Shown here: piece by piece, positions 1 through 57,117 of the stretch
How positions within the stretch are numbered: position 1 is the stretch's first letter
How the letters are laid out: each line of letters starts with the position of its first letter
Source of the DNA: Syntrophobacteria bacterium
GTDB lineage: Bacteria > Desulfobacterota > Syntrophobacteria > BM002
Reading direction: 5' to 3'
Length of the DNA: 57,117 nucleotides
NCBI GenBank assembly: GCA_041560295.1
Contig: JBFFBS010000001.1
Coordinates: forward strand, 1 to 57,117
Notes under the pieces: model-generated
The model's database searches: none
Told to the model about the DNA's origin: nothing
Seen by the model: the letters and a program-made list of their open reading frames with translations, nothing else
Translations under genes and position numbers: made by a program

Positions 1-306
1 AATTGGCAGCCTCAGGGCCGAGGCTATATAACAGATCTCCAACATGAGCGCTTGCCCTTGCGAGCTGGTGGCGGTGTAGGTTCTGGCTCCAGCCGCTGAG
101 GAGCCGCAGCACGTACTCATTGCCGAGTGCTCCGATTCCACCGGAATGAATTCCGCATCAAGATGACCGTCAGCCACAAGCTCAGACAAATGCTCGACAA
201 TGTGAGTCTGAGGCGTGATTGGATAAGCGGCAATCACATCCACATTGGCCAGCATCACCGCCTCACTCACGGCAAGCGAAACCTCAATGCCCACCCGTTT
301 AGCCAT
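1..306 (-). CDS. porA: Pyruvate:ferredoxin oxidoreductase alpha subunit, N-terminal fragment (runs off the window edge)
   Basis: Manual reverse-complement translation from the ATG at 306 gives [62 protein letters not shown]..., which contains the PorA signature AYPITPQT. It starts 2 nt after the porD stop. It is absent from the ORF track because there is no stop inside the window. Confidence 0.9.
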
Positions 307-308
307 AT

Positions 309-602
309 CTACTCACTCTCCTCCAGCATGCTGATCGCATCAGCTGGGCACTCGCGGGCACAGATCCCGCATCCCTTGCAATAAAAAAGGTTGGGCTGAT
401 AAAACCCCAGTTCATTCTGGGTATAGACCATATCAGGGCAGAAGATATAGCACTGCCCGCATTGGATACACTTTTCGTAATCGGTTTCTGGACGTTCTGA
501 GCGCCAGTCACCCGTTTTCAGTTCAGCAGAACTTCCGGGCTTCACAATGGCACATCCTAAGGCCAAATCTTTCCAGCTAACCATTCCCGTTTCTTTCGCC
601 AT
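309..602 (-). CDS. porD: Pyruvate:ferredoxin oxidoreductase delta subunit (2x[4Fe-4S] ferredoxin-like)
   Basis: 97 aa with two Cys clusters ([12 protein letters not shown] and [12 protein letters not shown]). It sits between the gamma and alpha subunits. Confidence 0.9.
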
Positions 603-605
603 TGT

Positions 606-1154
606 TTACTCCTTCACCACGGTCTCTTCGTAAGCCCGCTGAAATGCCTGGATGTTCTTGCCGGCAATACGACCAAAGCGATCCTGTAGAGGCCCTTCTA
701 AGGCCGAAAGCGGCAACAAGTCAGTTGCCTTCAACATTGCGCCCAGCAGGGTAGTGTTGGTAATGGGGATCCCCATAGTCTCCATGGCTATTCGGCTTGC
801 ATCTACTAATGCCAATTTCGCACTGATTCCACTACGTTTTCGAACTTCTTCCGCACTCTTGGTAGTATTAAGCACCACTATCCCATTATCTTTCAACCCG
901 GCACCAACATTTACGATATCAAGGAGCGTTGGATCCAAAACCACCACAATATCGGGCTCGTAGATCTTCTCTCTTGTTCGGATTGGCTCGTCGCTTACCC
1001 GCACAAAAGCCATAACCGGCGCGCCCCTCCGTTCCGGCCCAAAGCTTGGAAAAGCCTGAGCGTACTTTCCTTGCTCAATGGCTGCCAGCGCAGTCAGTTC
1101 TGCTGAGGTCACCGCTCCCTGGCCACCTCGCCCGTGGAATCTGATCTCGATCAT
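606..1154 (-). CDS. porC: Pyruvate:ferredoxin oxidoreductase gamma subunit
   Basis: [25 protein letters not shown]... is a typical POR gamma N-terminus. The ATG at 1154 is preceded by GAGGTGGAG. The track ORF extends to a TTG at 1172. Confidence 0.9.
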
Positions 1155-1346
1155 GATGTGGCTCCACCTCAATAATAACCGGTAAAATCTCTTATGTGTA
1201 GGATCTTAGCGAAGGTCAGCGAAAGGCCTGGATTCACAAGTAGAGGAAACATGCAACATTTGTGCAACAACCTATCAATAACTCTAGAGGGCAAGTGAGT
1301 CAAGAAGTTTCCACCGTTAAAAGCAGTTCGCTCCGTTTTGCTGGCT

Positions 1347-1946
1347 TCAGCAAGATTCTCTTCGCCCCTCCATAGCTCGCTTCAAGGTGACGGCATCAGT
1401 GTACTTGAGATCTCCACCCATGGGAATTCCCCGGGCAATCTGGCTGACACTTACGCCCTGCTTCCGTAACAGTCCCGCTATGTAGGCGGTCGTGGCCTCC
1501 CCCTCGGCGCTCGGGTTAATTGCAAGTATAACCTCCTTAATCGACTCCGGCTGCAACCGTTGCAACAACTCTTTGATCCGCAGGTTTTCAGGACCAATTC
1601 CATCCAGCGGGGCCAACACCCCTTGGAGAACGTGGTATCTGCCTCTGAAGGCTCCCGCCTTTTCCAAAGCCAGAAGGTCTCCCACCTCCTCCACCACACA
1701 GAGACTCCCATCACGGCTAGGATCTCTGCAAATCTGGCAGGGATCATCATCTGTGAGATTGAAACACCGAGAGCAGAACCCTATGTCTTGCTTAACCTGG
1801 GAGATACTCGTAGCAAGGGACTCGGAGTATTCTCTCGAGGCGCGGAAGAGGTACAGGGCCAATCGTGCTGCTGTTTTTTGGCCAATTCCGGGGAGTTTGG
1901 ACAAGTTAGTGATCAGTCGCTCCAGCGAGGCTGGATAAATACTCAT
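1347..1946 (-). CDS. recR: Recombination protein RecR
   Basis: 199 aa with the HhH motif LPGIGQKTAARLA, a C4 zinc finger (CSRC...CQIC) and a Toprim region. It lies in the conserved dnaX-ybaB-recR order. Confidence 0.95.
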   Translation of the reverse strand: MSIYPASLERLITNLSKLPGIGQKTAARLALYLFRASREYSESLATSISQVKQDIGFCSRCFNLTDDDPCQICRDPSRDGSLCVVEEVGDLLALEKAGAFRGRYHVLQGVLAPLDGIGPENLRIKELLQRLQPESIKEVILAINPSAEGEATTAYIAGLLRKQGVSVSQIARGIPMGGDLKYTDAVTLKRAMEGRRESC

Positions 1947-1967
1947 AGCAAATCCTGCAGGTGAAAC

Positions 1968-2170
1968 GTCCGTTGTCCGTGGTGGCTCACTCCGTTCGCC
2001 GCAAAGCGCAGAGCGCAGAGCGTTTGGTAAACAGTAAACGGTAAACCGATTACTCGCTGGCTCCGCAACTGCTCACCGTTTACCGTTTACTGTTTTTTTC
2101 GCTTTGCGCTATGCTCTATGCGCTTTGTGTTATTCTTGCTACGGACCACTGACCAACTGACAACTGACAC
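1968..2170. repeat. Nested imperfect hairpin with heptamer-repeat arms (three tiers)
   Basis: Left arm: gtccgtt gtccgtg / gcaaagc gcagagc gcagagc / taaacag taaacgg taaacc. Right arm: ccgtttaccgtttactg ... gctttgcgctatgctctatgcgctttg ... acggaccactgaccaactgacaactgaca. The right arm is the imperfect reverse complement of the left. Confidence 0.8.
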
Positions 2171-2238
2171 CTTGTAAAAGAGAGAGGTTTTGATAAATAT
2201 CCAAATTGGTTCCAAAACTGACAAAGCGTCTGCGCCTG

Positions 2239-2571
2239 TCAGAATAATCCTGGCATTTTCATTCCTCCGGGGAGCTTCAGGCCGCCGGTGAGCTTACTCA
2301 TCTCTTCGGCCGCCATTTCCTGCGAGCGCTTCAATACATCATTTATTGCAGCTACAATCAAATCCTGCAGCATTTCTATATCATCGGGGTCAACCACCTC
2401 AGGTTCCAGGTCAATTGAAAGCAGTTCCTGACGCCCGTTGGCCTTGGCCACTACCATACCGCCGCCTACAGAAGACTCCACGATCTTATCCCCAAGTTCC
2501 TCCTGCATCTTGGCCATCTTTTCCTGCAAGACCCTGGCCTGTTTCATCATATCTCCCAAACCCTTTGCCAT
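2239..2571 (-). CDS. ybaB: Nucleoid-associated protein YbaB/EbfC
   Basis: MAKGLGDMMKQARVLQEKMAKMQEEL... is the classic YbaB family sequence. The ATG at 2571 is preceded by GAGGAGG. Confidence 0.93.
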   Translation of the reverse strand: MAKGLGDMMKQARVLQEKMAKMQEELGDKIVESSVGGGMVVAKANGRQELLSIDLEPEVVDPDDIEMLQDLIVAAINDVLKRSQEMAAEEMSKLTGGLKLPGGMKMPGLF

Positions 2572-2652
2572 ATAGAGCCTCCTCAATGTCAAGCTTTCAA
2601 ATGTACCACTAAAATATGTTTAGAGATCACGGCTTACGAAAGCATCGCCCAT

Positions 2653-2744
2653 GGAGTGTTGGAATGTTGGAGTATTGGAGTATTGTTAAGATCAAAAGAT
2701 CATAAAGATTTTTTGGGTACCACTACTCCATCACTCCTCCATCC
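2653..2744. repeat. Heptamer-arm hairpin (ggagtat family)
   Basis: Left arm ggagtgttggaatgttggagtattggagtattg; right arm ccactactccatcactcctccatcc. The same arm family recurs at 53970..54072. Confidence 0.75.
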
Positions 2745-2797
2745 TATTCTTGGCCTCTCCCACCTGCGCTTGTATAACTGCTTTCGGCTGTGTCTGT

Positions 2798-4456
2798 CTA
2801 TTTTCCTTTCTCTGGTCCAACCTTCACCTCTATTATTTCCCCGCCGAATATCTCCAAAGCTTCAGTCACTAATGGGTGTTTTAAGGCCTTCTGCTGCTGG
2901 ACCCTTTGGCGGTCCGTCTTCAGCCGCTGTTGCCGCCGGATTTCCTCACTGCCTACTGTAAGGGTGACTTTAACCCGCTCTCCAAAAATCTCCCGTGCCA
3001 ACCGGCTGAGTAAACTGAAACTCTCTCTCTCTTTGACCATTTCATAATCAAACTCATGGCCGTTGAAATCGAGCTCCAGACAGTCAGGTTGTGGCTCTCT
3101 GACACTCACCCGCTCGAGACTGGCAGCGAGCGCTGGCTTTTCCTGGCGCACTCTTTCAACAAAATCATCCCATCTGGCCGCAACAGGTTCAGCAACAGTT
3201 GTGGACTCAGCCGACTCTGCCTCTTCCGTGGGTGAATAATCAGAAGATACCTCCTGTTCACCTGGGTCCTCTGCACCTGGATAGATCACCGCGGCGGAAG
3301 GGGTGCCTCCAGAGATTCTCTGCTCCAGTTCATGCACCTGGGAAATAACGCTGTCAATATCCATAACGTGGGGAAGTTGAACCAACCGGAGAAGGCTCAT
3401 CTCCAAGACTAGCTTGGAGTTGCTGGATCTTCGGATCTCCTCTTCTCCTTTGAGAAGAAAGTGAAAGAATTGTTGGAGGGTAGCGCCACTGACGTTGGTG
3501 GCCTGTTCTTTTAATTCGGTCAGCTCAGCTTCGGTGAGATCAACAAGTTTCCCCGGCTCGTCGCTTACCTTTGCCACCAACAAATTGCGAAAGTGTGCAG
3601 CCAGTTCTTGACAGAAGCGCCTCAAATCGTGCCCGTGAAGGTAAAGCTGCTCAACGATCTCCAGGCAGCGAACCGCGTCGCCGTTGAGAATCGCCGCAGC
3701 AGTGTCAAGCAGGGCTTGGCGATCAATAACGCCGAGAACCTCCAGCAGGTCTTTGTCATCGATATTCTTCCCGGAGAAAGCAATCATCTGTTCGAGGAGG
3801 CTTTGCGCATCCCGCATGCTTCCTTCAGCCTCCTTCGCCAGCAAACGTAAACTTACATCACTGATCTCAATACCCTCTGCCTGGGTAATGTGCCGTAGGT
3901 GCTCAACTATGGCGTTCACAGCGATACGGCGAAACTCAAAAAACTGACAGCGGCTCATGATGGTGATAGGAATGCGATGGGATTCGGTGGTTGCAAAAAT
4001 GAAAATTACATGAGGTGGCGGCTCCTCCAGCGTTTTGAGCAGCGCATTGAACGCTTCTCCGGTGAGCATGTGCACTTCATCGATTATATAAATCTTGTAA
4101 GGGCTCTTGGCGGGTCGGTAGCGAATATTCTCCCGCAACTCTCGAATTTCGTTGATACCCCTGTTAGAGGCGCCGTCGATTTCCAGCACGTCCAGTGAGG
4201 CTGATCCAGTAATTTCCTCGCAAGACTCGCATTCATTGCAGGGAGTAGGGGAGGGACCTTGGGCGCAGTTCAGGGCCTTGGCCATAATCCGGGCCACAGA
4301 TGTCTTGCCGATCCCACGGGCCCCGCTCAGCAGGTATGCATGGGCAATTCTCTCAGCCGAGATAGCATTGGTCAGGCTTTGGACAACATGCGGCTGGCCA
4401 ACAACTTCTTCGAAGCTCTGGGGCCGCCATTTACGTGCCAATACAAGATAGGACAT
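2798..4456 (-). CDS. dnaX: DNA polymerase III subunit gamma/tau
   Basis: 552 aa starting MSYLVLARKWRPQSFEEVVGQ, with Walker A GARGIGKTS, a zinc module CNECESC, and the DEVHML box. Confidence 0.96.
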   Translation of the reverse strand: MSYLVLARKWRPQSFEEVVGQPHVVQSLTNAISAERIAHAYLLSGARGIGKTSVARIMAKALNCAQGPSPTPCNECESCEEITGSASLDVLEIDGASNRGINEIRELRENIRYRPAKSPYKIYIIDEVHMLTGEAFNALLKTLEEPPPHVIFIFATTESHRIPITIMSRCQFFEFRRIAVNAIVEHLRHITQAEGIEISDVSLRLLAKEAEGSMRDAQSLLEQMIAFSGKNIDDKDLLEVLGVIDRQALLDTAAAILNGDAVRCLEIVEQLYLHGHDLRRFCQELAAHFRNLLVAKVSDEPGKLVDLTEAELTELKEQATNVSGATLQQFFHFLLKGEEEIRRSSNSKLVLEMSLLRLVQLPHVMDIDSVISQVHELEQRISGGTPSAAVIYPGAEDPGEQEVSSDYSPTEEAESAESTTVAEPVAARWDDFVERVRQEKPALAASLERVSVREPQPDCLELDFNGHEFDYEMVKERESFSLLSRLAREIFGERVKVTLTVGSEEIRRQQRLKTDRQRVQQQKALKHPLVTEALEIFGGEIIEVKVGPEKGK

Positions 4457-4507
4457 AAGAAGGAAAATCCCTGAAAGACTTAGGTTAACCGCCGCAAAAA
4501 GTAGAGA

Positions 4508-4601
4508 TGGCGGAGAGAGTGGGATTCGAACCCACGGTTCCGGGGTAACCGGAACACACGATTTCCAATCGTGCCCCTTCGGCCAACTCGGGCATCTCTC
4601 C
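4508..4601 (-). tRNA. tRNA-Ser (anticodon GGA)
   Basis: The reverse complement is GGAGAGATGCCCGAGTTGGCCGAAGGGGCACGATTGGAAATCGTG...GGGTTCGAATCCCACTCTCTCCGCCA. It has a 7-bp acceptor stem, anticodon loop TTGGAAA, a long variable arm, a T-loop GTTCGAATC, and an encoded CCA. Confidence 0.93.
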
Positions 4602-4717
4602 GCATTCCAAACTTCCAGCTATCAGCTTTCAGTCTAATTTACTAGATATTACCTCAACCCTTCACGTTATCGTTTCTCTACTGTGAGCGAAACCTTGACC
4701 GCTGATAGCATAAAAAA

Positions 4718-4813
4718 TGGCGGAGAGGGTGGGATTCGAACCCACGTGCCCGGCTATTCACCGGACAAATCGATTTCGAGTCGACCCCGTTACGACCACT
4801 TCGGTACCTCTCC
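4718..4813 (-). tRNA. tRNA-Ser (anticodon CGA)
   Basis: The reverse complement is GGAGAGGTACCGAAGTGGTCGTAACGGGGTCGACTCGAAATCGAT...GGGTTCGAATCCCACCCTCTCCGCCA. It has anticodon loop CTCGAAA, a long variable arm, and an encoded CCA. Confidence 0.93.
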
Positions 4814-4875
4814 GCAGTAGCCAGGAGAAAAAATATGAATGATTTTATCAGAACTCCAAAGAGTTAGAAACCTCT

Positions 4876-5355
4876 TTAGCGCCTGGCTCGGAAAAAAGCC
4901 TGGAGTAGCACCTCGCTGGCCTCCGCCAATATGCCTCCATAAGCCTGCAACCGGTGGTTCAGTAGGCCATCCATGCCAATTTGATAGACAGATTCAATAC
5001 CGCCCCCCTTGGGATCCGTGGCCCCATAAACCACCATGGCTAAGCGAGCCTGGACCATTGCTCCAACACACATGACACACGGCTCCAGAGTTACGTAGAG
5101 AACGTGGCCCGGCAGACGGTAATTAGCTACGTGCTCTGCTGCTTGCCGGAGCACAAGAATCTCGGCATGGGCTGTGGGATCATTCAGGCTTATGGGGCGG
5201 TTGTGAGCCCGCGCAATAATGTCACCGTCAGGAGTAACCAGAAGCGCCCCCACCGGCACTTCGCCCTGGCGCGCACCCTCCTCCGCTTCTGCCAGGGCCT
5301 CCTGCATGTAGGTTTCATGGGGGTCCAGTCCATTTGAAAAAAAGCCGGTTGTCAT
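4876..5355 (-). CDS. tadA: tRNA adenosine(34) deaminase TadA
   Basis: Contains the CMP/dCMP deaminase zinc motifs HAEILVLR and LEPCVMCVGA. The likely start is the ATG at 5355 (MTTGFFSNG...). The longer track ORF reaches 5454 and runs into a hairpin arm. Confidence 0.9.
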   Translation of the reverse strand: MTTGFFSNGLDPHETYMQEALAEAEEGARQGEVPVGALLVTPDGDIIARAHNRPISLNDPTAHAEILVLRQAAEHVANYRLPGHVLYVTLEPCVMCVGAMVQARLAMVVYGATDPKGGGIESVYQIGMDGLLNHRLQAYGGILAEASEVLLQAFFRARR

Positions 5356-5386
5356 ATGAACCACCTGTCTGTCTGCGCGAATCCTG

Positions 5387-5877
5387 GATGTGAGATTTGA
5401 GATGTGGGATGTGAGACTAAAAGCTTTACAACCTATGGTCCCTCTCAACGGCACCTATAAATCGATTAATCTTTCCTCCTAGTTGATCATATCTAGGCAA
5501 AAAATCCTCCGTGCCTTCCTGAAAATCAGGATGGCAATCTCGCACATATTCCATCCACTCAATTGTTTCATTACAAGACGCATGAGAGAAAACCAAAAAC
5601 CGGATAAATTCCGCTTTATATCGTCTCCGACAATAACCTTCCACAATGTTGGCCGAAATGGATTTTGACGAACGCCGTAATTGACTCCCTGTTTCGTAGA
5701 GTTCATATCTTGGTAAGAGCAACGAAAAATGGTGGCACGCAACACCAAGTTCATGTGCAATTTGATAGATCTCTAAATCTTTGTAGCCGGTGCCCCTAAT
5801 CACTTTCATAATTCCCTCCTCCTAATCTAACTAATTTACACCTCACATCCCACATCACATATCCCACATCACAAATG
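5387..5877. other. IVS-like cassette: heptamer-repeat inverted arms enclosing a four-helix-bundle gene
   Basis: Left arm ggatgtgagatttgagatgtgggatgtgagac (5387-5418); right arm cacctcacatcccacatcacatatcccacatcac (5839-5872). The arms share an exact 15-nt complementary core, gatgtgggatgtgag. They bracket ORF 5426..5809. Confidence 0.75.
5426..5809 (-). CDS. Four-helix-bundle protein (23S rRNA intervening-sequence protein family)
   Basis: 127 aa. The motif pattern YKDLEIYQIAHEL...LRRSSKSISANIVEGYCRRRYKAEFIRFL..A.AS.NET..W is characteristic of this family (it also includes DGR Avd). Confidence 0.85.
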   Translation of the reverse strand: MKVIRGTGYKDLEIYQIAHELGVACHHFSLLLPRYELYETGSQLRRSSKSISANIVEGYCRRRYKAEFIRFLVFSHASCNETIEWMEYVRDCHPDFQEGTEDFLPRYDQLGGKINRFIGAVERDHRL

Positions 5878-5885
5878 CTGTACTG

Positions 5886-6620
5886 CTAATGACCTTGATC
5901 CCGGTCCTCGAGCCCACGCTGAATCTCGTTGACAACCATGAAAGCTGCCTCTACTGGGTCTGTAGCGGCCCGAATTGGTCGCCCCACCACGATGTAATCA
6001 GCACCGTTTCTAACTGCCTGATACGGAGTAACTATTCTCCTCTGATCGTCTTTTCTGACATCTCCCCATTCCGGCCGGATGCCGGGTGTGACTACCAGTA
6101 AATCATCGCCACATTCTTCTTTCACCGCCTGTACTTCGTGACCTGAACAGACTATCCCAGCACAGCCAGCCTCTTTCGCTATCCTTGCCCTGTGCACCAC
6201 GAGTTTGACAACCTCTTCTGCCAACTCAGGCTGAATTCCCAGGGCCGCCAACTGTCTCGCATCGAGACTGGTCAGCACGGTCACAGCCAGAACCTTGGTG
6301 TGCTCAGGAACCTCAGCCGCCACAGCTTCAAGAAGGCCAGGGTCGCAATGAACCGTTATAAAGTTGGCCCGGCGCAGGCAAGACCCGCTCCGAATAACCT
6401 GCTGAACCGTTGCCGGGATATCATGAAATTTTAGATCCAGAAAGATCCCAGCATCAGTCAGATCAGCAATGGTATCCACTATTGGTGGGCCCTCAGACAC
6501 AAAAAGCTCCAAGCCAATTTTGAACACCCCTACGTGCTCACCAAGCAGCGTAACATGCTTGCGGGCTTCTTGAGCGTCAGGCACATCCAGCGGAAATATC
6601 AACCGATCTTTGGCAATCAT
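5886..6620 (-). CDS. pyrF: Orotidine 5'-phosphate decarboxylase
   Basis: 244 aa with LIFPLDV...FKIGLELF...DLKFHDIP motifs typical of PyrF. Confidence 0.93.
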   Translation of the reverse strand: MIAKDRLIFPLDVPDAQEARKHVTLLGEHVGVFKIGLELFVSEGPPIVDTIADLTDAGIFLDLKFHDIPATVQQVIRSGSCLRRANFITVHCDPGLLEAVAAEVPEHTKVLAVTVLTSLDARQLAALGIQPELAEEVVKLVVHRARIAKEAGCAGIVCSGHEVQAVKEECGDDLLVVTPGIRPEWGDVRKDDQRRIVTPYQAVRNGADYIVVGRPIRAATDPVEAAFMVVNEIQRGLEDRDQGH

Positions 6621-6979
6621 CTACACCCCCAACCAAGAGTAATAATAATTGATGATCTCGTAATAAATCATTAATGAGACGGCACAGTAAAAAGCTCCAG
6701 GTGCAAGGCGCGCGAATCTTTGGGAATGAGGCGTACTTACAGGTACGCTGCAATGACTAAAGATGAAGCGCAACACAGCAGATGGACTTTTTACGAAGCC
6801 GTCAATCCTTTTCGACCACTCCAGCTTTACAATCACCTGGACTGATGGTCAAGTTAAAACAGCTTTCAGCATGCAGCGCCACCCTTGTTTTTGGAATATT
6901 GCATACCATGGCGAGAAGGGATACTATGCTGGGGTAGTGAACAGTCTCAATTTAATCTTAATACCCCGGAGGTGAGACG

Positions 6980-7573
6980 GTGGAGAATCTGAAGGGCATC
7001 AAAGATCGTTTGATGGAAATCATATTGGAGAAGTCTTTTCAATATTCGGAGGAGCCCATCTTCAAACTGGTCTCGGGTGGGGTGAGCAATTTCTACTTTA
7101 ACTGTAAGCCCACCATGCTCGACCCTGAGGGTAAAGAGCTCATTGGCCGCCTCATTTTCAGTACAATTCGAGATCTCGAGGTTGCTGGAATCGGCGGCCT
7201 GGAATTGGGCTCAGTCCCCATCTCAAGCGCGGTTTCTTTGATTTCTCAACTCGAGGGGCACCCCATTAAAGAATTCATTGTCCGCAAAGAGAAAAAAGAC
7301 CACGGCATTCCGGCAAAGGTGGAGGGAGAATTTGTTGCCGGGGAGAAAGTGGTGGTAGTTGATGATGTCATCACCACCGGAGGTTCCACCATCAAGGCTA
7401 TTGAGGCGGTACAGAAGCTGGGCCTCGAGGTTGCTAAAGTGGTTGTCCTGGTGGACCGGGAAGAAATGAACGGCAGGCAGAGCATTGAAAAACTCTGTCC
7501 GGAGGTGGAACCACTCATAAAACGGACGGAGGTCATGGCACTGTATAAGAAACGCATAGCGCATAGCGCATAG
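6980..7573 (+). CDS. pyrE: Orotate phosphoribosyltransferase
   Basis: 197 aa with a GTG start and the PRPP-binding loop VVVVDDVITTGGS. It is divergent from pyrF. Confidence 0.9.
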   Translation: MENLKGIKDRLMEIILEKSFQYSEEPIFKLVSGGVSNFYFNCKPTMLDPEGKELIGRLIFSTIRDLEVAGIGGLELGSVPISSAVSLISQLEGHPIKEFIVRKEKKDHGIPAKVEGEFVAGEKVVVVDDVITTGGSTIKAIEAVQKLGLEVAKVVVLVDREEMNGRQSIEKLCPEVEPLIKRTEVMALYKKRIAHSA

Positions 7574-7707
7574 CGTTGCACGAGAGAATCTATACCCTCC
7601 TGCTATCTTTAGATCAGCGATTCCATCATAAAGATACACTTATAATGAAGTTAATGGGTATCTCGCCTATGGTATTGGACCCATCGCTATGAGCTATGCG
7701 CTTTGCG
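7553..7707. repeat. Heptamer-arm inverted repeat spanning the convergent pyrE and MFS gene ends
   Basis: Left arm cgcatagcgcatagcgcatagcg (7553-7575); right arm cgctatgagctatgcgctttgcg (7685-7707). The arms overlap the last codons of both genes. Confidence 0.8.
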
Positions 7708-8859
7708 TTTCGCACTGAGCAGCAGCAGAATAACCGCCAGAATCTGAGCAAGTAACGAAAAAGCCACCAGAATGTAAAGATCACCGCTCCGTTGCCACAG
7801 CCAGGGCCCTAAAAGGGCACCTGCCATTCGACCAACTACCAATGCACTGAAATTGAATGCAAACCATTTCCCACGCTCTGCAGGAACCAATTCGGAGACG
7901 TAAGGAAAAATCGAGACTATGGTGAATTCAAACAGGTAAAACATAACAACGAGACCCATAAAGGCGAGAATGAGTGAGCTCTGGCAAAATGGCAGGGCCA
8001 GATAACTCAGCCCTGTAAGGATCAAACCAGCAAAAATTGCGCGTCTTTTGCCAAACCGATCAACCAAGAAAACAACGGTGAACTCACCGCCAAGTTCGGC
8101 AAGTCCCACCAGGATGGAATAGAGTCCCAGTGTCTGCACCTGGAGATTAAACTGGTTCTCCAGCCATGCTCCATAAACGATCACCATGTTTTCATTGGCG
8201 AAAACCATCAGGAGGGAAACCCCTAGAATTAAGACCGGCTTTGCGCCAACGCTGACCTCTTCCCCAGCACTCGAGACCACGTGCCTTGACGATTCTTTGT
8301 TATTAGGGTTTGACTGATTAACTTCCTGCAGACGTTTCGTACCGACGATTGCTAGCAAAGCGGCTCCGGAGATAAACACGAAGGGACTGTGCCAGCCAAA
8401 GTGAGCTATAAGCAAACCACTGAGTGGGATGCCTATCAGCCAGCTCCCCGCCCAGGATGACTCCAGGATGCCCAGAGCCCGTGCCCGTTTCGAGTATGGA
8501 ATGCGACTACTGGCAAAGGCTTGTACATTGGGGTCGTAGACGGGTTTTGATACGCCGATGAGTACAAAGCCAAGAAGGGCCAACGAAAAAGTCCGAGACA
8601 CAGATACGGTTAAACTCCCGAGAAAGAGGGCAGACAATCCAAATACCATACCCCAAGCGTACCCTTTTCGCTCCCCTAAAAGCCCCCAGAGCGCACCGGT
8701 CAGACCGACAAAATGCCGTGCCGCCACCAGGAGACCTGCCTGCTCGAAAGAGATTCCCAAACCTCTTGCGATTGCCGGCAGAAAAGGGTAGGTCACCCGG
8801 ACAGCCAGATTCAGAGTAACCCTGCTAAATAGAATTACGAACCATGTCCACTTTGACAT
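7687..8859 (-). CDS. MFS transporter
   Basis: 390 aa and highly hydrophobic, with about 12 predicted TM segments. It has the MFS loop motif GLLGERKG and a central hydrophilic loop. Confidence 0.85.
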   Translation of the reverse strand: MSKWTWFVILFSRVTLNLAVRVTYPFLPAIARGLGISFEQAGLLVAARHFVGLTGALWGLLGERKGYAWGMVFGLSALFLGSLTVSVSRTFSLALLGFVLIGVSKPVYDPNVQAFASSRIPYSKRARALGILESSWAGSWLIGIPLSGLLIAHFGWHSPFVFISGAALLAIVGTKRLQEVNQSNPNNKESSRHVVSSAGEEVSVGAKPVLILGVSLLMVFANENMVIVYGAWLENQFNLQVQTLGLYSILVGLAELGGEFTVVFLVDRFGKRRAIFAGLILTGLSYLALPFCQSSLILAFMGLVVMFYLFEFTIVSIFPYVSELVPAERGKWFAFNFSALVVGRMAGALLGPWLWQRSGDLYILVAFSLLAQILAVILLLLSAKRKAHSS

Positions 8860-8924
8860 GCGATCTCAGTCTCGCGATTTGATCGTAGGGTTAGAAACAG
8901 AGCCATTTGCAGTAAGAAATATGT

Positions 8925-8984
8925 AATATCCGAATATCGAAACCGGGAACCCGCCCGCAGGGTAGGACTCCGAAGGAGAATATC
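8925..8984. repeat. Fragment of the cgaaatccgaa element family carrying the conserved GC hairpin module
   Basis: aatatccgaatatcgaaaccgggaacccgcccgcagggtaggactccgaaggag matches modules at 17625..17672 and, in reverse complement, 43886..43930. Confidence 0.7.
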
Positions 8985-9105
8985 TTAAGGGTCAAAAGAT
9001 GGTAGCATACACGATTGTGACGAAATGGTGGTGGAAAAAACTTCGGGAAGAGATAAAATGGGAGCTCATGAGTGTCCATCCGAAAATCAGAGATTCCCGG
9101 ATGGA

Positions 9106-9185
9106 GCTGTCAGCACTCAGCTGTCAGCGGTCAGCCTAACCTTCTGTTTTCAAATGTATTTTGCTGAGAGCTGATCGCTGATGGC
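9106..9185. repeat. Heptamer-arm hairpin (ctgtcag family)
   Basis: Left arm gctgtcagcactcagctgtcagcggtcagcc; right arm gctgagagctgatcgctgatggc. Confidence 0.75.
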
Positions 9186-9258
9186 GCTTAGGCGAAAATC
9201 GTGGTCTTCGGCTGAGCACTAATTAGTACTACTCCAGAGAACGTCCAGGAGAGTTATC

Positions 9259-10641
9259 ATGCTGCCCCAGAAAGTTCTTGAAGAGATTAATAGCAACCGC
9301 CAACGCTATGTGGCAGAGCTTGCCGAATTCTTGCGGATTCCCAGTGTGAGCACAGATTCAGAGTATGCTAAGAACACCCGGCAAAGTGCAGAATGGGTGG
9401 TCAACAAACTCAAGAAGCTGGGATTTCAAACAGAGCTTCGTGAAACTGCGGGGCATCCTGTTGTCTGCGGGCACCTCGTGTATGATGCCAGTCTACCCAC
9501 ACTTCTTATCTACGGGCATTACGACGTTCAGCCCCCGGATCCTTTGGATGAATGGGTTACTCCGCCCTTCTCCCCTGACATTCGGGACGGTTACATCTAT
9601 GCAAGGGGGGCCACCGATAACAAGGGACAATGCCTCACCTATCTCGAGGCCATGGAAGCGATACTGGCAGTAAGTGGGAAGCTGCCCCTCAATGTCAAAG
9701 TTCTGGTTGAGGGGGAGGAGGAAATTGGCAGTCCCAACCTCGGTCCATTTTTGCAGGCAAATCTCGATGAGCTCAAGACCGATGTCATTGCCATTTCGGA
9801 CGGCTCCCAATTTGCACCTGATATCCCTGCCATCACCTATGGATTGAGAGGACTTTCCTATCTGGAGGTGGGAGTACAGGGTCCACGCTTCGATCTCCAT
9901 TCCGGAAGTTTTGGCGGGCTTGTGGCCAACCCCGTTCAGGTCCTTGCTGAAATGCTGGCCCAATTAAAAAATGAAGACGGAACCGTTGCGATTCCCGATT
10001 TTTATGACGATGTACGGCAACTGGAACCAAGAGAGCGTCAGGAAATGGCCGATTTGCCTGTGGATGAAGTTGCACTAAGAAAATACTTGGGAGTTGACCA
10101 ACTGGTAGGTGAACCTGACTGTTCCATTGTGGAGCGCAAGACAGCACGTCCCACACTAGATGTAAACGGCATCTGGGGAGGATTCTCAGGCGAGGGAGCA
10201 AAAACAATTATCCCTGCCAAAGCCGGAGCCAAGGTGAGCATGAGGTTAGTGCCGGATCAGCGTGCAGCAACCATCAATGAGCTCTTCAAGAATTTTGTTT
10301 CCTCCATTGCTCCACCCGGTGTTACTATCCAGATCTCCGAAATGCACGGATCAGATCCCGTTCTGGTGGAACGCGACCAACCAGCGGTGCAAGCTGCTGC
10401 CAGGGCTATTGAATTCGGATTTGGCAAAAGCCCGGTGTACATTCGAGAAGGTGGCTCCATTCCCATTGTGGGCCTCTTTAAAGAAATGCTCGGCTGCAAG
10501 AGTATTTTACTTTTGGGGTGGGGCAGCCCCGATGACGGCGCCCATTCCCCTAATGAACGTTTTTCCCTGGAAGACTTCCACCGTGGCATCCTCTCCGCTG
10601 CGGCTCTTTGCTATGCTTTAGAGGAATCTTTCGGAGGTTAG
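9259..10641 (+). CDS. M20 family metallopeptidase (dipeptidase-like)
   Basis: 460 aa with LLIYGHYDVQPPDP...ARGATDNKGQ...VEGEEEIGS motifs of the ArgE/DapE/CNDP M20 family. Confidence 0.9.
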   Translation: MLPQKVLEEINSNRQRYVAELAEFLRIPSVSTDSEYAKNTRQSAEWVVNKLKKLGFQTELRETAGHPVVCGHLVYDASLPTLLIYGHYDVQPPDPLDEWVTPPFSPDIRDGYIYARGATDNKGQCLTYLEAMEAILAVSGKLPLNVKVLVEGEEEIGSPNLGPFLQANLDELKTDVIAISDGSQFAPDIPAITYGLRGLSYLEVGVQGPRFDLHSGSFGGLVANPVQVLAEMLAQLKNEDGTVAIPDFYDDVRQLEPRERQEMADLPVDEVALRKYLGVDQLVGEPDCSIVERKTARPTLDVNGIWGGFSGEGAKTIIPAKAGAKVSMRLVPDQRAATINELFKNFVSSIAPPGVTIQISEMHGSDPVLVERDQPAVQAAARAIEFGFGKSPVYIREGGSIPIVGLFKEMLGCKSILLLGWGSPDDGAHSPNERFSLEDFHRGILSAAALCYALEESFGG

Positions 10642-10810
10642 ACGTTGAAATGCGTGACGGTGGCAGTTATTATAATTGACAGTCTTCGTGAACCCTGCTA
10701 ACTCTTTCTATACTCTGTCAAACTCATGATATTTAAACTTCCAATTGACGGTAGCCAAGATAATTTTGACCTATACCTCGTCTAAGACTTAGGGATATCG
10801 AGGAGGAGAT

Positions 10811-11359
10811 ATGCTGCAAGACTATCCCAAAGAGGCATTATTGAAGGATGGTTTCAGTTGTACCCTGAGGCCAATGATCAGTGATGATCTGGAGGGTCTT
10901 TACCGGTTTTTTGTTTCACTTCCTGCAAAGGATCTGAGATACCTGCGCGACGATCCGACAGACCGGAGACTGGTTGAGAAATGGTGCAGGGAGATCAACT
11001 ACGACAGGGTCCTACCGATTCTGGCGGAGCACGAAGGTCGAATAATCGCAAACGCGACTCTTCACAGGCAAACCTCTGGCTGGGGGAAGCATGTCGGTGA
11101 AATCCGAGTAACCATCGCCACTGAAGTCAGGCAGCGCGGCCTGGGCTTCAGAATGGTGGAAGAACTCTCAAGCCTCGCCCGCGCCGCCGGCCTGGATAAG
11201 CTCTGCGCCAGAGCCATTGCTTCGCAGACCGATGCGATAACGGTCTTTGAAAAGAATGGCTATAGCCTGGTAGCCACCCTGAAAAATTTCGTAAAAGATG
11301 TCCATCAAGATGAGTACCAAGACATCGCTATTCTGGTTAAGGATTTAAGCCAGGAATAG
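10811..11359 (+). CDS. GNAT family N-acetyltransferase (Pat-like stand-alone GNAT domain)
   Basis: 182 aa with YP..ALLKDG...LRPM..DD at the N-terminus and the acetyl-CoA loop RQRGLGFRM. It is a paralogue of ORF 12872..13411. Confidence 0.8.
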   Translation: MLQDYPKEALLKDGFSCTLRPMISDDLEGLYRFFVSLPAKDLRYLRDDPTDRRLVEKWCREINYDRVLPILAEHEGRIIANATLHRQTSGWGKHVGEIRVTIATEVRQRGLGFRMVEELSSLARAAGLDKLCARAIASQTDAITVFEKNGYSLVATLKNFVKDVHQDEYQDIAILVKDLSQE

Positions 11360-11378
11360 CGAAGACCAAGGAGCTTCT

Positions 11379-12557
11379 ATGCGAGAGGTGGTCATAGCGA
11401 GTGCTGTTCGCACTGCCATAGGTAAATTCGGCGGCAAGCTGAGCTCTGTACCTGCTGCTGAGCTCGGGGAGATCGTAATGCAAGAACTCCTCGCCAGAGC
11501 CAAGATTCGGCCTGATAAGGTGGATGAAGTGATCATGGGGAACGTGCTGGAAGCACGGCTAGGCAAAAACCCGGCAGGACAAGCTGCAGTTCGCGCTGGA
11601 ATAAGCCAATATAGCCCCGCATTTACGGTGAGCAAGATTTGCGGCGCAGGCATGAAGGCGATATTTTTGGCTGCTCAGACGATAAAATCCGGTGACGCGG
11701 AAATTGTTATCGCTGGGGGCATGGAAAATATGAGCGAGGCAACCTTCTTACTGCAGGAAGCTAGCGACCAAGCCGAAACAGGGTCAGCAGGAGACATTGG
11801 CATAATGATCCGAGATGGGCTTTGGTGCTCCCTTGGGGATAGCAGGAAGGGTCTAACCTCGGAAGATGTCGGAGAGAAGTTCGGCATTAGCAGGAAGGAG
11901 CAGGACACCTACGCCGCGAGGAGCCATCAAAAAGCAGAAGCAGCAATAAATTCCGGCCGTTTCAAAGACGAGATCGTGCCCGTTGAGGTGACCCAAACTG
12001 CAGGAGACCCAACTATTTGTGATACCGACGAGAATCCCAGATTTGGCGCCACCCCTGAGACCTTGGCTCAGTTGGAGCCCGTCTTTGGCAAGGGTGGGAC
12101 CATAACCGCAGGGAACAGCTCCGCGGTCGCTGATGGGGCAGTAGCTCTCCTAATGATGAGTGGAGAAAAGGCCTTCAAGATGGGAATTAAGCCTATGGCT
12201 AAGCTCACCGGCTATGATTACCACTGGTCCGAACCCGAGCTGATGGGCTACGGTCCCATCTATGCGGTGCGAAGTGCTCTCCATAAAGTCTGGGCTGGTA
12301 TCGACAGGCAAATCGACCTTGTTGAGTTAAATGAGACCTTCGCTGCTCAATCCATTGTATCCTTGCGAGAATTGAACTTTGATCCTGAAATAGTAAATGT
12401 CAATGGAGGCGCCATTGCCTTAGGGCATCCCATGGGCTCAAGTGGTGCCAGGATATTAACCTCTCTTCTCTATGAGATGCAAAGAAGGGAGGTAAAAGTA
12501 GGTTTGGCAGCCGGCATGGGGATCGCCTGCATTGTCGAACGCGAATGGTACTATTAG
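11379..12557 (+). CDS. Thiolase-family protein (acetyl-CoA C-acetyltransferase homologue lacking the C-terminal CxGGG motif)
   Basis: 392 aa with REVVIASAVRTAIGKFGG, the nucleophile region VSKICGAGMKAI, NETFAAQ, and NVNGGAIALGHPMGSSGARIL. The C-terminus reads GLAAGMGIACIVE where canonical thiolases have GLATLCIGGGMG. Confidence 0.85.
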   Translation: MREVVIASAVRTAIGKFGGKLSSVPAAELGEIVMQELLARAKIRPDKVDEVIMGNVLEARLGKNPAGQAAVRAGISQYSPAFTVSKICGAGMKAIFLAAQTIKSGDAEIVIAGGMENMSEATFLLQEASDQAETGSAGDIGIMIRDGLWCSLGDSRKGLTSEDVGEKFGISRKEQDTYAARSHQKAEAAINSGRFKDEIVPVEVTQTAGDPTICDTDENPRFGATPETLAQLEPVFGKGGTITAGNSSAVADGAVALLMMSGEKAFKMGIKPMAKLTGYDYHWSEPELMGYGPIYAVRSALHKVWAGIDRQIDLVELNETFAAQSIVSLRELNFDPEIVNVNGGAIALGHPMGSSGARILTSLLYEMQRREVKVGLAAGMGIACIVEREWYY

Positions 12558-12631
12558 GATGTTTTAGGTTGGTGTTCTGAATTCAACCGTCGAGAGTCTT
12601 AGAGAGGGAATTCGGAGCGCGTGCATTATAG

Positions 12632-12795
12632 TAAATCCGAATATCGAATATCGAAACTCGAAACAAATCTAAAATACTAATGCTCAAATGTTCAAAACGG
12701 TACTGGTAATGGGTCCAATCAGAAGCTTTGGTAATTTGAATTTTGAGCATTTGAAAATTGTTTCGGATTTCGTACTTCGGATTTCGAATTTTAAG
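12632..12795. repeat. Nested hairpin element, cgaaatccgaa family (core copy without the GC module)
   Basis: Left arm gtaaatccgaatatcgaatatcgaaactcgaaacaaatc...ctcaaatgttcaaaac; right arm tttgaattttgagcatttgaaaattgtttcggatttcgtacttcggatttcgaatt. Confidence 0.8.
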
Positions 12796-12871
12796 TCTTC
12801 GCTTGAGGTCTAAAAAACCCTTCAAGTACTGCCAGATTAAAAAGACTCCCAAAGATGGAGGTTGATAGAAT

Positions 12872-13411
12872 ATGATTCTTTACGAATACCCGAAGAGAAC
12901 AACTTTAAGAGACGGGACCGAACTCACCTTAAGGCCTCTCAGAAAAGAAGACCAGCAGGCACTGCACGAATATTTCTTGAGAATGCCCCCCGAAGACCGA
13001 ATGGGGTTGAAAGACGACGTAACCGATCTCGAGGTAATTGAACATTGGATTTACGATCTGGACTATGATGTCGTCCTACCAGTGCTTGCTTTAGATGATG
13101 GCCGCATTGTGGCCAATGCCACTCTTCATTTCAATCAAATTGGCTGGACAAAACACCAGGGAGAAATTCGTATAACCAGTGACCCAGACTACAGACAAAA
13201 AGGGTTGGCAGCGCGCCTCATTCAAGAATTAATCGAGATAGCAGCCTACTTCGGTTTGGAGCAACTCACCGCAGAAATTGCACCCACATCTGTTGAAGCC
13301 CGGACAATCTTCAGGAAACTGGGTTTCAATGAGATCGCCTCCCTGCAAGGTTTCGTTAAGGACTTTGAGGAGAACCAAGCGGATCTCACCATAATGGTCA
13401 TGTATATATAA
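12872..13411 (+). CDS. GNAT family N-acetyltransferase (paralogue of 10811..11359)
   Basis: 179 aa starting MILYEYPKRTTLRDGTELTLRPLRKED, with RIVANATLH and RQKGLAARL. It aligns with the upstream GNAT over its full length by eye. Confidence 0.8.
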   Translation: MILYEYPKRTTLRDGTELTLRPLRKEDQQALHEYFLRMPPEDRMGLKDDVTDLEVIEHWIYDLDYDVVLPVLALDDGRIVANATLHFNQIGWTKHQGEIRITSDPDYRQKGLAARLIQELIEIAAYFGLEQLTAEIAPTSVEARTIFRKLGFNEIASLQGFVKDFEENQADLTIMVMYI

Positions 13412-13734
13412 GAAGTAGTTAGGAGTCAGGAGTCAGGAGCCAGGAGGAAGCATTCCAACATGTAAACACCACAACAAAATATTTTCATCTTACCCCTTGT
13501 CCTTCCTAAAGATTGCCCTCTCCACCCATCTGCCGCCAACCATAATCCTTAAAACAAATGAAAAATCTTGTGCCAATGCAATATCATATGTTAAAATGTT
13601 CACATTTCTATCTATATGAAAACAGTATACAATATTGACATACAACAGTAATTATCTGTCTTAGATGTCTCTTCTCAAAGTATTCAGGAAAGAAAGCAAT
13701 GAATCACACTCGGGCAGAAAGGGGGCGGTGAAGA

Positions 13735-14259
13735 ATGGACTTTAGAGAAGATAACGGCTGGAGTCCCTATCTGGCAGGGGCATTGAGCGGTGTTGTACTG
13801 GTACTGTCAGTTTGGATCGCTGGAAAGTTTTTTGGTGCCTCAACGTCTTTTGTTCGTTCTGCTGGATTGATCGAAAAACTCTTCAGTCCTGAACGAGTCT
13901 CGCAAATAGCATATTTCAAGAGTAAGGTACCCAAAATCGAGTGGCAGTGGATGTTCGTTCTGGGGATCCTGCTGGGATCACTGATCTCATCGATCACCTC
14001 GGGCAGCTTCCGCTGGCAAGCCCTCCCCGATATGTGGGAGAACCGTTTCGGAACCAGTCGAACCAAGCGGGCCATCATCGCCTTTCTGGGAGCGGCAGTG
14101 GCCATGTTTGGGGCCAGGTTGGCAGGCGGTTGACCTAGTGGCCATGGACTGAGCGGTTCCGTTCAGCTATCAGTTAGCGGATACATTGCCCTGGTTTGTT
14201 TCTTTGCTGGTGGTCTATTTGTGGCCAGAATTCTGTATGGTGGAGGTGATCGATCATGA
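13735..14259 (+). CDS. YeeE/YedE (PmpA-like) sulfur/selenium-transport membrane protein, candidate selenoprotein (TGA at 14131-14133 read as Sec)
   Basis: The track ORF stops at ...FGARLAGG-TGA. The same frame continues PSGHGLSGSVQLSVSGYIALVCFFAGGLFVARILYGGGDRS and ends at a TGA that overlaps the next ATG (ATGA at 14256-14259). The TGA falls exactly where the family has the conserved GGC(T/P)SGHG cysteine. Confidence 0.65.
14149..14166 (+). promoter_or_regulatory. Candidate bacterial SECIS hairpin
   Basis: CUGAGC-GGUUCC-GUUCAG forms a 6-bp stem (one G.U pair) with a G/U-containing apical loop. The loop starts 21 nt after the in-frame UGA. Confidence 0.4.
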
Positions 14260-14783
14260 AATTGCTCCTCTATGGACTGGTAACTGGGATTCTTTTTGGC
14301 TTCTTGCTGCAAAAAGGCCGGGTTCTTCGTTACGACAAGCAACTTGGCGCCTTGCGGTTGATGGACATGACCATTGTAAAATTCATGCTCTCCACTGTTC
14401 TCGTTGGCATGGTTGGAGTTTATATCCTTAAGGATTTGGGCCTGGTAAAACTATCAGTGAAACCCACCAATCTGGGTGCAAATATCATTGGTGGTCTTAT
14501 CTTTGGTGCTGGCTGGGGTCTTTTAGGCTACTGTCCGGGTACCTCTGCGGGCGCTCTTGGAGAAGGCCGGTGGGACGCCCTCTGGGGAATTATTGGCATG
14601 CTTGTCGGGGCTGCCATTTTTGCCGAAGTTTACCCCGCTCTCAAAACCAATATTCTCACGTGGGGAAATTTCGGCAAAATTACTTTGCCCCAGGTGCTCG
14701 GCGTGAACCACTGGGTTATAGTTCCCATATTCATTGTTGGGGCTTTGGCACTATTCGGATGGTTTGAGAAGAAAGGGCTGTGA
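14256..14783 (+). CDS. YeeE/YedE (PmpB-like) membrane protein, second half of the two-gene module
   Basis: 175 aa with LQKGRVLRYD and the GYCPGTSAGALGEG motif. It is hydrophobic and its start overlaps the upstream stop. Confidence 0.85.
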   Translation: MKLLLYGLVTGILFGFLLQKGRVLRYDKQLGALRLMDMTIVKFMLSTVLVGMVGVYILKDLGLVKLSVKPTNLGANIIGGLIFGAGWGLLGYCPGTSAGALGEGRWDALWGIIGMLVGAAIFAEVYPALKTNILTWGNFGKITLPQVLGVNHWVIVPIFIVGALALFGWFEKKGL

Positions 14784-14894
14784 AAAGGAGCTTTCAGCTA
14801 TCAGAAAAAACCATAGGCAGGAAATTTTCTTTTAAGCAACTTTAGGCATTTTAGTTCACTTTAGCTCATTTTAGGCATTTCCCCAGCTAAGAGC

Positions 14895-17345
14895 TTAGAT
14901 AAGTGAGATTGGATCTACATCGGCGGTCAAAGTCACTCCAAATCCTTTGAATTCTCCATAGCCCCAGTTGACAAGTTGACGGCCCACAGCGAGAAGGGGG
15001 GTCACCTTTTTCGACTTGAGCAGCAGGTGCCAGCGATGCTTGCCTTTGACGCGGGCAAGGGGAGCTGCCACCGGACCGAGCATTTGTAATTCCTGAAGAA
15101 GCTCCGGCCGTTGCTGAAGGAGTTCCTGACATTTGGCTGCGAGCCTCTGCGCAGCCTCGAAGGTCTTTTCCTCCACATTGCCCGCCAGGTGAAACAGAAT
15201 CAGTCGTCGGTATGGCGGGTAGTGCAGTTCCTGGCGAAAAGCCATCTCCTCTTTGAAAAATCCACCATAGTCGTGCATCCTGGCAAAACGAATAGAGTAG
15301 TGTTCCGGGCTGTACGTCTGCACCAGAACTGTTCCCGGACTATCACCCCGGCCTGCCCTTCCCGCCACCTGGGTCAAGACTTGAAAAGTATTCTCAGCAG
15401 CGCGGAAATCCGGCCACTGCAGAGCAATATCTGCACTCACCACCCCCACCAGAGTGATATTGGGAAAGTCATGGCCTTTGGCGATCATTTGAGTACCAAC
15501 CAGAATATCGGTCCGCCCACGGCTGAGATCAGAGAGAAACTGGCGATATGCCCGCTTGCTCCTCGTTGTGTCTCGGTCCATGCGGCTGACCTGGGCTTCC
15601 GGAAAAAGACGCTGTACTTCCGACTCCACCCGTTGGGTGCCAAAGCCAAAAGGTTTGAGGGTAGCAGCATCGCATTGGGGACACACTGGGGGTACCGCCA
15701 TAGCAAGGCCGCACAAATGGCAACGGAGTTCCTCGCCGGCCCGGTGCCAAGTAAGACTCACAGCGCAATTGTGGCACTGGGTGACATGGCCGCAGCTGCG
15801 GCAGAGGAGAAAATTGGCGTAACCGCGTCGATTGATGAGCAGCAGAGCCTGCTTCCCAGCAGCAAGGGTATCGGCCAAGGCCTGGCGCAGGGGAATAGAG
15901 AGTACATCAACCTTTCTCTGAAGCTTCATGTCGATGACGGTGACCTTGGGCAGGGGACGTTGATCTATTCGATGCGGCAGGGTAAGCAAATGGAACTTTC
16001 CTTGAAGAGCATTATGATATGAAGACAGAGCAGGAGTTGCTGAACCCATGACTACCACAGCCTCTTCCAACTTGGCTCGCATCACTGCCGCGTCTCGTCC
16101 ATTATATCGAAGGGTTCTTTCCTGTTTGTATGAATTGTCATGCTCCTCATCCACTACCACAAGTCCCAGTCGGTCTAGAGGTGCGAACAGTGCCGAGCGG
16201 GCTCCCACCACCACATCAACTTCAGCCCTGCGAACTCGCACCCACTCATCCCTCCGCTCACCACGGCCGAGGCCGCTGTGGAGGATGGCGACCCGAGATT
16301 GGAACCTTTGGCGAAAAAGTCCCTCCATCTGAGCAGTGAGAGCGATCTCCGGCACCAGGATCAGACTCTGGCGTCCCAACCGCAAGGCTTCAGCCGCGGC
16401 AGCTAGATACACCTCTGTCTTGCCGCTGCCGGTTATTCCGTGGAGCAAAAAGCTGGCGAAGCAGTTCTTTTCAAGGGCCTGGGTGATGGCCTCAAGTGCT
16501 TGCTCCTGATGACCGGTAAGCTGGTGCGGGGGAGTAGTCTCTATGAGGGGTGGGCCGACAGGGTCACGATAGACCTCTTCCAAGCCCACTGAAACCAAAC
16601 CTCGATCGGCCATTTTCCGAATCCAATAGTAACCATTCCCTACCACCCCTTTTAGTTCGCGGAGCAGTCTGGGGCCTTTTTCCAACAGTTTGAGTATTTC
16701 TTTCTCTTTTGGTTTCAGCTGTTCTTCTGAGAGGGATGATGTCTCAAAATGGTGCAGTCCTCTGACCACCTTGAGATTCCTGGGCTTTATCTGAGGCTCC
16801 TGTTGCTGATCCTCCCAGACAATCAGACTCTTACGACCAAGGGTTCGACAAACGCGGTCCACTCTCTGTTTGGGCAAGCGCCGACGAATTTGCGCCAAGG
16901 ACAAGCCAGGGTGCTCCCGGAGAAGGGAGAGCACCGCGGCTTCTTCTTCTGTCAAAGTTGACTTACGGAGTGCACGAAGGGTCGCCTCCCGAACGAAGGC
17001 GGCTCGACGGGTGCTGGCGCTGGTGCCCCTGGGTAAAGCAGACCGTATTACTTCCCCCAAAGGTGCAAGGTAGTAATCGCTGAGCCATCGATAGAACGGT
17101 AGGTGCGCTTCGCTAAAATAACATTCCTCTGAACTGACCTGAAGAACATCGCGGATGGCTGCGTCCATGCTAACGGGCAGCTGCTCTTCCAGCCTGAGTA
17201 CATAGCCGGTCAGTCGCCGCCTGCCAAATGGGACCAACACCTGCCGCCCCACTGCTATCTCCTGGCGCAAATCTGGAGGCACCCTGTAGTAATAGGTACC
17301 GATAACCGGCAGCACTACCGCCACCTCGACAAAAATCGCTCTCAT
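14895..17345 (-). CDS. priA: Primosomal protein N' (replication restart helicase PriA)
   Basis: 816 aa with Walker A GITGSGKTEVY, a DEEHD box, and a Cys-rich zinc region (CRSCGH..CHNC...CHLC...CPQC). Confidence 0.95.
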   Translation of the reverse strand: MRAIFVEVAVVLPVIGTYYYRVPPDLRQEIAVGRQVLVPFGRRRLTGYVLRLEEQLPVSMDAAIRDVLQVSSEECYFSEAHLPFYRWLSDYYLAPLGEVIRSALPRGTSASTRRAAFVREATLRALRKSTLTEEEAAVLSLLREHPGLSLAQIRRRLPKQRVDRVCRTLGRKSLIVWEDQQQEPQIKPRNLKVVRGLHHFETSSLSEEQLKPKEKEILKLLEKGPRLLRELKGVVGNGYYWIRKMADRGLVSVGLEEVYRDPVGPPLIETTPPHQLTGHQEQALEAITQALEKNCFASFLLHGITGSGKTEVYLAAAAEALRLGRQSLILVPEIALTAQMEGLFRQRFQSRVAILHSGLGRGERRDEWVRVRRAEVDVVVGARSALFAPLDRLGLVVVDEEHDNSYKQERTLRYNGRDAAVMRAKLEEAVVVMGSATPALSSYHNALQGKFHLLTLPHRIDQRPLPKVTVIDMKLQRKVDVLSIPLRQALADTLAAGKQALLLINRRGYANFLLCRSCGHVTQCHNCAVSLTWHRAGEELRCHLCGLAMAVPPVCPQCDAATLKPFGFGTQRVESEVQRLFPEAQVSRMDRDTTRSKRAYRQFLSDLSRGRTDILVGTQMIAKGHDFPNITLVGVVSADIALQWPDFRAAENTFQVLTQVAGRAGRGDSPGTVLVQTYSPEHYSIRFARMHDYGGFFKEEMAFRQELHYPPYRRLILFHLAGNVEEKTFEAAQRLAAKCQELLQQRPELLQELQMLGPVAAPLARVKGKHRWHLLLKSKKVTPLLAVGRQLVNWGYGEFKGFGVTLTADVDPISLI

Positions 17346-17427
17346 GCGTATTTTCCAAATTTCAAATAGCGCCTACTCCACTAGCTCCACATCTAAGACA
17401 CCAGAGTCCGCTAAATGCTTTTACTAA

Positions 17428-17722
17428 CCACAGAGACACGAAGAAGTGCTTCGCACTCAAATTCGAAATCCGAATTCCGAAGCACGAAATGGTTCGACCA
17501 GCTCACCACCCTGAGCCAGGTCGTAGGGCAAGTACAAAATCCGAATTCTCAAATGTTCAAAACATAACTGTCCATAGAGGTTTGTCTTGTGTTTCGGTCA
17601 TTTGGATTTTGGTAATTCGCATTTGTTTCGAAACTGGGGACCCGCCCGCAGGGTGGGGAGTCCGAAGGACCAATTTCGATATTCGGATTTCGGATTCACG
17701 CTAGCTCTGTGCCTCTGTGGTG
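17428..17722. repeat. Nested hairpin element, cgaaatccgaa family, with GC hairpin module and outer cacagag arms
   Basis: Outer arms are accacagagacacg and ctctgtgcctctgtggtg. Inner arms are aaattcgaaatccgaattccgaagcacgaaat and atttcgatattcggatttcggatt. The internal module is ctggggacccgcccgcagggtggggagtccgaagga. Confidence 0.8.
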
Positions 17723-17779
17723 AATCTTCAATCAGCCTTCCTCAGGCCACCATAATGCGTAGTAAAGTAGACAGCTACG

Positions 17780-18631
17780 TCACTCATATTTCTTTTCCAG
17801 GTAGCGGCGCATTTGTTCCAAGTCTTCAGGAGGTTTCTCTGCTGGTTCCATTGGGGGGGGCGGTGGCGGGTACTTTGCAGCAAGCGCCTCAATATCGAAG
17901 AGCGAATCCGGCAACCGTTCATTAAAGAATGCTTTCTGCACGGTTAAGCGCAGGAACAACGTATCTTGACGGTAAAACTCAATTACCCATGGCAACCAGA
18001 TGGACTCTCCCACCTTTTGATATGAGAGAAAGCGGATGTCCACCATGTCAGCGATGTTGTGATACAACCTACGCCCAATCATGCGCAAGGGCAAGAACTT
18101 GTCCTTGTCACACCAAAACTGGGGTGATTTGCCTTCTCCGGGTGGGCCGCCAATCACGTAAGCTATCCGTTTATCAAAACGGCTAATGTGTGCTTGGCTC
18201 AAATCTACCTGCTCCGACACCAGTAATGTTTCCAGGGTCTGTGGTGAGTTGGCGTGCAAAAGAATGGCGAAGACGTCCTCATGACGGGGTGGCTCTGCCA
18301 AAAGATGTCCATCTGTAACTGAAATGCGCCTACCCAAGCTTGCCAGGGTGATGTCACTTCCAGCCTCTCCAACCATTTCCTGGCGCAAGAAATCAGGTCT
18401 GGCAGCATAAATGACCATCTCCCTTCTCATCATTGCCTTGGGTAGCAAAGGGTCAGGACTCTCGGCCCATGCGACAAAATGAAAATTATATACTTTGGCA
18501 GTTTGTTTGCTTACGTACTCTATGATTTGCTCGGGAGGAAGAATATATGCCTCGGCTGCCTTATTGGTTGATACCGAGATATTCAGCAGTACCCCCAGGA
18601 ACATAATTACCGGCCAGCGCTTTAGCAACAT
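17780..18631 (-). CDS. Secreted hypothetical protein with a Pro-rich C-terminus
   Basis: 283 aa with an N-terminal signal-like segment (MLLKRWPVIMFLGVLLNISV) and a PPPPPPMEPAEKPPE tail. It lies downstream of the M23 peptidase on the same strand. No family was confidently recognised. Confidence 0.6.
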   Translation of the reverse strand: MLLKRWPVIMFLGVLLNISVSTNKAAEAYILPPEQIIEYVSKQTAKVYNFHFVAWAESPDPLLPKAMMRREMVIYAARPDFLRQEMVGEAGSDITLASLGRRISVTDGHLLAEPPRHEDVFAILLHANSPQTLETLLVSEQVDLSQAHISRFDKRIAYVIGGPPGEGKSPQFWCDKDKFLPLRMIGRRLYHNIADMVDIRFLSYQKVGESIWLPWVIEFYRQDTLFLRLTVQKAFFNERLPDSLFDIEALAAKYPPPPPPMEPAEKPPEDLEQMRRYLEKKYE

Positions 18632-18673
18632 AAGGACTCCTTCAGCAAGAAACTCCCTTTCTTATGCAGGCAT

Positions 18674-19999
18674 TTACCTAACAGAAATCGCCAGGGTTGC
18701 ATGGGAACCTTGTTTAGATTGAGTCTGGGCAAGTTCTTCCTCCAGAGAAGCAACTCGCTTCTTGAAATCTGACAGATAGTTTGGAGGAACTGGCCGGGCA
18801 GCCGGCAGTCGATTCTTGAGTGGATTGACAAAGCGGCCATCTTTTTTCATACGAAAGTCAAGATGAGGACCTGAGGCTAACCCGCTCGCACCCACATAGC
18901 CAATGACCTGTCCCTGTTTTACGTTCGATCCCACTTTTATCTTCGAAGCATAGCGATATAAATGCCCATAGCTGGTGATGTAACGACTATTATGCCGTAT
19001 GGCGATGAAACGACCATACCCGTTTTTCCACCGTCTGGAGATTACCCGCCCGTCCCCCACGGCCACAACAGGTGTTCCTGTGGGCGCGGCGTAATCAATG
19101 CCAGGATGAGGCCGGTAGATTTTCAATATGGGATGTAACCTGCGCTTTGAAAAGCCGGAGCTGATACGCGCGTAACGCAGCGGGGACTTAAGAAACACTT
19201 TGCGCAGGGAATTCCCCTGGTCGTCGTAGTAATCGGCTCTCTTGCCGGGAGCTTGATAATAATAAGCCCGGTGTTGGGTTGAGCCGTTGTGGAAGTGGGC
19301 CGCAACAACGCGACCGTTGCCAACGAGCTTGCCGTCTCTGAAATGCTGGTCATACAAAAATGCATAGTGGTCTCCAGCTCGAAGATCCACGAAAAAATCA
19401 ATATCCCAGGCGAAAATATCAACAAGTGCCCAAGCCAGCTCAAAGTCAATATTTTCATCTACCGCACTCTGGTAGAGGGAGTCTTTGATGGCACCGCGCG
19501 CCAGTGCAGAGGTGACAACCACTGGTTTGGCGTATCTGCTGGTCGTCCAACCCTGTTCCGTTCGGGTGCTTGCCAACACTTGTCCCTGTACATTCTGATA
19601 GCGAACCTTTTCTAATCGTTGAGAGTCACGTGCAAATATAAGCTCCAGAATTTCTCCGGGTCGCAGCTTTTGTAACTCCGGCAGGGACCTCCAGGCCGCA
19701 ATCAGCCCGCCAACCTCCTGGACCTTGACACCGTAGTTTACCAATACCTGATAGAGGTTATCGCCCAGTTCTATGGTATGCACAGTACCATGGACGGACT
19801 GGCGATAGTTCTTCTTCTCGGCAAATCTGTCTACATAGAAGGTGGTGGGTGAATTCGTTTGGGAAGGCTGCTGTCGTGACTTCAGACTAACGACGAGTAT
19901 TACCGGTGCGGCCAACAACAGGGTCAACACGATGAACAGTCGTATTCTAACCCTCCGTTTGCCCTGCACATAAACGTTCTGCCGTTTGCGCCGCCGCAT
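18674..19999 (-). CDS. M23 family metallopeptidase
   Basis: Contains HPGIDYAAPTGTPVVAVGDGRV...YGHL...GASGLASGPHLDF, the HxxxD and HxH M23 motifs. The likely start is MRRRKRQ at 19999, followed by a TM segment. The track ORF extends to 20188 and crosses a hairpin repeat. Confidence 0.9.
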   Translation of the reverse strand: MRRRKRQNVYVQGKRRVRIRLFIVLTLLLAAPVILVVSLKSRQQPSQTNSPTTFYVDRFAEKKNYRQSVHGTVHTIELGDNLYQVLVNYGVKVQEVGGLIAAWRSLPELQKLRPGEILELIFARDSQRLEKVRYQNVQGQVLASTRTEQGWTTSRYAKPVVVTSALARGAIKDSLYQSAVDENIDFELAWALVDIFAWDIDFFVDLRAGDHYAFLYDQHFRDGKLVGNGRVVAAHFHNGSTQHRAYYYQAPGKRADYYDDQGNSLRKVFLKSPLRYARISSGFSKRRLHPILKIYRPHPGIDYAAPTGTPVVAVGDGRVISRRWKNGYGRFIAIRHNSRYITSYGHLYRYASKIKVGSNVKQGQVIGYVGASGLASGPHLDFRMKKDGRFVNPLKNRLPAARPVPPNYLSDFKKRVASLEEELAQTQSKQGSHATLAISVR

Positions 20000-20080
20000 G
20001 GTCACCAACTCATTCACGATCGAAAACTTAGTCGTTAGAGCCAAGTCAGAGTTCAATGGCTTTGCCGTCCCGAGAGGTAT

Positions 20081-20169
20081 GGCGTAAGGCAAAGGGCGCA
20101 AGGCATACGGAGAGGACGAGTTTGTTCTTATTGTTTTTACCTTGTGCCCTGTGCCTTGTGCCTTGAGCC
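20081..20169. repeat. Heptamer-arm hairpin (aaggcac family)
   Basis: Left arm ggcgtaaggcaaagggcgcaaggcatacgg; right arm ccttgtgccctgtgccttgtgccttgagcc. Confidence 0.8.
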
Positions 20170-20855
20170 TTCCCTCAGGGATGGACACTATCTATCACGG
20201 CCCCCGGGGCGTGTCAATGTAACCCGAGCCCGGAAAATTATGGTTAACCCGGATAATTCATGAACCGGGTTAGGTCCAAAAGTGGAAAAAAATTTCCCAC
20301 ACCAGCGAATTTTATTACTCAGCCGCTCGTCGCACCAGGCACGATTTGGTCAGTTGACTTGGAGTATTCCTTGAACATCTCGGGACCATCTTTGTGTTAC
20401 TGTGATCACATTGAGCCGATTCCAACACATTGGCTAACAGGAAAACTTGGGAATGAATGATATCTGGTGTTCAGAGGAAAAAAGTGGAAAAACTTTACAC
20501 ATTCCGGCCCATTTTGCCATTCCGCCAACCATCCCGGTTAAAGCCCTCCTATCAATTCCTGGCCGTCCCAACCCCTTTTAGGAAAGGGATAATCCACTAC
20601 ATTCTTTCCGTGACAAATCTCTAAAAAAAGTTGTAATTCCAGCTAGCTAGCCCAAAAAAGCTCGAAGTTTACCGTACCTCTTCGGCCGGGTTCGAGTCAC
20701 TTTGGGGAAATCCATGTCTTCATTCTGGGAGTTGCCCATTTGCCCACATACCATTTTGCCAGTTGGCCAGATGTGGCAATTTAGCCTCCTGCAGCCAAAA
20801 CAAGGCTGACCTCATAACCTTCTGATATTATTACATCTAACTGCCGTTAAACGGT

Positions 20856-20870
20856 TGGCACTAATCTTGC
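20856..20870 (+). promoter_or_regulatory. Sigma-54 type -24/-12 promoter
   Basis: TGGCAC-taatc-TTGC is an exact consensus with correct GG-to-GC spacing. It lies 65 nt upstream of the ATG at 20935. Confidence 0.7.
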
Positions 20871-20934
20871 GAACTCGGGCATACATTGAAATTTCTCTAT
20901 GCGATGGGGTGGATCACAACCAGGGGGATATGTA

Positions 20935-23370
20935 ATGGGACCCAGGAACAGACTCTTCTTACTTGCACTGATCATCTTCTTATTGTTTGGCACCGTGCCA
21001 GCTGTGCATGCTCAACCTGATTGCACTCCTATCATTGCTGGCACCAGTATTGACAAGCCTCAACCGGTCTCCTGTGATGTTGCACCAATTTGTTACAGCA
21101 GCGAGATCACACATCCTGACAAAGTCTATTATTACTCCATTGATGGTCTTGTGGCCGGTCAAATTTTGACCATCGATGTCGATACTGATGGTCTTTCATC
21201 CTCCCTTGATTCCGTATTGGAACTTTTCGATAGCGACGGGAATTGGCTCGATGTCAGTTATGATGACCCAGCGCCAGGAGAAAAGGAATCTATTGTAGAC
21301 CCATACTTGGTATTTGCCGTCCCTGCCGACGGTGGTGGCACTTATAAATTTGGTATCAGTGCTGACGGTTCAGGAGCTCATACTGGTCCTTACACCTTTT
21401 TCCTTGAGTGTTCCGATCAGCCCACTCCTTCAGAGTTCAAATGGCCAGTTGTAGTTGGTGATTTGATAGGTGCCACTGGGTCCAACCCTGGTTCGCTTAT
21501 AAACATCGCCCCTGCGGATGCCGAAAGCTCTCTTCCTTTCCCCCTGGGTGTAGGCCCGATAGCAGATATAGAATACCAATTCATTACGCATAAGATCTTC
21601 GTTGCCATCAATGATACTTTAGGCAGCATTGTTGCCATAGATGCGGATTCAGTCGCTGCACCTCAGACCTTCAGCTTGAGTTCGGAGACAGGGGCGGAAG
21701 TTACCACGGTTGTTGCCCTCGAGGCCGCGGAGAATACGCTCTACGGAGTTCAGGCAGATCCTGCTCTTGAACAGTTCGATCTGGTCCAGGTCATTTTTGA
21801 TGATGCCGCCTTAACAGCCACGTTAACAACACCTGTTTTTTCATTTGGTACGCAGCCAGTATGGGCCCTCGCATATCATCAATCTGAAAAAATACTGTAC
21901 GGCGTTAGCGGCAGGGCTCTGCTCAAAATCAATCTGGCATTGCCCCCCTTTGGATTTGAAGAAATACCGCTAACTGGCTTATCCTCTGACATCGCTTCTA
22001 TGGACTTCAGTCATGAGGACATACTGTATGTTGTTGATGTCGAAGGAAATCTTTATGAGGTATTATCCCTCACTACCGGCGAAGTCAGGTTGATCAACCC
22101 CATAAATGCCACCGGTGGAGTTAGTAGCCTGACCTTTGGGGTTGGGGAACCCCCGAATGATGATCCAATAAAGACCATCTGTTCTTCAACATTTACCACT
22201 TCAGCATCTGCCAGCTCCGGAACTGCTGCCCCCAAACTCTCCAGATCCAAACTCAAGAGGAATCCCCTGCATCGTGCCGTCGGCCTCTTTAAGTTTCAGG
22301 GCATAGTTGGTGAAACGGTTACCCTGCACATAAAGGCAGAAGAGGAAGAGTCCGCAGAGGCTGTTGTTGAGGAATCTTCTGTGAACGAACTCGAGAATCC
22401 ATGGCTGAACTACTGGAAAGGCAAAGGGCGGGTGTTCCTGGGAATCCGAGATTCGATTCCTGGTCTTGACTTTCGGGCAAGAAAGAAAGACCAATTACCT
22501 TTCACTTTGTCGGCAACTTTGCCAGCGGACGGTACCTATTACGTCATGGTTATTCGACCCCTGCTCCGCTTCTACCAGACTGACTATTGCTTAACTTTGG
22601 AGTCAGACAATGAGAATAGTCAGGCCTGGGAAAGCTTTGATGTGGCCTGGCCTAGCGATGACTCAGGGGATGATAGCGCATCAACATCGGCTGAAGAGCC
22701 AAAAGATGTTCAGAATAATACTGAAACGCTGGCTGGCACATCTGCGGGCGACAGCCCAGTGCCAGTTGCTCTCAGCGCCACCGCTATTGCGCCCACCACT
22801 GTTCCCCCTGAGGAGCCTGTCGTTGAGACCCCCCCTGTAGAGGCAGCGCCTGTCGCTGACGGTGGTGATCCTAAAATCGTACAAAGCCTTGCCGAAACTC
22901 CTGTAGTCGAACCTGTTGCTGAAATTCCTGCAGTCGAGCCTGCTGCTGAAACTCCTGCAGTCGAGCCTGTTGCTGAAATCCCTGTACTCGAGCCTGTTGC
23001 CGAAATCCCTGTACTCGAGCCTGTTGCTGAAACTCCTGCAGTCGAACCTGTTGCTGAAACTCCTGTAGTCGAACCTGTTGCTGAAACTCCTGTAGTCGAG
23101 CTTGCTGCTGAAACTCCTGCAGTAGAGCCTGTTGCTGAAACTCCTGCAGTCGAGCCTGTTGCTGAAACTCCTGTAGTCGAAGCTGTGGCTGAAGCTCCTG
23201 TACTCGAGCCTGTTGCTGAAATCCCCGTGGTTACCGAGCCTGCTGCTGACGATGGCAGTGGAACCGAATCTGCTGATGACGGCACCAGTGATGAAGTCGG
23301 TGATGCCACACCGGTTGATGAGGAATACTCTGATGACCCTATGGAAGATTCACCCCCCATGAAGGGGTAG
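20935..23370 (+). CDS. Large secreted protein: signal peptide, two PPC-like jelly-roll segments, a repeat-containing middle region, and an acidic Pro/Glu/Val-rich 9-aa tandem-repeat tail
   Basis: The signal peptide is MGPRNRLFLLALIIFLLFGTVPAVHA-QP. The segments YYYSIDGLVAGQILTIDVDTDG...LELFDSDG and GTYYVMVIRP...YCLTLES resemble the pre-peptidase C-terminal domain. The C-terminus has 12-13 AETPAVEPV units. Confidence 0.75.
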   Translation: MGPRNRLFLLALIIFLLFGTVPAVHAQPDCTPIIAGTSIDKPQPVSCDVAPICYSSEITHPDKVYYYSIDGLVAGQILTIDVDTDGLSSSLDSVLELFDSDGNWLDVSYDDPAPGEKESIVDPYLVFAVPADGGGTYKFGISADGSGAHTGPYTFFLECSDQPTPSEFKWPVVVGDLIGATGSNPGSLINIAPADAESSLPFPLGVGPIADIEYQFITHKIFVAINDTLGSIVAIDADSVAAPQTFSLSSETGAEVTTVVALEAAENTLYGVQADPALEQFDLVQVIFDDAALTATLTTPVFSFGTQPVWALAYHQSEKILYGVSGRALLKINLALPPFGFEEIPLTGLSSDIASMDFSHEDILYVVDVEGNLYEVLSLTTGEVRLINPINATGGVSSLTFGVGEPPNDDPIKTICSSTFTTSASASSGTAAPKLSRSKLKRNPLHRAVGLFKFQGIVGETVTLHIKAEEEESAEAVVEESSVNELENPWLNYWKGKGRVFLGIRDSIPGLDFRARKKDQLPFTLSATLPADGTYYVMVIRPLLRFYQTDYCLTLESDNENSQAWESFDVAWPSDDSGDDSASTSAEEPKDVQNNTETLAGTSAGDSPVPVALSATAIAPTTVPPEEPVVETPPVEAAPVADGGDPKIVQSLAETPVVEPVAEIPAVEPAAETPAVEPVAEIPVLEPVAEIPVLEPVAETPAVEPVAETPVVEPVAETPVVELAAETPAVEPVAETPAVEPVAETPVVEAVAEAPVLEPVAEIPVVTEPAADDGSGTESADDGTSDEVGDATPVDEEYSDDPMEDSPPMKG
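22891..23235 (+). repeat. 27-bp in-frame tandem repeat array (about 12.8 units)
   Basis: The unit gctgaaactcctgcagtcgagcctgtt is repeated with point variants and encodes AE(T/I)P(A/V)(V/L)EP(V/A). Confidence 0.9.
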
Positions 23371-23445
23371 TCTTTCCTTTGTGAACCGCAGCTAATTCCT
23401 GTGGTTCGAAGTAAAATAGTGTAACCGCCCTGATAAAGGGCTGGT

Positions 23446-23517
23446 TCATCCCCCCCCTCACCCCAACCATTCGGCACAAGAAAGGCCGAAGCCCTCTCCT
23501 CCCCAGGAGGAGAGGGC
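23446..23517. repeat. GC-rich REP-like palindromic element
   Basis: catcccccccctcaccccaacc is followed by the hairpin gccctctcctcc-ccagg-aggagagggc. It is related in reverse complement to 50805..50845. Confidence 0.65.
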
Positions 23518-24019
23518 ACATTTTGTGGATACTCTTTTGAACATAACCAGTGACTCCAGTGCACCTATTGCCTTTCAAAGATAAATATCCCTGACCCTAG
23601 AACGCGCCCCACTGGAGAACATAGAAAGGCCAGCTGGCGGGTATTCTTAGATGCCTTTTCTTCTAATAATTTTAAACGTTTCGCTAGGTCGCATATTTTT
23701 TGTTCCAAGCTGCAGTTGAGCATAGATCTTGCATAAATCAAGCAGAAATAAATGCATACCGCCACCTCATTTATTAGGAATGATCGAATCAGAATAGGGC
23801 CATTTAAAACGTGGTGAAAGCAGCGAAGCTCAACCTAACAGTGACATCCAGATCTTTTTTCTGCCCCAGTTCAGCAAAAGGCAGAACGTGTCGATCCAGG
23901 ACATATTGTCTCCGGGTATGTTCTCATGATCCGGTCTTTCGAGACCATGCACATGAGAGCCCAAACAAGTTTTTTTCTCTCATGGCCATATCACTCATTA
24001 CTGAGGAGAGGGAAACCCC

Positions 24020-25849
24020 ATGAAAGTTCAACGGATCACCATTGCAATACTTGTCATCTTCTTAATCGGCATCGGTATCTTTGCCCAGACCCTGCACCAA
24101 CAGGAACAGCGGAGTAGAAGTCAAGACCTGCAGCACAGAGGAAATTACCTTGTCAGTCTGGTTGCGCTTCATCCGATGGAAAACTTTCTCGGCAGCAAGC
24201 GGGACTACATCGTCAAGACACTGGCTGAATACGTTACTTCAGATGGCTTGATCTATTGCATCGTCCAAGATCAAACTGGAAGTCCCCTCCTCTCCTTGGC
24301 ACACCGTGATGTTGTGGCCAAAATCCCCACTGAGGTGGAACAACGATCCCTGTATGTAAACGGGTTCATACAACAGACCTATAAGATGGTGGGAACGGAC
24401 CAGACCATAAGTGAATTTGCCAAACCCATTTTTGAAGGTGGACAGCGAAGTGGCACGGTGAGAATGGGTTTTGATCTCCCGCCCATATCAATGTTTTCTC
24501 TCGAGCGCATTAAGCTTATGGCCATAATGGCCTTTTTCGCATTTTCCATGGCGGTCCTGGTCTATTACGGGGTCACCCTGGCACTTCGACCTCTCCATGA
24601 AGTCAATCAAAACTTCAGAAACATCTGCATAGACTCAGTGCCTGTGTCTCCCGGTTCTTTCAGGAATGGCGGGGTTGGCGAAATCATAAAAGGCCTCGAG
24701 CAATCGGTGTTTCAACTCAAAGACAGATACGAGAAAATCCAGGCCGAAAATATCGATTTGACCACCAAATATGGTGTCATTTCATTCGAGAAACACAATG
24801 TCTTCAACATCCTGGATTCCATAAATTACGGGATCATTGTGACTGATATCCAGGATAATATAACTCACATCAACTCCTACATGCTGAATTTTCTCGACAA
24901 AAAACAGGATGAGGTGATCGATCACTCTTTAGGTGACGTACTCAGTCACGATCAAATAGAAGGATTTCTTTCACAGCAGGAGGCACTGAAGCAAAGTAGT
25001 GGCGCTCGTCATATTGAGGCCACATTTCCTGAACTTGCCTCTGGAGAGTCGTTTCTCGTCTCTTTGTCTTATTTGAGTGGGAGAGAGGAAGATGTCATTG
25101 GCAAGGTCATATCGTTTAAGAACATAACCAGTGAGAAATCAGCTGAAAATGCCAAGCATGAATTTATCACTCGTATCACTCACGAATTACTTACGCCCTT
25201 GACGACTATTAATTCATACAATGAGATGTTGATGGATGATGAAATAGACAACGTTGAGATGCAAAAGGAATTCTATAACACCATCAATGAAGAGACCAGT
25301 CGCTTGACGAGTCTCGTCAAGAACCTGCTCAACATTTCCAAGATTGAAATGGGCAGTCTAACCCTCCACAAAGGACTCGTCAAAAGTGATTGGCTTTTTG
25401 ACGATTGTCTGACCACCGTAGAGGGGACCGCCCAAAAGAAAAACATTACCATTGAAAGGAACGTGCCTGACAGCTTTCCAGCTCTATTCGCTGACAAAGA
25501 ACTCCTGAAGGTGGCAGTCATCAACATCCTGGGCAATGCAGTGAAATATACTCCTGAAAACGGGCACATTCAATTCATGCTCACCGAACAGGATGACTTC
25601 ATAATCTTCGAAGTCATCGACGATGGCTACGGCATTTCCAAGGAAGATCTCCCCCATATTTTCGACAAGTTCTATCGCTCGACAGATCCTCGTGTTACCG
25701 AACAGACCGGAAGTGGCCTGGGGCTTGCATTAACTTCGGAGATCGTTCGCCTCCACGGTGGAGAGATTGAGGTAAGCAGTAAGCCTGACGAGGGAAGTTA
25801 CTTCAAGATCAGGCTACCGAAGGAGGAATATTACCTTGGAAAACAATAA
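24020..25849 (+). CDS. Sensor histidine kinase (membrane-anchored, PAS-like, HisKA, HATPase_c)
   Basis: 609 aa with two TM segments, the H-box FITRITHELLTPLTTI, N-box NILGNAVKYTP, G1 DDGYGI and G2 GSGLGLAL. Confidence 0.92.
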   Translation: MKVQRITIAILVIFLIGIGIFAQTLHQQEQRSRSQDLQHRGNYLVSLVALHPMENFLGSKRDYIVKTLAEYVTSDGLIYCIVQDQTGSPLLSLAHRDVVAKIPTEVEQRSLYVNGFIQQTYKMVGTDQTISEFAKPIFEGGQRSGTVRMGFDLPPISMFSLERIKLMAIMAFFAFSMAVLVYYGVTLALRPLHEVNQNFRNICIDSVPVSPGSFRNGGVGEIIKGLEQSVFQLKDRYEKIQAENIDLTTKYGVISFEKHNVFNILDSINYGIIVTDIQDNITHINSYMLNFLDKKQDEVIDHSLGDVLSHDQIEGFLSQQEALKQSSGARHIEATFPELASGESFLVSLSYLSGREEDVIGKVISFKNITSEKSAENAKHEFITRITHELLTPLTTINSYNEMLMDDEIDNVEMQKEFYNTINEETSRLTSLVKNLLNISKIEMGSLTLHKGLVKSDWLFDDCLTTVEGTAQKKNITIERNVPDSFPALFADKELLKVAVINILGNAVKYTPENGHIQFMLTEQDDFIIFEVIDDGYGISKEDLPHIFDKFYRSTDPRVTEQTGSGLGLALTSEIVRLHGGEIEVSSKPDEGSYFKIRLPKEEYYLGKQ

Positions 25850-26213
25850 ACGGGTTCTGGTCATAGACGATGAAGCCCACATCAGGCGAGTGATCGAACT
25901 CAAATTCAAAAACCAGGGCTATCAAGTCATTACCGCCACAAATGGTGAGGAGGGGCTTGATCTCATCAAGAGCCAGCAACCAGATGTTGTTATCACCGAC
26001 ATCATGATGCCCAAGCTAGATGGCAAGGCTCTGTGTGAACGAGCAAACGAACTGAAGGAGAAAAGACCTTTTTTGACCATTGTCATGACATGTCGCATAT
26101 CTCCAACCGAGAAGGACTGGATAGAACAACTGACAGATACCGTATTTGTGGAAAAGCCTTTCAGCCTCCAGACAATTTTGAAATGCGTTGACCAATATTT
26201 TGGGGACCATTAA
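25836..26213 (+). CDS. Single-domain response regulator (CheY-like receiver)
   Basis: 125 aa with VLVIDDE...DVVITDIMMPKLDG...K and no output domain. The TTG start overlaps the kinase stop. Confidence 0.88.
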   Translation: MENNKRVLVIDDEAHIRRVIELKFKNQGYQVITATNGEEGLDLIKSQQPDVVITDIMMPKLDGKALCERANELKEKRPFLTIVMTCRISPTEKDWIEQLTDTVFVEKPFSLQTILKCVDQYFGDH

Positions 26214-26215
26214 CA

Positions 26216-27742
26216 ATGATAGATCTAGGCCAATCTAAGGAGTTTCTCTCGAGCCTGTCGAACGTCAGCCACCTGCATTTCCAGATTTGGGATGCCGATG
26301 AGGGATTGGTGTTTTCCTCAGGATCAGATAAGCCTGCTGAGCCAGCCTTTGAGGAACTCCAGGACTTTTCACTGCAGATTATAAGCAGCGGTGCATTCCA
26401 ACATATTCCACTTGAGTCCGGAGAAGGGCTGTTTGGTGTACCCCTCAGGAATGGGCAGGCAGTAGCCGGCTCCCTCATTGCCTTTGGTTCCAACTCTCAG
26501 CAAAAACCTCTGCTAGAAACCGCCAGGGCACCGCAACCGGGCCAGGCCGAAGAGATGGAGAAATTTCTCAGCCAGGTGGCGGAATTTGTGGAAGAAAAAC
26601 TAACCATCCAACAAGAGATGGAACAGATGGCGGAAGAGCTGACCGAGAACTTTGAACAGCTCTGTTTCTACTCCAAGATTGCCAGTCGAGTCAAAAGCAT
26701 AACGTTTTCGGGTGCCATGCTCCAAGAGCTCGTTGAAGAGCTTCTGGATACAATGCGCACCGACATGGCTTTTGCCAAACTGCCGGAGCGACCAGAATAC
26801 AACGCCCTGGTCTATACTCAGAAAATCCCTGAGAAGATCGGTGACTACGATGACTTCATCGATGTCCTCATAGACTCCATCCCGCTGGACTCACCTTCAT
26901 TAAAGGAAGACTACTTTATCGTTAACGATTCAAGGACAACCCCAGGATTCAGTGATCTTGCTCCGGATCCCTATCGTTTCCTCGCGGTAAAGATGAAACA
27001 CAACGGAAATTTCTACGGCTGGATGGGGCTGGTCTCATTCAATTTCAAAGAAATTTTCCGGCGAAGCGAACTTAGGCTGTTAGATTCGATGGCCGAGCAA
27101 ATCGCCGTGGTTATTACCAATTCAGATCTTTACCGTGACCTGGAACGGTTCGTCATCAACATGGTGAAATCACTGGTCTTCGCCATCGAGGCCAAGGACG
27201 ACTATACCCGTGGGCACTCTGAACGAGTTTGTCAGTATTCCCTCCTGATGGCAGACAGACTTGGTTTGGATGAAGAGCGGAAAAAAATACTCCAGTGGTC
27301 ATCTATTCTGCACGACAGTGGGAAAATTGGCATTCCCGAATCCATTTTGAATAAACCCTGGCGGTTGAAAGACGAGGAATATCAAATCATTAAGAACCAC
27401 CCCATAAAGGGCCACACCATCTTGGAACCCTTGGAGCAACTGGCAAGTTCACTTCCTGGCATGCTGCACCACCATGAGCGCTACGATGGTAAAGGGTACC
27501 CGCAGGGTTTAAAAGGCAAAAAAATTCCGCTGGAGGCCCGAATCATTGCCGTTGCCGACACCTTCGATGCCATCACTTCTAACCGGGCTTATCGCCCGGC
27601 AAAAGCTCCGGAAGAGGCCCTGGAAGAGATAGAAAAAGTGGCTGGAACCCAGTTGGATCCCGATTTGGTTAAAGTGTTCAAAGAGGTATTTACTCGAGAC
27701 CTTGTGCCGGAGCAGGGATGCAGCGTCGAAGAGCAAAGTTGA
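26216..27742 (+). CDS. HD-GYP domain protein (predicted c-di-GMP phosphodiesterase) with an N-terminal sensory/GAF-like region
   Basis: 508 aa with HSERV...LHDSGKIGIPESILNKP...HHERYDGKGYPQGL...DTFDAITSNRAYR. Confidence 0.9.
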   Translation: MIDLGQSKEFLSSLSNVSHLHFQIWDADEGLVFSSGSDKPAEPAFEELQDFSLQIISSGAFQHIPLESGEGLFGVPLRNGQAVAGSLIAFGSNSQQKPLLETARAPQPGQAEEMEKFLSQVAEFVEEKLTIQQEMEQMAEELTENFEQLCFYSKIASRVKSITFSGAMLQELVEELLDTMRTDMAFAKLPERPEYNALVYTQKIPEKIGDYDDFIDVLIDSIPLDSPSLKEDYFIVNDSRTTPGFSDLAPDPYRFLAVKMKHNGNFYGWMGLVSFNFKEIFRRSELRLLDSMAEQIAVVITNSDLYRDLERFVINMVKSLVFAIEAKDDYTRGHSERVCQYSLLMADRLGLDEERKKILQWSSILHDSGKIGIPESILNKPWRLKDEEYQIIKNHPIKGHTILEPLEQLASSLPGMLHHHERYDGKGYPQGLKGKKIPLEARIIAVADTFDAITSNRAYRPAKAPEEALEEIEKVAGTQLDPDLVKVFKEVFTRDLVPEQGCSVEEQS

Positions 27743-27746
27743 GAGC

Positions 27747-28094
27747 ATGACACCATCATCATCCGCAATTTCTATAGCGAAAGTCGGCACCAGGACGGTC
27801 CTTGCGCCCAGAGAGTCATTGACCTATGAAACCTGTGAAGAACTAGAAACCACCTTTGATGAGTGCCTCAATGACCAGAGGGCAGATATTATTTTGGACT
27901 GCAAGGATGTAACCTTCATGGACAGTGAAGCTCTTGAACTATTGGTACGAATGCATGATGAGCTAAGAAATCGCGGCAGCGTATTGAAAATAATTACCTT
28001 GAACGATGTCTGTCGCGACATATTTGTCGCAACCCGGCTCATACATTTGCATGTTTACGAAGATATCCACCAAGCCATCAGAAGTGAACGATGA
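27747..28094 (+). CDS. STAS domain protein (anti-sigma-factor-antagonist fold)
   Basis: About 115 aa with ILDCKDVTFMDSEALELLV...GSVLKIITLNDVCRDIF, a typical SpoIIAA/STAS pattern. Its stop overlaps the ATPase start (ATGA at 28091-28094). Confidence 0.8.
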   Translation: MTPSSSAISIAKVGTRTVLAPRESLTYETCEELETTFDECLNDQRADIILDCKDVTFMDSEALELLVRMHDELRNRGSVLKIITLNDVCRDIFVATRLIHLHVYEDIHQAIRSER

Positions 28095-29803
28095 AAAGCC
28101 CTTTTGTCCATAGAAGGAAAAAAATCGGTGAAATTTTGGTGGGCAAGGGTTTCATTACAGCCGACCAACTAACCGAGTTCCTCCGCACTCAGAAAGAGAG
28201 TTCCAAACCCCTCGGGCAACTCTTGCTTGAAGAGGAGATTCTTAGCCCAGAAGAATTGACCACTATCATCGGGGAACAGCTCGGCATCCCCCACATCTGG
28301 CTTCGCAAGGGTATGATTGACCCCAGGATCGTGCACGTCCTGCCCAAAGAAACGGCTTTACATTTTCAAGTTATCCCCATGTTTCGAGTCAACAGTGTGC
28401 TTACCTTGGCCACCTCTGACCCCCACGCTTTCTTTGTGTTTGACGAAGTGTCCAAAATTACCGGCCTCGAAGTTCAGCCGGTCCTTTGCCGCGCGGATGA
28501 TATCCTTGATGCCATCCAGGAGTGCTACCAGAAAGAAGTGAGCATCGACGATGTTTTGGCCCGAATGGACGAATCTGAAATTGAGGTGGTCAGTACCGCT
28601 TTTGAAAGGGAGATCAGCGAAATTGCCGAGATGGCTGAGGAAAGTCCGGTGGTTAACTGGACCAATATGGTCTTGTTGCGGGCCATCAGAGATGGGGCCA
28701 GTGACATCCATATCGAGCCACAAGCGGGCAAGTTCCAGGTTCGCCTCCGAATTGATGGTGTTCTGTACGAACTCATGTCTCCCAAGCTCGAGATGCACCC
28801 GGCGGTGGTCTCCCGCTTGAAAGTCATGGCCAATCTTGACATCGCAGAACGGCGTATACCCCAGGATGGCCGTATTCAGGTTCAAGTGGAAGGTCGTAAA
28901 GTCGATCTCCGCTTTTCTTCCATGCCGGGTATTCACGGTGAAAAAGTGGTCCTGCGAATCCTGGACAAGAGCAGGGCCATGCTGGATCTGAACACCCTGG
29001 GTTTTGACCCGGAGGTTCTGGAGCGATTTAAATTTCTGTTGAAGAAACCTCACGGGCTCATTGTAGTCTGCGGCCCCACAGGAAGCGGCAAGACCACTAC
29101 TTTGTATTCAGCCATGACCTTGCTCAATGCCTCTGACAAGAATCTCGTAACCATTGAAGACCCTGTGGAATATCAGTTAGATAGGATCAACCAAAACCAG
29201 GTGAAGCCCTCTATCGGCCTCTCCTTCGCCAAATTTTTGAAACATGCTCTCAGGCAGGACCCCGACATTATCATGGTGGGGGAGATTCGAGACCGTGAAA
29301 CTGCTGAAATTGCCATTCAAGCCTCACTCACTGGGCATCTGGTCCTGTCAACACTTCACACCAACGACAGTCCTAGTGCCATCACACGTCTTCTTGAGAT
29401 GGGTATCGAGCCCTATCTTATCTCTTCCTCGCTCTTGGCATCTCTGGCTCAGAGACTGGTACGGACAATTTGCCCTGAATGTGCAACTGACTATTTCCCC
29501 CCAAAGGAAGTATTGCAAGACCTGGGTTGCGATGGGGACAAACAGATACGATTGTCAAGAGGAAAAGGGTGTTCTGACTGTTACGATTCTGGTTTCAAGG
29601 GCCGCACCGGTATTTATGAGCTCTTTGAAATGGACACCGGGCTGCAATCTCTGATTCTGACCAATCCGACCATCGATACCCTCCAAGAATACCTCAGGAA
29701 AGACGGGCGGGGCACCTTGAATACTTTGGGCTATAAAAAAGTGTTAGAGCGTATCACCATCATAGAAGAGGTAAAACGGGTAACCTCGGTGGAGAGGGTT
29801 TAG
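28091..29803 (+). CDS. GspE/PilB/MshE-family secretion ATPase with an N-terminal tandem MshEN motif
   Basis: 570 aa with Walker A GPTGSGKTTT, Asp box, Walker B IIMVGEIRD, His box LSTLHTND, and tetracysteine CPEC...CSDC. The N-terminus reads KIGEILVGKGFITADQLTEFLRTQ-KESSK-PLGQLLLEEEILSPEELTTIIGEQ. Confidence 0.93.
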   Translation: MKSPFVHRRKKIGEILVGKGFITADQLTEFLRTQKESSKPLGQLLLEEEILSPEELTTIIGEQLGIPHIWLRKGMIDPRIVHVLPKETALHFQVIPMFRVNSVLTLATSDPHAFFVFDEVSKITGLEVQPVLCRADDILDAIQECYQKEVSIDDVLARMDESEIEVVSTAFEREISEIAEMAEESPVVNWTNMVLLRAIRDGASDIHIEPQAGKFQVRLRIDGVLYELMSPKLEMHPAVVSRLKVMANLDIAERRIPQDGRIQVQVEGRKVDLRFSSMPGIHGEKVVLRILDKSRAMLDLNTLGFDPEVLERFKFLLKKPHGLIVVCGPTGSGKTTTLYSAMTLLNASDKNLVTIEDPVEYQLDRINQNQVKPSIGLSFAKFLKHALRQDPDIIMVGEIRDRETAEIAIQASLTGHLVLSTLHTNDSPSAITRLLEMGIEPYLISSSLLASLAQRLVRTICPECATDYFPPKEVLQDLGCDGDKQIRLSRGKGCSDCYDSGFKGRTGIYELFEMDTGLQSLILTNPTIDTLQEYLRKDGRGTLNTLGYKKVLERITIIEEVKRVTSVERV

Positions 29804-29874
29804 GGACCACGCTTGAGCCAATGAAACGGGGATGATTCACATCAAGTTGCTGCTTTTTTGAGGTAAAAATCCGC

Positions 29875-31029
29875 ATGGCCATTAGTTATGAGCAACATAA
29901 GGAGGGCAGTCCCCTCCGGACTGCAAAGCGTTTGGGAGCAGTGGGGAGCCGTATCCCCAAGCTGCGGTTGGATATGCTGAAGCTGCCTGGCCGCAGGATT
30001 AAAGCCAAGGAGATAATTTTCTTCACTTCCCAGCTATCGTTGATGCTGGAGGTGGGTACACCCCTTACAAGCTCACTAACTGCAATAGAAAATCAGACCA
30101 AGAACCCGGCCTTCAAAGAGGTGATCCAGGCAATGGGTAAGGATATTGAAGAAGGCCTTCAGCTCTCAGACGCTATGAGGCGTCACCCTCAGGTATTCAA
30201 TAATGTCTTCATCAGTATGATCAAAGCCGGAGAGACCGGCGGGTTCTTGCAGAAGATTCTGGATCGGCTGGCGGAAATGCAGGAAAAACGTCAGGCCCTC
30301 ATTGCCCAGTTGAGGTCCACCCTGACTTATCCTGCTATCCTGTGCCTTGTCGGGCTCCTGGTGGTTATTTTTGTTCTGGTGGGAGTCCTCCCCAAATTCG
30401 CCACATTTTTCGCTGGCAAAGAAAGCATCCTGCCCATTACCACCCGCATTCTTATGGCCATGAGTCATTCGCTGCGAATTTATTGGTGGGTTTACCTGAT
30501 CTCCTTTGCAGGGATCGTCTTGGTCCTTAAGCTCTGGAAAGAGAGTGAGCCCGGCCAAGCACTGATAGACCGGTTTTGTGTGAGCGCTCCGATGGTGGCC
30601 AGGCTGTACAACAAGATCTATACCTGCCAACTTTTGAGAACACTGGGACATCTGATGAGCAGTCAAGTTCCTTTACTAGAAGCCCTGGAGGTAACCCGGG
30701 CCACCATAAAAAATCGACACTTTAGCCGCTTTATAACTCAAATCATGGATCACGTGGAGAAAGGGGGGCGATTCGCCCAACCATTCACTACCTATCCCTA
30801 CATCCTGGACTCGGTGAAGCAAATGGTAGCCACTGGAGAGGAAGTGGGAAATCTACCAACGGTGATGCTCCGCTTAGCCGGATTTTACGATACGGAGGTG
30901 GATCGGGAACTCAAGAATATTGCCTCTTTGATCGAGCCCATTGCCTTGATGTTATTGGGTGGGGTGGTGGGCGTTATCGTTGCCTCAGTGATCTTGCCCT
31001 TGTTCAGGCTAGCGCATGCGGTGCATTAG
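29875..31029 (+). CDS. GspF/PilC-family inner-membrane platform protein
   Basis: 384 aa with two T2SSF repeats (FTSQLSLMLEVGTPL... and LLRTLGHLMSSQVPLLEAL...) and three TM segments. Confidence 0.92.
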   Translation: MAISYEQHKEGSPLRTAKRLGAVGSRIPKLRLDMLKLPGRRIKAKEIIFFTSQLSLMLEVGTPLTSSLTAIENQTKNPAFKEVIQAMGKDIEEGLQLSDAMRRHPQVFNNVFISMIKAGETGGFLQKILDRLAEMQEKRQALIAQLRSTLTYPAILCLVGLLVVIFVLVGVLPKFATFFAGKESILPITTRILMAMSHSLRIYWWVYLISFAGIVLVLKLWKESEPGQALIDRFCVSAPMVARLYNKIYTCQLLRTLGHLMSSQVPLLEALEVTRATIKNRHFSRFITQIMDHVEKGGRFAQPFTTYPYILDSVKQMVATGEEVGNLPTVMLRLAGFYDTEVDRELKNIASLIEPIALMLLGGVVGVIVASVILPLFRLAHAVH

Positions 31030-31042
31030 GCATGTAGATTGC
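31028..31042 (+). promoter_or_regulatory. Sigma-54 type -24/-12 promoter in front of the major pseudopilin gene
   Basis: aGGCAT-gtaga-TTGCa has correct GG-to-GC spacing. It lies 60 nt upstream of the ATG at 31103 and overlaps the gspF-like stop. Confidence 0.55.
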
Positions 31043-31102
31043 ATAGGACAGAAAGAATTACCAATACATTAGCAGAAGGATTTTCACAGAGGAGGTGTAG
31101 AG

Positions 31103-31651
31103 ATGTTTAGGCAGATTGGGATTCAAAACCTTAAGAACCAAGAGGGATTCACCTTGATTGAGATGCTCGTCGTGGTGATTATTCTGGGGATCCTGGCCAT
31201 GATCATTGTTCCACAGATTTCCGTATCCACGGACGATGCCAGGCTGAACTCTCTCCAGACGAACCTCAACAGCATACGAAGCGCTATCGAGGTTTACGCT
31301 GCCCAGCATGCAAACCGATACCCGGGTACCTACTCAGAGGTAGACGGCACAACCGCGGTAGTGGATGATGCTGCATCCAGGGCAGCATTTCTGGCCCAGC
31401 TTACCCGGTTCACGGACATCAATGGCATGGTAAATGGCACCAAAACTGCCACCTTCAAGTATGGTCCTTACCTGAAAACAGGATCATTGCCGCTGAACCC
31501 TTTCAATGAAGATGGCGATGTTGTCTGTGATTTCGATCAAGGTGACATCACTGCGGCGAGGGCCCCAAGCGGTGGCACTCAAGGCTGGCAATACTTCGCA
31601 CCCATTGGAGTCTTCTTCGCCAATGATAGTGCTGCGCACGCAGCTCTGTAA
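31103..31651 (+). CDS. Major pseudopilin / type IV pilin-like protein (GspG position)
   Basis: The prepilin motif is QEG-FTLIEMLVVVIILGILAMIIVPQ with Glu+5, followed by the GspG-like helix DDARLNSLQTNLNSIRSAIEVY. Confidence 0.85.
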   Translation: MFRQIGIQNLKNQEGFTLIEMLVVVIILGILAMIIVPQISVSTDDARLNSLQTNLNSIRSAIEVYAAQHANRYPGTYSEVDGTTAVVDDAASRAAFLAQLTRFTDINGMVNGTKTATFKYGPYLKTGSLPLNPFNEDGDVVCDFDQGDITAARAPSGGTQGWQYFAPIGVFFANDSAAHAAL

Positions 31652-31679
31652 GAATTGTGCCTCCAGCCGTCGGGTCTGA

Positions 31680-32216
31680 TTGGTGTTAGCCACCTATGAG
31701 AATAAGGGCTTCAGCCTCCTCGATTTGCTGATTGTCATTATGATCCTCGGGATTCTGGGTGTGTTCGTGGCACCCCAGCTCCATTCGACGCTAAACGAGG
31801 CCAGGCTGAACGAGGCCACTGGAGAGCTGGTCTCCGGGCTTCACTACGCCCAGAGCCTGGCTGTAACTCATCAGCGGCCTTTTGGCCTCACGGCGAATGT
31901 GGCCGAGAATTGGTTCAGGGTCTTTGACCACAAGTACAGAACTGATGCGAGCCCACACCACAGCGAGATCCCACCAGTGGACGGCTATGGTATTGTACTC
32001 AACCCCGTGGACAAGAAATGGTACGTGCTAGATTTTGACACCACGCATCCGTACGAAGGGGTAAGCATCGATTCGGCACCTGCCAGTGGTGGCATGATCT
32101 CATTTTATCCAGATGGTCATTCCTCCTCTGCCGATAGTGTCTTTGTTTTGGTCTTTGGAGGAGAACAGAGGACTATTACGGTGGACGGCACCACTGGCAG
32201 AATCAGGGTCAATTGA
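31680..32216 (+). CDS. Minor pseudopilin (GspH/FimT-like position)
   Basis: NKG-FSLLDLLIVIMILGILGVFVAPQ has Asp at +5. The region ATGELVSGLHYAQSLAV is typical of GspH/FimT. The start is TTG or GTG. Confidence 0.75.
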   Translation: MVLATYENKGFSLLDLLIVIMILGILGVFVAPQLHSTLNEARLNEATGELVSGLHYAQSLAVTHQRPFGLTANVAENWFRVFDHKYRTDASPHHSEIPPVDGYGIVLNPVDKKWYVLDFDTTHPYEGVSIDSAPASGGMISFYPDGHSSSADSVFVLVFGGEQRTITVDGTTGRIRVN

Positions 32217-32220
32217 GGCG

Positions 32221-32652
32221 ATGAGAAGGATTAATTTGACCAAAAATCTCATGCTATTTGACAATAAGGGTTTCACCTTTCTCGAGATTATCCTCGTTGT
32301 ACTGATTCTTGCCATTGCCATCGTGCCCATGGTCCGCGCCTTCTCGCCCGGCACCTTATCAGCCAATACCGAAGAAGAGACCACGGTTTTTACCAATCAA
32401 GCCAGGGGCACCCTCAACCGGGTAATGGCCCTTGACTTCGATACGCTCAACAGCAACCAGGGGGCAACCGTTGATCTGGCAGGCCTTTTTGGCGGTGGAG
32501 CCGAGGCAGCCAAGGAATCTTTCACTTTCAAGGGAGAGAACCACACCCCAACTGTGGCCATTACCGATGCTAGCAGCGGCGCTGGCGGCCTGCTTGAACT
32601 GACAGTGAAAATATCTCATATTCAACTCAGTACTCGCAAAGCACAATATTGA
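32221..32652 (+). CDS. Minor pseudopilin (GspI position)
   Basis: NKG-FTFLEIILVVLILAIAIVPMV. It is small (143 aa), as expected for GspI-like proteins. The ATG at 32221 follows the upstream stop. Confidence 0.75.
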   Translation: MRRINLTKNLMLFDNKGFTFLEIILVVLILAIAIVPMVRAFSPGTLSANTEEETTVFTNQARGTLNRVMALDFDTLNSNQGATVDLAGLFGGGAEAAKESFTFKGENHTPTVAITDASSGAGGLLELTVKISHIQLSTRKAQY

Positions 32653-32763
32653 AAGCAGACTCTGAAATTTCAAGCTCCACATGATCGTATCTCTCCATCA
32701 GACAGCCAGTGGTGGCAATTCATGTGCCTCAATAGCAAGAGCGCTCACAATATATCAGAGAAA

Positions 32764-33375
32764 ATGTTGCCCATGCTCGACAACTCTGGCTTTACCCTTC
32801 TCGAGCTTCTCATCAGCATGGTTATTCTCTCTATCATCATGATAGGCCTCCATCAGGCCATGGATACCGCCCTTTCAGCCCATCGTCAGACAACAGACAG
32901 GCAAGAACTACTCGCCCAGGCCCGTTATGCCATGGAACGCATGGTGATGTTTGTTCAGGAAACCGACCAGATAGAAATACCCGCTGCCGATACCCTTGTA
33001 CTCAACGAGCGCGTACTGGACACCTACGATAACGACACCCATATCTACAGAGCTGAAGGTGACGGCTATCTGGATGCTGACAACGATCACGATGGTGTGG
33101 TCAACGAGGGCGGGGTAAATGATGATCCTGTAGATCCAATCAGTTACAGTCTGGACAAAACCGACCCCAACAACTGGAAGCTTCAGGAACAAATGCCCGA
33201 CTACTCCACCTCAACCCTGGATGATTCTCTGGCCACAAAAGTGCTCTGTGAGCATGTTACTACCTTTTCATGCGGACTGTTAGCCCCGAACCTGGTTGAA
33301 ATCCAGTTAACCGTAAACAACGGCGAGCATGAGATACATCTGAAAACTCGAGTCAACGCCATATATATGGAGTAA
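32764..33375 (+). CDS. Minor pseudopilin (GspJ/PilW-like position) with an Asp-rich loop
   Basis: NSG-FTLLELLISMVILSIIMIGL is followed by QARYAMERM, a GspJ/PilW-like helix. It carries the insert DADNDHDGVVNEGGVNDDPVD. The track ORF starts earlier, at 32722. Confidence 0.75.
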   Translation: MLPMLDNSGFTLLELLISMVILSIIMIGLHQAMDTALSAHRQTTDRQELLAQARYAMERMVMFVQETDQIEIPAADTLVLNERVLDTYDNDTHIYRAEGDGYLDADNDHDGVVNEGGVNDDPVDPISYSLDKTDPNNWKLQEQMPDYSTSTLDDSLATKVLCEHVTTFSCGLLAPNLVEIQLTVNNGEHEIHLKTRVNAIYME

Positions 33376-33408
33376 GGGAATTTGAGATTGCGGATTGCGG
33401 ATTTTAGG

Positions 33409-35910
33409 ATGAAAAAAGACAAAATTCTTCATAGAGACGACCGAGGCTACATCCTCCTGATGGTGGTCGTCATGATGCTGGTCATGGCTGTCATGGCCTT
33501 TGGCATGAACCGGCGTGCGGGGATGCAGGCCAAAATGGCAACCAACCAAACCCGGAGCAGCCAAACTCATCTTGGCCAGATAGCGGCTCTGGAAGATGCT
33601 GCCTGGCTCCTGAACCGCGATCCTGGGTGGCGAACAAGCGGTGCAGGTGAGGATTACACTTTCAGCGGTATCAAGTACAAGCGCTTCGTACTGGATGCCT
33701 CCGGCTACAGTGATGTGGTCACCGTTACGGTAACCGCTCCGGGGGGATTAAAGAAGCTTAGCTCAAGCTTCCGCGTGATTACCCCAACTGTCACTTACTA
33801 TCTGATTGCTGACACCGATAATCACTCCATCAGAAGGGTGGATACCTCCACAGGGGTAATCACCACATTTGCCGGCACCGGTTCATCCGGCTATTCAGGA
33901 AACGGCGGACCGGCCATTAGTGCCAATCTCAATAAACCAAGAGGGGTTTTTGCTGATGGAGCGGGAAATATTTATATAGCCGACACTGATAACGATTGCA
34001 TTCGAAAAGTAGACGCATCAGAAACCATTACCACGGTAGCAGGTATTGGAGGCAGTCACGACTTTAGCGGCGACGGTGGGGACGCGACCAACGCCAAACT
34101 GGACAAACCGAGAGGTGTTGCTGCTGATTATGCGGGAAACATCTATATTGCTGATACGAACAATCACGTCATTAGAAAGGTGGATGCCACCACCGGGATT
34201 ATCGATACCGTGGCGGGCATAGGTAAACAAAACGGCTACACTGGAGACGGCGGACTGGCAACCGCGGCAAAATTAGATAAACCCCGAGGCGTTTGGGTGG
34301 ATGGTTCCGGAAATATCTATATTGCTGACACAGAGAACAACCGAATCAGAATGATGGATGCCACAACGCAGATTATCACCACCATCGCTGGAAACGGTGG
34401 CAGTGGCTACACTGGAGACAATGGGCCAGCTACCGCTGCTGAACTGCGCAAACCAAATGGGGTCGTTGTTGATGTCTCTGGCAACATTTACATCGCCGAC
34501 ACCGATAATAACGTGATCAGAATGGTGGATGCCACAACGCAGTTTATCACCACCGTTGCGGGAACCGGCTCAGGAGGATATTCGGGAGATGATGTGCCAG
34601 CCACCAGTACCGCATTGCGTAAACCGCGCGGTCTGTGGCTGGATGAATCCGGCAATATCCTCATCGCAGACACTGATAATCACCGAGCCAGGTTGGTCTA
34701 TGACGATGGTGGCACTCTGATGATAACCACCGTCGCGGGAGACGGTAGCGCGGGTTATTCAGGAGACAACGGAGCGGCAACCAGCGCTTCCCTCAACAAA
34801 CCTCACGGTGTGTGCATATATGAGACTTTGCCACCTGCATACCTCGTCATTGCTGACCCTTCAAATCACCGGATTAGAGAGGTGAATCTTACCACCGGGA
34901 TCATTACCAAGGTCGCCGGGACTTTTTGGTCTGGCTACAACGGAGATAATATTGACGCCACATGGGCCAGACTGTATTACCCCTTTGGGGTGCACGTGGA
35001 TTCGTCCCACAACACCTACATTGCCGATACCTACAATCACCGCATCAGAAAGGTGGATGGTAAGACCGGGATCATAACCACCGTGGCCGGTACCGGCTCC
35101 AAAGGATTCTCGGGTGACGGTGGGCCGGCAACCAGCGCCAGGCTGAGGTACCCCTTCAACCTGTTCCTGGATACGGTAGGAAATATATATATTGCAGACA
35201 CCTACAATTACCGGATCAGAAAAGTTGACGCCGCAACCAAGATCATAACCACCGTGGTGGGAGACGGCTCGGCCAAATTTAAAGGCGATGGCGGCCTGGC
35301 CACTGATGCCAGCATCATGAAGTCTTATGATGTGGCGGTGGATAGCGCGGGCAACATCTTCATTGCCGACACCCACAGTCACGCGATTAGAAAAGTGGAC
35401 GCCACTACCGGTATCATCAACACCGTGGTGGGCCAAGGTGGCAGTGCCGGTTTTTCAGGCGATGGTGGGCTGGCCACCGACGCCAAGCTCAATTCACCCA
35501 CTGGCGTCTATGTGGATGCTGCCGGAAATATCTACGTGGTAGACACCAAAAATGATCTGATCAGAAAGGTGGACGCTACCACAAATATCATCAACAGTGT
35601 TGCCGGAAACGGCACCCCCGGCTTCTCGGGTGACGGAGGCCTAGCCACCCTCGCTCAACTCGATTACCCTGAAGCCGCATGGGTTGATAGCGGTGGCAAC
35701 ATGTTTGTTGTGGATACAGAGAACTGCCGCATCAGAAGGGTGGACGGTACGACCGGGATCATCACCACCGTGGCGGGCACGACCTATTGCGGCTATAACG
35801 GCAACAACCAGCCGGCCACCGACGCTGCCCTCTACTATCCCTCCGAGAACTCTGTCTATGAGCCTTCGTCTCTGGAAAGGTTGCCTGAAATCTATCGAAC
35901 CACTAACTGA
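33409..35910 (+). CDS. GspK/PilX-position minor pseudopilin fused to 12 NHL repeats (predicted double six-bladed beta-propeller)
   Basis: The N-terminus is RG-YILLMVVVMMLVMAVMAFGMNRRAGMQAKMATNQ, with no Glu+5 (as in GspK/PilX) and a PilX_N-like helix. There follow 12 copies of ...KP.GV.VD..GNIYIADT.N..IRKVD..TGIITTVAG.G..G.SGDGG.AT.A.L. Confidence 0.85.
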   Translation: MKKDKILHRDDRGYILLMVVVMMLVMAVMAFGMNRRAGMQAKMATNQTRSSQTHLGQIAALEDAAWLLNRDPGWRTSGAGEDYTFSGIKYKRFVLDASGYSDVVTVTVTAPGGLKKLSSSFRVITPTVTYYLIADTDNHSIRRVDTSTGVITTFAGTGSSGYSGNGGPAISANLNKPRGVFADGAGNIYIADTDNDCIRKVDASETITTVAGIGGSHDFSGDGGDATNAKLDKPRGVAADYAGNIYIADTNNHVIRKVDATTGIIDTVAGIGKQNGYTGDGGLATAAKLDKPRGVWVDGSGNIYIADTENNRIRMMDATTQIITTIAGNGGSGYTGDNGPATAAELRKPNGVVVDVSGNIYIADTDNNVIRMVDATTQFITTVAGTGSGGYSGDDVPATSTALRKPRGLWLDESGNILIADTDNHRARLVYDDGGTLMITTVAGDGSAGYSGDNGAATSASLNKPHGVCIYETLPPAYLVIADPSNHRIREVNLTTGIITKVAGTFWSGYNGDNIDATWARLYYPFGVHVDSSHNTYIADTYNHRIRKVDGKTGIITTVAGTGSKGFSGDGGPATSARLRYPFNLFLDTVGNIYIADTYNYRIRKVDAATKIITTVVGDGSAKFKGDGGLATDASIMKSYDVAVDSAGNIFIADTHSHAIRKVDATTGIINTVVGQGGSAGFSGDGGLATDAKLNSPTGVYVDAAGNIYVVDTKNDLIRKVDATTNIINSVAGNGTPGFSGDGGLATLAQLDYPEAAWVDSGGNMFVVDTENCRIRRVDGTTGIITTVAGTTYCGYNGNNQPATDAALYYPSENSVYEPSSLERLPEIYRTTN

Positions 35911-35923
35911 AAGTGAAAAATAA

Positions 35924-35997
35924 GGTGTCAGGTGTCAGCAAAGAAAAACAAACAACTGAAACCTGAACACTGAAAGCTGAAACCTCAGTCTTTGTGA
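35924..35997. repeat. Heptamer-arm hairpin (ggtgtca/ctgaaac family), copy 1
   Basis: ggtgtcaggtgtcagc...ctgaaacctgaacactgaaagctgaaacctcagtctttgtga. It shares 15-nt and 21-nt identical blocks with 40804..40881. Confidence 0.8.
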
Positions 35998-36072
35998 AAT
36001 AAGCACCCACTTTACTACCCCAGGCACTTACTGCTGCATCTCTTGTCACTTACCTATTTGAAACAATCTGCG

Positions 36073-36087
36073 TGGCATGAGCCTTGC
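36073..36087 (+). promoter_or_regulatory. Sigma-54 type -24/-12 promoter upstream of pilM
   Basis: TGGCAT-gagcc-TTGCa has consensus spacing. It lies about 330 nt upstream of the pilM ATG, and REP-like hairpins sit in the leader. Confidence 0.55.
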
Positions 36088-36297
36088 ACATGGAATGAAT
36101 CGAGTGGGTTAGATTCGGAATCGCTCAGTCACAACATAGCCTTTCTGTCCCGCTCCAGGTGTTTAAGCAATTGGTCGCTCGTTAACAAGGTCTGAACTGA
36201 TTTGAAACGAAGGGCAGAGCCGAGAATAAATCCCCTTCACCCTTTTGAATCACTGCTTCGCTGGATCTGCCTATGGGTGGAATTTAACAGGGCGAGT

Positions 36298-36377
36298 CAC
36301 CCTTTAAAAAGGGGAGATATTTTGAATTGATTACATTGAGTTCCCCCCTTTGATAAAGGGGGGTTAGGGGGGATTTT
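36298..36377. repeat. GC-rich REP-like palindromes (cccccctttNataaagggggg type)
   Basis: caccctttaaaaagggg and ttcccccctttgataaaggggggttaggggggatttt. The same motif occurs at 56157..56250. Confidence 0.7.
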
Positions 36378-36414
36378 ATAAGGCTTGTAACTACCATAAC
36401 CTTTAGAGAACAGT

Positions 36415-37527
36415 ATGCGTAACTTCAACTCCATATTCCCTGTCGGTATCGACATAGGCCGCCGCAACGTCTACGCTGCTCAACTGCAAGAAACCAAGCA
36501 GGGTCTGGTGGTCAGGGGGTTGGTGCATCAAGAATACCAGAATGAGACTGATGGAATTCTTGCAGCAAGAGATGTTCTGGTACCCTTGCTAAAGGATATT
36601 ATCGGTGATAAACGACTGAAGGGTAGACGAGTAGTTGTTAACTTTCCCGCTCAATATCTCCTCAGCTTTCCTTTAAACTTCCAGGTTGGCAAAGAAGAAA
36701 CTGTAGAGACAGCCATCCTCCGTCATTCGAGGCAGTATATTACCTTTCCCCTGGAAGAAGCCATTATCGATTACCCATCGCTCGCACCCACAGGTGATGA
36801 CAATAAATTTAGGGCGAGCATCATCGCGGTTCGCAGAGAACATGTGCAAGACTACCTCTCCATGCTCAGAAAGGCTGGTTTGACCGTTGAAGTTGTTGAT
36901 TTCGCTGTTTCCACTTTGGTCCGCCTTCATAGGTATGCTCACACGACCATCCAGAATCCCATAATCCTGTGCAATATCGGCGACACCCAAAGCCAACTTT
37001 CAATAGTAACCCAGGACTCTATTCTGGTTCAGCGCCAGATTCCCTGGGGAGTACACATGCTTCGGAAGAATCTGCGGGCCAACCTTGAACTCTCCGGTGA
37101 CGGGGACAAGACCAAGGTCCTTCTCAAAGAATATGGGCTCTTCTACGAAGATTGTCGAGACTGCAGTATCGACGAGAATCCGGAACCGACAACCGATACT
37201 GATGAAGCGAGAACCATGTACCGCGCCATCTACCAGATCATAAACCCACAGATTGAAGAACTGGTACATGAACTTCATAAAGTGATCGGCTATGGAAGAT
37301 CTGAGCAGCAGGATGCGATTTTCGATGGAATCTACATATACGGCCAGGGAACCTTCATAAACCATCTCGACCGCTACCTGGAAAAGAGACTCAACATCCA
37401 CACCAGGCTGATGAATCCCCTGACCAAGGTGGCCTTGTCTGACGACAACGGCTCTGTTGATATATCGGAAGGTGGACCTTTCAGCCTTGCTCTGGGTCTG
37501 GCTCTGCGGAAAGTATCATGGCTCTAA
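36415..37527 (+). CDS. pilM: PilM-like actin-fold assembly protein
   Basis: 370 aa with GIDIGRRNVYAAQL at the N-terminus (ASKHA phosphate-1 motif). It immediately precedes the PilN/O-like genes, with an overlapping stop/start. Confidence 0.8.
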   Translation: MRNFNSIFPVGIDIGRRNVYAAQLQETKQGLVVRGLVHQEYQNETDGILAARDVLVPLLKDIIGDKRLKGRRVVVNFPAQYLLSFPLNFQVGKEETVETAILRHSRQYITFPLEEAIIDYPSLAPTGDDNKFRASIIAVRREHVQDYLSMLRKAGLTVEVVDFAVSTLVRLHRYAHTTIQNPIILCNIGDTQSQLSIVTQDSILVQRQIPWGVHMLRKNLRANLELSGDGDKTKVLLKEYGLFYEDCRDCSIDENPEPTTDTDEARTMYRAIYQIINPQIEELVHELHKVIGYGRSEQQDAIFDGIYIYGQGTFINHLDRYLEKRLNIHTRLMNPLTKVALSDDNGSVDISEGGPFSLALGLALRKVSWL

Positions 37528-38096
37528 GAGAAATAAATCTTACTCCAAGTGAGATACTGGCTCGCCGCGAGTTCCTCCGGCATCTCGGTTTTTGGGCAGG
37601 GTGTCTGCTCATCTCTCTTGCTTTGATCTGGGGTTTTTACTTTTTGCAGGAACACGCCCTCTCAGCCAAGAAGCGCAAAGTGGCCGAATTGAAAAGAATG
37701 CACCTTAACTTGGGTACAAAAATCGATGAAATCAAGCTAATGCGAGCAGAATTGAATACACTCCGCCAAAAACAATCTGGACTGGAAGATATAACCTTAA
37801 ATAAACCCTATTCCAGAATATTCGCCGAATTATCTGATCTCATCAATGAACACACCTGGCTCACGCAACTGAACATCGATAGTGGTTTGGAGGAGAAAAC
37901 CGCGGCCAGTTTGAAACTGACCGGGTTTTCTTTTTCAGCAGAAGAACTTGGGAATTTTCTGGACCAGTTGTCGAGTGAACCCTTGTTCAAGACAGTAGTT
38001 TTGCAACAGGCTCGCGAGTATGAAACGGTGCAATTGAGCAAGAACACACACGCGCCAATTCGGTTAATCCAATTCAATATCGAGTGTAATATTTAG
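37518..38096 (+). CDS. pilN: PilN-like bitopic assembly protein
   Basis: 192 aa with an INL-type N-terminus (REINLTPSEILARRE), one TM segment, a coiled coil and a ferredoxin-like C-terminus. Operon position supports the call. Confidence 0.75.
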   Translation: MALREINLTPSEILARREFLRHLGFWAGCLLISLALIWGFYFLQEHALSAKKRKVAELKRMHLNLGTKIDEIKLMRAELNTLRQKQSGLEDITLNKPYSRIFAELSDLINEHTWLTQLNIDSGLEEKTAASLKLTGFSFSAEELGNFLDQLSSEPLFKTVVLQQAREYETVQLSKNTHAPIRLIQFNIECNI

Positions 38097-38101
38097 TAAA
38101 T

Positions 38102-38641
38102 ATGATCAATATCAATATTAAAAGATTGGATCAAATATGTATTGCCCTCGTAATCATTGTATCGTTGATATGTGGTTACTGGGTTATGAATCAAACTATC
38201 AAGCAAAGGTGGCAATTACGACAGGAAAACGACATTATATCCAAGACCTTAATTGAATTGAAAACGGCAGAAGAAAATTTCGAAAATTTAAATACCCTCT
38301 TGGCTGATACGAAAAGAGAATTAGAATTTCTGGATAAACGGATTCCGGAATCGGTCAATATTGGTCAGGTTCTGAAAGAAATAGATTACTTAATGAAAGA
38401 TAGAAAAATTGTATTGTTAAGCTTGCAACCACTACCACCGGTAGAGGAGAAACTGTATGTCAAGATTCCAATACGTCTGATGTTTGAGGGCTCTTTTGCC
38501 AGCATCTATCACCTGCTTTATGATCTTGAGACCATGAATCGCATGTTAGTGGCTGAAAATATGAGTATTTCCAGGCGTAACCTCGACGAAAAATGCCACG
38601 CTGAAATAACGGCCAGTGTTTATCAACGCTTGAAGGAGTAA
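38102..38641 (+). CDS. pilO: PilO-like assembly protein
   Basis: 179 aa with one TM segment, a coiled coil, and YVKIPIRLMFEGSFASIYHLLYDLETMNRML, which is typical of PilO. Confidence 0.75.
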   Translation: MININIKRLDQICIALVIIVSLICGYWVMNQTIKQRWQLRQENDIISKTLIELKTAEENFENLNTLLADTKRELEFLDKRIPESVNIGQVLKEIDYLMKDRKIVLLSLQPLPPVEEKLYVKIPIRLMFEGSFASIYHLLYDLETMNRMLVAENMSISRRNLDEKCHAEITASVYQRLKE

Positions 38642-38645
38642 GCAA

Positions 38646-39167
38646 GTGGATGACGGTGGTTCCAGGCAAAGCAAGAGCACCGGGCGAATCAAGATTTATC
38701 TGATTGTTGGCCTGGCTCTCGTACTGGCGGCATTGGTTTACCGTTACCTGCATGCAAGGGCTGCCCAGAATAGGAGCATCTCTCCGCCTCCTGCCACTGC
38801 CACAGTGTCCGAGATGCCTGAACTTCCTGATCTCTACATGGGAAGACAGCAAGAGACGCAGGTTGCACGGCCAAATATCAGAGAACTCCGAAGGTTGTTT
38901 GTGCGTGATATTTTTGCTCCTGCTAAATCTCTGCCAAAAGCCGGGCGCCCAACCATGAAGGGCCAACCTGCACAACGACAGGTGAAATCCCTGAAACTCA
39001 AGGGTGTTATTATCGGTGGGCAACACTCCATCGCCATTATTAATGACAAATTCGTTCGCACGGGTGAACGGATCGATGGATATAGAGTAGTAAGAATTGC
39101 GGAAAAAGAAGTTTTGTTGAAGTCGGGTAATAAAACCATCAAATTAAGGCTGGTTAGCAATGATTAA
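38646..39167 (+). CDS. PilP/GspC-like secretin-associated protein
   Basis: 173 aa with a GTG start, one TM segment, and the C-terminal beta domain LKLKGVIIGGQHSIAIINDKFVRTGERIDGYRVVRIAEKEVLL. Confidence 0.6.
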   Translation: MDDGGSRQSKSTGRIKIYLIVGLALVLAALVYRYLHARAAQNRSISPPPATATVSEMPELPDLYMGRQQETQVARPNIRELRRLFVRDIFAPAKSLPKAGRPTMKGQPAQRQVKSLKLKGVIIGGQHSIAIINDKFVRTGERIDGYRVVRIAEKEVLLKSGNKTIKLRLVSND

Positions 39168-40692
39168 AAAAACACCATTTCTTACCATGTTGGTTGTTAT
39201 CCTGGCCCTTGCTATCGGTCCAGTGTCGGCGCAGTCTGTAAGGGAGTCGGACCAGATCGGTGCGCGGCAGCAAGAAAAAGATGCTGTATCTACCACTGAG
39301 CAAGGGAGTGGGCAATATGTCCCCGCAATTGGGGCGAGCAAAACTGCTCAGTATAAAGCCCGTTACAGGAGATTAATAAACCTCAGCCTCATTGACACTG
39401 AAATTAGAGATGCTCTTTCCGCCCTCGCCATGGATCAGGAGATCAACATTGCCACAGCCACGGAGGTCTCGGGGAAGATCTCCGTTCACCTCTACCAGGT
39501 AACCCTGGAAAAAGCACTGCATGCCATTACCCTTGCAGGAGGATTCAGTTACCACAAACACGGTGATGTCTACTACGTTTACAAGCCCAAGAAAGCCCAG
39601 GATCCGCAGATTGACAGGCTGCAGATGCGAATCTTTCAACTCAAATATGCTGATGTTGACAAGGTCCAAGAAGTCCTTGGTGGCTTGCCGGGTATACGAA
39701 TGCTCAAGTTTCATGAGCCGTCCAAAACCATTATTATCGAGGACACCCCGGAAAACATTAAGAAAGTTGAACAAATCATTGCCCATTGGGATGCGATGCC
39801 CAAGCAGGTCATGATCGAAGCCAGAATCCTAGAGATAACTCTGACGGATGATATGGAATTAGGCGTTGAATGGGCCGCCCTATTAGGAGACGTTAGAGTT
39901 GGCACCTCGAGTTTCAGCAGATCGGTATTGCCTACAGACACGGAGGTCTCACCGGTGCCTGACACCGGCTCAGGTCTCTTTTTCAATCTCTTGACCGGTT
40001 CTGACTCCCGTCGGTTTGCGGCCGCCATCGATGCCCTGCAGGAAAAGACCAATGTCAACACCCTCTCAACTCCCAAGGTCCTGGCTATTCATGGTGAACC
40101 TGCCAAGGTGCAGGTGGGTGGACAGCAGGGCTACTCGGTGGCCACAACAAACCTGGGTGTGACAACCGAGAACATCCAGTTCATAGACACCGGTATCGTT
40201 CTGGAGATAGTTCCCTATATTGATGATGACGGCAATGTTTTGCTCAATGTGAAACCGAGCATTACTTCAGCGCAAATCGAGGGTCCATCAGGAATCCCGG
40301 TAACCAGTACCGCCTTTGTCGAGACCTGGCTGCTGGCTGCAAGCGGGGAGACTGTTCTCATCGGAGGGCTCATCCAAGATAGTATAACCAAGACTAGAAG
40401 TGAGGTCCCCTGCCTGGGAGATCTTCCCTTGCTCGGCCTTCTTTTCGGGAGCCGCGGTCGGAGTGTAGATAAGACAGAGTTGGTCGTATTAATTACACCC
40501 ACGGTGGTGGATAGAAAGAAAAAAGGCGTGGGTGAGGTTGAAGCCATCATAAGAACCGAGAAGGTTGAAGAGGAGATGAAACAAGAACCTCTGCCTCCGT
40601 ATCGGCAAATTTGGGAATTAAGCAAACCCTGGGAAAAAACAATTAATAAGCCTCAAGAGAGTATAGATCTAAACTCAAGTGAATCTCCATGA
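39160..40692 (+). CDS. Outer-membrane secretin (PilQ/GspD family)
   Basis: 510 aa with a signal peptide, N-domains, and the secretin core VLIGGLIQDSITKTRSEVPCLGDLPLLGLLFGS...LVVLITPTVV. Confidence 0.92.
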   Translation: MIKKTPFLTMLVVILALAIGPVSAQSVRESDQIGARQQEKDAVSTTEQGSGQYVPAIGASKTAQYKARYRRLINLSLIDTEIRDALSALAMDQEINIATATEVSGKISVHLYQVTLEKALHAITLAGGFSYHKHGDVYYVYKPKKAQDPQIDRLQMRIFQLKYADVDKVQEVLGGLPGIRMLKFHEPSKTIIIEDTPENIKKVEQIIAHWDAMPKQVMIEARILEITLTDDMELGVEWAALLGDVRVGTSSFSRSVLPTDTEVSPVPDTGSGLFFNLLTGSDSRRFAAAIDALQEKTNVNTLSTPKVLAIHGEPAKVQVGGQQGYSVATTNLGVTTENIQFIDTGIVLEIVPYIDDDGNVLLNVKPSITSAQIEGPSGIPVTSTAFVETWLLAASGETVLIGGLIQDSITKTRSEVPCLGDLPLLGLLFGSRGRSVDKTELVVLITPTVVDRKKKGVGEVEAIIRTEKVEEEMKQEPLPPYRQIWELSKPWEKTINKPQESIDLNSSESP

Positions 40693-40803
40693 TCGGCCTC
40701 TGCCCGGTGAAGCGGAAGAAATGTGGCAACAAAGAATCCGGGGTTGGAAGACGTGGTGGAGTAAGGCGAACTTATGAAATTTCAAACTCCAAGCACCAAA
40801 TAT

Positions 40804-40881
40804 CAGGGGCTCAGGTGTCAGGTGTCAGAAAAAAGAAACATAGAGGTTGAAATCTGAACACTGAAACCTCAGTCTTTGTGA
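40804..40881. repeat. Heptamer-arm hairpin (ggtgtca/ctgaaac family), copy 2
   Basis: caggggctcaggtgtcaggtgtcag...ttgaaatctgaacactgaaacctcagtctttgtga. It is a direct repeat of 35924..35997. Confidence 0.8.
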
Positions 40882-41042
40882 TTTGGAATTTCTATTTTTC
40901 GAATACTCCCGTACTCCAAAACCTCTGGACATCTTTACCGGTAAAACCATTGAACTTTTAGCTGACCCTGAGGAACAGGTTTTCTGTGACTAAATAGAGG
41001 AAAAGTTCCCCACATTGACTCTGGGATCGACGCGCTTTGAAT

Positions 41043-41951
41043 ATGGATATTGGAAACCGAGCTCAACAATCTGTTCTCTCTGTTGATGACGACGCGGAAC
41101 TGCGAGAACTGCTCCACGAATTGATTGGTCAGATGGGGCACGCCAGTGTGGTAGCAGCTGATGGCCTTGATGCCCTGGAGAAGATGGAGGAGCAACAGTT
41201 CGACATTGTCATTACCGATATCAATATGCCGCGTTTGAACGGAGTAGGGTTGATCAAGAGGATTGCCTCTGATTACACCGACACCGATGTCATTGCCATT
41301 ACCGGGTACCAAACGGAATATAACTACACCGACATTATTGCCCTTGGTGCGAGTGACTTCATCTCCAAACCAATTAACATAGACGAGTTCGAGGCGAAGA
41401 TAAAACGGGTTGTACGCGAACGAAATATGCGTTTTGAGCTGAGACGACTTTCCACCTGCGATGCCCTCACAGGACTCTACAATCGCAGACATCTGGACGA
41501 AAATCTACCGAACGAGGCTATCCGCGCTTCCCGACAGCATTATGATCTTTATCTGCTCCTCATCGACATCGACAACTTCAAGGTGTACAACGACAAATAC
41601 GGCCACCAGCAGGGGGACAGGTTACTCAAGGAACTGGCCCAGATAATAACACGGAGCATCCGTGAGAATGTAGACTCGGGTTACCGCTATGGCGGTGATG
41701 AGTTTGCGGCCACCATTCTGCACGCTAACCCACAGCAGGCATTGATGGTGGCGGAGAGGCTTCGAGCCGAATACAACGCAAAAAACCTGGTGCCGACCAG
41801 CCTAAGCATCGGCATAGCCAAATTGAAGAATTCCTACAGCACGCTGGAAGAAGACCTGGATGGACTGATCAGAGAGGCCGACCAGGCCCTCTATCTGGCA
41901 AAAAATAACGGCGGCGACCAGAACGTAATGCTAGAGCTCGGCTCGTCGTAA
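41043..41951 (+). CDS. Response regulator with a GGDEF diguanylate cyclase output
   Basis: The receiver has VLSVDDD...DIVITDINMPRLNG. The GGDEF domain has LTGLYNRRHL...RYGGDEFAATI and a complete GGDEF active site. Confidence 0.92.
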   Translation: MDIGNRAQQSVLSVDDDAELRELLHELIGQMGHASVVAADGLDALEKMEEQQFDIVITDINMPRLNGVGLIKRIASDYTDTDVIAITGYQTEYNYTDIIALGASDFISKPINIDEFEAKIKRVVRERNMRFELRRLSTCDALTGLYNRRHLDENLPNEAIRASRQHYDLYLLLIDIDNFKVYNDKYGHQQGDRLLKELAQIITRSIRENVDSGYRYGGDEFAATILHANPQQALMVAERLRAEYNAKNLVPTSLSIGIAKLKNSYSTLEEDLDGLIREADQALYLAKNNGGDQNVMLELGSS

Positions 41952-42012
41952 CCAGCCCTCAGAGAAAACTCTAACCCTCCATCCCGGGCAACCTCATATT
42001 TCACATTTATTT

Positions 42013-42266
42013 CTCACAGAGATCACAGGGCACTCAGAGAGCTCTCTAACACAAAAGTAGTGAGGCTTATTCAGCCTATAGGAGAGGATCGCTTAAAGCT
42101 TAATGGAGAGGGCCTGAGGTCAAGATCAAGCTTGCTTCTTCTTGGCCTCAGGCCCTTTCCATTTGTCCCGATGGAAGATCGGGACGCCCTGCTTTGCAGG
42201 GCCTTTAAACGACCCTACTACATCCACTACCATCTCTTTCTCTGAGCCCTCTGAGGACTTGAGAGC
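42013..42266. repeat. Heptamer-arm inverted repeat enclosing a multi-hairpin region
   Basis: The arms are ctcacagagatcacagggcactcagagagctctc and ctctgagccctctgaggacttgagagc. Inside are three stems: gggcctgagg..cctcaggccc, tcccgat-ggaa-gatcggga and gccctgc-ttt-gcagggc. Confidence 0.5.
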
Positions 42267-42310
42267 CCGCAGGGCTCGGGCGAGAGTTCCCTGTTGCGAG
42301 AGCAGGCCAT

Positions 42311-42946
42311 ATGGTTTACAATCCACGAATTGTCAGCATTATTCGGAGCTCACCCATCATGCTGGAGAGAATACGCCACAACCTAACTTTTGAAACCCAA
42401 GAAGCATCGAGGCCAGAAAACCTGACTCCTGCCGCGGTGCTCTTTCCCCTGCTGCTCAAAGAGAACAACCTGCACGTTCTTTTTACCAAAAGGACTCAGA
42501 CAGTCAAAGCCCACAAGGGTCAAGTTTCCTTTCCCGGTGGGATTCGCGATCCCCATGATGAGAACCTGCTGGCAACCGCGTTGAGAGAAGCGCAAGAAGA
42601 AATTGATTTAAAGCCTGAAGATGTAGAGATCCTGGGGGTACTGGACCCTATTACCACGGTAACAACCAGTTTTCTGATCTATACCTTCGTGGGGTTCATC
42701 CCTTATCCTTATCCTTTTCAGCCTAACAGCCGCGAAGTTGCCGAGATTCTCTTTGTTCCTCTGGATTTTCTGGCCAATGATGAACATTGGTCCCACCGCT
42801 CCTACGATACCGAAAATCAACGATTTCGGGCCTACTTTGTTTCCTACGGGAACTACCGCATTTGGGGCGCTACCGCCCGAATCCTCAAAATTTTCTTTGA
42901 AAAAAACGGCATTGAAATGAACATCAAAGCGGCGATGGAAAGTTAG
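42311..42946 (+). CDS. NUDIX hydrolase (CoA pyrophosphatase-like)
   Basis: The Nudix box is GGIRDPHDENLLATALREAQEEIDL, preceded by AAVLFPLL...LFTKRT, as in NudL-type enzymes. The start may be the internal ATG near 42359. Confidence 0.85.
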   Translation: MVYNPRIVSIIRSSPIMLERIRHNLTFETQEASRPENLTPAAVLFPLLLKENNLHVLFTKRTQTVKAHKGQVSFPGGIRDPHDENLLATALREAQEEIDLKPEDVEILGVLDPITTVTTSFLIYTFVGFIPYPYPFQPNSREVAEILFVPLDFLANDEHWSHRSYDTENQRFRAYFVSYGNYRIWGATARILKIFFEKNGIEMNIKAAMES

Positions 42947-43283
42947 CCTGATCCCTTTGTTGTCGGATCAACCCCGCTTGTTGCGGGAACGATCCGACCT
43001 ACGCGTAACCCGGATATCCGACTTCCTTGCCACAACATAAACGACGATTGATAACCAGATCACTATATGTATGGTTTGTCTTCATTGACCCACACTCCCC
43101 ACTTCTTCAGGCATTTTCCACTTTCTGCAAATATTCTCTTGCGTTTGAAATCAACTTATGTATAATGCCTCTATTCATGCACTTTTACGGGGGGTCCCTC
43201 TGTCCAGCCGCGACAGGAGCGGGTTTACAGGGCATTGGGGGTGGGACCAACCAAAAGCTTATTGACAAAAAGAGGAGGAATTT

Positions 43284-43556
43284 ATGACCAAGGCAGATCT
43301 CGTAGCAAAAATGGCAGATAGTGCCGGGATCACCAAAGCTGCTGCAGAAAAAGCTCTGGCCGGCTTCTTAGGGGGAGTAACCGACGCACTGAAGAAAGGT
43401 GGCAAGGTCACCCTGGTGGGCTTCGGCACTTTCAGTGTAGCAAAGAGAGCTGCTCGGGAGGGAAGAAATCCCCAGACCGGCAAAAAGATTAAGATCAAGG
43501 CTACCAAGGTCGTCAAATTCAAGGCCGGCAGCAAGCTCAAGGGAATGGTCAAATAG
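43284..43556 (+). CDS. hup: HU family DNA-binding protein
   Basis: 90 aa: [25 protein letters not shown]...[32 protein letters not shown] precedes the ATG. Confidence 0.95.
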
Positions 43557-43639
43557 ATAACCTCATGACCACTTCAGCCTTGGCTTTGTGGTAGCGGCAA
43601 CAAGTCTGACGAAAATACAAGAGTATTTATCCTGTCAAT

Positions 43640-43698
43640 AAGCGGAGCAAGATGGTCCTGTTTGGGACGTGACCATCCTGCTCCGCTTATCTTTTTTT
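43640..43698 (+). terminator. Rho-independent terminator downstream of hup
   Basis: aagcggagcaagatggtc...gaccatcctgctccgctt forms a stem of about 17 bp and is followed by a T-run (tatcttttttt). Confidence 0.8.
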
Positions 43699-43715
43699 GC
43701 AGCAAGATGTATAAG

Positions 43716-43972
43716 GTCACAAAGCAGAGTGGCTGCCATCAAATTCGAAATCCTAAATCCGAAGTACGAAACAAATCCGAAATACAAATGTTCAAATGTT
43801 CAAAACAACTTGACACGCAAAAAATGTTGTTCAATTAAATGTTTGGATCATTTGCATTTTGGAAATTTGAATTTGTTTGGATTTCTCCTTCGGAGTCCCC
43901 ACCCTTCGGGCGGGGCCCCAGTTTCGATATTCGGATTTCGGATTTATTCTGTACTGTGATTTCTGTGATAAC
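43716..43972. repeat. Nested hairpin element, cgaaatccgaa family, with the GC hairpin module in inverted orientation
   Basis: aaattcgaaatcctaaatccgaagtacgaaacaaatccgaaa...caaatgttcaaa...ctccttcggagtccccacccttcgggcggggccccagtttcgatattcggatttcggattt. The outer arms are tcacaaagcagag and ctgtactgtgatttctgtga. Confidence 0.8.
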
Positions 43973-44007
43973 CTCCCCTTTTGACTATTTAACCTGGTTT
44001 TTTCAAC

Positions 44008-44763
44008 ATGATGGACGAACAAGACAGGGTCGTGATCGAATCTCGTAAGGGGTCCAAAGAAAAGGACTGCGAACCGATTGCTATCATGGTTTCCTCCGAA
44101 GCAGATCACCGTCGATTTTGCCGCCTGACAACCCCCGTTGCAGACAGAGCACGCACAGCTTATAACGCTCGTCTGTTGGACGTGGTCCATGCTAACCGTT
44201 CCATTACCATCGCAGGCCCCATCCTTGGTGCCCCGCAGGCCGTCCTTGTCCTCGAAAAGCTGATCGCCCTCGGAAGCCGGGTAATTATTGTCTTTGGCTG
44301 GTGTGGGTCCCTGCAATCAGACCTTACAATTGGGGATTGGCTTTTGCCCAGCTCAGCTCGCAGTGAAGAAGGAACATCTTCCCACTATCCGATGAACGCA
44401 GCGAATTTTCTTCCGGACACCGACTTGTTTGGGAGCCTTCAAGACTACTGCGTGCAAAACGGGTTCTCCGTTCGTTCAGGACCAATCTGGACCACCGACG
44501 CTCCATTACGGGAAACCGTGGACAAAGTGAGCGGTTATGGAGAAGAGGGAATCTTGGCAGTGGAAATGGAGATGTCAGCCCTTTTTCATGTGGCCGCATA
44601 CAGAAAAGTACGGTTGGCTGGGCTGTTGGTGGTCTCAGATGAACTTTTTACCCTAAAATGGAGACCCGGCTTCCGCAGCACCGGTTTTAACCGAGCCTGC
44701 CGCCAAGCTAGTGAAGCTCTCCTCGACTTCTGCTCCAGCCTTTCTTCCTCTTTCCTTGTCTAA
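44008..44763 (+). CDS. Nucleoside phosphorylase family protein (PNP/UDP-1 fold)
   Basis: 251 aa with ITIAGPILGAPQAVLVLEKLIALG...FGWCGSL...AVEMEMSALF, as in uridine/purine nucleoside phosphorylases. Confidence 0.8.
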   Translation: MMDEQDRVVIESRKGSKEKDCEPIAIMVSSEADHRRFCRLTTPVADRARTAYNARLLDVVHANRSITIAGPILGAPQAVLVLEKLIALGSRVIIVFGWCGSLQSDLTIGDWLLPSSARSEEGTSSHYPMNAANFLPDTDLFGSLQDYCVQNGFSVRSGPIWTTDAPLRETVDKVSGYGEEGILAVEMEMSALFHVAAYRKVRLAGLLVVSDELFTLKWRPGFRSTGFNRACRQASEALLDFCSSLSSSFLV

Positions 44764-44806
44764 AGAAGCCTCCTGTTGCATAATACCGACATGGTGTTTT
44801 CCAGCG

Positions 44807-44886
44807 GACAGCTGGCAGCTAGCAGCTGGCAGATTCAATAAAGTACTTTTTTGTGCTGTCTGCTGCCTGCCGCCCACTGCCTGCTG
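44807..44886. repeat. Heptamer-arm hairpin (cagctgg family)
   Basis: Left arm gacagctggcagctagcagctggcag; right arm ctgtctgctgcctgccgcccactgcctgctg. Confidence 0.8.
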
Positions 44887-44904
44887 TTTTCGAAGGGTTT
44901 ATCC

Positions 44905-45960
44905 ATGTCTCTTGTGAACAGCCGGAGTAAAGAACCGAGGCCCACTCTCGCTATAGACGTCGGTGGTGGCACCCAGGACATTCTCCTTTGGCAGCCAGAC
45001 ACCCCCATAGAGAACTGCGTTAAGCTGGTATTGCCGTCCCAGACAGTGGTGGTGGCAAATCGTATCCGTCGTTGTACCTCGCAGTCCGTTCCTATTTTTC
45101 TCACCGGTAACCTAATGGGCGGCGGCGCCTGTGTTGGGGCCCTCCAGATGCACTTACAAGCCGGACATCCTGTATACGCTGAAGTAGGGGCGGCACTGAC
45201 CATCTACGACAACCTGGATCGCGTCAGAGATTTGGGAGTGACCCTGGTGGAGGAGCCCCCACCTGATGCGCATCCGGTGATAATGGGGGACGTGGACCAT
45301 GCAGCCCTGGCCGAGGCCCTTGCCCCTTTCGAAGTTGAACTCCCGGACTCATATGCAGTGGCTGTCCAGGACCATGGTTTCTCGCCGCACGGGAGCAACC
45401 GCTTGTTCCGCTTCCAGCAATGGCGCGATTTCCTGGGTCGAGGTGGCAGATTGGATCAGCTCTGGTATGAGGAACCGCCAGACTATCTGACCAGAATGCA
45501 AGCTGTACAGCGAGACTTACCCGGCGCCCTGGTAATGGACACCGGCGCCGCTGCCATCCTCGGTGCCCTTTGCGATCCAACAGCCGCGGACAAGACCCAA
45601 GAAGGGTTGGTGGTTCTCAACCTGGGCAATCAGCATGCAGTAGCCTCGCTGGTACTTGACTCGAAAATCGTTGGTATCTATGAGCACCACACTGGTTGCC
45701 TCACGGTTGACAAGCTTCGTGATCACCTGGTCCGTTTTCGTCAAGGTACACTCAGTGATCGGGAGGTGTTCGACGACCAAGGGCACGGTTGCGTCACCCT
45801 TCCCGAAGTCGAAAATATGAGCGCTTTTTCAACTGTAGTGGTAACCGGTCCCCAACGTCATCTGGCAAAGAGTTTGGGCTATTATTTCGCCGTGCCCTAT
45901 GGCGACATGATGCTCTCAGGCTGTTTCGGCCTGATACGCGCGGCAACTGGGGCTATTTAG
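44905..45960 (+). CDS. ASKHA-fold protein, DUF1786-like (family assigned from memory)
   Basis: MSLVNSRSKEPRPTLAIDVGGGTQDILLW is an actin-like ATPase phosphate-1 motif. The ATG at 44905 is preferred because the track ORF start at 44851 lies inside the hairpin arm. Confidence 0.7.
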   Translation: MSLVNSRSKEPRPTLAIDVGGGTQDILLWQPDTPIENCVKLVLPSQTVVVANRIRRCTSQSVPIFLTGNLMGGGACVGALQMHLQAGHPVYAEVGAALTIYDNLDRVRDLGVTLVEEPPPDAHPVIMGDVDHAALAEALAPFEVELPDSYAVAVQDHGFSPHGSNRLFRFQQWRDFLGRGGRLDQLWYEEPPDYLTRMQAVQRDLPGALVMDTGAAAILGALCDPTAADKTQEGLVVLNLGNQHAVASLVLDSKIVGIYEHHTGCLTVDKLRDHLVRFRQGTLSDREVFDDQGHGCVTLPEVENMSAFSTVVVTGPQRHLAKSLGYYFAVPYGDMMLSGCFGLIRAATGAI

Positions 45961-45975
45961 CTTCGCTCCAGAGCT

Positions 45976-46154
45976 AACTAGGCACTAGGAACTATGCACT
46001 AGGCACAAAATAATTTCTCAATTCGCATTGCATATTTCTCATTTATCATTGCGTGTCTGGCAGCCATGTCATCTCAAATCTTTTACTCATTCTTCAATTA
46101 CAAATGTGAAATGAGAAATGAGAAATTTGAAATGTCCTTAGTGCCTAGTGTTAG
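45976..46154. repeat. Two-tier heptamer-arm hairpin (cactagg outer arms, atttctc inner arms)
   Basis: Outer arms: aactaggcactaggaactatgcactaggcac and ccttagtgcctagtgttag. Inner arms: aatttctcaattcgcattgcatatttctcatttatc and aaatgtgaaatgagaaatgagaaatttgaaatg. Confidence 0.8.
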
Positions 46155-48224
<2,070 letters not shown>

Positions 48225-48260
48225 GTTAAAATTGCTACGCTAACTAGCGCAACACGAAGG

Positions 48261-48344
48261 TTTTAACTAGGAACTAGGCAGTAAGCACTAGGCACTATTT
48301 ATCCGTCCGTCTGGTAGTTCTTAGTTCCTAGTGCCTAGTTAAAA
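48261..48344. repeat. Heptamer-arm hairpin (cactagg family)
   Basis: Left arm ttttaactaggaactaggcagtaagcactaggcac; right arm gtagttcttagttcctagtgcctagttaaaa. Confidence 0.85.
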
Positions 48345-48394
48345 TGGGTGTAGCCTATTCCGCCAGGTTCTGCTGACCTAAGGAGGGACTTCAC

Positions 48395-48679
48395 ATGTCA
48401 AAAGTGAGAGCACATGTGATGATATCCGGCCGTGTACAGGGTGTCTTTTTCCGTGCTTACACCGAAAGAGCCGCTCAGGAAAGAGGAATTTCAGGCTGGG
48501 TGATGAACATCCGTGACGGTCGAGTTGAAGCTGTCCTGGAAGGCGAGAAAGAAAAAGTCGAGGAAATGATCCGCTGGTGCCACCAGGGCTCGCCCCATTC
48601 CCGCGTAACAGAGGTAAGCGTGGATTGGGAAGATTACGCGGGGGAGTTCGAGGATTTTTCGGTGAGGTATACCTATTAG
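48395..48679 (+). CDS. acyP: Acylphosphatase
   Basis: 94 aa with VSGRVQGVFFR...GWVMN..DGRVE, the acylphosphatase signatures. Confidence 0.92.
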   Translation: MSKVRAHVMISGRVQGVFFRAYTERAAQERGISGWVMNIRDGRVEAVLEGEKEKVEEMIRWCHQGSPHSRVTEVSVDWEDYAGEFEDFSVRYTY

Positions 48680-48692
48680 TTAGACACGTTCT

Positions 48693-50423
48693 CTAATCGA
48701 AGGCAAGTGGCAAGCGGGCAGCTGCCTTCTGCGCTTGCTCAAGCATCTCCCTGGCGTGAGCCCGAGTTTTTGTCGAAATCTTTGCCCCTCCCAGCATGCG
48801 AGCGATTTCTTCCAGACGTTCTTTGCCGTTCAACTCCTGCATGGCTGTGGTGGTTCGGCCCTTACGAGAGCTTTTACGTACCACATAATGATAATCGCCA
48901 TAGCAGGCAATCTGAGGCAGATGTGTAATACAAACTACCTGATGTTGTCGGGCAAGATCCTTCAAACGCTGGCCCACCCTGTCTGCGGTGCTCCCGCCGA
49001 TTCCGGAATCCACCTCGTCAAAAATCAGGGTCTCCAGAGCGTTCTGCCCCGCCAGCAATCCCTTCAGCGCCAGGACGATTCTGGAAAGTTCTCCTCCCGA
49101 CGCGATCTTGGCCATGGGTCTGAGATCCTCACCGGGGTTGGCCGAGAAGAAAAAGGCGACATTGTCCACCCCTGTCTCATTCAAAAAGTATTCACCTACC
49201 CGAACACTCTCGGTTTCCCGGCCCCCTTCACGTTCGAAAACCACCTCAAATTGGCAACGTGCCATATCCAGGGTAGCCAACCCCTCTACCATCGCCTTGC
49301 TCAGTTGGCTCGCCGCCTTCCTACGAGCTTTTGAAAGCGCCAGCGCCTCCGACAGGGCTTGCTGACGAAGACTCTCCAGGGTCTCTTCTTTTTCGGCAAT
49401 TTCCGCTTCATCGCTCTCTGTAGCTTCCAACTGCTGACAAAGTTTATCGGCGTGGGCCAGCACCGCTCCGGTACTACCGCCATACTTGCGCATGAGCCGT
49501 TGGAGGGTTTGCAGCCTCTCCTCAACCCACTCAAGTCTATTGGGGTCTGCCTGGATTTGTTGGCTGTAGTCTCGAAGAGTGAACGAAACATCCTCAACCT
49601 GGTGCCCTATCCCCTCTAACGTCTCTGCCAGACCCTTGAGAGTTTGATCCAGATTGCCCAGATCGGCAAGGATTCTGTGACACTGGCTTACATCCTCCAA
49701 AACTGCACCGCTCTCTGAATAGAGTATCGCATGGGCCTTGGCGGTACCCTCCTGGAGCCTTTCTACGTGCCGCAGTCTCTCGCGCTCCTCCCCAAGCCTG
49801 AGCTCCTCGTCCACTTGAACGCTGGCCTGTTCTATCTCCTCCATTTGGAAACGACGAAGTTCTTCCTTTTCTTTCCGATCCATTGCCTGTCTCTGCAGTC
49901 GCCGAAGTTCTTGCTGTAGCCTTTTTAGTTCACCAAAGGTTTTTCCATATGCTGTTCTCTGGTTTTCGAGACCTCCGAACCGATCGACAGTATCCAGATG
50001 GGCTTCGGGTTCCAAGAACAGCTGATGTTCATGCTGCCCAGAAATGGACACCAGACCGCGACACAATTCAGCCAATAGTCCCACTGTGGCAAGCTGACCA
50101 TTGACATAAACTCGATTGCGTCCGGATGTAGACAGAACTCGCTTGACCACCACCTCAGGGCCGCCAGACTCCTTCATGATTGTCTGAAATCGGGCCATTC
50201 CCCTATCATCTGCCAAGCTAATTAGAGCGGTCACAGTGGCCTCTTTACTGCCGCTGCGAATGAGATCTCCAGAACCACGACTGCCCAGCAATAGATTGAT
50301 GGCGTTAACCAGAATGGATTTGCCCGCCCCTGTCTCTCCGGTCACTACGGTGAGTCCCGGTTTAAAAGAGACCGAAAGTTCATGAATGATGGCAAAATTA
50401 CTGATTTGCAGCTCAGCTAACAA
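48693..50423 (-). CDS. recN: DNA repair protein RecN
   Basis: 576 aa with LQISNFAIIHEL...VTGETGAGKSIL, a long coiled coil, and the C-terminal signature SGGELSR...LIFDEVDSGIGG. Confidence 0.95.
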   Translation of the reverse strand: MLAELQISNFAIIHELSVSFKPGLTVVTGETGAGKSILVNAINLLLGSRGSGDLIRSGSKEATVTALISLADDRGMARFQTIMKESGGPEVVVKRVLSTSGRNRVYVNGQLATVGLLAELCRGLVSISGQHEHQLFLEPEAHLDTVDRFGGLENQRTAYGKTFGELKRLQQELRRLQRQAMDRKEKEELRRFQMEEIEQASVQVDEELRLGEERERLRHVERLQEGTAKAHAILYSESGAVLEDVSQCHRILADLGNLDQTLKGLAETLEGIGHQVEDVSFTLRDYSQQIQADPNRLEWVEERLQTLQRLMRKYGGSTGAVLAHADKLCQQLEATESDEAEIAEKEETLESLRQQALSEALALSKARRKAASQLSKAMVEGLATLDMARCQFEVVFEREGGRETESVRVGEYFLNETGVDNVAFFFSANPGEDLRPMAKIASGGELSRIVLALKGLLAGQNALETLIFDEVDSGIGGSTADRVGQRLKDLARQHQVVCITHLPQIACYGDYHYVVRKSSRKGRTTTAMQELNGKERLEEIARMLGGAKISTKTRAHAREMLEQAQKAAARLPLAFD

Positions 50424-50594
50424 AATGAACCCTCTGTAATGAATGGGGGTATTTACTCCCTACCTTGTTCTCTTACTTGTCATAATAGCCAGGTAAATTC
50501 AATCGTATTTTTTGTTTGCAATCTCAACTAGCTTTTCATATTGTTGTTTTACGTAGCTAGCTGGGGCAAGATAATACAAGATGGCGCACTTCCT

Positions 50595-50627
50595 CCGCCC
50601 CCCCCTATGGGGGCGAAGGGGAAAATT
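50595..50627. repeat. GC-rich REP-like palindrome
   Basis: ccgccccc-cctat-gggggcgaaggggaaaatt. Confidence 0.6.
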
Positions 50628-50804
50628 TTTGCTTGTAGCGCGGCGTGCTGGGGGCACTCCACTACCTTCTAACCTTCCACCCAATACCTTTGACTAGAGA
50701 AATGTTTCCCTGTTGGTAGCGCCTGTGATGTAGCAGCTACAAACCACGGAGCATTGGTAGCTTATTTTTGAATGATTAGTGTGCCTCCGGAGATTCCCAA
50801 AATA

Positions 50805-50845
50805 CCCTCCCCCTTGACGGGGGAGGGTTAGGGTGGGGGTGAATT
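50805..50845. repeat. GC-rich REP-like palindrome
   Basis: ccctccccc-ttgac-gggggagggttagggtgggggtgaatt. Its reverse complement is related to 23446..23517. Confidence 0.65.
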
Positions 50846-50864
50846 CCGCCAAAAAGGTCCCGCC

Positions 50865-51449
50865 ATGAAAAACAGAGAACGAGGAATTACGCTTAATGAA
50901 CTCATAATCTCTCTGGCTGTGGTCGGCGTACTGGCCGCTGTGGGTCTGCCAAAATTGGTGAAAATAGTACCCAACTACCGTCTCACCGGCGCTGCCCGCT
51001 CACTGGTGGTTCAAATTCATAAGGCTAAACTTACGGCCATCCGCCAGGGCACCGTCTACTATCTCGACTTTGATTTTGACGCTGACGGCAATCTAGAGTC
51101 AGAAGACTGTGTTCTTTGGGGGGATCGCAACGGAAATCGACGCAAGGAACTTCTGGAGCAGAGTCAAATGATACTGGATTTAAAGACTTTTCCTGGTGTG
51201 CATCTTCACTCCTATCCTTATGAGCAAGGCGGACCGAAGCGCGGGCCTAACAAAACCAAGATCAATGCAGGTGGTGGTGACGGAGTTAGCTTCAGTCAGA
51301 ATCGAATCAAATTCAATCCTGACGGCACATGCAGTACCGGCACTGTTTACCTCCACAACAGCAACGGCCGGACCTTTGCCATTCGTATTCGCTTTAACGG
51401 CCTGACCCAGCTATGGATGCATGATGGCCAAGCTTGGAAACGATGGTAA
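50865..51449 (+). CDS. GspH/FimT-family minor pilin
   Basis: RG-ITLNELIISLAVVGVLAAVGLP has Glu+5, followed by the GspH-like helix TGAARSLVVQIHKAKLTAI. Confidence 0.8.
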   Translation: MKNRERGITLNELIISLAVVGVLAAVGLPKLVKIVPNYRLTGAARSLVVQIHKAKLTAIRQGTVYYLDFDFDADGNLESEDCVLWGDRNGNRRKELLEQSQMILDLKTFPGVHLHSYPYEQGGPKRGPNKTKINAGGGDGVSFSQNRIKFNPDGTCSTGTVYLHNSNGRTFAIRIRFNGLTQLWMHDGQAWKRW

Positions 51450-51489
51450 TTACAAGCCAGCATTGAGGTGACAGCGAAAAGCCAGTCCA

Positions 51490-52061
51490 ACTAGGCACTA
51501 AACACTAAGCACTAGGCACCAGGAAGTAAACACTAGGGACTAGGAACCGGGCAGTAAACACTAGGAACTAAGCACTAGGCACAAAAAGAAAGAAAGGGAC
51601 ACCTAATCATGGACAGAGGACACAGGGGATATCGAGATCTCAAAGTTTACAAGTTGGCCTACTCCTTAGCGATGGATATTTTTGAGGAGACTAAATCTTT
51701 TCCGCCAGAGGAAAAGTTTAGCCTCATAGATCAAATCCGCAAATCATCCCGAAGTGCTGTTACGAACATAGCAGAGGCTTGGAAAAGAAGACAGTACCCA
51801 AAAAATTTTGTGAGTAAAATTATCGATTCGGCAAGTGAAGCTGGTGAAACCGAAGTCTGGCTGGATTTCTCTAAAGATTGTGGATACCTAGAGAAATCAA
51901 AATATGATCAACTCATGAATGGATATGATGAGGTTAATCGTATGCTCTTTGGAATGGTAAGGAAACCAGACAGGTTCATATTGATACCATCAGGTAAATA
52001 GCCTTCTTACTCCATCGTATTCAGTAATCAGTGCCTAGTGTTTAGTTCCTAGTGCCTAGTT
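51490..52061. other. IVS-like cassette: cactagg heptamer inverted arms enclosing a four-helix-bundle gene
   Basis: The left arm (51490-51582) is about 13 degenerate cactagg/aacacta heptamers. The right arm (52031-52061) is gtgcctagtgtttagttcctagtgcctagtt. Together they bracket ORF 51609..52001. Confidence 0.75.
51609..52001 (+). CDS. Four-helix-bundle protein (23S rRNA intervening-sequence protein family)
   Basis: 130 aa with YRDLKVYKLAYSLAMDIF...IDQIRKSSRSAVTNIAEAWKRRQYPKNFVSK...SASEAGETEVWL. It is a paralogue of ORF 5426..5809. Confidence 0.85.
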   Translation: MDRGHRGYRDLKVYKLAYSLAMDIFEETKSFPPEEKFSLIDQIRKSSRSAVTNIAEAWKRRQYPKNFVSKIIDSASEAGETEVWLDFSKDCGYLEKSKYDQLMNGYDEVNRMLFGMVRKPDRFILIPSGK

Positions 52062-52082
52062 GAAAGAGCGCGAGGCTCTCTT

Positions 52083-53894
52083 TCAACTCTCCCCCATAGT
52101 CACTCGTATCACTTCCTCAAAAGTAGTGACTCCTCGCAGCATTTTGTCAACGGCGGACTGCTGCAAGGTTAACATCCCTTCCTCAGAGGCGACTTCCTGC
52201 AATTCCGCCAATGGGGCTTTACGGTTCGTGAGCTTTCCCAGCTTTTCGCTCATGGGCAACACCTCGAATATGCCGGTACGCCCCAAGTAACCTGTGTTTC
52301 GACATTGCAGGCAGCCCTTGCCCATTTTGAGTTCCACTTCGCTTTCCGGGTTCTTGCCCAGGGGCAAAGGAGCCAGGTCAGCAGCCCGCATCCGGTATGC
52401 TTCCTCGCAATGAGGGCAAATCTTTCTCACCAACCGCTGGGCCACAACTCCCGTGAGGGTGGAAGAGATCAGGAAGGGCTGAATTCCCAGATCAATGAGC
52501 CGGGTTATGGCACTGGGTGCATCGTTGGTGTGCAAGGTGCTGAGAACGAGGTGTCCGGTGAGGGCCGACTGCACGGCATTGCTCGCCGTTTCCAGGTCTC
52601 TCATCTCACCGATCATGATGATGTCAGGGTCCTGGCGGAGCACATGACGAAGGATGTTGGCGAAGGTCAGATTGATCTGTGGCTTCACGGCGATCTGGTT
52701 GAACTGCTCATGGACCATCTCTATGGGGTCTTCAATAGTGGTAATGTTGTTCCGTTCACTAACCAGAAAGCGCAAGCTGGAATAGAGGGTAGTGGTCTTG
52801 CCACTGCCGGTGGGACCGGTAATAAGAACAATGCCGTTGGGCACCTCTATGAGCTTGCGGTATTTAATGAGGTCGGCCGATGAAAACCCCAGTCCCTCAA
52901 GGTCCTGCAAAAGAATGTCAGGATCCAGAATGCGGAGCACTGCCTTTTCACCGAACGCCACCGGCACGGTTGAAACCCGAATTTCCGCCTCATTGCCACT
53001 TCGTTCCACCTTGATACGCCCATCCTGAGGCCGTCTTTTCTCAGCAAGGTCCAGCCGAGCCAAACCCTTGATCCTCGAAAGAATTGCCGGATGCACACTC
53101 TTGGGTATCCGGTAAATGGTATGCAGGAGCCCGTCGATGCGAAGCCTCACAATGGTTTGGTCCCGCTTGGGCTCAATGTGTACATCGCTTGCACGCTGAT
53201 CAAAACCGTAGGTGAACAGGTGGTCCACCGCATTGGTTATATGTTGATCGCTTGAGGAGATCTCGTCGGCCGATTGCAGCCGGGTGAACTGTTCCAGGTT
53301 TCCCAGATCCACCAAGGGCCGGCTTATCTGATGGTCAGCGGCGACAATGGAACTCTTGAATCCGTAGAACTCCGAGATGGTCTTGATAATGTCACTCTTG
53401 GTGCTGATCAGCGCTTCTACCCGTTTCTGGGTGACCCGCTCGATATCCTCCAAAACTTGGCGATTGAAGGGATTATAGACCACCACGGTAATGGTCTCCA
53501 GGGAACTTTCCACCGGGAGCACCATGTGTTTCAGGGCAAAGCTTTTCGGAATGGTTTGGGTTACCAACTCCAAATCCAGCTCCAATGGATCAATTTTCTT
53601 GAAAGCCATGCCCAGTTCAGCTGCCACTGCCCTCATAATGGCCTCTTCATCCAGACGGCCATCCGCACCCGCACCCGGCACCAGTTCCATGGAGGCCAGA
53701 ACATCCACCGGGGTAATCTCAGCATCGCAGCTCTGGGCGGAGAATCCCCCTCTTTTGACCTTGCAAATCTGAGCCAGTTTTTCCTGCTGCACAGGGGCTT
53801 TCTTATAGATTATCTTCTCCTGGTGTGGGCTGATCAGACCACACCTGCGGAGTATCCCAACCAAATATTCCAGATCCAACTGGGTTGAACTCAT
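52083..53894 (-). CDS. PilB/GspE-family type IV filament assembly ATPase
   Basis: 603 aa with Walker A GPTGSGKTTT, Walker B IIMIGEMRD, LSTLHTNDA, and tetracysteine CPHC...CLQC. Confidence 0.92.
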   Translation of the reverse strand: MSSTQLDLEYLVGILRRCGLISPHQEKIIYKKAPVQQEKLAQICKVKRGGFSAQSCDAEITPVDVLASMELVPGAGADGRLDEEAIMRAVAAELGMAFKKIDPLELDLELVTQTIPKSFALKHMVLPVESSLETITVVVYNPFNRQVLEDIERVTQKRVEALISTKSDIIKTISEFYGFKSSIVAADHQISRPLVDLGNLEQFTRLQSADEISSSDQHITNAVDHLFTYGFDQRASDVHIEPKRDQTIVRLRIDGLLHTIYRIPKSVHPAILSRIKGLARLDLAEKRRPQDGRIKVERSGNEAEIRVSTVPVAFGEKAVLRILDPDILLQDLEGLGFSSADLIKYRKLIEVPNGIVLITGPTGSGKTTTLYSSLRFLVSERNNITTIEDPIEMVHEQFNQIAVKPQINLTFANILRHVLRQDPDIIMIGEMRDLETASNAVQSALTGHLVLSTLHTNDAPSAITRLIDLGIQPFLISSTLTGVVAQRLVRKICPHCEEAYRMRAADLAPLPLGKNPESEVELKMGKGCLQCRNTGYLGRTGIFEVLPMSEKLGKLTNRKAPLAELQEVASEEGMLTLQQSAVDKMLRGVTTFEEVIRVTMGES

Positions 53895-53969
53895 TTACAT
53901 CGACTCCTGAGGAAAGAATCCAAGCCCTGACGGGACATTGGGCGGCTTTCCTTTATAGGAAAGTCTGCT

Positions 53970-54072
53970 GGAGTAATGGAGTGGTGGAGTAGTGGAGTAA
54001 TGAAAGAACTCTTTCAAGTTGAAATTCGAGCTTTAAGTTTTTCCAACACTCCAATACTCCAGTACTCCAAAC
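53970..54072. repeat. Heptamer-arm hairpin (ggagtaa family)
   Basis: Left arm ggagtaatggagtggtggagtagtggagtaatg; right arm caacactccaatactccagtactccaaac. Confidence 0.8.
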
Positions 54073-54560
54073 CTGCTCGTAATCTCCACCAGCAAGGCCA
54101 TGCAACTATGGACTTGGCACTGTGGATCAGGTTTTCTATAACTATAGCCATTGTCCTTGAAACCGGGGAGAGGGTCAAGCTGATTTGTCTGGCCTAATCT
54201 GGTAGAATTAGCTTATAATCCCTGTTTATAAGTACTATGACTAGAAACCCATGTGTTCTTCACAGCCGCACTTACGAGCACAACTTCAGAATATGGTGAA
54301 CGCCACTTGTCGAGCGATTTGCCTCCTTCGCACGATTGATCTAAAACGCAACTGTGAAAACAGTCTAAAACTACAAAAAAATTTACAACTATTAAATTTT
54401 TTAACAGAACCGGCAGCAATGCTGAAAAGGATCTGGTCACATACGGAGGAGACGCAATGTAGCGGTGCACCAGCGCATTTCGGCTCTCTGTGCCCTTCTG
54501 CAAGGAGGGAGCAGATGTCTCCCCCGGCGAATAATAGCCATCAGAACTACATTTTGCTGC

Positions 54561-54575
54561 TGGCATGTAACTTGC
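54561..54575 (+). promoter_or_regulatory. Sigma-54 type -24/-12 promoter upstream of the minor pilin operon
   Basis: TGGCAT-gtaac-TTGCt has consensus spacing. It lies 113 nt upstream of the ATG at 54688, and an AT-rich tract (54360-54410) sits upstream. Confidence 0.65.
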
Positions 54576-54687
54576 TCAAACTAGATCCGGGGAAATAAAG
54601 GTGATGCTCCCTCCAGTTCTTTGCGACCATGCGAGAGGGTTTGCAGAAAACCAAATCATGAACTTTTGAGCCGTTCGAGCTTGGAAA

Positions 54688-55206
54688 ATGATTTTTAGAG
54701 AAAAGCATGGAGCTGTCATCTTACATCCCCGACGGGGGCTCACTACGCTTGAGTTGTTGATTGTTATCGCAATCCTGTTAGCCCTGGGCGCGATAGCTTT
54801 TCCCAACCTATCAGGCTGGGCAAGAAATCAGCGGCTCAAGGGTGTGGCCAGGGATTTGGTGTCCCACTTTCAGTTTGCTCGTTTGGAGGCTATCAAGCGC
54901 AAAACTCCCGTTGAACTGACGTTCTACCTTAATAGTGAACCGATCCGGGATAGTTACATCGTTTCTAAGGATGGGGAAGCGTTGATAGACGTGAGAATGC
55001 CCGCTGGGGTCAACCTGAAGGATACAACATTCGTGGACAATAAAGTCGGGTACAAAGCGCGTGGTTTTCCTGATACAGCAAGCTTTCTCCCCGGAGAATC
55101 TAATGGTAGAGTAGAGATTGAAAATGATCAAAGAATCTATGAAGTGATTGTGCAAAAAACCTCTGGCGGATTGAAACTGGACGGGCCGATTCTGAAGCCG
55201 GAGTAG
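54688..55206 (+). CDS. FimT/FimU (GspH-domain) minor pilin
   Basis: RRG-LTTLELLIVIAILLALGAIAFP has Glu+5, followed by GVARDLVSHFQFARLEAI. Confidence 0.8.
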   Translation: MIFREKHGAVILHPRRGLTTLELLIVIAILLALGAIAFPNLSGWARNQRLKGVARDLVSHFQFARLEAIKRKTPVELTFYLNSEPIRDSYIVSKDGEALIDVRMPAGVNLKDTTFVDNKVGYKARGFPDTASFLPGESNGRVEIENDQRIYEVIVQKTSGGLKLDGPILKPE

Positions 55207-55277
55207 ATCTGTTCGTTTTGGCCTGGTCTGATCTCTTGCCCGCTAGGTGTGAACAACAACAGGGACATCCTGCTGTG

Positions 55278-56063
55278 ATGAAACCGCAGAAAACCAATAA
55301 ATGCAAACACCTCCACGGCTTCAGTCTGGTAGAGCTCCTGGTGGCCATGGCAATTGCCGGATTAGTCATGGCAGCAGTTTACAAAGTATATACAACCCAA
55401 CAGGATTCTTATATTTTGCAAGAACAGGTTGCAGAAATGCAGCAAAACGGTCGGACAGCAAAGTACGTGATGACCAGAGAGATCAGAATGGTAGGGTATG
55501 ATCCAACCGGTCTCGCCGGCGCAGGATTCATATCTGCCGGTGGGAACCTCATACATTTCACCATGGATATAACCGATGAGGACGGGACTATCACCGTTCC
55601 CGGTGATGATATTACCTATGCGGTGTCCAGTGGGAATCTGGAGAGAAACGACGGCGTCAACAACCAACCCGTAGTAGAAAATGTGGAGGCTGTGGGTTTC
55701 GCCTATGCATTCGACGCTGACGATGATGGCAACGTAGACACCAGCGCTGGTGGCAACATTATTTGGGCCATCGATTCAGATGTCACCGACACTGATACTC
55801 GACTGGATACATATCTGGATACCAATGACGACGGGATTATCTCTGTTGATGATAATCCGGCCGGTGCAAACCTGGCATCCCCGGTGGATCTCGACAAAAT
55901 AAGAGCCGTGAGAATTTGGATTCTGGCCAGGACCGGCAGAGAGGACAGGGCTTTTTCTGACACCTCAACCTATGTTGTGGCCAATCAGCGGGTGACCGCC
56001 AGTGATGGCAGCAGGCGCCACCTTCTGACAACCACCGTCAAGTGCAGGAACATGGCTCTTTAG
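55278..56063 (+). CDS. pilW: PilW-like minor pilin with Asp-rich loops
   Basis: HG-FSLVELLVAMAIAGLVMAAVYKVY...QNGRTAKYVMTREIRMVGYDP is the PilW pattern. The ATG at 55278 is preferred over the track start at 55218. Confidence 0.8.
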   Translation: MKPQKTNKCKHLHGFSLVELLVAMAIAGLVMAAVYKVYTTQQDSYILQEQVAEMQQNGRTAKYVMTREIRMVGYDPTGLAGAGFISAGGNLIHFTMDITDEDGTITVPGDDITYAVSSGNLERNDGVNNQPVVENVEAVGFAYAFDADDDGNVDTSAGGNIIWAIDSDVTDTDTRLDTYLDTNDDGIISVDDNPAGANLASPVDLDKIRAVRIWILARTGREDRAFSDTSTYVVANQRVTASDGSRRHLLTTTVKCRNMAL

Positions 56064-56118
56064 AAATTGAAAACCCCTCGACTTTGCCGAGGTATTGTTA
56101 AGCTAGGTTAGAAGATAA

Positions 56119-56718
56119 ATGAACTGGGTTGGCATGAAAACAGATCAGGGTCCAGTAAAATCCCCCCGAACCCCCCTTTACAAAAGGGGGAAGACTTTAA
56201 AGTGGTTTCAACAAGTTCCCCCCTTTCATAAAGGGGGGTTCGGGGGGATTAGGAAACAACAAGAAGGCTATAGCCTCGTAGAAGTTCTCATTGCCATTAC
56301 CGTTCTGGCGTTTGGTCTCATGGCGGTGGCTACCATGCAGGTCACGGCCATTAAGACCAACGCCACAGCAAGCGGCATCTCGCAGGGACTGACCCTGGCC
56401 CAAACCAAGGTGGAAGAGTTGATGAACCTGTCATATGACCATCCAGACCTGGATGATGACGGTGGTGGAATCAACAACGGTACCGGCCAGGACTTAGACG
56501 ACGACGGTGTAGACGACGATGGGGACAATTTTGGTTTGGATGACACCACCGGCGCAGACGGTTCAGAAGCCATTGGCAGCAGATATACCATCTATTGGAA
56601 CATTGCCGTCGATGAACCAGTCACTAAGAGCAAAACTATTAGAGTGATTGTAACCTGGACCGAAAGGGGAAGAGATAAACGTATTGCCCTGGATTTTGTC
56701 AAGACTGATTTGAGTTAG
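56119..56718 (+). CDS. pilV: PilV-like minor pilin (start codon uncertain)
   Basis: EG-YSLVEVLIAITVLAFGLMAVATMQ is the PilV pattern. The only in-frame ATGs (56119 and 56134) give a leader of about 50 aa that is encoded by REP-like palindromes. Confidence 0.7.
   Translation: MNWVGMKTDQGPVKSPRTPLYKRGKTLKWFQQVPPFHKGGFGGIRKQQEGYSLVEVLIAITVLAFGLMAVATMQVTAIKTNATASGISQGLTLAQTKVEELMNLSYDHPDLDDDGGGINNGTGQDLDDDGVDDDGDNFGLDDTTGADGSEAIGSRYTIYWNIAVDEPVTKSKTIRVIVTWTERGRDKRIALDFVKTDLS
56157..56250. repeat. Inverted pair of GC-rich REP-like palindromes
   Basis: aaaatccccccgaacccccctttacaaaaggggg and ttcccccctttcataaaggggggttcggggggatt are mutually reverse-complementary. Confidence 0.75.
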
Positions 56719-56722
56719 TGCT

Positions 56723-56748
56723 CATCTGAAAACGGTCGTTTTCAGATG
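56723..56748 (+). terminator. Perfect 11-bp stem hairpin after pilV (no T-run)
   Basis: catctgaaaac-ggtc-gttttcagatg. Confidence 0.4.
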
Positions 56749-56753
56749 AACGC

Positions 56754-56830
56754 GATCAGCTATCAGCACTCAGCCATCAGCAAAATGTATATAAATACAA
56801 ACTGACCGCTGATTGCTGAAGGCTGACAGC
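56754..56830. repeat. Heptamer-arm hairpin (cagctat/ctgtcag family)
   Basis: Left arm gatcagctatcagcactcagccatcagc; right arm ctgaccgctgattgctgaaggctgacagc. Confidence 0.8.
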
Positions 56831-56872
56831 TCCATATGGGGATTTTGCAGGAAATGGCACGGAGTTCGCATT

Positions 56873-57117
56873 ATGAAAAGAATTGCTGACACCATAGCCA
56901 ATGACAGGGGATCAGCCCTGGTGCTGGCCTTGCTCGTATTGGTGCTCCTTACCCTGATGGGCATTTCGGCCACCACCACCAGCACCATCGAGGTGCAGAT
57001 GGCCGGCAGCGAGAAAGTTTACGACATGGCCTTCTATGCCGCGGAAAGTGGCTGGCAGACCTCCTTGAATTGGCTGGATAACCAGTACCCGGCAGTTACC
57101 CAGAATCTTGGCTGGGA
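56873..57117 (+). CDS. pilX: PilX-like minor pilin, N-terminal fragment (runs off the window edge)
   Basis: Manual translation gives MKRIADTIANDRGSALVLALLVLVLLTLMGISATTTSTIEVQMAGSEKVYDMAFYAAESGW..., a PilX_N pattern with no Glu+5. It is not in the ORF track because there is no stop inside the window. Confidence 0.75.
   Translation, partial: MKRIADTIANDRGSALVLALLVLVLLTLMGISATTTSTIEVQMAGSEKVYDMAFYAAESGWQTSLNWLDNQYPAVTQNLGW

What the first reader, a model, noticed from the sequence alone, without database searches (positions are those of the whole stretch)
1968..56830. About 20 intergenic hairpins whose arms are tandem degenerate heptanucleotides
Nearly every longer intergenic spacer contains an imperfect inverted repeat in which each arm is 3 to 13 tandem, slightly degenerate 7-mers. 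Examples are gcgcaga/gcgcata (1968-2170, 7553-7707), ggagtat (2653-2744, 53970-54072), gatgtga (5387/5839), ctgtcag/cagctat (9106-9185, 56754-56830; weaker traces at 4615-4709 and 14789-14803), aaggcac (20081-20169), ggtgtca/ctgaaac (35924-35997, 40804-40881), cacagag (17428/17705, 42013/42240, 43716/43950), cagctgg (44807-44886), cactagg (45976-46154, 48261-48344, 51490/52031) and cgaatat/cgaaatc (12632-12795, 17458-17696, 43741-43945). Several are nested in two or three tiers, with a different heptamer in each tier. The arms differ in sequence between loci but share the 7-nt periodicity and the hairpin architecture. This is not how REP, BIME, MITE or CRISPR repeats normally look. They sit at gene 3' ends, between convergent genes and in 5' leaders, and several artificially extend the ORF-track reading frames. 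I do not know of a described repeat class with this design.
Basis: seen in the sequence. Interest (0 to 1): 0.72.

Follow-up and report, generated by a model that had tools for sequence, protein, structure and literature searches.

The report
Hairpin elements built from seven-base repeats
The gaps between genes in this uncultured bacterium are packed with small, fast-changing hairpins whose stems are strings of 7-base repeats; the full-length versions carry a tiny gene of the type found in ribosomal-RNA 'intervening sequences', which ties several long-unexplained bacterial repeat families to one kind of element.

Summary
Period-7 arrays are about 24-fold denser here than in 1.3 Mb of other bacterial DNA. 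They pair as inverted repeats, fold far better than shuffles, and occupy 19 of 28 long spacers. Corrections: two cited loci have period 8, one weak trace fails, and the arms fall into recurring families shared between loci and related genomes.

That is the architecture of the Coxiella 23S rRNA IVS, whose stem is made of heptamers and is cut by RNase III. In 54 of 74 homologous loci from metagenomes the gene sits between arms of one heptamer, ASTARGC. A second subfamily always carries GATGTGR. Cyanobacterial, Bacteroidota and Azospirillum (true rRNA IVS) copies each carry their own repeat, and a second cargo family (GxxExxY) carries CACAGAG-type arms.

Best reading: these are IVS-type repeat-armed cassettes and their gene-less, nested derivatives, sitting outside rRNA. 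They are probably RNase III substrates, and the repeats are probably recognised by the encoded protein. Precedents exist (Coxiella, Xanthomonas, Geobacter, cyanobacterial STRR), but I found no paper describing the protein–repeat pairing. Function and mobility mechanism are inferred.

The parts
1968..2170 (.). Multi-tier gene-less hairpin between recR and ybaB. Tiers: CGCAGAG x3 (2000-2022) pairing with 2096-2127; inner GTAAACA x3 (2027-2046) pairing with ACCGTTT x3 (2075-2095); outer CAACTGA array 2144-2169.
   Evidence: fold z -6.5/-4.0 and -3.5
2652..2743 (.). Period-8 hairpin (TGGAGTGT x4 pairing with CACTCCAT-type arm) between ybaB and dnaX
   Evidence: z -4.0
4615..4709 (.). Weak hairpin between two tRNA-Ser genes; periodicity marginal
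   Evidence: z -4.8 on + strand; tRNAs
5387..5415 (.). 3' arm (pyrimidine-rich on the sense strand) of cassette 1, GATGTGA family
   Evidence: I9, 90% complementary to 5842-5870
5426..5809 (-). Cargo gene 1: PF05635/TIGR02436 four-helix-bundle ('23S rRNA IVS') protein, 127 aa, with its own RBS
   Evidence: Pfam 2.6e-22; TIGR02436 81.9 bits vs cutoff 24; sequence
5838..5870 (.). 5' arm of cassette 1 (GATGTGG/GATGTGA on the sense strand)
7549..7711 (.). CGCATAG x3 hairpin between the convergent PRTase and MFS genes; the arms overlap both stop codons
   Evidence: I8 (90%); z -6.5/-6.9
9105..9181 (.). CAGCTGT-family hairpin in a divergent spacer
   Evidence: z -2.2/-2.6
12633..12791 (.). CGAATAT/CGAAACT pairing with TTTCGGA, between thiolase and GNAT
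   Evidence: I2; z -3.4/-5.9
13414..13446 (.). Lone direct AGTCAGG x4.7 array with no inverted partner
   Evidence: z about 0
17428..17717 (.). Composite nested element: outer CACAGAG tier, AAATCCG tier, CAAATGT tier, GC-rich mini-hairpin 17636-17659. Paralogue of 43716-43955.
   Evidence: 76% identity; z -5.3
20081..20171 (.). AAGGCAC pairing with CCTTGTG, upstream of the M23 peptidase gene
   Evidence: z -5.7
35923..35997 (.). AGGTGTC / CTGAAAC element after the NHL-repeat gene
   Evidence: z -3.9
40804..40881 (.). TCAGGTG / CTGAAAC element after the secretin gene; same family as 35923
   Evidence: z -3.0
42013..42256 (.). CACAGAG-type outer tier around a non-periodic 30-nt palindrome (42102-42163)
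   Evidence: (I11); z -9.5
43716..43955 (.). Composite nested element, paralogue of 17428-17717; its GC-rich mini-hairpin (43896-43919) is in the opposite orientation. Lies in the hypervariable slot after the conserved HU terminator.
44802..44887 (.). CAGCTGG pairing with TGCTGCC, between PNP and DUF1786
   Evidence: z -2.5/-3.6
45976..46154 (.). ACTAGGC outer hairpin with a ~125-nt ATTTCTC/GAGAAAT element (46005-46140) nested in its loop
   Evidence: 92% identical to L081 6372-6500 at a non-orthologous site; only indel = 7 nt
48261..48344 (.). ACTAGGC hairpin without an inner element; the orthologous L081 site has the inner element inserted
   Evidence: z -3.3
51488..51582 (.). 5' arm of cassette 2: about 13 ACTAGGC-type heptamers
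   Evidence: (I1, I6, I7, I16)
51609..52001 (+). Cargo gene 2: PF05635/TIGR02436 four-helix-bundle protein, 130 aa
   Evidence: Pfam 7.4e-31; TIGR02436 95.5 bits; PDB 2RLD/2GSC relatives
52004..52062 (.). 3' arm of cassette 2 (GCCTAGT-type)
53969..54070 (.). Period-8 hairpin, TGGAGTAA pairing with TCCAATAC; same family as 2652-2743
   Evidence: z -6.8
56752..56831 (.). ATCAGCA/CAGCTAT-family hairpin after the pilin gene
   Evidence: z -7.1

Best explanation
The hairpins belong to one class of small palindromic cassettes with the architecture of 23S rRNA intervening sequences (IVS), located here between protein-coding genes.

The full-length form is [n tandem 7- or 8-mers] - RBS - small cargo gene - [n complementary units]. 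The cargo is a TIGR02436/PF05635 four-helix-bundle protein or, elsewhere, a TIGR04256 GxxExxY protein. Most copies in this window are gene-less versions carrying the same repeat families, and some are nested in each other's loops.

Shown here:
- The elements are dispersed and turn over quickly in hypervariable intergenic slots.
- Copy number changes in exact 7-nt steps.
- Each cargo-protein subfamily keeps its own repeat sequence, even where synonymous sites of the gene are saturated.

Inferred:
- In transcripts the arms form 20-60-bp imperfect duplexes that RNase III cuts, as demonstrated for the homologous Coxiella IVS. This would uncouple the flanking cistrons or release the cargo mRNA.
- The repeat unit is the recognition module for the encoded oligomeric (pentameric) protein, which would also act in trans on gene-less copies. 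This would parallel the way RAYT transposases relate to REPINs.

How the elements are copied to new sites is unknown.
For: 1. Architecture. Both wide pairs in the window enclose PF05635 genes. They are the only 2 of 45 window ORFs with significant flanking inverted repeats.
2. Homology to a real IVS. The Coxiella IVS has an S23p ORF, 3-4 GACAGAT heptamers, a 28-bp stem and experimentally shown RNase III cleavage (PMC4990558). Azospirillum L186 is a PF05635 ORF between GACRGAG arms inside LSU rRNA.
3. Co-variation. 54 of 74 IVP2-family loci have flanking inverted repeats at z>4, all of the ASTARGC type, against 4 of 124 control ORFs. The IVP1 family in three unrelated contexts carries GATGTGR arms, z = 11-20. 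The L081 and L083 variants carry CAGCAGG and GAATATCGAA. 7 of 10 plasmid homologues from Cyanobacteria, Bacteroidota and Alphaproteobacteria each have their own 7/8-mer arms. GxxExxY genes have CACAGAG/CGCAGAGGA arms.
4. Sequence constraint. With mean amino-acid identity 67% and four-fold sites at 33% identity, 62 of 78 loci keep at least 3 cognate units on each side; background is 0.5 per 170 nt.
5. Dispersal and turnover. A 125-nt inner element is 92% identical at non-orthologous sites in the window and L081. It is inserted in the loop of a shared outer hairpin. Different elements occupy the same HU-PNP slot in five relatives. The IVP at the 'same' locus is only 50% and 21% identical where LigA is 91% and 77%.
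6. 7-nt indels (Coxiella strains).
7. Gene-less hairpins share families with the cassettes: ACTAGGC at 45976 and 48261; GATGTGA in L081.
Against: - No expression or cleavage data exist for this organism, so RNase III processing is extrapolated from rRNA IVSs.
- Stem mismatches show no sense-strand G·U excess (18 G·U, 31 A·C, 80 transversions), so there is no positive signature of RNA-level selection. A DNA-level role (cruciform or protein binding) is not excluded.
- Co-variation of protein and arms could partly reflect co-inheritance plus homogenisation rather than binding.
- No target-site duplication, clean empty site or mobilising enzyme was found. The window has no transposase, RAYT or RT.
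- For roughly half of the window's repeat families no cargo-bearing copy was seen.
- In some homologues the arrays are direct rather than inverted (L182, L120, L196).
Confidence: 0.55

Rival explanations
1. The hairpins are non-autonomous mobile hairpins (MITE- or REPIN-like) moved by a conventional transposase encoded elsewhere in the genome. The small cargo genes are passengers that happen to sit in hairpin loops.
For: Families are dispersed, with near-identical copies at non-orthologous sites, nested insertion, and patchy presence among relatives. L081 carries an inversion of the RecN-GspH-IVP block, with breakpoints in repeat spacers.
Against: No transposase or RAYT is present in 57 kb or in the relatives' loci. 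No target-site duplication was seen. A passenger model does not explain why each protein subfamily keeps its own heptamer across saturated divergence and across unrelated contexts.
Confidence: 0.2
2. The arrays are ordinary slippage-generated simple-sequence repeats (the heptamer bias of bacterial LSSRs). They were shaped in situ into hairpins by selection for mRNA 3'-end stabilisers or terminators, without mobility or a protein partner.
For: Exact 7-nt indels occur. The heptamer over-representation among bacterial SSRs has been attributed to polymerase slippage (Mrazek 2007, as summarised in PMC4679880 and PMC4692102). Many elements sit just after stop codons.
Against: A 125-nt element 92% identical at different sites cannot be convergent. 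The same families recur across loci and genomes. The elements lack U-tracts and are distinct from the conserved true terminator after HU. The association with two specific small-gene families is strong.
Confidence: 0.1
3. The arrays are DNA-level binding sites for a nucleoid or global regulator (IHF/HU-type), as proposed for the paired tandem repeats of Geobacter metallireducens.
For: A published proposal covers an identical design, and the identical motif TCTCCGTS is present in relatives L082/L083 and in Leptolyngbya L181 (PMC2700814). There is no G·U signature of RNA selection.
Against: There are about a dozen unrelated heptamer sequences in 57 kb, and the occupant of a given slot is replaced between close relatives, which is unlike a conserved regulon. 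The link to enclosed cargo genes and to rRNA IVSs is unexplained by this model.
Confidence: 0.1
4. The hairpins are intrinsic transcription terminators or attenuators.
For: They are stable hairpins at gene 3' ends.
Against: Terminator-like sites are at background level (22 versus 19.4 expected) and none coincides with a heptamer hairpin. Stems are much longer than terminator stems and lack U-runs. Several lie inside conserved operons such as dnaX-ybaB-recR. A classical conserved terminator lies separately upstream of the HU-PNP element.
Confidence: 0.03

Closest known systems
23S rRNA intervening sequences carrying an S23p/PF05635 ORF
   Same: A small four-helix-bundle ORF in the loop of a long stem formed by terminal inverted repeats. 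In Coxiella and Azospirillum the stem is made of tandem heptamers (GACAGAT, GACRGAG), copy number varies between strains, and the 5' arm is purine-rich.
   Different: The window's elements lie between protein-coding genes, not in rRNA helices. Most are gene-less. They come in many heptamer families per genome and nest inside one another. RNase III cleavage is untested here.
REPIN-RAYT systems (Bertels and Rainey 2011, PMC3116915)
   Same: Genome-wide intergenic hairpins made of inverted repeat units, with a single-copy gene flanked by its cognate repeats and repeat sequence tracking the gene clade (for the published system; here).
   Different: The flanked gene is not a Y1 (IS200/IS605-like) transposase but a four-helix-bundle or GxxExxY protein. 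The arms are tandem 7/8-mers rather than a single ~20-nt REP palindrome.
Geobacter metallireducens paired tandem-repeat 'global regulator binding sites', classes 1-3 (Aklujkar 2009, PMC2700814)
   Same: Pairs of 3-5 tandem 7- or 8-mers on opposite strands at variable distance in intergenic regions. The class 2 motif TCTCCGTS is literally present in relatives L082/L083 and next to a PF05635 gene in Leptolyngbya.
   Different: They were interpreted only as speculative IHF/HU sites, with no link made to cargo genes, IVSs or mobility.
Xanthomonas GGGAATC heptamer repeats (Rehm 2015, PMC4692102)
   Same: Intergenic tandem heptamers close to the upstream gene's end, with about 70 convergent pairs able to form stem-loops and length variation between species.
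   Different: A single G-rich family, studied as G-quadruplexes. No associated gene was reported.
Cyanobacterial STRR heptamers and Beggiatoaceae/Bacteroidetes TAACTGA repeats (MacGregor 2015, PMC4679880)
   Same: Intergenic tandem heptamers with a sporadic, HGT-like phylogenetic distribution. The window has CAACTGA arrays. A Bacteroidota PF05635 gene (L187) has TAACTGA-like arms, and cyanobacterial plasmids dominate the PF05635 hits.
   Different: They were described essentially as direct arrays (one inverted case in Beggiatoa), placed upstream of start codons, with no cognate protein identified.
MITEs
   Same: Small, gene-less, intergenic, with inverted termini, patchy among relatives, and able to nest.
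   Different: No target-site duplication and no parent IS with a transposase. The termini are variable-length tandem repeats.

Membership tests
23S rRNA intervening sequence (IVS) | Inserted in a 23S rRNA helix (9, 25 or 45) | tested here: not met
   There is no rRNA in the window (Rfam). All elements lie between protein or tRNA genes.
23S rRNA intervening sequence (IVS) | Terminal inverted repeats forming an extended stem | tested here: met
23S rRNA intervening sequence (IVS) | Optional S23p/PF05635 ORF in the loop, sense to the transcript | tested here: met
   5426-5809 and 51609-52001. Both are co-directional with their neighbours.
23S rRNA intervening sequence (IVS) | Excised from the transcript by RNase III | not testable with these tools
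   Known for Coxiella, Leptospira and Salmonella. No transcript data exist here.
REP/REPIN-RAYT | RAYT (Y1 transposase) gene flanked by cognate REPs | tested here: not met
   No Y1_Tnp or other transposase among any window ORFs. The flanked genes are TIGR02436 proteins.
REP/REPIN-RAYT | Repeat unit is a single ~20-35-nt imperfect palindrome | tested here: not met
   Arms are 3-13 tandem 7/8-mers.
MITE | Target-site duplication flanking terminal inverted repeats | tested here: inconclusive
   None was seen in the filled/variant site comparisons, but no clean empty site was available.
MITE | Related autonomous IS encoding a transposase | tested here: not met
   None in the window or in the relatives' loci. 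The rest of the genome was not seen.
CRISPR | Identical repeats separated by unique spacers of similar length | tested here: not met
   Units are contiguous and degenerate, and no spacers are present.
Intrinsic terminator | Short GC-rich stem followed by a U-run | tested here: not met
   Contrast the conserved HU terminator at about 43641-43699.
Cyanobacterial STRR / bacterial heptamer LSSR | Tandem heptanucleotides concentrated in intergenic regions | tested here: met
   The host, however, is a Deltaproteobacteria/Syntrophobacteria-labelled lineage.
G. metallireducens paired tandem-repeat sites | Two arrays of 3-5 tandem 7/8-mers on opposite strands at variable spacing | tested here: met
   The motif TCTCCGTS occurs in relatives.
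DGR accessory protein Avd | Passes the Avd equivalog model; adjacent RT and TR/VR | tested here: not met
   NF033474 scores 23.9 and 45.4 bits against a cutoff of 80. There is no RT in the window.
TIGR02436 four helix bundle protein (cargo) | Score above the curated cutoff | tested here: met
   81.9-95.5 bits against a cutoff of 24 for all four variants.

The most novel reading that the evidence does not exclude
TIGR02436/PF05635 'IVS proteins' (homopentameric four-helix bundles, Avd relatives), and perhaps TIGR04256 GxxExxY proteins, are sequence-specific partners of tandem 7/8-nt repeats, with one repeat unit per subunit. Together with their cognate arms they would form a phylum-spanning class of selfish protein-repeat modules. 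On this reading, rRNA IVSs, cyanobacterial STRRs, TAACTGA repeats, Xanthomonas GGGAATC pairs, the Geobacter 'global regulator sites', and the general excess of heptamer SSRs in bacteria are all footprints of that one system.
Probability: 0.35. Interest if true: 0.85.

Novelty: new variant of a known kind. Interest (0 to 1): 0.7.

Why it matters
Tandem heptamer repeats have been noted in bacteria since 1990 (STRR), and their over-representation has had no accepted explanation. The PF05635/S23p protein of rRNA intervening sequences has had solved structures but no known function. If each such protein has a cognate repeat that brackets its gene and populates intergenic DNA as gene-less hairpins, both puzzles become directly testable with binding assays, RNase III mapping and genome-wide censuses. 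It would also give a single origin to repeats currently annotated as regulator sites, G-quadruplex motifs or simple SSRs. In practice, these elements inflate ORF calls, break assemblies and mark hypervariable slots and inversion breakpoints in genomes.

Tried and rejected
- Exact-protein lookup of the LigA ORF found nothing. Relatives were reached through the homology search instead.
Those 80 loci served as a background control.
- Three viral-contig scans with the other IVP variants found nothing.
- The Elhai 2008 SDR paper is not held, so the comparison with Nostoc SDRs rests on memory and was dropped.
- G·U versus A·C mismatch test for RNA-level selection: no signal.
- Plus versus minus strand fold energies: no consistent bias.
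- Rfam: no family at any hairpin.
- Terminator scan: no enrichment.
- Target-site duplications or clean empty sites: not found.
- HMM search for further PF05635 genes in the 80 diverse control loci: none.
- Integron attC, CRISPR and intrinsic-terminator readings were considered and rejected on architecture.
- The orientation of arms relative to transcription is uninformative, because an inverted repeat reads the same on both strands. Only the purine-to-pyrimidine polarity is informative.

Full report
**Context.** The window is an entire 57,117-bp NCBI MAG contig with 50% GC. Sources label its closest LigA homologues (69-79% identity) as Deltaproteobacteria or Syntrophobacteria/Syntrophobacterales. 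Pfam gave the gene content: POR, recR, ybaB, dnaX, two tRNA-Ser genes, a tadA-like deaminase, pyrF, thiolase, priA, a type IV pilus cluster, HU (43284-43556), ligA and recN. The window contains no transposase, RAYT or reverse transcriptase.

- TRF reports 32 period-7 rows plus five with multiples of 7, out of 55 rows.
- Six-mer self-matches at lags 7, 14 and 21 number 109, 73 and 91, against about 12-17 in dinucleotide shuffles.
- A simple caller finds 24 arrays at period 7 and 0-4 at any other period from 4 to 12.
- Density is 4.2 per 10 kb, against 0.175 per 10 kb in 1.31 Mb of 80 unrelated bacterial loci.
- The arrays pair as inverted repeats.
- 19 of 21 cited loci fold better than shuffles, z = -2 to -9.5.
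- 33 of 35 arrays are intergenic, and 19 of 28 spacers of at least 100 nt carry an element.

- The GGAGTAT loci have period 8.
- The trace at 14789-14803 fails.
- 13414-13446 is an unpaired direct array.

The two widest pairs are not hairpins with long loops. Each brackets a complete small gene with its own RBS: 5426-5809 (-) and 51609-52001 (+). Both genes are PF05635 / TIGR02436 "four helix bundle protein", also called "23S rRNA intervening sequence protein". Their nearest solved relatives are 2RLD and 2GSC, each with five chains. Among 45 window ORFs of at least 100 aa, these are the only two with significant flanking inverted repeats.

**Families, dispersal and turnover.** The arms are not locus-specific.
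- ACTAGGC occurs at 45976, 48261 and around IVP2.
- CGAATAT/AAATCCG occurs at 12633, 17459 and 43741.
- CACAGAG forms outer tiers at 17428, 42013 and 43716.
- The whole composites 17425-17720 and 43712-43965 are 76% identical, with block indels and an inverted GC-rich mini-hairpin.

Syntenic contigs from relatives (L081, 91% LigA identity; L082, 80%; L083, 77%; L085, 70%) show patchy density: 7.3, 0, 4.1 and 0.45 arrays per 10 kb. The same families appear in different spacers.
- In the LigA-AcyP spacer, the window and L081 share the outer ACTAGGN hairpin, but L081 has an extra ~115-125-nt ATTTCTC/GAGAAAT element in its loop.
- That element is 92% identical to window 46005-46140 in reverse complement, which lies in a different spacer. 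The only indel is exactly 7 nt.
- After HU, all five genomes share a conserved ~150-nt 3' region ending in a classical terminator. Beyond it the sequences become unalignable, and each carries a different repeat element or none.
- The RecN-GspH-IVP block is inverted in L081, with its breakpoints in repeat spacers.

**The cargo gene and its arms travel and co-vary together.** At the "same" GspH-PilB locus the IVP is only 50% identical (L081) and 21% identical (L083) to the window's. The arms differ too: ACTAGGC, CAGCAGG and GAATATCGAA.

A metagenome scan with IVP2 returned 80 loci at 64-90% identity.
- 54 of 74 testable loci have flanking inverted repeats at z>4, essentially all built from one heptamer, A[C/G]TA[A/G]GC.
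- Only 4 of 124 control ORFs in the same loci reach z>4.
- Mean amino-acid identity is 67% and four-fold sites are saturated at 33% identity. Even so, 62 of 78 loci keep at least 3 cognate units upstream and at least 3 complementary units downstream, against a background of 0.5 per 170 nt. The repeat sequence itself is therefore maintained, not merely the pairing.

An independent replicate used IVP1-family genes at 65-76% identity. These lie in three unrelated operon contexts and carry GATGTGR arms, with z = 11-20 in six of seven loci. Two contigs that encode the identical protein differ by exactly one 7-nt unit.

**Generality.** A tblastn search of IVP2 against 72,556 plasmids hit 36 records, almost all cyanobacterial. 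I sampled ten of them.
- Seven have significant inverted arms made of their own 7/8-mer: GGGAGCA, GGGGAGCA, CTCTGCC, GGGAAAA, TAACTGA-like in a Bacteroidota, TCTCCGYG-type in Leptolyngbya, and GACRGAG in Azospirillum.
- Two more have arrays in another arrangement.
- The Azospirillum copy lies inside LSU rRNA, so it is a genuine IVS.

Two of the control "false positives" turned out to be TIGR04256 GxxExxY proteins bracketed by CACAGAG/CGCAGAT repeats. Plasmid homologues in Bernardetia, Bacteroides and Gemmatirosa carry CACAGAG/CGCAGAGGA arms. Six of the window's families can therefore be tied to a cargo-bearing cassette somewhere in the data:
- Four-helix-bundle type: ACTAGGC, GATGTGA, CAGCWGG, CGAATAT.
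- GxxExxY type: CACAGAG, CGCAGAG/CGCATAG.

**A polarity rule.** 19 of 22 hairpin tiers in the window, and 13 of 13 independent cargo families, have the purine-rich arm 5' and the pyrimidine-rich arm 3'. I have no explanation for this.

**Comparison with the literature.**
- Warrier et al. 2016 (PMC4990558) describe the Coxiella IVS. It has an S23p ORF, 3-4 tandem GACAGAT heptamers with strain-variable copy number, a 28-bp terminal stem, and RNase III cleavage mapped to the start of the first repeat. That is the same architecture.
- Rehm et al. 2015 (PMC4692102) report about 70 convergent GGGAATC pairs in Xanthomonas.
- Aklujkar et al. 2009 (PMC2700814) report paired opposite-strand arrays of 7/8-mers in G. 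metallireducens, including TCTCCGTS, which also occurs in L082/L083.
- MacGregor 2015 (PMC4679880) reports TAACTGA repeats with an HGT-like distribution.
- None of these connects the repeats to a cognate protein. Searches combining heptameric repeats, IVS, STRR, S23, TIGR02436 and GxxExxY returned only the Coxiella paper. The searchable library is incomplete, so prior description elsewhere cannot be excluded.

**Mechanism: what is shown.**
- The cassette architecture.
- Recurrence of repeat families across loci and genomes.
- Nesting of elements inside one another.
- Copy-number change in 7-nt steps.
- Rapid turnover in fixed intergenic slots.
- Co-variation between cargo protein and repeat, with constraint on the repeat sequence.

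**Mechanism: what is inferred.**
- RNase III processing of the long imperfect duplexes in mRNA. This is by homology with rRNA IVSs; the stems are 20-60 bp, and no U-tracts were found.
- Recognition of the repeat units by the encoded oligomeric protein.
- Trans action of that protein on gene-less copies, analogous to REPIN-RAYT (PMC3116915).

**Mechanism: what is against it or unknown.**
- There is no G·U excess in the stems.
- There is no strand bias in fold energy.
- No target duplication and no mobilising enzyme were found.
- The GxxExxY family is reported as PD-(D/E)xK-like (my recollection, not tested here), which would make it a candidate nuclease.
- Rival readings are weighed in the Rival explanations section: transposase-driven MITE/REPIN, in-situ SSR, and IHF/HU sites.

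**Verdict.** The elements are best filed as a non-rRNA, largely gene-less and nested variant of IVS-type repeat-armed cassettes. The apparently unreported, phylum-spanning pairing between two small protein families and specific tandem repeats is the part worth following up.

Noticed in passing
window 22889-23221: A 27-nt tandem repeat, 12.3 copies at 87% identity, lies inside the 823-aa ORF 20899-23370, which has no Pfam hit. It is in frame and so encodes a 9-residue protein repeat. It is unrelated to the heptamer hairpins.
   Followed up: no
window 56159-56250: A near-perfect (94%) 32-nt inverted repeat with C6/G6 runs (AATCCCCCCGAACCCCCCTTTACAAAAGGGGG / complement) lies just upstream of the real start of the pilin gene. 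The N_methyl motif begins at residue 45 of ORF 56119-56718. It is not heptameric.
   Followed up: no
window 43557-43705 (and L081-L085, alignment A4): The ~150 nt after the HU stop codon are conserved across all five relatives, down to 70% LigA identity. They end in a classical GC-rich stem plus T-run at about 43641-43699. This may be a structured 3' UTR or sRNA as well as a terminator.
   Followed up: partly
L081 6900-10400 versus window 48680-52100: The RecN-GspH-IVP block is inverted in L081 relative to the window. Both breakpoints lie in spacers carrying CAGCAGG-family arrays, which suggests recombination between inverted repeat arms.
   Followed up: partly
L120 874-1242; L124 2883-3254; L191-L196: A second small cargo family, TIGR04256 GxxExxY proteins, sits between tandem-repeat arms of the CACAGAG/CGCAGAGGA type. 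It is often wedged between housekeeping genes, for example fabD and fabG in Sphingomonas. The term 'GxxExxY' does not occur in the searchable literature.
   Followed up: partly
window hairpins generally; 13 cargo families: Polarity rule: the 5' arm is purine-rich and the 3' arm pyrimidine-rich in 19 of 22 window tiers and 13 of 13 independent cargo families. This is unexplained.
   Followed up: partly
L033 17318-17397, L037 43-66; L039 4135-7552, L078 10147-10271: Identical heptamers recur in unrelated phyla. AATGGAT occurs in a Syntrophobacter and a Neomarinimicrobiota MAG, and CTCAAGA in a Pseudomonadota and a Rhodohalobacter MAG. This is consistent with horizontal spread or with a limited repertoire of repeats.
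   Followed up: no
L182 (Oscillatoria nigro-viridis pOSC7112.02), L196 (Prevotella), L120: In some homologues the tandem arrays on the two sides of the cargo gene are in direct rather than inverted orientation, so pairing across the gene is not universal.
   Followed up: no
window 17636-17659 (+) and 43896-43919 (-): A GC-rich mini-hairpin (GGGGNCCCGCCCNNAGGGTGGGGA) occurs only inside the two composite elements, in opposite orientations relative to them. It looks like a further nested unit. It is absent from all 190 fetched loci.
   Followed up: partly
window 4508-4601 and 4718-4813 (-): Two tRNA-Ser genes (anticodons GGA and CGA) are separated by a 116-nt spacer that itself folds into a weak hairpin.
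   Followed up: no
window ORFs 4876-5454, 18674-20188, 44851-45960, 6980-7573: Mechanical ORF calls are extended through repeat arms. DUF1786 is 369 aa here against 350 aa in relatives, and the TadA-like and M23 ORF starts run through arms. Automated annotation of such genomes will over-extend genes.
   Followed up: partly

Follow-up and report, generated by a model that had tools for sequence, protein, structure and literature searches.

Since the early 1990s the intervening sequences (IVSs) of rRNA that carry an ORF have been regarded as a curiosity and have lacked an explanation. In the 57,117-nt stretch of DNA analysed in this work (the window) a gene of the 23S IVS protein family, enclosed by complementary arms of tandem heptamers, is found between pyrF and tadA, which raises the question of what such an arrangement is and how it came to lie between two protein-coding genes. 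An earlier note on the window had read it as a free-standing IVS-like cassette, and the evidence from comparison of related sequences supports this reading. We think it fairly probable (roughly 60%) that the cassette is a free-standing copy of the ORF-bearing 23S IVS element, i.e. a promoterless gene of a four-helix-bundle (4HB) protein with Avd/S23p fold, which has its own ribosome-binding site and is enclosed in a hairpin with heptamer arms of ~30 bp. Such an element would be transcribed by read-through, cut by RNase III in the arm duplex, and gained, replaced and decayed at the DNA level; the cleavage and the role of the protein are what we infer.

Anatomy of the pyrF-tadA cassette and its protein

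The features of the locus are collected in Table 1. The neighbours named in the earlier note were confirmed by OMP decarboxylase and deaminase matches. The stop codon of pyrF is separated from the 5' arm by 9 nt and the stop codon of the ORF from the 3' arm by 10 nt, and the probable ATG of tadA (5358) lies 29 nt past the 3' arm. The ORF is the only one between the arms, which as terminal inverted repeats form a long stem enclosing it.

Table 1. Features of the cassette and its host genes, with positions in the window.
Feature	Position	Strand	Remarks
Upstream host gene pyrF (OMP decarboxylase)	5886..6620	(-)	same strand as the ORF
5' arm (gene's strand)	5842..5876	(-)	degenerate tandem heptamers GTGATGT GGGATAT GTGATGT GGGATGT GAG
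Shine-Dalgarno-like GGAGGAGGG	5814..5822	(-)	4 nt upstream of the ATG at 5809; read from the sequence
Four-helix-bundle ORF, 127 aa, PF05635 / TIGR02436	5426..5809	(-)	HMM profiles, AlphaFold model, Foldseek
AGGGGCACC motif	5789..5797	(-)	within codons 5-7 of the window ORF
3' arm, heptamers in tandem, CTCACATCCCACATCTCAAATCTCACATCC on the gene's strand	5387..5416	(-)	complementary to the 5' arm
Downstream host gene tadA (tRNA-adenosine-deaminase-type cytidine deaminase)	4876..5358	(-)	same strand

The repeat search paired the arms in two registers, 5387-5415 with 5842-5870 (29 nt, 90% complementary, 426 nt apart) and 5395-5416 with 5855-5876. By direct reading 26 of 29 positions are complementary, including the exact 15-nt core GATGTGGGATGTGAG that had been described before. 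TRF resolved both arms into tandem heptamers (GATGTGA, 4.3 copies, and CACATCC, 3.9 copies), and on the gene's strand the 5' arm is G-rich with zero C. Both in the minimum-free-energy fold and in the centroid fold of the RNA the whole ORF is closed by the arm stem (z = -2.9, none of 100 shuffles being equally stable). As a bracketing score we used the local alignment of the upstream flank with the reverse complement of the downstream flank; for the cassette it was 46, against a maximum of 24 in 30 shuffles. Complementarity no better than in shuffled sequence had been named beforehand as a result that would count against the cassette reading; the complementarity found is above chance, and the arms are highly non-random. 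An Rfam search found no rRNA in the window. The cassette thus has the enclosing stem and the tandem heptamers of an IVS but not its location in a 23S helix (45 or 25), and, lying outside rRNA between pyrF and tadA, it is not an IVS in the strict sense.

Assignment of the ORF to the 23S rRNA intervening-sequence protein family, also a claim of the earlier note, held with 79.5 bits to PF05635 (cut-off 33.8) and 81.9 bits to TIGR02436 (cut-off 24), and the conserved family residues Q42, R44, S49, N53, E56 and E80 are present. The AlphaFold monomer model (20 homologues, pLDDT 95.7) has four long helices. Foldseek searches with this model gave 2GSC as the best match (TM 0.83-0.93), also 2RLD, and then Avd (4DWL; TM 0.71/0.83, probability 1.00). 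The closest solved structures (rmsd 1.3-1.5 Å) are XCC0516 (PDB 2GSC) and BT_0352 (PDB 2RLD) of the 'S23 ribosomal protein family', with five chains in each entry, and a profile built from the cassette proteins matched this group of the PDB with E = 1.9e-30. Both are structural-genomics proteins for which we know of no function; likewise, PF05635 is a very large family without, to our knowledge, any known function outside DGRs. Avd, the DGR accessory protein (PDB 4DWL, 8UBE), has the four-helix-bundle fold in common with the window protein, whereas sequence identity is only ~11%, and a sequence search of the PDB with the cassette profile did not retrieve Avd. Among Pfam families, PF05635 is the most frequent neighbour of DGR reverse transcriptases (PMC10053308). 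In the whole assembly (93.6% complete) there are zero RVT_1 matches, and at the cassette neither a template nor a variable repeat of a DGR was found. A DGR component or retro-mobility partner at this locus is thus ruled out by the lack of RVT_1, and an Avd-like role with a retroelement is excluded here for the same reason. Most likely, the window protein binds nucleic acid related to its own arms.

Relatives in 23S rRNA and turnover at fixed sites

The earlier note had proposed to look for a related IVS in the 23S rRNA genes of the genome. No 23S rRNA gene is assembled in the window's genome; in the 23S genes of relatives, helix-45 PF05635 cassettes were found. A search of the class with the window protein returned orthologues, then three free-standing copies at 50-55% identity, two of which have the units GGATGCA and GGATGCT, and as next-best matches, at 37-42% identity, helix-45 IVS genes in G068 (several operons), G080, G096, G106, G115 and G024. 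Helix-45 IVSs with PF05635 genes between heptamer arms are thus present in at least six related genomes. The loci L152, L153, L155, L156 and L157 lie between ACCGAAGC.GCGG and GGTAGGGGAGC and encode proteins 37-41% identical to the window protein. In G024, which belongs to the same class, a PF05635 cassette (L034) is located inside a 23S rRNA gene (Rfam LSU, 2534 bits) in the order ACCGAAGCCGCGGAT, CCAAGGAACAAGGGTCAAGGAGCAAGGGACAAGGG, ATG and 4HB ORF, CCCTTGAACCTTGATACTTGATCCTTGTTCCTTGG, ATGGTAGGGGAGC; this position is the classical helix-45 site. The IVS arm units GATGTCG, GGTGTCG, GATATCA and GAGGTCG are close to GATGTGG, GATATGT and GATGTGA of the window (compare GATGTCG with GATGTGG). The claim of an IVS-like architecture outside rRNA was in this way substantiated, the relatives in the class carrying the same protein family and heptamer arms of a related unit in helix 45. 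A DNA search located the 23S region in four relatives, two of which have no IVS, one has a 4HB IVS and one an ORF-less IVS of ~150 nt with an 18-bp, non-heptamer stem.

Synteny of pyrF and tadA is kept in 11 genomes of the genus. Two of these (G000 and G014) have the intact cassette, with 98% amino acid identity and two uncompensated substitutions in the 3' arm of G014. In G010 both arms are kept and the 5' two-thirds of the ORF are deleted, with the junction at a TAAA microhomology. In G004, whose pyrF (92% identical) is as close as that of G014, there is only a gene-less short-loop hairpin of GATGTCG/GTTGTCN units. Seven further, more distant members of the genus have no cassette at this site and short unrelated spacers; a gene-less ACTAGGC hairpin is found in the pyrF-tadA spacer of one distant member (G011). 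The comparison of orthologous spacers, which had been suggested as a check, has thus revealed presence, decay and absence, and the G010 allele shows a direct route by which a cassette may turn into a gene-less hairpin.

A second site, next to lexA, displays replacement. The cassette behind lexA in G000 has CGCATAG arms, whereas that of G005 has GGTCATG arms and encodes a 4HB protein with only 31% identity to the one of G000, although the proteins on either side are 97.5% and 95% identical between the two genomes. Homology ends at the lexA stop codon and is found again from the last CGCTTTG unit of the old arm onwards. Yet another cassette, with AAACGGT arms, occupies this site in G006, and in G002 the spacer (160 nt) is empty. 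It follows from this exchange that the arms and the gene move or are replaced as one piece. That arms and ORF co-vary, which the earlier note had proposed to test, is also apparent from the private unit of each cassette and from the way unit similarity follows protein identity: of the pairs with 70-90% identical proteins, 50% have units with at most one mismatch, compared with 13% at 55-70% and 2-3% below 45% (permutation p = 0.002 for the association). This correlation is expected from co-inheritance; it would also be compatible with recognition of the unit by the protein, because the units of the IVS group are related to that of the window at ~40% protein identity.

No recombinase, target-site duplication or multi-copy burst was seen among the cassettes. 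A transposon or insertion sequence was rejected, there being no transposase of its own, the paralogues being only 16-30% identical with different arms, and the replaced lexA site having no duplication. A different kind of mobility is possible but unlikely: the cassette could be an autonomous selfish element, whose 4HB protein is a mobility factor that recognises its own arrays and, perhaps aided by host enzymes, directs their synthesis or the excision or insertion of the cassette; RNA processing would then be secondary. The exchange of whole cassettes with their arms between near-identical flanks, the presence/absence variation at pyrF-tadA and the patchy spread over ~20 phyla would be natural for such an element, as would the rise of unit similarity with protein identity (from 2-3% to 50%), the relatedness of window and IVS units at only ~40% protein identity, and the fact that the homologous Avd binds nucleic acid and a polymerase in DGRs. 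On the other hand, the protein is a 127-aa helical bundle without nuclease or recombinase motif, the genome is without reverse transcriptase, target-site duplications are absent, and nearly all cassettes are single-copy with private arms. Furthermore, members of the genus without the cognate protein have plenty of arrays of the cassette's unit, and the correlation between unit and protein, which plain co-inheritance predicts too, drops fast (13% already at 55-70% identity).

Heptamer arms against the genomic background

The genome (3.9 Mb in 403 contigs, 50% G+C) contains ~2300 period-7 tandem arrays, which fall into 71 unit clusters, and an array is present in the majority of its intergenic spacers. 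As intergenic tandem 7-nt units of many families, these arrays fit the description of STRR-type repeats. The arm unit of the window is a member of the fourth most abundant unit family, and the cassette units span ranks 1, 4 and 5. Complementary array pairs are mostly short-loop hairpins with loops of 10-200 nt. With arrays so numerous, most spacers occupied and such pairs present, enclosure of a gene by chance was a real concern. All seven PF05635 genes of the genome have bracketing scores of 46-57, whereas random, non-overlapped control ORFs of 100-170 aa from the same genome (n = 158) have a median of 18 and a maximum of 34, i.e. 7/7 genes are enclosed versus 0/158 controls (Fisher p = 1.7e-12). 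With the exception of one recent pair, the seven paralogues are mutually 16-30% identical, and their units are GATGTGR, ACTAGGC, CGCATAG (twice), GGGTACA/CCTTGTA, the 9-mer CGTTCAAAT and the 8-mer TGGAGTAN. As the units differ from paralogue to paralogue, complementarity is kept inside each cassette and the sequence differs among cassettes. PF13366 (GxxExxY) was considered as a second cargo and rejected: it is present in a single copy, which shares the leader and has only weak arms.

PF05635 genes are present in 31 of 41 related genomes, in 1-14 copies each. The anatomy of the cassette is seen at 29 loci of relatives (one per genome), and about 34 of the 36 loci of the class, those of the window's own genome included, score above every shuffle. 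To sample other phyla, we used a degenerate-pattern scan with one genome per species, which returned 80 loci from ~20 phyla, the best match being a Desulfobacterales MAG. Complementary tandem arrays, mostly with period 7 and some with 8 or 9, flank the ORF in 67 of 79 of these cross-phylum loci, which were drawn with the alignment of one subfamily and a permissive score. The groups sampled were Nitrospirota, Acidobacteriota, Bacillota, Bacteroidota, Lentisphaerota, Planctomycetota, Verrucomicrobiota, Vibrionaceae, Chloroflexota, Deinococcota, Cyanobacteria, Omnitrophota, CPR and others. What we claim is a bracketing rule for this subfamily and this class rather than for every PF05635 member. 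The distance of the arms is typically 0-40 nt to the start codon and 0-60 nt to the stop codon.

The leader AAAGGGGGCACC-ATG / GGGGCACC is found in 22 of the 34 cassettes of the class and in 1/79 loci elsewhere, and GGGGCACC is not enriched genome-wide. The leader is therefore lineage-specific, and its role as a universal cassette signal was rejected. The AGGGGCACC motif stands directly upstream of the start codon in these 22/34 class cassettes; inside the window ORF it looks like a relic of the usual leader, the start codon having shifted upstream.

Of 62 cassettes, 50 begin with a G-rich arm (811 G vs 382 C), and so do 184 of the 235 gene-less short-loop hairpins of the genome (p = 8e-19). 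This shared chirality supports a common origin of cassettes and gene-less hairpins. The earlier note had suggested that gene-less hairpins are relatives of the cassette, and this was partly borne out, by the G010 arms around a truncated ORF and by the G-rich 5' arm bias common to both. A G-rich first arm is a property of an inverted repeat that is identical on either strand. GATRTGR arrays are present in all 18 genus genomes (8-259 matches), including genomes without a close homologue of the window protein, and counts are highest in the two carriers of the intact window cassette. For two of the three commonest unit families the assembly contains no 4HB partner. A strict model in which one protein acts in trans on one unit is not supported, as GATRTGR arrays occur in genomes without a close homologue. 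With ~2300 arrays in the genome and the cassette's unit in all 18 genus genomes, the arms could have been recruited from an existing pool.

These relationships invite a broader idea, which we regard as unlikely to hold as a whole: PF05635 proteins and inverted heptamer arrays might form one two-part bacterial system with subfamily-specific units, the cassettes colonising rRNA helices and operon junctions, and their decay products together with activity in trans seeding STRR-type intergenic hairpins. Chirality would then be the footprint of array synthesis, e.g. at a DNA break whose two 3' ends are both extended on a template.

The opposite view, which we find very unlikely, is that the arms are not specific to the cassette, but that the lineage fills its spacers with heptamer hairpins from some other cause, and that small accessory genes, 4HB genes among them, land or persist in the loops. 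The 2300 period-7 arrays in 3.9 Mb belong to few unit families, cassette units are from abundant families (ranks 1, 4 and 5), G004 and G011 have gene-less hairpins in the pyrF-tadA spacer, housekeeping genes are occasionally enclosed too, and the G-rich 5' arm bias is common to hairpins with and without a gene; all this would suit such a view. It does not, however, account for the contrast between 7/7 4HB genes and 0/158 control ORFs, for the recurrence of the bracket in randomly sampled phyla and in helix 45 of 23S rRNA, for arms that swap along with the gene at the lexA site, or for arms that hug the ORF at 0-40 nt (start codon) and 0-60 nt (stop codon). There is similarly little chance that the cassette is a domesticated host module, in which the 4HB protein is a regulator or an RNA- or DNA-binding host factor (e.g. 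stress- or SOS-linked), the hairpin serves translational or stability control, and turnover is allelic recombination: in spite of the intact ORFs with family residues kept in very divergent paralogues, the 98% identity of the G000 and G014 copies, the leader conserved in the class and the two copies that flank lexA and adjoin an error-prone-polymerase-like gene, pseudogenes and truncated copies occur often (in C75 a TAG replaces a conserved Gln, G010 has its truncation, and several matches contain internal stops), close relatives differ in copy number between 0 and 14, there is no relationship among the insertion sites (rRNA, pyrF, lexA, tRNA-adjacent), and the Coxiella IVS protein is reported in PMC4990558 not to be synthesised in vivo.

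Transcription, proposed life cycle and known systems

The free-standing IVS-type element remains our preferred reading, and the orientation of the cassettes agrees with it. The upstream neighbour is on the same strand as the ORF in 95 of 107 loci (89%; p = 2e-5 against a baseline of 72%), and co-orientation of the downstream neighbour is at baseline. Neither spacer of the window cassette has a sigma-70-like promoter or a terminator. Co-orientation and the lack of these signals fit a promoterless gene that depends on read-through from the host, as in rRNA. The locus is present in roughly 20 sediment metagenomes. Contigs from metatranscriptome runs cover the ORF and span both arm junctions, thus the locus is transcribed and some of its RNA is uncut (or the runs contained contaminating DNA). 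The RNase III gene (rnc) is present in the genome. The mismatches of 36 arm pairs, read on the sense strand, were about as often G-U as A-C (85 vs 81, plus 117 transversions). As G-U pairs are not in excess and the G014 arm substitutions are uncompensated, the data do not demonstrate that pairing in the sense RNA is under selection.

The following course of events can be envisaged. The cassette would have been acquired between pyrF and tadA by the ancestor of one subclade within the genus, and host recombination at heptamer arrays may have been the route of insertion. It would be transcribed by read-through from pyrF, and the arms would pair in the RNA to a long duplex, which, by analogy with the rRNA IVSs for which this was shown experimentally, would be cut by RNase III. 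The cut would free the 4HB mRNA and separate the host cistrons, and for this reason, we propose, operons as well as rRNA genes can tolerate the insert. Loss of the ORF would leave the arms, and this could be one source of the gene-less heptamer hairpins of the genome.

This locus and its relatives show that a general hairpin cassette exists for which the rRNA IVS is only one of the places of insertion, which is also found between ordinary genes, and which is exchanged among close relatives and decays into gene-less heptamer hairpins. Three poorly understood things, the IVSs, the 4HB/Avd-like family and intergenic heptamer repeats, are thereby tied together, and the hairpin-plus-ORF design could act as a natural operon insulator. 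In the searchable literature we found papers on the rRNA version only, none on a free-standing, operon-embedded version or on a general rule. What this locus contributes is allelic replacement with defined break points and a truncated intermediate, and also the location of the closest homologues in true rRNA IVSs whose unit is related, the statistic on orientation and the shared chirality of the arms.

It is instructive to compare the cassette with known systems. The IVS of Coxiella has an S23p ORF within an inverted-repeat stem of 28 bp, which is cleaved by RNase III in vitro, and its tandem GACAGAT heptamers vary in number among strains (PMC4990558). The same paper cites ORF-bearing IVSs of Leptospira and credits Ralph and McClelland with the idea of a once-mobile IVS element. 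The 23S IVSs (helix 45; Coxiella) and the window cassette have in common the protein family, the position of the ORF in the loop of a terminal-inverted-repeat stem of ~28-33 bp with tandem heptamers, and the orientation of the ORF along the host transcript. They differ in that the window cassette lies between two protein-coding genes and separates cistrons rather than rRNA fragments, and in that excision by RNase III is proven for the rRNA copies only.

STRR and similar heptamers of cyanobacteria and large sulfur bacteria (PMC4679880) are intergenic short tandem repeats with many families per genome, and related units are common to distant phyla, as they are here. S23, IVS or four-helix proteins are not mentioned in PMC4679880. 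In the STRR literature the repeats are mostly direct and stand upstream of genes, and no associated gene family is named, whereas the repeats described here are inverted pairs around one family. A likeness can also be seen to REP/REPIN-RAYT and other nuclease-plus-repeat systems, in which short multi-copy palindromic intergenic elements are tied to one protein family. Unlike in REP/REPIN-RAYT, the window protein has no nuclease or transposase fold, the arms are private to the cassette instead of following a genome-wide consensus, and the gene lies inside the hairpin.

Further cassettes and their arrays

A further cassette, of the same class as the one between pyrF and tadA, was observed in the window at 51490-52060 (+); its leader is AAAGGGACACC. 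The four-helix-bundle (4HB) cassette at L001 (contig C314:400-1060 of the same genome) is built from three arrays of the 9-mer CGTTCAAAT, arranged as A, a short loop, A', the gene, and A' again, and because of this order the 5' array could pair with either of the A' partners. The same three-array layout was found in the upstream cassette on contig C198, where two nearly identical cassettes with CGCATAG arms (L004 and L005) lie one on each side of lexA, followed by an error-prone-polymerase-like gene (protein start MLRNILHLDIRNFCIALERQ...). In two related genomes (G005 and G006) the place of the cassette 3' of lexA is taken by unrelated 4HB cassettes. The 4HB gene at L007 contains an in-frame TAG at the invariant Gln codon of the family and is probably a fresh pseudogene; single in-frame stops also occur in the 4HB genes of several relatives. 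Another PF05635 gene was found directly downstream of pyrF in a genome of a different family of the same class (G029:C51:95946-97076); either the same junction was used independently or the association is old.

Features of the window and of other contigs of the same genome
Feature	Location	Strand	Remarks
5' array, second cassette	window 51490-51582		long; ACTAGGC-type heptamers, 13 units, 28-nt super-period
4HB ORF, second cassette	window 51609-52001	+	
Array complementary to the 5' array	window 52030-52060		
Downstream neighbour	window 52083-53894	opposite to cassette	
4HB gene, L007	C75:508-939		octamer arms TGGAGTAN
4HB cassettes L004 and L005	C198:396-1915	same as lexA	
AAAGGGGGCACC motif	window 5789-5797		loci L001-L033 of this class
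Gene-less heptamer hairpins (examples)	window 2000-2170, 7553-7707, 17459-17696, 43741-43945		
27-nt tandem repeat TTGCTGAAACTCCTGTAGTCGAGCCTG	window 22889-23221		12.3 copies, 87% identity; probably encodes a 9-residue protein repeat

Leader motif and gene-less hairpins

The leader AAAGGGGGCACC(N0-6)ATG precedes 22 of the 34 4HB genes in this class, compared with about one of the 79 loci sampled elsewhere, and is lineage-specific. In the source genome it also stands before a PF13366 (GxxExxY) gene on contig C205, a RadC-like gene on C70 and an unknown gene on C69; genome-wide enrichment of the motif was not found there. The arrays of this genome belong to a few unit families: CGCATAG (402), AAATCCG (305), ACACCTG (261), GATGTGA (176) and ACTAGGC (126). 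The chirality of the gene-less heptamer hairpins is intrinsic; over all contigs, 184 of the 235 hairpins have a G-rich 5' arm, and this holds on either strand.

Helix 45 of 23S rRNA in related genomes

No intervening sequence (IVS) was found at the helix-45 site in G013 and G029. In another relative (L058, G004:C28) helix 45 carries an IVS of about 150 nt without an ORF, the stem of which is a perfect, non-heptameric 18 bp (CGCTTGCTTCACTAAGCC...GGCTTAGTGAAGCAAGCG). In G024, which has a 4HB-encoding IVS at this site, the heptamer arm of the IVS (unit CAAGGRA) has a second, 84% identical copy at C79:1842-1879. This copy lies upstream of the 23S match, approximately 270 nt from its 5' end, and possibly belongs to the pre-23S processing region.

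Follow-up and report, generated by a model that had tools for sequence, protein, structure and literature searches.

Gene content and organization of the locus

The window analysed here is a 57,117-nt stretch of Syntrophobacteria bacterium DNA (assembly GCA_041560295.1, contig JBFFBS010000001.1, positions 1 to 57,117, forward strand), within which the locus occupies positions 20,856 to 41,951. All 18 genes that an earlier note had described as a single-strand series, from a sigma-54 element through a REC-GGDEF gene, were found on the plus strand at or near the positions it gave. Start codons were re-set for the first gene (20935), the STAS gene (27747), the third pilin gene (32221), and the NHL pilin gene (33409), and these are likely the true starts.

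The locus begins with a sigma-54 type -24/-12 promoter (TGGCACTAATCTTGCG, 20856 to 20871, +) that, as previously noted, matches the consensus TGGCAC-N5-TTGC exactly. The first gene (20935 to 23370, +) encodes an 811-aa secreted protein with a signal peptide and a C-terminal acidic Pro/Val/Glu repeat with a 9-aa unit (27 bp × 12.3), for which Pfam, NCBIfam, and PDB gave no match. Between this gene and the kinase operon, the sequence reads as an intrinsic-terminator-like hairpin with a 12-bp stem, 9 GC pairs, and a T-rich tail (23491 to 23517, +). Because this terminator lies 3' of the first gene, the promoter probably drives that gene only and, contrary to what had been supposed, does not head the whole cluster. 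A homologue of the secreted protein (37% identity) was found only in the nearest relative, L001, and in L003, L092, and the P0143 locus the region 5' of the kinase gene lacks it. Judged by this distribution, it is a neighbour without the status of a conserved component, and the earlier listing of an 812-aa repeat protein as a machine part does not hold.

The kinase operon starts with a membrane sensor histidine kinase (24020 to 25849, +), in which domain matches delineate a TM-sensor-TM-PAS-HisKA-HATPase_c architecture. The 3' end of its gene overlaps the 5' end of a gene for a single-domain, CheY-like receiver (25836 to 26213, +; Response_reg, 70.9 bits) whose position is conserved in relatives. 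The next gene encodes a c-di-GMP phosphodiesterase composed of an N-terminal domain, GAF, and HD-GYP (26216 to 27742, +; HD_5, 137.5 bits; GAF_2), with HD and HHExxDGxGYP motifs that are intact in the translation. A 115-aa STAS protein with the anti-sigma-antagonist fold (27747 to 28094, +; STAS, 49.7 bits, and alignment) precedes the 570-aa assembly ATPase (28091 to 29803, +), which comprises an MshEN c-di-GMP receptor domain (66 bits), an N2 domain, and a catalytic domain with a tetracysteine Zn motif (T2SSE, 449 bits). The inner-membrane platform protein is of the GspF/PilC type (29875 to 31029, +; T2SSF, 186 bits) and scored 302.7 bits against GspF, below the cut-off of 424, and 269 bits against PilC.

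Four prepilin-type proteins with N_methyl motifs are encoded next. The major (pseudo)pilin (31103 to 31651, +) has a G/FTLIE class III signal and a GspG-like N terminus (51.6 bits, below the 88.85 cut-off), and is 41% identical to XcpT over 66 aa; it contains a single Cys and therefore lacks a disulfide loop. The second is a GspH/FimU-like minor pilin (31680 to 32216, +) that passes the Pfam GspH threshold (28.6 bits; cut-off, 21). A small minor pilin in the GspI/PilV position (32221 to 32652, +) carries a G/FTFLE signal; its N_methyl match falls at residues 51 to 71 of a long ORF, and its start was placed from the sequence. The fourth, in the GspJ/PilW position (32722 to 33375, +), has an N_methyl match of 32.4 bits and weak matches to GspJ and PilV. 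A K-type pilin (33409 to 35910, +), described below, completes the series.

Downstream, a consensus search located a second sigma-54 type promoter (TGGCATGAGCCTTGCA, 36073 to 36088, +) 5' of the pilMNOP-secretin genes. An identical element lies 65 nt 5' of pilM in L001, L005 has TGGCACGCGCTTTGCA 5' of pilM, and L092 has CGGCATGCTTGTTGCA within the equivalent gap, so that the site forms a conserved island amid diverged spacer DNA. The genes that follow encode the actin-like cytoplasmic ring protein PilM (36415 to 37527, +; PilM_2, 100 bits; TIGR01175, 135.1 bits against a cut-off of 133), PilN with an N-terminal INLTP motif (37518 to 38096, +; Pfam PilN, 46.7 bits), a PilO/GspM-like protein (38102 to 38641, +; Pfam PilO, 55.2 bits; T2SSM_b, 42.6 bits), and a bitopic PilP/GspC-like protein with a TM segment and a C-terminal beta domain (38646 to 39167, +), which matches T2SSC, GspC_delta, and MshK weakly and whose gene position is conserved in relatives. 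The secretin is short (510 aa; 39160 to 40692, +), with a signal peptide, a weak N0/STN, one Secretin_N, and the secretin domain assigned by domain matches; the AMIN domain, N2/N3 domains, and lipobox are all absent from it. It scored below every cut-off (PilQ, 206.7 against 284; GspD, 190.5 against 351; MshL, 176.1 against 250) and is 25 to 28% identical to HofQ, MshL, XcpQ, and GspD. A REC-GGDEF diguanylate cyclase gene, identified by domain matches and with an intact GGDEF motif (41037 to 41951, +), starts 345 nt 3' of the secretin gene. Searching the window with tblastn recovered no homologue of prepilin peptidase, PilT, GspL/M/C, or MshM/N. This agrees with the reported absence of PilT and prepilin peptidase, and since the latter is missing from the window, the device is not self-contained, contrary to the earlier suggestion.

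A distinct ATPase clade with a STAS partner

The MshEN domain of the ATPase contains the tandem 24-5-24 c-di-GMP motif with one substitution and passes NCBIfam NF053729 (51.9 bits; cut-off, 38), bearing out the proposed receptor motif. The ATPase reaches no curated PilB or GspE cut-off (PilB, 593 against 676), and at NCBIfam cut-offs the locus fits none of the curated T2SS, T4aP, or MSH equivalogs. Its catalytic core is equally close to XcpR (52%) and PilB (50%), its identity to Aeromonas MshE is 38%, and the solved structures that match it best, over the full length, are those of Geobacter and Myxococcus PilB. JGI names the protein PilB. Placed against references, as the earlier note had advised, in a neighbour-joining tree with few references and with sequences from among the matches listed, the ATPase falls outside A. 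caviae MshE, Geobacter/Myxococcus PilB, and E. coli/P. aeruginosa GspE, in a separate clade with bootstrap values of 92, 100, and 95 out of 100. Among the matches listed, this clade spans Desulfobacterota, Nitrospirota, Gammaproteobacteria, Planctomycetota, and Bacteroidota. The window also contains a second MshEN-type assembly ATPase, at 52083 to 53894 on the minus strand, with more pilin genes.

The STAS and ATPase genes share 4 nt in an ATGA stop/start (28094 and 28091), consistent with the translational coupling proposed earlier, and the pairing extends across the clade. Among the matches listed, all 14 clade loci have STAS, nine as a separate gene and five as an ATPase fusion, whereas 69 loci from outside the clade all lack it. 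Fused STAS domains sit at the ATPase N terminus beside the MshEN c-di-GMP-binding motif, and the separate form is a coupled gene 5' of the ATPase, directly beside the same motif. The Pfam architecture STAS+MshEN+T2SSE occurs in seven database gene calls. Searches that started from STAS returned the same pairing, with all three distant STAS relatives followed by an MshEN ATPase; an HD-GYP gene was confirmed 5' of one, and the 5' fragments of the other two were too short to match. In the alignment, the Ser that corresponds to the SpoIIAA phospho-site is conserved; neither an RsbW-type kinase nor a PP2C phosphatase is in the cluster. We found no description of STAS-ATPase coupling in the searchable literature.

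The sensor module is similarly conserved. Wherever a clade locus includes sufficient upstream DNA, a kinase gene lies 5' of the ATPase, and the co-conserved set consists of histidine kinase, lone receiver, and GAF-linked phosphodiesterase (HD-GYP or EAL). Gammaproteobacterial relatives fill the phosphodiesterase slot with N-term+GAF+GGDEF+EAL proteins; the slot thus retains the N-terminal domain and GAF, with HD-GYP as the output in some loci and GGDEF-EAL in others, a pattern that points to c-di-GMP degradation as the function under selection. Membership of the REC-GGDEF protein in the system is plausible, but its position is inconstant: a REC gene follows the secretin in L005 and the P0143 locus, and a GGDEF gene lies elsewhere in the cluster in L006 and L008. 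Thus, of the c-di-GMP wrapping described earlier, the phosphodiesterase and MshEN link are conserved, whereas conservation of the REC-GGDEF gene 3' of the secretin is variable at best.

Synteny and the proposed modular tip pilin

The order and domains of an E-F-G-H-I-J-K-like series joined to PilM-N-O-P and a secretin were confirmed, and the full gene order is kept down to 57 to 60% ATPase identity, in Nitrospirota and Thermodesulfobacteriota. In one close relative (the P0143 locus), minor pilins are wholly absent. A PilT-like ATPase lies between E and F in L006; in most members, including the present one, a retraction ATPase is not in the locus. The type IVa pilus minor pilins FimU-PilVWX are an H-I-J-K-equivalent set, contrary to the earlier claim that such loci have no G-H-I-J-K series. 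The composite had also been presented as a departure from known loci, which stands in that no curated equivalog is matched but is tempered by precedent: the atypical Geobacteraceae Pul T2SS (pulF-E-M-N-O-P-Q-G-oxpG) likewise pairs E/F with PilMNOPQ-like genes, and its secretion role has been demonstrated in the literature.

The fifth pilin had been read as a pseudopilin lacking Glu+5, as GspK does. Glu+5 is indeed absent and the N terminus is GspK/PilX-like, but the product is in fact an 833-aa modular pilin (833 to 842 aa) in which a pilin stalk is followed by two six-bladed NHL beta-propellers (∼12 blades), which had been missed. In its AlphaFold model (mean pLDDT, 87.8), which has fold matches to tandem-propeller receptors, a helix of 59 residues and a sheet of four strands are joined to the 12 blades. 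K-position proteins of relatives combine PilX_N with CBM96, ConA-like lectin, or NHL modules, and these lectin, CBM, and propeller modules span 300 to 1400 aa. This architecture fits the concept of modular-pilin adhesins (PMC8179133), and the NHL tip module moves the balance toward an adhesive pilus.

Proposed function and alternatives

Reading function from domains and context only, we assign a probability of about 0.58 to the interpretation that all parts of a single type IV filament machine except the prepilin peptidase are encoded here, and that the machine belongs to a distinct, conserved subtype whose output is most likely signal-gated adhesion. The subtype appears to be undescribed yet widespread; STAS, a c-di-GMP motif, and a dedicated sensor module always accompany its motor ATPase, and its tip subunit bears a large binding domain. 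Kinase and receiver would set phosphodiesterase activity and, with nearby cyclases, the local c-di-GMP level. Binding of c-di-GMP to MshEN, acting together with the STAS module, may then control engagement of the ATPase hexamer with the GspF-like platform and the PilM ring. Once active, the motor would add GspG-like major pilin subunits to a priming complex that consists of the minor pilins (H-, I-, J-, and K-type); because polymerization builds on this complex, the K-type subunit, with its stalk and two propellers, would be placed at the filament tip. The filament would exit via the short secretin, which together with PilMNOP would be transcribed from its own sigma-54 promoter. Most likely, the cell would use the tip propellers to adhere to a surface, polymer, or partner cell.

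The main rival to this signal-gated adhesive pilus is type II-like secretion, a possible though doubtful reading in which a short periplasmic pseudopilus with a K-type cap drives folded proteins from the periplasm out through the secretin, much as in the Pul system. The contiguous E-F-G-H-I-J-K order, the GspG-like major subunit without a disulfide loop, the second pilin above the GspH threshold, and GspF as the best platform match all resemble T2SS; PilT is absent from the window, and in P. aeruginosa MshEN is known from an ATPase of the T2SS type (PMC5013675). The 811-aa Sec-dependent neighbour could be a cargo, and sigma-54 promoters on both its gene and the pilM operon suggest co-regulation, but most relatives lack this gene. 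Partners of the GspL, GspM, GspC, and GspE-N1 types are missing, the secretin is without the GspD N2/N3 domains, and all curated T2SS cut-offs are missed. Furthermore, large lectin, CBM, and propeller modules like those in the K position are typical of adhesins, and L006 has a PilT-like gene.

It is improbable that this is simply another type IVa pilus locus of the ordinary kind, with the STAS, kinase, and phosphodiesterase genes as unrelated neighbours. PilM exceeds its curated cut-off, Pfam recognizes PilN and PilO, and both the nearest full-length structures and the JGI name of the ATPase are PilB; nevertheless, PilB and PilQ scores (593 against 676 and 207 against 284) fall short, and the ATPase belongs to a separate, well-supported clade. 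Conservation of the regulatory prefix across five phyla, together with STAS-ATPase fusion in five loci, is incompatible with a chance neighbourhood. Membership, in rearranged form, in the mannose-sensitive haemagglutinin (MSHA) pilus family, which the earlier note had kept as an alternative, is more improbable still and is largely refuted. The tandem c-di-GMP motif of the MshEN domain, the short, MshL-like secretin, and the weak MshK match of the PilP-like protein are shared features, but MshL scores only 176 against 250, the window has neither MshM nor MshN, and in the tree the ATPase falls outside MshE, with only 38% identity to the Aeromonas protein. Gene order also differs, being I-J-K-L-M-N-E-G-pilins in the MSHA loci of Aeromonas and Pelobacter and E-F-pilins-M-N-O-P-Q here.

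Anatomy of the locus and placement of its ATPase

We established the anatomy of the locus from an ORF listing and profile searches, and these bore out the unbroken forward-strand gene series, from kinase to REC-GGDEF, that the earlier note had read. The series opens with a PAS-HisKA-HATPase kinase (24020-25849), a single receiver (25836-26213), a GAF and HD-GYP protein (26216-27742), a STAS protein (27747-28094), and an ATPase with T2SSE and MshEN, the N-terminal c-di-GMP receptor domain (28091-29803). It continues with a GspF-type platform (29875-31029), four prepilin-type proteins (G, H, I, and J; starts at 31103, 31680, 32221, and 32722), a large fifth pilin-like protein, the K-type pilin (33409-35910), PilM, PilN, PilO, and a PilP/GspC-like protein (36415-39167), a secretin (39160-40692), and a REC-GGDEF protein (41037-41951), all on the + strand. 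From the kinase through the ATPase, neighboring genes overlap or are 2-5 nt apart, and the STAS and ATPase genes share the ATGA overlap reported earlier. The highest-ranking database relatives belong to Syntrophobacterales/Desulfobacterota metagenome bins. With E. coli, P. aeruginosa, and Aeromonas references, tblastn returned no match in the window for GspL/M/C, MshM/N, prepilin peptidase, or PilT, in agreement with the earlier note on the last two; PilT could be encoded elsewhere in the source genome.

To place the ATPase, we built a neighbor-joining tree from the window protein, six references, and 88 ATPases encoded in 79 genome loci and 2 metagenome loci; with one duplicate locus removed, it held 94 sequences. 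As references we used GspE and HofB of E. coli, XcpR of P. aeruginosa, MshE of Aeromonas caviae (part of a complete MSHA cluster), and the PilB proteins of Geobacter and Myxococcus, which were taken from PDB alignments. All six fell outside the clade holding the window ATPase, in a modest tree that is drawn from the best matches listed and does not replace a full reference phylogeny. Among these matches, the clade had bootstrap values of 92/100 for Desulfobacterota, Nitrospirota, and Thermodesulfobacteriota, 100/100 with Gammaproteobacteria added, and 95/100 with one Phycisphaeraceae and one Flavobacteriales locus added. The window ATPase is 42-44% identical to Geobacter and Myxococcus PilB, 43-44% to XcpR, and 38% to A. 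caviae MshE, and its catalytic core is equidistant from XcpR (52%) and PilB (50%). Its scores lie below the cut-offs of both the PilB equivalog TIGR02538 (593.4 versus 675.65 bits) and the GspE equivalog TIGR02533 (584.9 versus 630.25 bits). More than 100 database clusters share at least 70% ATPase identity; source annotations variously name these proteins PilB, TadA, or something generic.

The N terminus of the ATPase is MshEN and not the GspL-binding N1E domain, with 14-15% identity to E. coli GspE and XcpR in this region. Residues 11-63 hold two tandem 24-residue motifs with a 5-residue spacer that match the published relaxed pattern with one substitution, upholding the receptor motif noted previously, and the protein scores 51.9 bits against NF053729 (cut-off, 38). 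By motif, the ATPase is an MshEN-type receptor that is predicted to bind c-di-GMP. The match equals that of Aeromonas MshE in quality and is better than that of Myxococcus PilB, which has been reported to bind c-di-GMP; the tandem motif is missing from XcpR and E. coli GspE.

The STAS partner and the c-di-GMP module

Conservation of the STAS-ATPase pair, a check proposed in the earlier note, held across the clade: among the matches listed, the STAS profile was present in 14/14 clade loci and in 0/69 other loci. In nine of these 14 loci STAS is a separate gene that ends at the ATPase start; in the other five (L005, L008, L009, L010, and L014, the last from Oceanimonas marisflavi) the two are joined in frame, with STAS at the ATPase N terminus. 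The L005 fusion has a linker of ∼10 residues and places STAS directly ahead of the MshEN motif. In the databases, seven independent gene calls (680-708 aa) show STAS+MshEN+T2SSE as their Pfam architecture. The STAS subfamily comprised 59 representative clusters at an E value of ≤1e-10 among 1.84 billion proteins. A STAS-only query of the 50%-identity representative library recovered mostly stand-alone proteins of 110-125 aa, a cluster count that is uninformative on fusion frequency because fused forms are represented under ATPase clusters. For distant STAS members (34-39% identity), an MshEN ATPase N terminus begins at the STAS stop in 3/3 contigs; one of these (L091) has a confirmed HD-GYP gene upstream, and the fragments on the other two were too short for matching.

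The STAS protein scores above the Pfam STAS cut-off (49.7 versus 22.6 bits) and below that of the TIGR00377 superfamily (45.2 versus 53.45). A serine is kept in 12/12 aligned STAS homologues at the position aligned with Ser58, the phospho-site of SpoIIAA, in what we take to be the reference sequence of that protein. STAS partner-switching regulators include SpoIIAA/RsbV, Bordetella BtrV (type III secretion), Vibrio fischeri SypA (biofilm), and P. aeruginosa HsbA. Like them, the window protein has STAS as its only domain and keeps a Ser at the phospho-acceptor position, and by analogy it may share their post-translational role downstream of two-component input in secretion or biofilm control. 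Unlike in those systems, Pfam shows among the genes of the window cluster no RsbW-type partner kinase, no PP2C phosphatase, and no sigma or anti-sigma factor. The gene fusion instead implies that the STAS partner is the type IV filament ATPase; in the searchable literature, we found no paper describing a pairing of STAS with PilB, GspE, or MshEN.

We compared gene order by BLAST of the window proteins against the ORFs of all loci. Clade members share the order kinase, receiver, c-di-GMP enzyme, STAS, ATPase, platform, pilins, PilMNOP, and secretin, with the full series kept in the nearest relative L001 (ATPase identity, 85%), L092 (72%), L005 (71%), L045 (60%; Nitrospirae), and L006 (57%). The slot before STAS always encodes an N-terminal domain, GAF, and a c-di-GMP-degrading output, which is HD-GYP in delta, Nitrospirae, and Planctomycete members and GGDEF-EAL in gamma members. 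That the output domain changes while the input is kept speaks for selection on phosphodiesterase activity at this slot. The earlier note had placed a degrading enzyme upstream and a synthesizing one downstream: the former is a constant of the clade, and the latter is found in the window but varies in position, since the diguanylate cyclase, though frequent, lies after the secretin in the window, before pilM in L008, and in the prefix in L006, where there is an additional GAF-GGDEF gene. Between its assembly ATPase and platform, L006 also carries a PilT-like ATPase (353 aa; 11721-12782), and its kinase is preceded by a major pilin gene. No minor pilins occur in the P0143 locus, which is from a close relative. 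In the Phycisphaeraceae locus (L016), PilMNOP-like genes directly follow the platform, and no secretin was seen nearby.

On one reading, to which we give slightly less than even odds, STAS would be a regulatory subunit dedicated to the extension ATPase of a type IV filament. Set directly against the MshEN c-di-GMP site, it would license filament assembly by combining the second messenger with input from a two-component system or from phosphorylation. On this reading, the subunit, the kinase-receiver-phosphodiesterase operon, and the modular K-type tip pilins would mark out a new class of type IV filament machine spanning at least five phyla. How c-di-GMP binding to MshEN controls pilus and secretion ATPases "remains obscure," and c-di-GMP barely alters ATPase activity in vitro (2016, PMC5013675); STAS, in this clade always beside or fused to the MshEN motif, is a concrete candidate for a missing cofactor. 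The natural STAS-MshEN-ATPase fusions can be expressed and tested, and because the cultured Oceanimonas marisflavi carries the system, genetics is possible. Desulfobacterota metagenomes from sediment and groundwater contain the system in abundance. As far as established, two features are new: the motor ATPase has STAS as an obligatory partner or fusion, and the kinase-receiver-phosphodiesterase operon is co-conserved with it in five phyla.

Proposed tip pilins, known systems, and probable function

The order, sizes, and signal peptides of the G-H-I-J-K series beside the ATPase and platform fit a T2SS; H scored above the Pfam GspH threshold. However, G, I, J, and K were all below curated equivalog cut-offs, and K is far from plain in size. 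The fifth pseudopilin of the earlier note does have a GspK/PilX-like N terminus without Glu+5. It is no plain pseudopilin, however, having 833 aa in the public gene call of the same contig and twelve NHL repeats of ∼57 residues. Its AlphaFold model (mean pLDDT, 87.8) has a 59-residue helix, a four-stranded sheet, and twelve four-stranded blades; as modeled, the K-type protein is a pilin stalk bearing two six-bladed propellers. As expected, a fold search with this model matched only propeller receptors (tandem-propeller ectodomains) and gave no information on the pilin module. NHL propellers occupy the K position in the window, L001, L005, and L092, while L008, L009, and L014 have CBM96, ConA-like lectin, and disaggregatase repeats there (952-1531 aa), and L045 and L006 have PilX_N only.

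As far as established, it is also new to recognize these proteins, with their NHL, lectin, or CBM modules, as modular tip pilins of the K type. Public annotation leaves the pilin nature of the NHL orthologues (P0325, P0327, P0334, and other database matches) unrecognized, naming them "streptogramin lyase," "sugar lactone lactonase YvrE," or "hypothetical protein." Modular pilins with a small pilin and a bulky ligand-binding C-terminal module, proposed to be tip adhesins, have been described as PilB and PilC of Streptococcus sanguinis (Raynaud et al. 2021, PMC8179133), and the ConA-like lectin modules of the gammaproteobacterial relatives match S. sanguinis PilC. Unlike in S. sanguinis, the carrier is a GspK/PilX-type subunit without Glu+5 in a diderm T2SS-like pilin series, and the module is a double NHL propeller of ∼690 aa. 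A paper on Desulfovibrio ferrophilus reported that pseudopilin genes are needed for short surface filaments; the NHL proteins there adjoin cytochrome clusters and are not pilins. Tip subunits with propeller, lectin, or carbohydrate-binding modules may mediate attachment or partner recognition in syntrophic and sulfate-reducing communities.

By curated or defining tests, the locus falls outside T2SS, T4aP, and MSHA. Among ATPase, platform, secretin, and PilM, only PilM passes a curated cut-off (135.1 versus 133 bits); against GspF, the platform reaches 303 where 424 is required. The secretin is below the cut-offs of PilQ TIGR02515 (206.7 versus 284.35 bits), GspD TIGR02517 (190.5 versus 351.35 bits), and MshL TIGR02519 (176.1 versus 250.2 bits); it has one Secretin_N and a weak STN domain, where GspD requires N0-N3, and no AMIN domains. 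Instead of GspL/M/C, Pfam finds PilM, PilN, and PilO, with T2SSM_b and T2SSC matches secondary or weak. The PilM-N-O-P complex, a T4aP criterion, is present (Pfam PilN, 46.7 bits; PilO, 55.2 bits), its PilP-like protein being assigned by weak matches and position. We rejected the MSHA-like alternative raised in the earlier note because the ATPase, distant in identity from A. caviae MshE, also falls outside it in the tree, MshM (an AAA ATPase) and MshN (TPR) have no homologue in the window, the MshL cut-off is missed, and the MSHA gene order of Aeromonas and Pelobacter (I-J-K-L-M-N-E-G-pilins) differs from that found here.

The composite architecture described in the earlier note is, on its own, not new. 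Denise et al. (2019) reported 884 "generic" unclassified type IV filament systems, a category into which the window locus may fall, and a precedent exists in the Geobacteraceae Pul system (Mehta et al. 2006), whose genes Aklujkar et al. (2012, PMC3543383) list as pulF-E-M-N-O-P-Q-pulG-oxpG. Pul is reported in the literature to be needed for secretion of OmpB. By its published gene list, Pul likewise joins a GspE/GspF-type motor and platform to PilM/N/O/P/Q-like proteins and a secretin in one locus, in place of GspL/M/C. Both loci come from deltaproteobacterial lineages and lie near cell-envelope and DNA-metabolism genes; the Geobacter and Pelobacter pul clusters are remarked to adjoin cell-division and DNA-metabolism genes, including an M23 peptidase, and such a peptidase adjoins Pul-1, the window locus, and L001. 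Pul differs in gene order and, by gene list, has two or three pseudopilins without an H-I-J-K set or giant tip subunit, and lacks the kinase, receiver, phosphodiesterase, and STAS genes that form the prefix here. The Pul secretin carries a lipoprotein annotation; the window secretin has no lipobox.

In MSHA, c-di-GMP gates pilus extension and attachment (2016, PMC5013675), and the extension ATPase likewise carries an N-terminal MshEN with the tandem 24-5-24 motif; separate PilM and PilN genes, the STAS partner, and the sensor/phosphodiesterase operon set the window locus apart. T4aP shares the PilM-N-O-P complex, an N0+N1 secretin, a full-length PilB-like ATPase architecture, a four-member minor-pilin priming set, and a large beta-propeller tip adhesin (PilY1). 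Unlike T4aP (FimU-PilVWX-PilY1), the window has all genes in one locus, without AMIN or PilT, its major subunit has no disulfide loop, and its propeller is grafted onto the K-type pilin, whereas PilY1 is a separate protein. By analogy, the locus appears to work like a c-di-GMP-gated type IV pilus (MSHA, Myxococcus T4aP), while its composition resembles the atypical T2SS Pul.

We favor a signal-gated adhesive pilus, with a probability of about 0.6. A surface pilus is suggested by PilMNOP in place of GspL/M/C, by the PilQ-like (N0+N1) secretin, by MshEN gating, which is best known from pili, by the PilT-like ATPase of L006, and by K-position subunits that are modular like modular-pilin adhesins and analogous to PilY1. 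The E-F-G-H-I-J-K order and GspG-like major subunit without a disulfide would also suit a type II-like secretion device, as would the lack of PilT in most loci and the Pul precedent. We consider this reading the less likely of the two, and the main rival. The 811-aa neighbor would make an obvious cargo, but it is present only in the nearest relative.

From the components and how they are conserved, together with the fused STAS and the motifs, we propose that an adhesive pilus could operate as follows. The lone receiver, once phosphorylated by the kinase, would modulate the GAF-phosphodiesterase and, through it, local c-di-GMP. Whether the ATPase engages PilM and the platform would depend on c-di-GMP occupancy of MshEN and on the state of STAS, possibly at its conserved Ser. 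The H-I-J-K complex would prime assembly, placing the NHL propellers at the tip, with prepilin peptidase presumably supplied from elsewhere in the genome. A sigma-54 promoter before pilM would make synthesis of the envelope-spanning part dependent on a separate enhancer-binding input.

Promoters, first gene, and surroundings

At 20856, where the earlier note placed a sigma-54 promoter, the exact consensus is present. This promoter does not head the whole cluster and most probably serves the first gene alone, because a terminator with a 12-bp stem (23491-23517) follows that gene. A second sigma-54 element, TGGCATGAGCCTTGCA at 36073, lies between the last pilin gene and pilM; L001 has the same 16-mer 65 nt before pilM, L005 has TGGCACGCGCTTTGCA before pilM, and L092 has CGGCATGCTTGTTGCA in the corresponding gap. 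In alignment, the element is a conserved island amid diverged spacer DNA. Between it and the pilM ribosome-binding site, the window has an insertion of ∼263 bp relative to L001 (about 36122-36384) with G/C-rich hairpins (CACCCTTTAAAAAGGGG and CCCCCCTTTGATAAAGGGGGG), which may be a small repeat or mobile element or a 5'-UTR structure. No sigma-54 element was found upstream of the kinase gene in the window, and only L092 has a weak candidate there; no sigma-54 activator gene was seen within the cluster. An inverted repeat, TTGCCA-N12-TGGCAA (20756-20779), lies ∼80-100 nt upstream of the 20856 promoter, the usual place of an enhancer-binding-protein site.

The first gene (20935-23370, +) encodes the 811-aa secreted protein and likely starts at ATG 20935, with GGGGGA as ribosome-binding site in front. 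The earlier note had counted this repeat protein as part of the cluster; we dropped it as a core part, its homologue being confined to L001 at 37% identity, compared with 55-85% for machine proteins. It had no Pfam, NCBIfam, or PDB match. A 27-bp tandem repeat within the gene (22889-23221; 12.3 copies, 87% matches) encodes an acidic proline-rich (A/V)E(T/I)P(V/A)VEPV near the C terminus.

Envelope and DNA-metabolism genes flank the locus (14895-20188 and 42311-50423; PriA, M23 peptidase, NUDIX, LigA, and RecN), a set common to the window and L001 only. The Csd3-like M23 peptidase (18674-20188) is divergent to the cluster; it was rejected as a part along with the upstream 283-aa ORF, both being kept only in L001 and absent from the relatives' loci L003, L092, and P0143. 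Rfam searches of the whole window at the gathering threshold and of 20000-42500 at an E value of ≤1 found no c-di-GMP riboswitch, only two tRNAs and noise; the two tRNA genes (4511-4813, -) were the sole matches above gathering score. Outside the main locus, a second type IV filament gene set occupies 50865-57117. Its members are a GspH/FimU-like pilin (50865-51449, +), a second assembly ATPase with MshEN (52083-53894, -; highest NCBIfam score, 644 bits for TfpB, below the cut-off of 850), a sigma-54-like element (TGGCATGTAACTTGC) at 54561, and, toward the window end, FimU/GspH-like (54688), PilW-like (55218), and PilV-like (56119) minor pilin genes.

Follow-up and report, generated by a model that had tools for sequence, protein, structure and literature searches.

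The open reading frame at 33409..35910 on the + strand of the window (the whole stretch of 57,117 nucleotides that was analysed) encodes a protein of 833 aa that we interpret, with moderate confidence, as a modular minor pilin of the K/PilX type, capping the filament of a type 4 machine and bearing its NHL propellers at the tip as a binding head. The ORF starts with ATG and ends with a stop codon. An in-frame TTG further upstream, at 33382, is a possible alternative start; orthologues begin at the ATG at 33409, and so does the public gene call P0010, of 833 aa. A literature search returned nothing that combined NHL repeats with PilX and nothing that described the family. The family is undescribed, while its design, that of a modular pilin, is known and involves no new principle. 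The features of the protein and of its operon are collected in Table 1.

Table 1. Features of the ORF 33409 protein and of the surrounding operon, in window coordinates.
Feature	Coordinates	Strand	Evidence or remarks
Regulatory genes (histidine kinase, response regulator, HD-GYP-type phosphodiesterase, STAS protein)	24020..28094	+	Pfam; upstream of operon
Extension ATPase (GspE/PilB family) with N-terminal MshEN c-di-GMP-binding domain	28091..29803	+	TIGR02538, TIGR02533 E around 1e-176
Platform protein (GspF/PilC family)	29875..31029	+	TIGR02120 GspF E 4.8e-90
Major (pseudo)pilin, GspG-like, G↓FTLIE	31103..31651	+	Pfam N_methyl; TIGR01710 GspG N-terminus E 9e-14
GspH-like minor pilin, G↓FSLLD	31680..32216	+	Pfam GspH E 2.2e-6, N_methyl
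Third pilin (I position), G↓FTFLE	32221..32652	+	Pfam N_methyl, TIGR02532; position kept in L001-L006
Fourth pilin (J position), G↓FTLLE	32764..33375	+	Pfam N_methyl E 5e-8; weak N-terminal TIGR01711 GspJ, E 1.7e-4
Prepilin-type leader peptide, aa 1-13, MKKDKILHRDDRG	33409..33447	+	Predicted prepilin-peptidase cleavage after Gly13
Pilin alpha1 helix, aa 14-70	33448..33618	+	Hydrophobic N-terminal half, then conserved LNRRAGMQ.KMA.NQ; Met at +5
Small globular part of pilin module, aa 71-125	33619..33783	+	Four-stranded antiparallel sheet, conserved P.WRT...GE.Y.F.G..Y
NHL propeller 1, repeats 1-6, about aa 126-466	33784..34806	+	Pfam NHL/TEN_NHL, AlphaFold2, Foldseek; boundary with propeller 2 approximate
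NHL propeller 2, repeats 7-12 and closing strand, about aa 467-820	34807..35868	+	Pfam NHL/TEN_NHL, AlphaFold2, Foldseek
Conserved C-terminal tail (..SSLERLPEIYRTTN) and stop codon	35869..35910	+	Family comparison
PilM, PilN, PilO, PilP/GspC-like protein (inner-membrane alignment complex)	36415..39167	+	Pfam PilM_2, PilN, PilO, weak T2SSC
Secretin, 510 aa	39160..40692	+	Pfam Secretin E 2e-41, Secretin_N, STN
Response regulator with GGDEF diguanylate cyclase domain, downstream of secretin	41037..41951	+	Pfam GGDEF E 1e-39, Response_reg E 6e-27

The genomic setting of the ORF was that of a pilin gene. The four genes directly before it (31103, 31680, 32221 and 32764) all matched N_methyl and encoded the N-terminal methylation motif with Glu or Asp at +5, bearing out a first-pass annotation of this DNA that had taken the ORF 33409 product for a fifth pseudopilin. 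The N-terminus encoded by 31103..31651 resembled those of the PDB chains of geopilin, MshA and GspG. The ORF occupied the same fifth position, after the pilin genes, in 7 of 7 related operons examined (L001-L006 and the P0082 locus), and the operon order was identical in all of them, including the upstream regulatory genes. The linkage to pseudopilin genes on which the first-pass annotation had staked its reading was therefore present at every one of these loci, and the fusion itself recurred in related genomes. One homologue, P0121, was an orphan that carried the same N-module with no pilin neighbours on its 8-kb contig. HD-GYP and GGDEF genes flank the filament operon, and the c-di-GMP motif of the extension ATPase scored 51.9 bits against a cutoff of 38 (NF053729). 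The scanned ORFs of the window included no identifiable prepilin peptidase gene.

The G-H-I-J-K order of these genes is also that of a type II secretion system (T2SS), in which the propellers would form an enlarged piston head on a short periplasmic pseudopilus, recognising and loading specific exoproteins or engaging the secretin, and would be no surface adhesin. The GspG-, GspH- and GspK-type N-terminal matches and the absence of a retraction ATPase from the operon are in keeping with such a machine, and the T2SS HIJK complex directly contacts secreted effectors (PMC10191384). We nevertheless consider a T2SS unlikely, as the inner-membrane components of the operon were PilM, PilN, PilO and PilP rather than GspL, GspM and GspC, and the ATPase carried the MshEN c-di-GMP domain, which is named after the MshE ATPase of the MSHA pilus. 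In addition, the matches of the operon pilins to T2SS models were all below cutoff and were limited to the N-terminal helix.

The N-terminus of the ORF 33409 protein is MKKDKILHRDDRG↓YILLMVVVMMLVMAVMAFGMNRRAGMQAKMATNQ, which places the predicted cleavage site in the context DDRG↓YILLM. The residue at +5 after the Gly is Met, neither Glu nor Asp, and the sequence that the first-pass annotation had quoted as a class III signal-like N-terminus lacking Glu+5 was verified. Gly13 (-1) was invariant in a 30-sequence family alignment. Of the family members, 143 had a recognisable cleavage motif; among these, Tyr or Phe was found at +1 in 142 and an acidic residue (Glu or Asp) at +5 in none; position -2 was mostly Arg or Lys, and the median leader length was 13 aa. 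The missing Glu5, the lack of a Pfam N_methyl match and the low pLDDT of the membrane helix in the full-length AlphaFold2 model would also suit an uncleaved signal anchor. In that case the product would be bitopic in the inner membrane and would never join the filament; its propellers, on the periplasmic side, would assist the machine in a structural or sensory way. This appears improbable given that the R/K-G↓Y/F motif was conserved family-wide with constant spacing to the hydrophobic segment, that the cap-pilin slot was occupied in every operon examined, that HMM similarity was specific to the GspK and PilX N-termini, and that a pilin-like helix of about 59 residues was followed by a small sheet.

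The pilin module was assessed with structure models and profile searches. The helix spanned aa 12-70 (59 residues) in the full AlphaFold2 model and aa 9-70 in a model of the module alone, which also contained sheet strands at aa 81-85, 88-96, 103-109 and 116-123 with pLDDT of 82-87. A long helix followed by a four-stranded sheet, as modelled, argues against the N-terminus being a plain signal or transmembrane anchor and agrees with the PilX_N-like pilin helix proposed in the first-pass annotation. Positions 2-61 of NCBIfam T2SS_GspK aligned with aa 12-71 of the protein (E 1.2e-5); against the GspK model (NF037980) the score was 25.1 bits, over positions 2-61 only, compared with a curated cutoff of 130. 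The PilX_N match (PF14341) was likewise below cutoff, at 12.5 bits against 25.5 (E 0.15), and Pfam T2SSK gave no match at E up to 0.1. Similarity was clearer across the family, where the first 60 residues of GspK were matched by 25 of 30 N-termini (best E 3.6e-8) and PilX_N was matched at E<1 by 22 of 30 (best E 1.5e-6); the relative P0082 had a precomputed PF14341 match. Foldseek matches of highest probability for the pilin module were GspI-type minor pseudopilins, XcpV and EpsI (5bw0_H, probability 0.96, TMt 0.60; 3cfi_G, probability 0.97), with E-values of about 0.2 that are non-significant. A PDB profile search with the N-module gave nothing significant, and the best match was the geopilin N-terminus (E 0.16).

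The NHL repeats started at aa 127, straight after the pilin strand at aa 116-123. Pfam NHL matched at 167.6 bits (cutoff 20; E 1.1e-50) and TEN_NHL at E 3.6e-66. Twelve repeat units were located, with motif starts at aa 133, 190, 247, 305, 362, 419, 481, 538, 595, 652, 710 and 767 and a spacing of 57-62 aa (about 57 aa per unit), and a profile made from the units gave 12 matches spanning aa 120-809. The strict motif used in the first-pass annotation fitted 10 of the 12 units, with one-residue deviations in unit 4 (..RMM) and unit 10 (S for N). The full-length AlphaFold2 model (pLDDT 87) consisted of the helix, the four strands and then 12 four-stranded blades, which were arranged six to a propeller and were predicted with pLDDT above 85. 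Single six-bladed NHL propellers were matched by Foldseek (7djj, TMt 0.81; 6i39, TMt 0.89), and tandem-propeller proteins were also among the matches. The model and these matches support folding of the 12 repeats as two six-bladed propellers. Both the 12 regular units of about 57 aa and the pair of six-bladed NHL propellers put forward in the first-pass annotation were recovered in this way.

Repeat 7 was the most divergent of the 12 units, consistent with its place at the start of the second propeller. Mean identity to orthologues was 0.61 for propeller 1, the more variable of the two, and 0.79 for the more conserved propeller 2, and the single propeller of 6-repeat relatives resembled both about equally. 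The first-pass annotation had pointed to a DNA period of about 171 bp as a possible trace of recent expansion. No such periodicity was detectable, as Tandem Repeats Finder reported no 171-bp array and pairwise DNA identity between the units was 51-70% (mean 60%). Recent repeat expansion was ruled out on these two grounds and, given the DNA identity, the repeats of ORF 33409 are old.

Some orthologues are named 'streptogramin lyase' or 'sugar lactone lactonase YvrE' in their sources, and weak Pfam SGL and Phytase-like matches were found in relatives, which could indicate that the NHL region is an enzyme of lactonase or lyase type, tethered to the envelope or exported by the pilin module. These names stem from automated annotation of generic six-bladed propellers, however, and the strong matches were to NHL and teneurin-type NHL repeats. 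The best structural matches were to non-enzymatic interaction domains (a teneurin-like protein, the SOQ1 lumenal domain, NHLRC2 and the Pizza designs), and an enzymatic role is therefore highly improbable.

To our reading, the N-module acts as a carrier for exchangeable heads. An exhaustive protein search with the N-module yielded a family of 110 clusters at 50% identity. Full-length orthologues, with identities of 62-89%, numbered more than 60. The genome survey used a six-sequence alignment as query. In a collection of 5.8 billion proteins queried with a diverse N-module alignment, just nine close fragments were found, all known already. The family hosts were sulfate-reducer-type Desulfobacterales, including a gutless-worm symbiont. 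Because dozens of independent full-length orthologues exist, a misassembly or gene-fusion artefact was ruled out. On the same N-module the number of NHL repeats was 6, 11-12 or 16-18, and more distant relatives carried CBM96/DNRLRE or LamG heads in place of NHL. Such carbohydrate-binding and lectin-type heads suit external ligands better than they suit the piston of a T2SS.

Raynaud et al. (2021, PMC8179133) described modular type 4 pilins of S. sanguinis, namely PilB, with a vWA module, and the lectin-bearing PilC. Dataset S1 of that survey lists one pilin with three NHL repeats, and its Dataset S2 lists NHL repeats in the N-terminal modules of PilY1 proteins. The ORF 33409 protein resembles the modular pilins in having a small N-terminal pilin module, a very short link and a bulky module that is not pilus-specific, as well as in its predicted location at the tip and predicted role in ligand binding. 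Unlike them, its carrier would be a Glu5-less cap subunit of the K/PilX type, its head consists of predicted complete propellers in tandem (one, two or three in relatives), and its host is a diderm of the Desulfobacterales with a secretin. The survey would have missed the family, since the ORF 33409 protein does not match the IPR012902/N_methyl signature that was used. The catalogue of modular pilins would thereby be extended to Glu5-less K-type carriers, which signature-based surveys overlook.

GspK/XcpX, the cap pseudopilin of the T2SS, is likewise encoded by a fifth gene after G-H-I-J and shares with the ORF 33409 protein a prepilin leader, Gly at -1, the absence of Glu5, a similar N-terminal helix and a large domain added to the pilin scaffold. 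According to Korotkov and Hol 2008, as cited in PMC10191384, the extra domain of GspK is alpha-helical and inserted within the pilin sheet. In contrast, the ORF 33409 protein had no alpha-domain (no T2SSK match and none modelled), its extra module is C-terminal and all-beta, and its length of 833 aa compares with a GspK model length of 307. Without the alpha-domain it does not count as a canonical GspK.

In type 4a pili a beta-propeller protein, PilC/PilY1, sits on a K-type cap pilin at the tip (PMC7541494; bioRxiv 10.64898/2026.09.18.752573). PilY1 is a Sec-exported non-pilin with its own IPR008707 propeller and a non-covalent 12-residue C-terminal plug on PilK (bioRxiv 10.64898/2026.09.18.752573), whereas the propellers of the ORF 33409 protein are of NHL type and covalently fused to the putative cap pilin. 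The PilY1 family was not among the Pfam matches of the protein, and its N-terminus is of pilin type; the resemblance to PilC/PilY1 is functional only. The repeat family and fold are shared with the six-bladed NHL propellers of the PknD sensor domain (1rwi), the Pizza designs, the SOQ1 lumenal domain (7djj) and a teneurin-like protein (9ifo). None of these is on a pilin module, and their differing ligands give no direct clue for ORF 33409.

Known tip complexes are capped by a subunit without Glu5, and the filament grows from tip to base (PMC10191384). For the modular cap pilin that we favour, we propose that a prepilin peptidase cuts behind Gly13 and that the cleaved pilin module, a Glu5-less unit of helix and small sheet, associates with the minor pilins H, I and J from the genes just upstream. 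The assembly of these four would prime the filament, and growth from this complex would therefore place the ORF 33409 subunit at the distal tip. The two NHL propellers, which continue the chain directly after the module's last strand, would pass the secretin and be displayed as a head of about 75 kDa. The fused propellers are probably a binding head, with a putative function in adhesion or capture. They are predicted to bind a ligand, and we know of no ligand for such bacterial NHL propellers. Extension would be powered by the MshE-type ATPase, and as this ATPase is predicted from its sequence to bind c-di-GMP, the head is probably displayed under c-di-GMP control. A single chain would then take the roles of PilK and of the propeller adhesin PilC/PilY1, which are two proteins in type 4a pili, making it a one-protein counterpart of the PilK-PilY1 pair. 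Type 4 filaments acquire new functions mostly through display at the tip, and in this family the cap subunit itself would bear one, two or three complete beta-propellers. The family lends itself to studying how heads of such bulk cross a secretin and what bacteria of marine sediments, or symbionts, take hold of with these filaments.

The C-terminal tail was also conserved. The pattern [LI]-[EK]-x-[LV]-x-x-[ILV]-Y was found within the final 8 residues of 92 of the 110 family members of >= 440 aa. It was present across 6- and 12-repeat forms, as ..LERLPEIY.. or, in relatives, ..LKxVKELY, and was not found in 33 NHL proteins outside the family among the orthologue-search matches. We raise as a speculative idea, one we would not expect to hold, that the tail folds back and adds a strand to the sheet of its own pilin module as an intramolecular plug of the PilC/PilY1 type, which would make the family a cis-fusion of PilK and a PilY1-like adhesin. 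If this were true, the cap pilin would carry the propellers as a closed loop, and the arrangement would bear on the origin of the two-protein tip of type 4a pili. The intergenic gap behind the tail (35911-36414) held no convincing ORF and no promoter-like site; the only features seen in it were weak terminator-like hairpins.

The first-pass annotation had read an 833-aa window protein as a tip-position (GspK/PilX-like) pseudopilin fused to 12 NHL repeats. The finding was real and this reading of the protein, here called the NHL pilin, was correct, with both its domain architecture and its cap-type character well supported. Its N-terminus is MKKDKILHRDDRG/YILLMVVV..., the slash marking predicted prepilin-peptidase cleavage after Gly13, and orthologue starts coincide with the ATG instead of an alternative in-frame TTG. 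This N-terminus is followed by 12 repeat units of 57-62 aa each, and Pfam matched the protein to NHL (E 1.1e-50) and teneurin-type NHL (E 3.6e-66). The 12 copies of the NHL-type motif counted earlier were confirmed; 10 of the 12 units fit exactly and two were off by one residue.

The N-terminal pilin module had been described as GspK/PilX-like without Glu5 and the wider family bore this out. The window protein matched the first 60 positions of the NCBIfam GspK model at E 1.2e-5 and Pfam PilX_N at E 0.15, both below the curated cutoffs, and among 30 diverse family N-termini 25 matched the GspK N-terminus (best E 3.6e-8) and 22 matched PilX_N (best E 1.5e-6). In the 143 family sequences where the motif could be recognised, R or K usually precedes the cleavage Gly, the mature chain begins with Y or F in 142 and no acidic residue occurs at +5. 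The four pilins encoded upstream read G/FTLIE, G/FSLLD, G/FTFLE and G/FTLLE at the cleavage site and the window protein reads G/YILLM. A plain Sec signal or TM anchor was checked as an alternative; AlphaFold2 gave a single long helix (aa 12-70) followed by four strands in both the full-length and the module-only (pLDDT 78) models. The module's highest-probability Foldseek matches in the PDB were the small minor pseudopilins XcpV (5bw0_H, prob 0.96, TMt 0.60) and EpsI (3cfi_G, prob 0.97), with E-values of about 0.2 that are supportive yet not significant. No T2SSK alpha-domain was found in the window protein by HMM or in the AlphaFold2 model.

The predicted head of two six-bladed NHL propellers was also recovered. 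The full-length AlphaFold2 model (mean pLDDT 87) placed 12 four-stranded blades after the pilin sheet, with most 10-residue blocks above 90 pLDDT and none below 77. Foldseek matched single six-bladed NHL propellers (the SOQ1 lumenal domain 7djj, TMt 0.81; the Pizza6 design 6i39, TMt 0.89) as well as the tandem-propeller proteins LRP6, LRP2 and a teneurin-like protein (9ifo, E 9e-31), and a PDB sequence search agreed. Units 1, 7 and 12 were the most divergent, as expected of the first and last blades in two separate propellers. In an alignment of 47 homologues, all except one at 62-88% identity, mean identity was 0.79 for propeller 2 versus 0.61 for propeller 1, a gap that hints at different roles. 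Recent expansion of the units, for which a DNA-level check had been proposed, was rejected. Unit-to-unit identity was 33-70% (mean 52%) in protein and 51-70% (mean 60%) in DNA and Tandem Repeats Finder detected no tandem array in the gene, so the repeats are old.

The NHL pilin gene is the last of five pilin genes in a single operon. The order is histidine kinase, response regulator, HD-GYP protein, STAS protein, a GspE/PilB-type ATPase carrying an MshEN c-di-GMP-binding domain (51.9 bits for the motif model, cutoff 38), GspF, GspG-like pilin, GspH-like pilin, two more pilins, the NHL pilin, PilM, PilN, PilO, a PilP/GspC-like protein, a 510-aa secretin and a GGDEF-domain response regulator. 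Linkage of the fusion to pseudopilin genes held in related genomes. A scan of GTDB species representatives found five loci in Desulfobacterales or Desulfobacteraceae MAGs, an Olavius-associated 'Delta 1' symbiont among them, and tblastn with all window proteins showed identical gene order from response regulator through secretin with the NHL pilin gene in the same slot. Order and slot were also identical in locus L001 and the locus of the 1327-aa homologue P0082. Two of the five scanned loci, L004 and L006, carry a shorter version, about 500 aa long. In L001 the orthologue is split over multiple frames, with genes called at 102 aa and 335 aa, which may reflect assembly-error frameshifts or a pseudogene. 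The exception was P0121, a 775-aa orphan that has the same module and pilin-type N-terminus with no pilin or machine genes near it on its 8-kb contig. A gene for a PEP-CTERM domain protein follows it.

Metagenomes and 'Deltaproteobacteria bacterium' MAGs contain many full-length orthologues, about 830 aa long and 62-89% identical. An exhaustive profile search with the N-terminal module alone against 1.84 billion representatives returned 110 clusters with E of 0.001 or lower, 72 of them with E of 1e-10 or lower. Lengths fell into groups of about 450-510 aa (5-7 repeats), about 760-830 aa (11-12 repeats) and 1200-1330 aa (16-18 repeats plus an additional insert of about 170 aa). P0082, P0026, P0089 and P0097 (1325-1331 aa) are three-propeller-sized with 18 repeats, and in such forms the extra segment follows the pilin helix region and precedes the first NHL repeat. 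In distant relatives of the module the NHL repeats are replaced by CBM96/DNRLRE, disaggregatase-repeat and LamG modules, indicating one carrier with different heads. A conserved C-terminal tail, [LI]-[EK]-x-[LV]-x-x-[ILV]-Y, occurs in the final 8 residues of 92 out of 110 members carrying 6 or 12 repeats; forms with 16-18 repeats end in GG.G[IV][VF].RP in its place. The conserved tail was not found in the 33 NHL proteins outside the family in the homologue search set. Speculatively, this tail could be an intramolecular plug.

The minor-pilin tip complex is capped by a subunit without Glu5 and the filament grows tip to base (reviewed in PMC10191384). By the most economical mechanism, the pilin module together with H, I and J would prime filament assembly, the tandem propeller would then be carried at the filament's distal end to serve as a binding head, and extension would probably be under c-di-GMP control through the MshEN ATPase. 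The NHL pilin occupies the same position as GspK and probably does the same priming job, but it fails two defining tests, the whole-model score and the alpha-domain, and so should not be classed as GspK. PilK-PilC/PilY1 likewise places a propeller on a cap pilin, although there the adhesin docks through a C-terminal plug (bioRxiv 10.64898/2026.09.18.752573) whereas the link in the NHL pilin is covalent. The NHL pilin follows the modular-pilin design described by Raynaud et al. (PMC8179133), whose Dataset S1 includes a single pilin with three NHL repeats and whose Dataset S2 shows PilY1 proteins with NHL repeats in their N-terminal modules. No description of the family was found in the literature searched, and we regard it as a variation on an established design, not as a new principle.

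The remainder of the window carries housekeeping genes including DnaX, PyrF, PriA, LigA and RecN-like, and the DNA is therefore chromosomal. The 504-bp gap between the NHL gene and pilM holds no convincing ORF, and the corresponding gap in relatives measures about 300-460 bp. The ORF directly upstream of the operon's histidine kinase had no Pfam match with E of 1e-5 or lower. Two tRNA genes adjoin dnaX, and another set of type 4 filament genes reaches nearly to the window end.

Coordinates of the features in the window and in two related loci
Feature	Coordinates	Strand	Detail
tRNA genes	4511-4601 and 4721-4813	-	about 91-93 nt; Rfam tRNA 55-56 bits
ORF upstream of histidine kinase	20899-23370	+	823 aa
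Alternative TTG start	33382
NHL pilin ORF	33409-35910	+	833 aa
Propeller 1	33784-34806		repeats 1-6
Propeller 2	34807-35868		repeats 7-12
C-terminal tail	35869-35907		aa 821-833; also on P0133, P0151, P0138 and others
NHL gene-pilM gap	35911-36414		504 bp
7-bp repeats in gap	35954-35982		AACTGAA x4
Hairpins in gap	36300-36372		weak, terminator-like
Second filament gene set	50865-56718
GspH/FimT-like pilin, second set	50865-51449
PilB-type ATPase, second set	52083-53894	-	MshEN domain
Further pilins, second set	54688-55206 and 56119-56718
Minor pilin, second set	55218-56063		PilW family
Split orthologue, L001	10001-12467		GCA_003359175.1
P0121, L008	4438-6765		GCA_030688615.1, Desulfobacterales MAG
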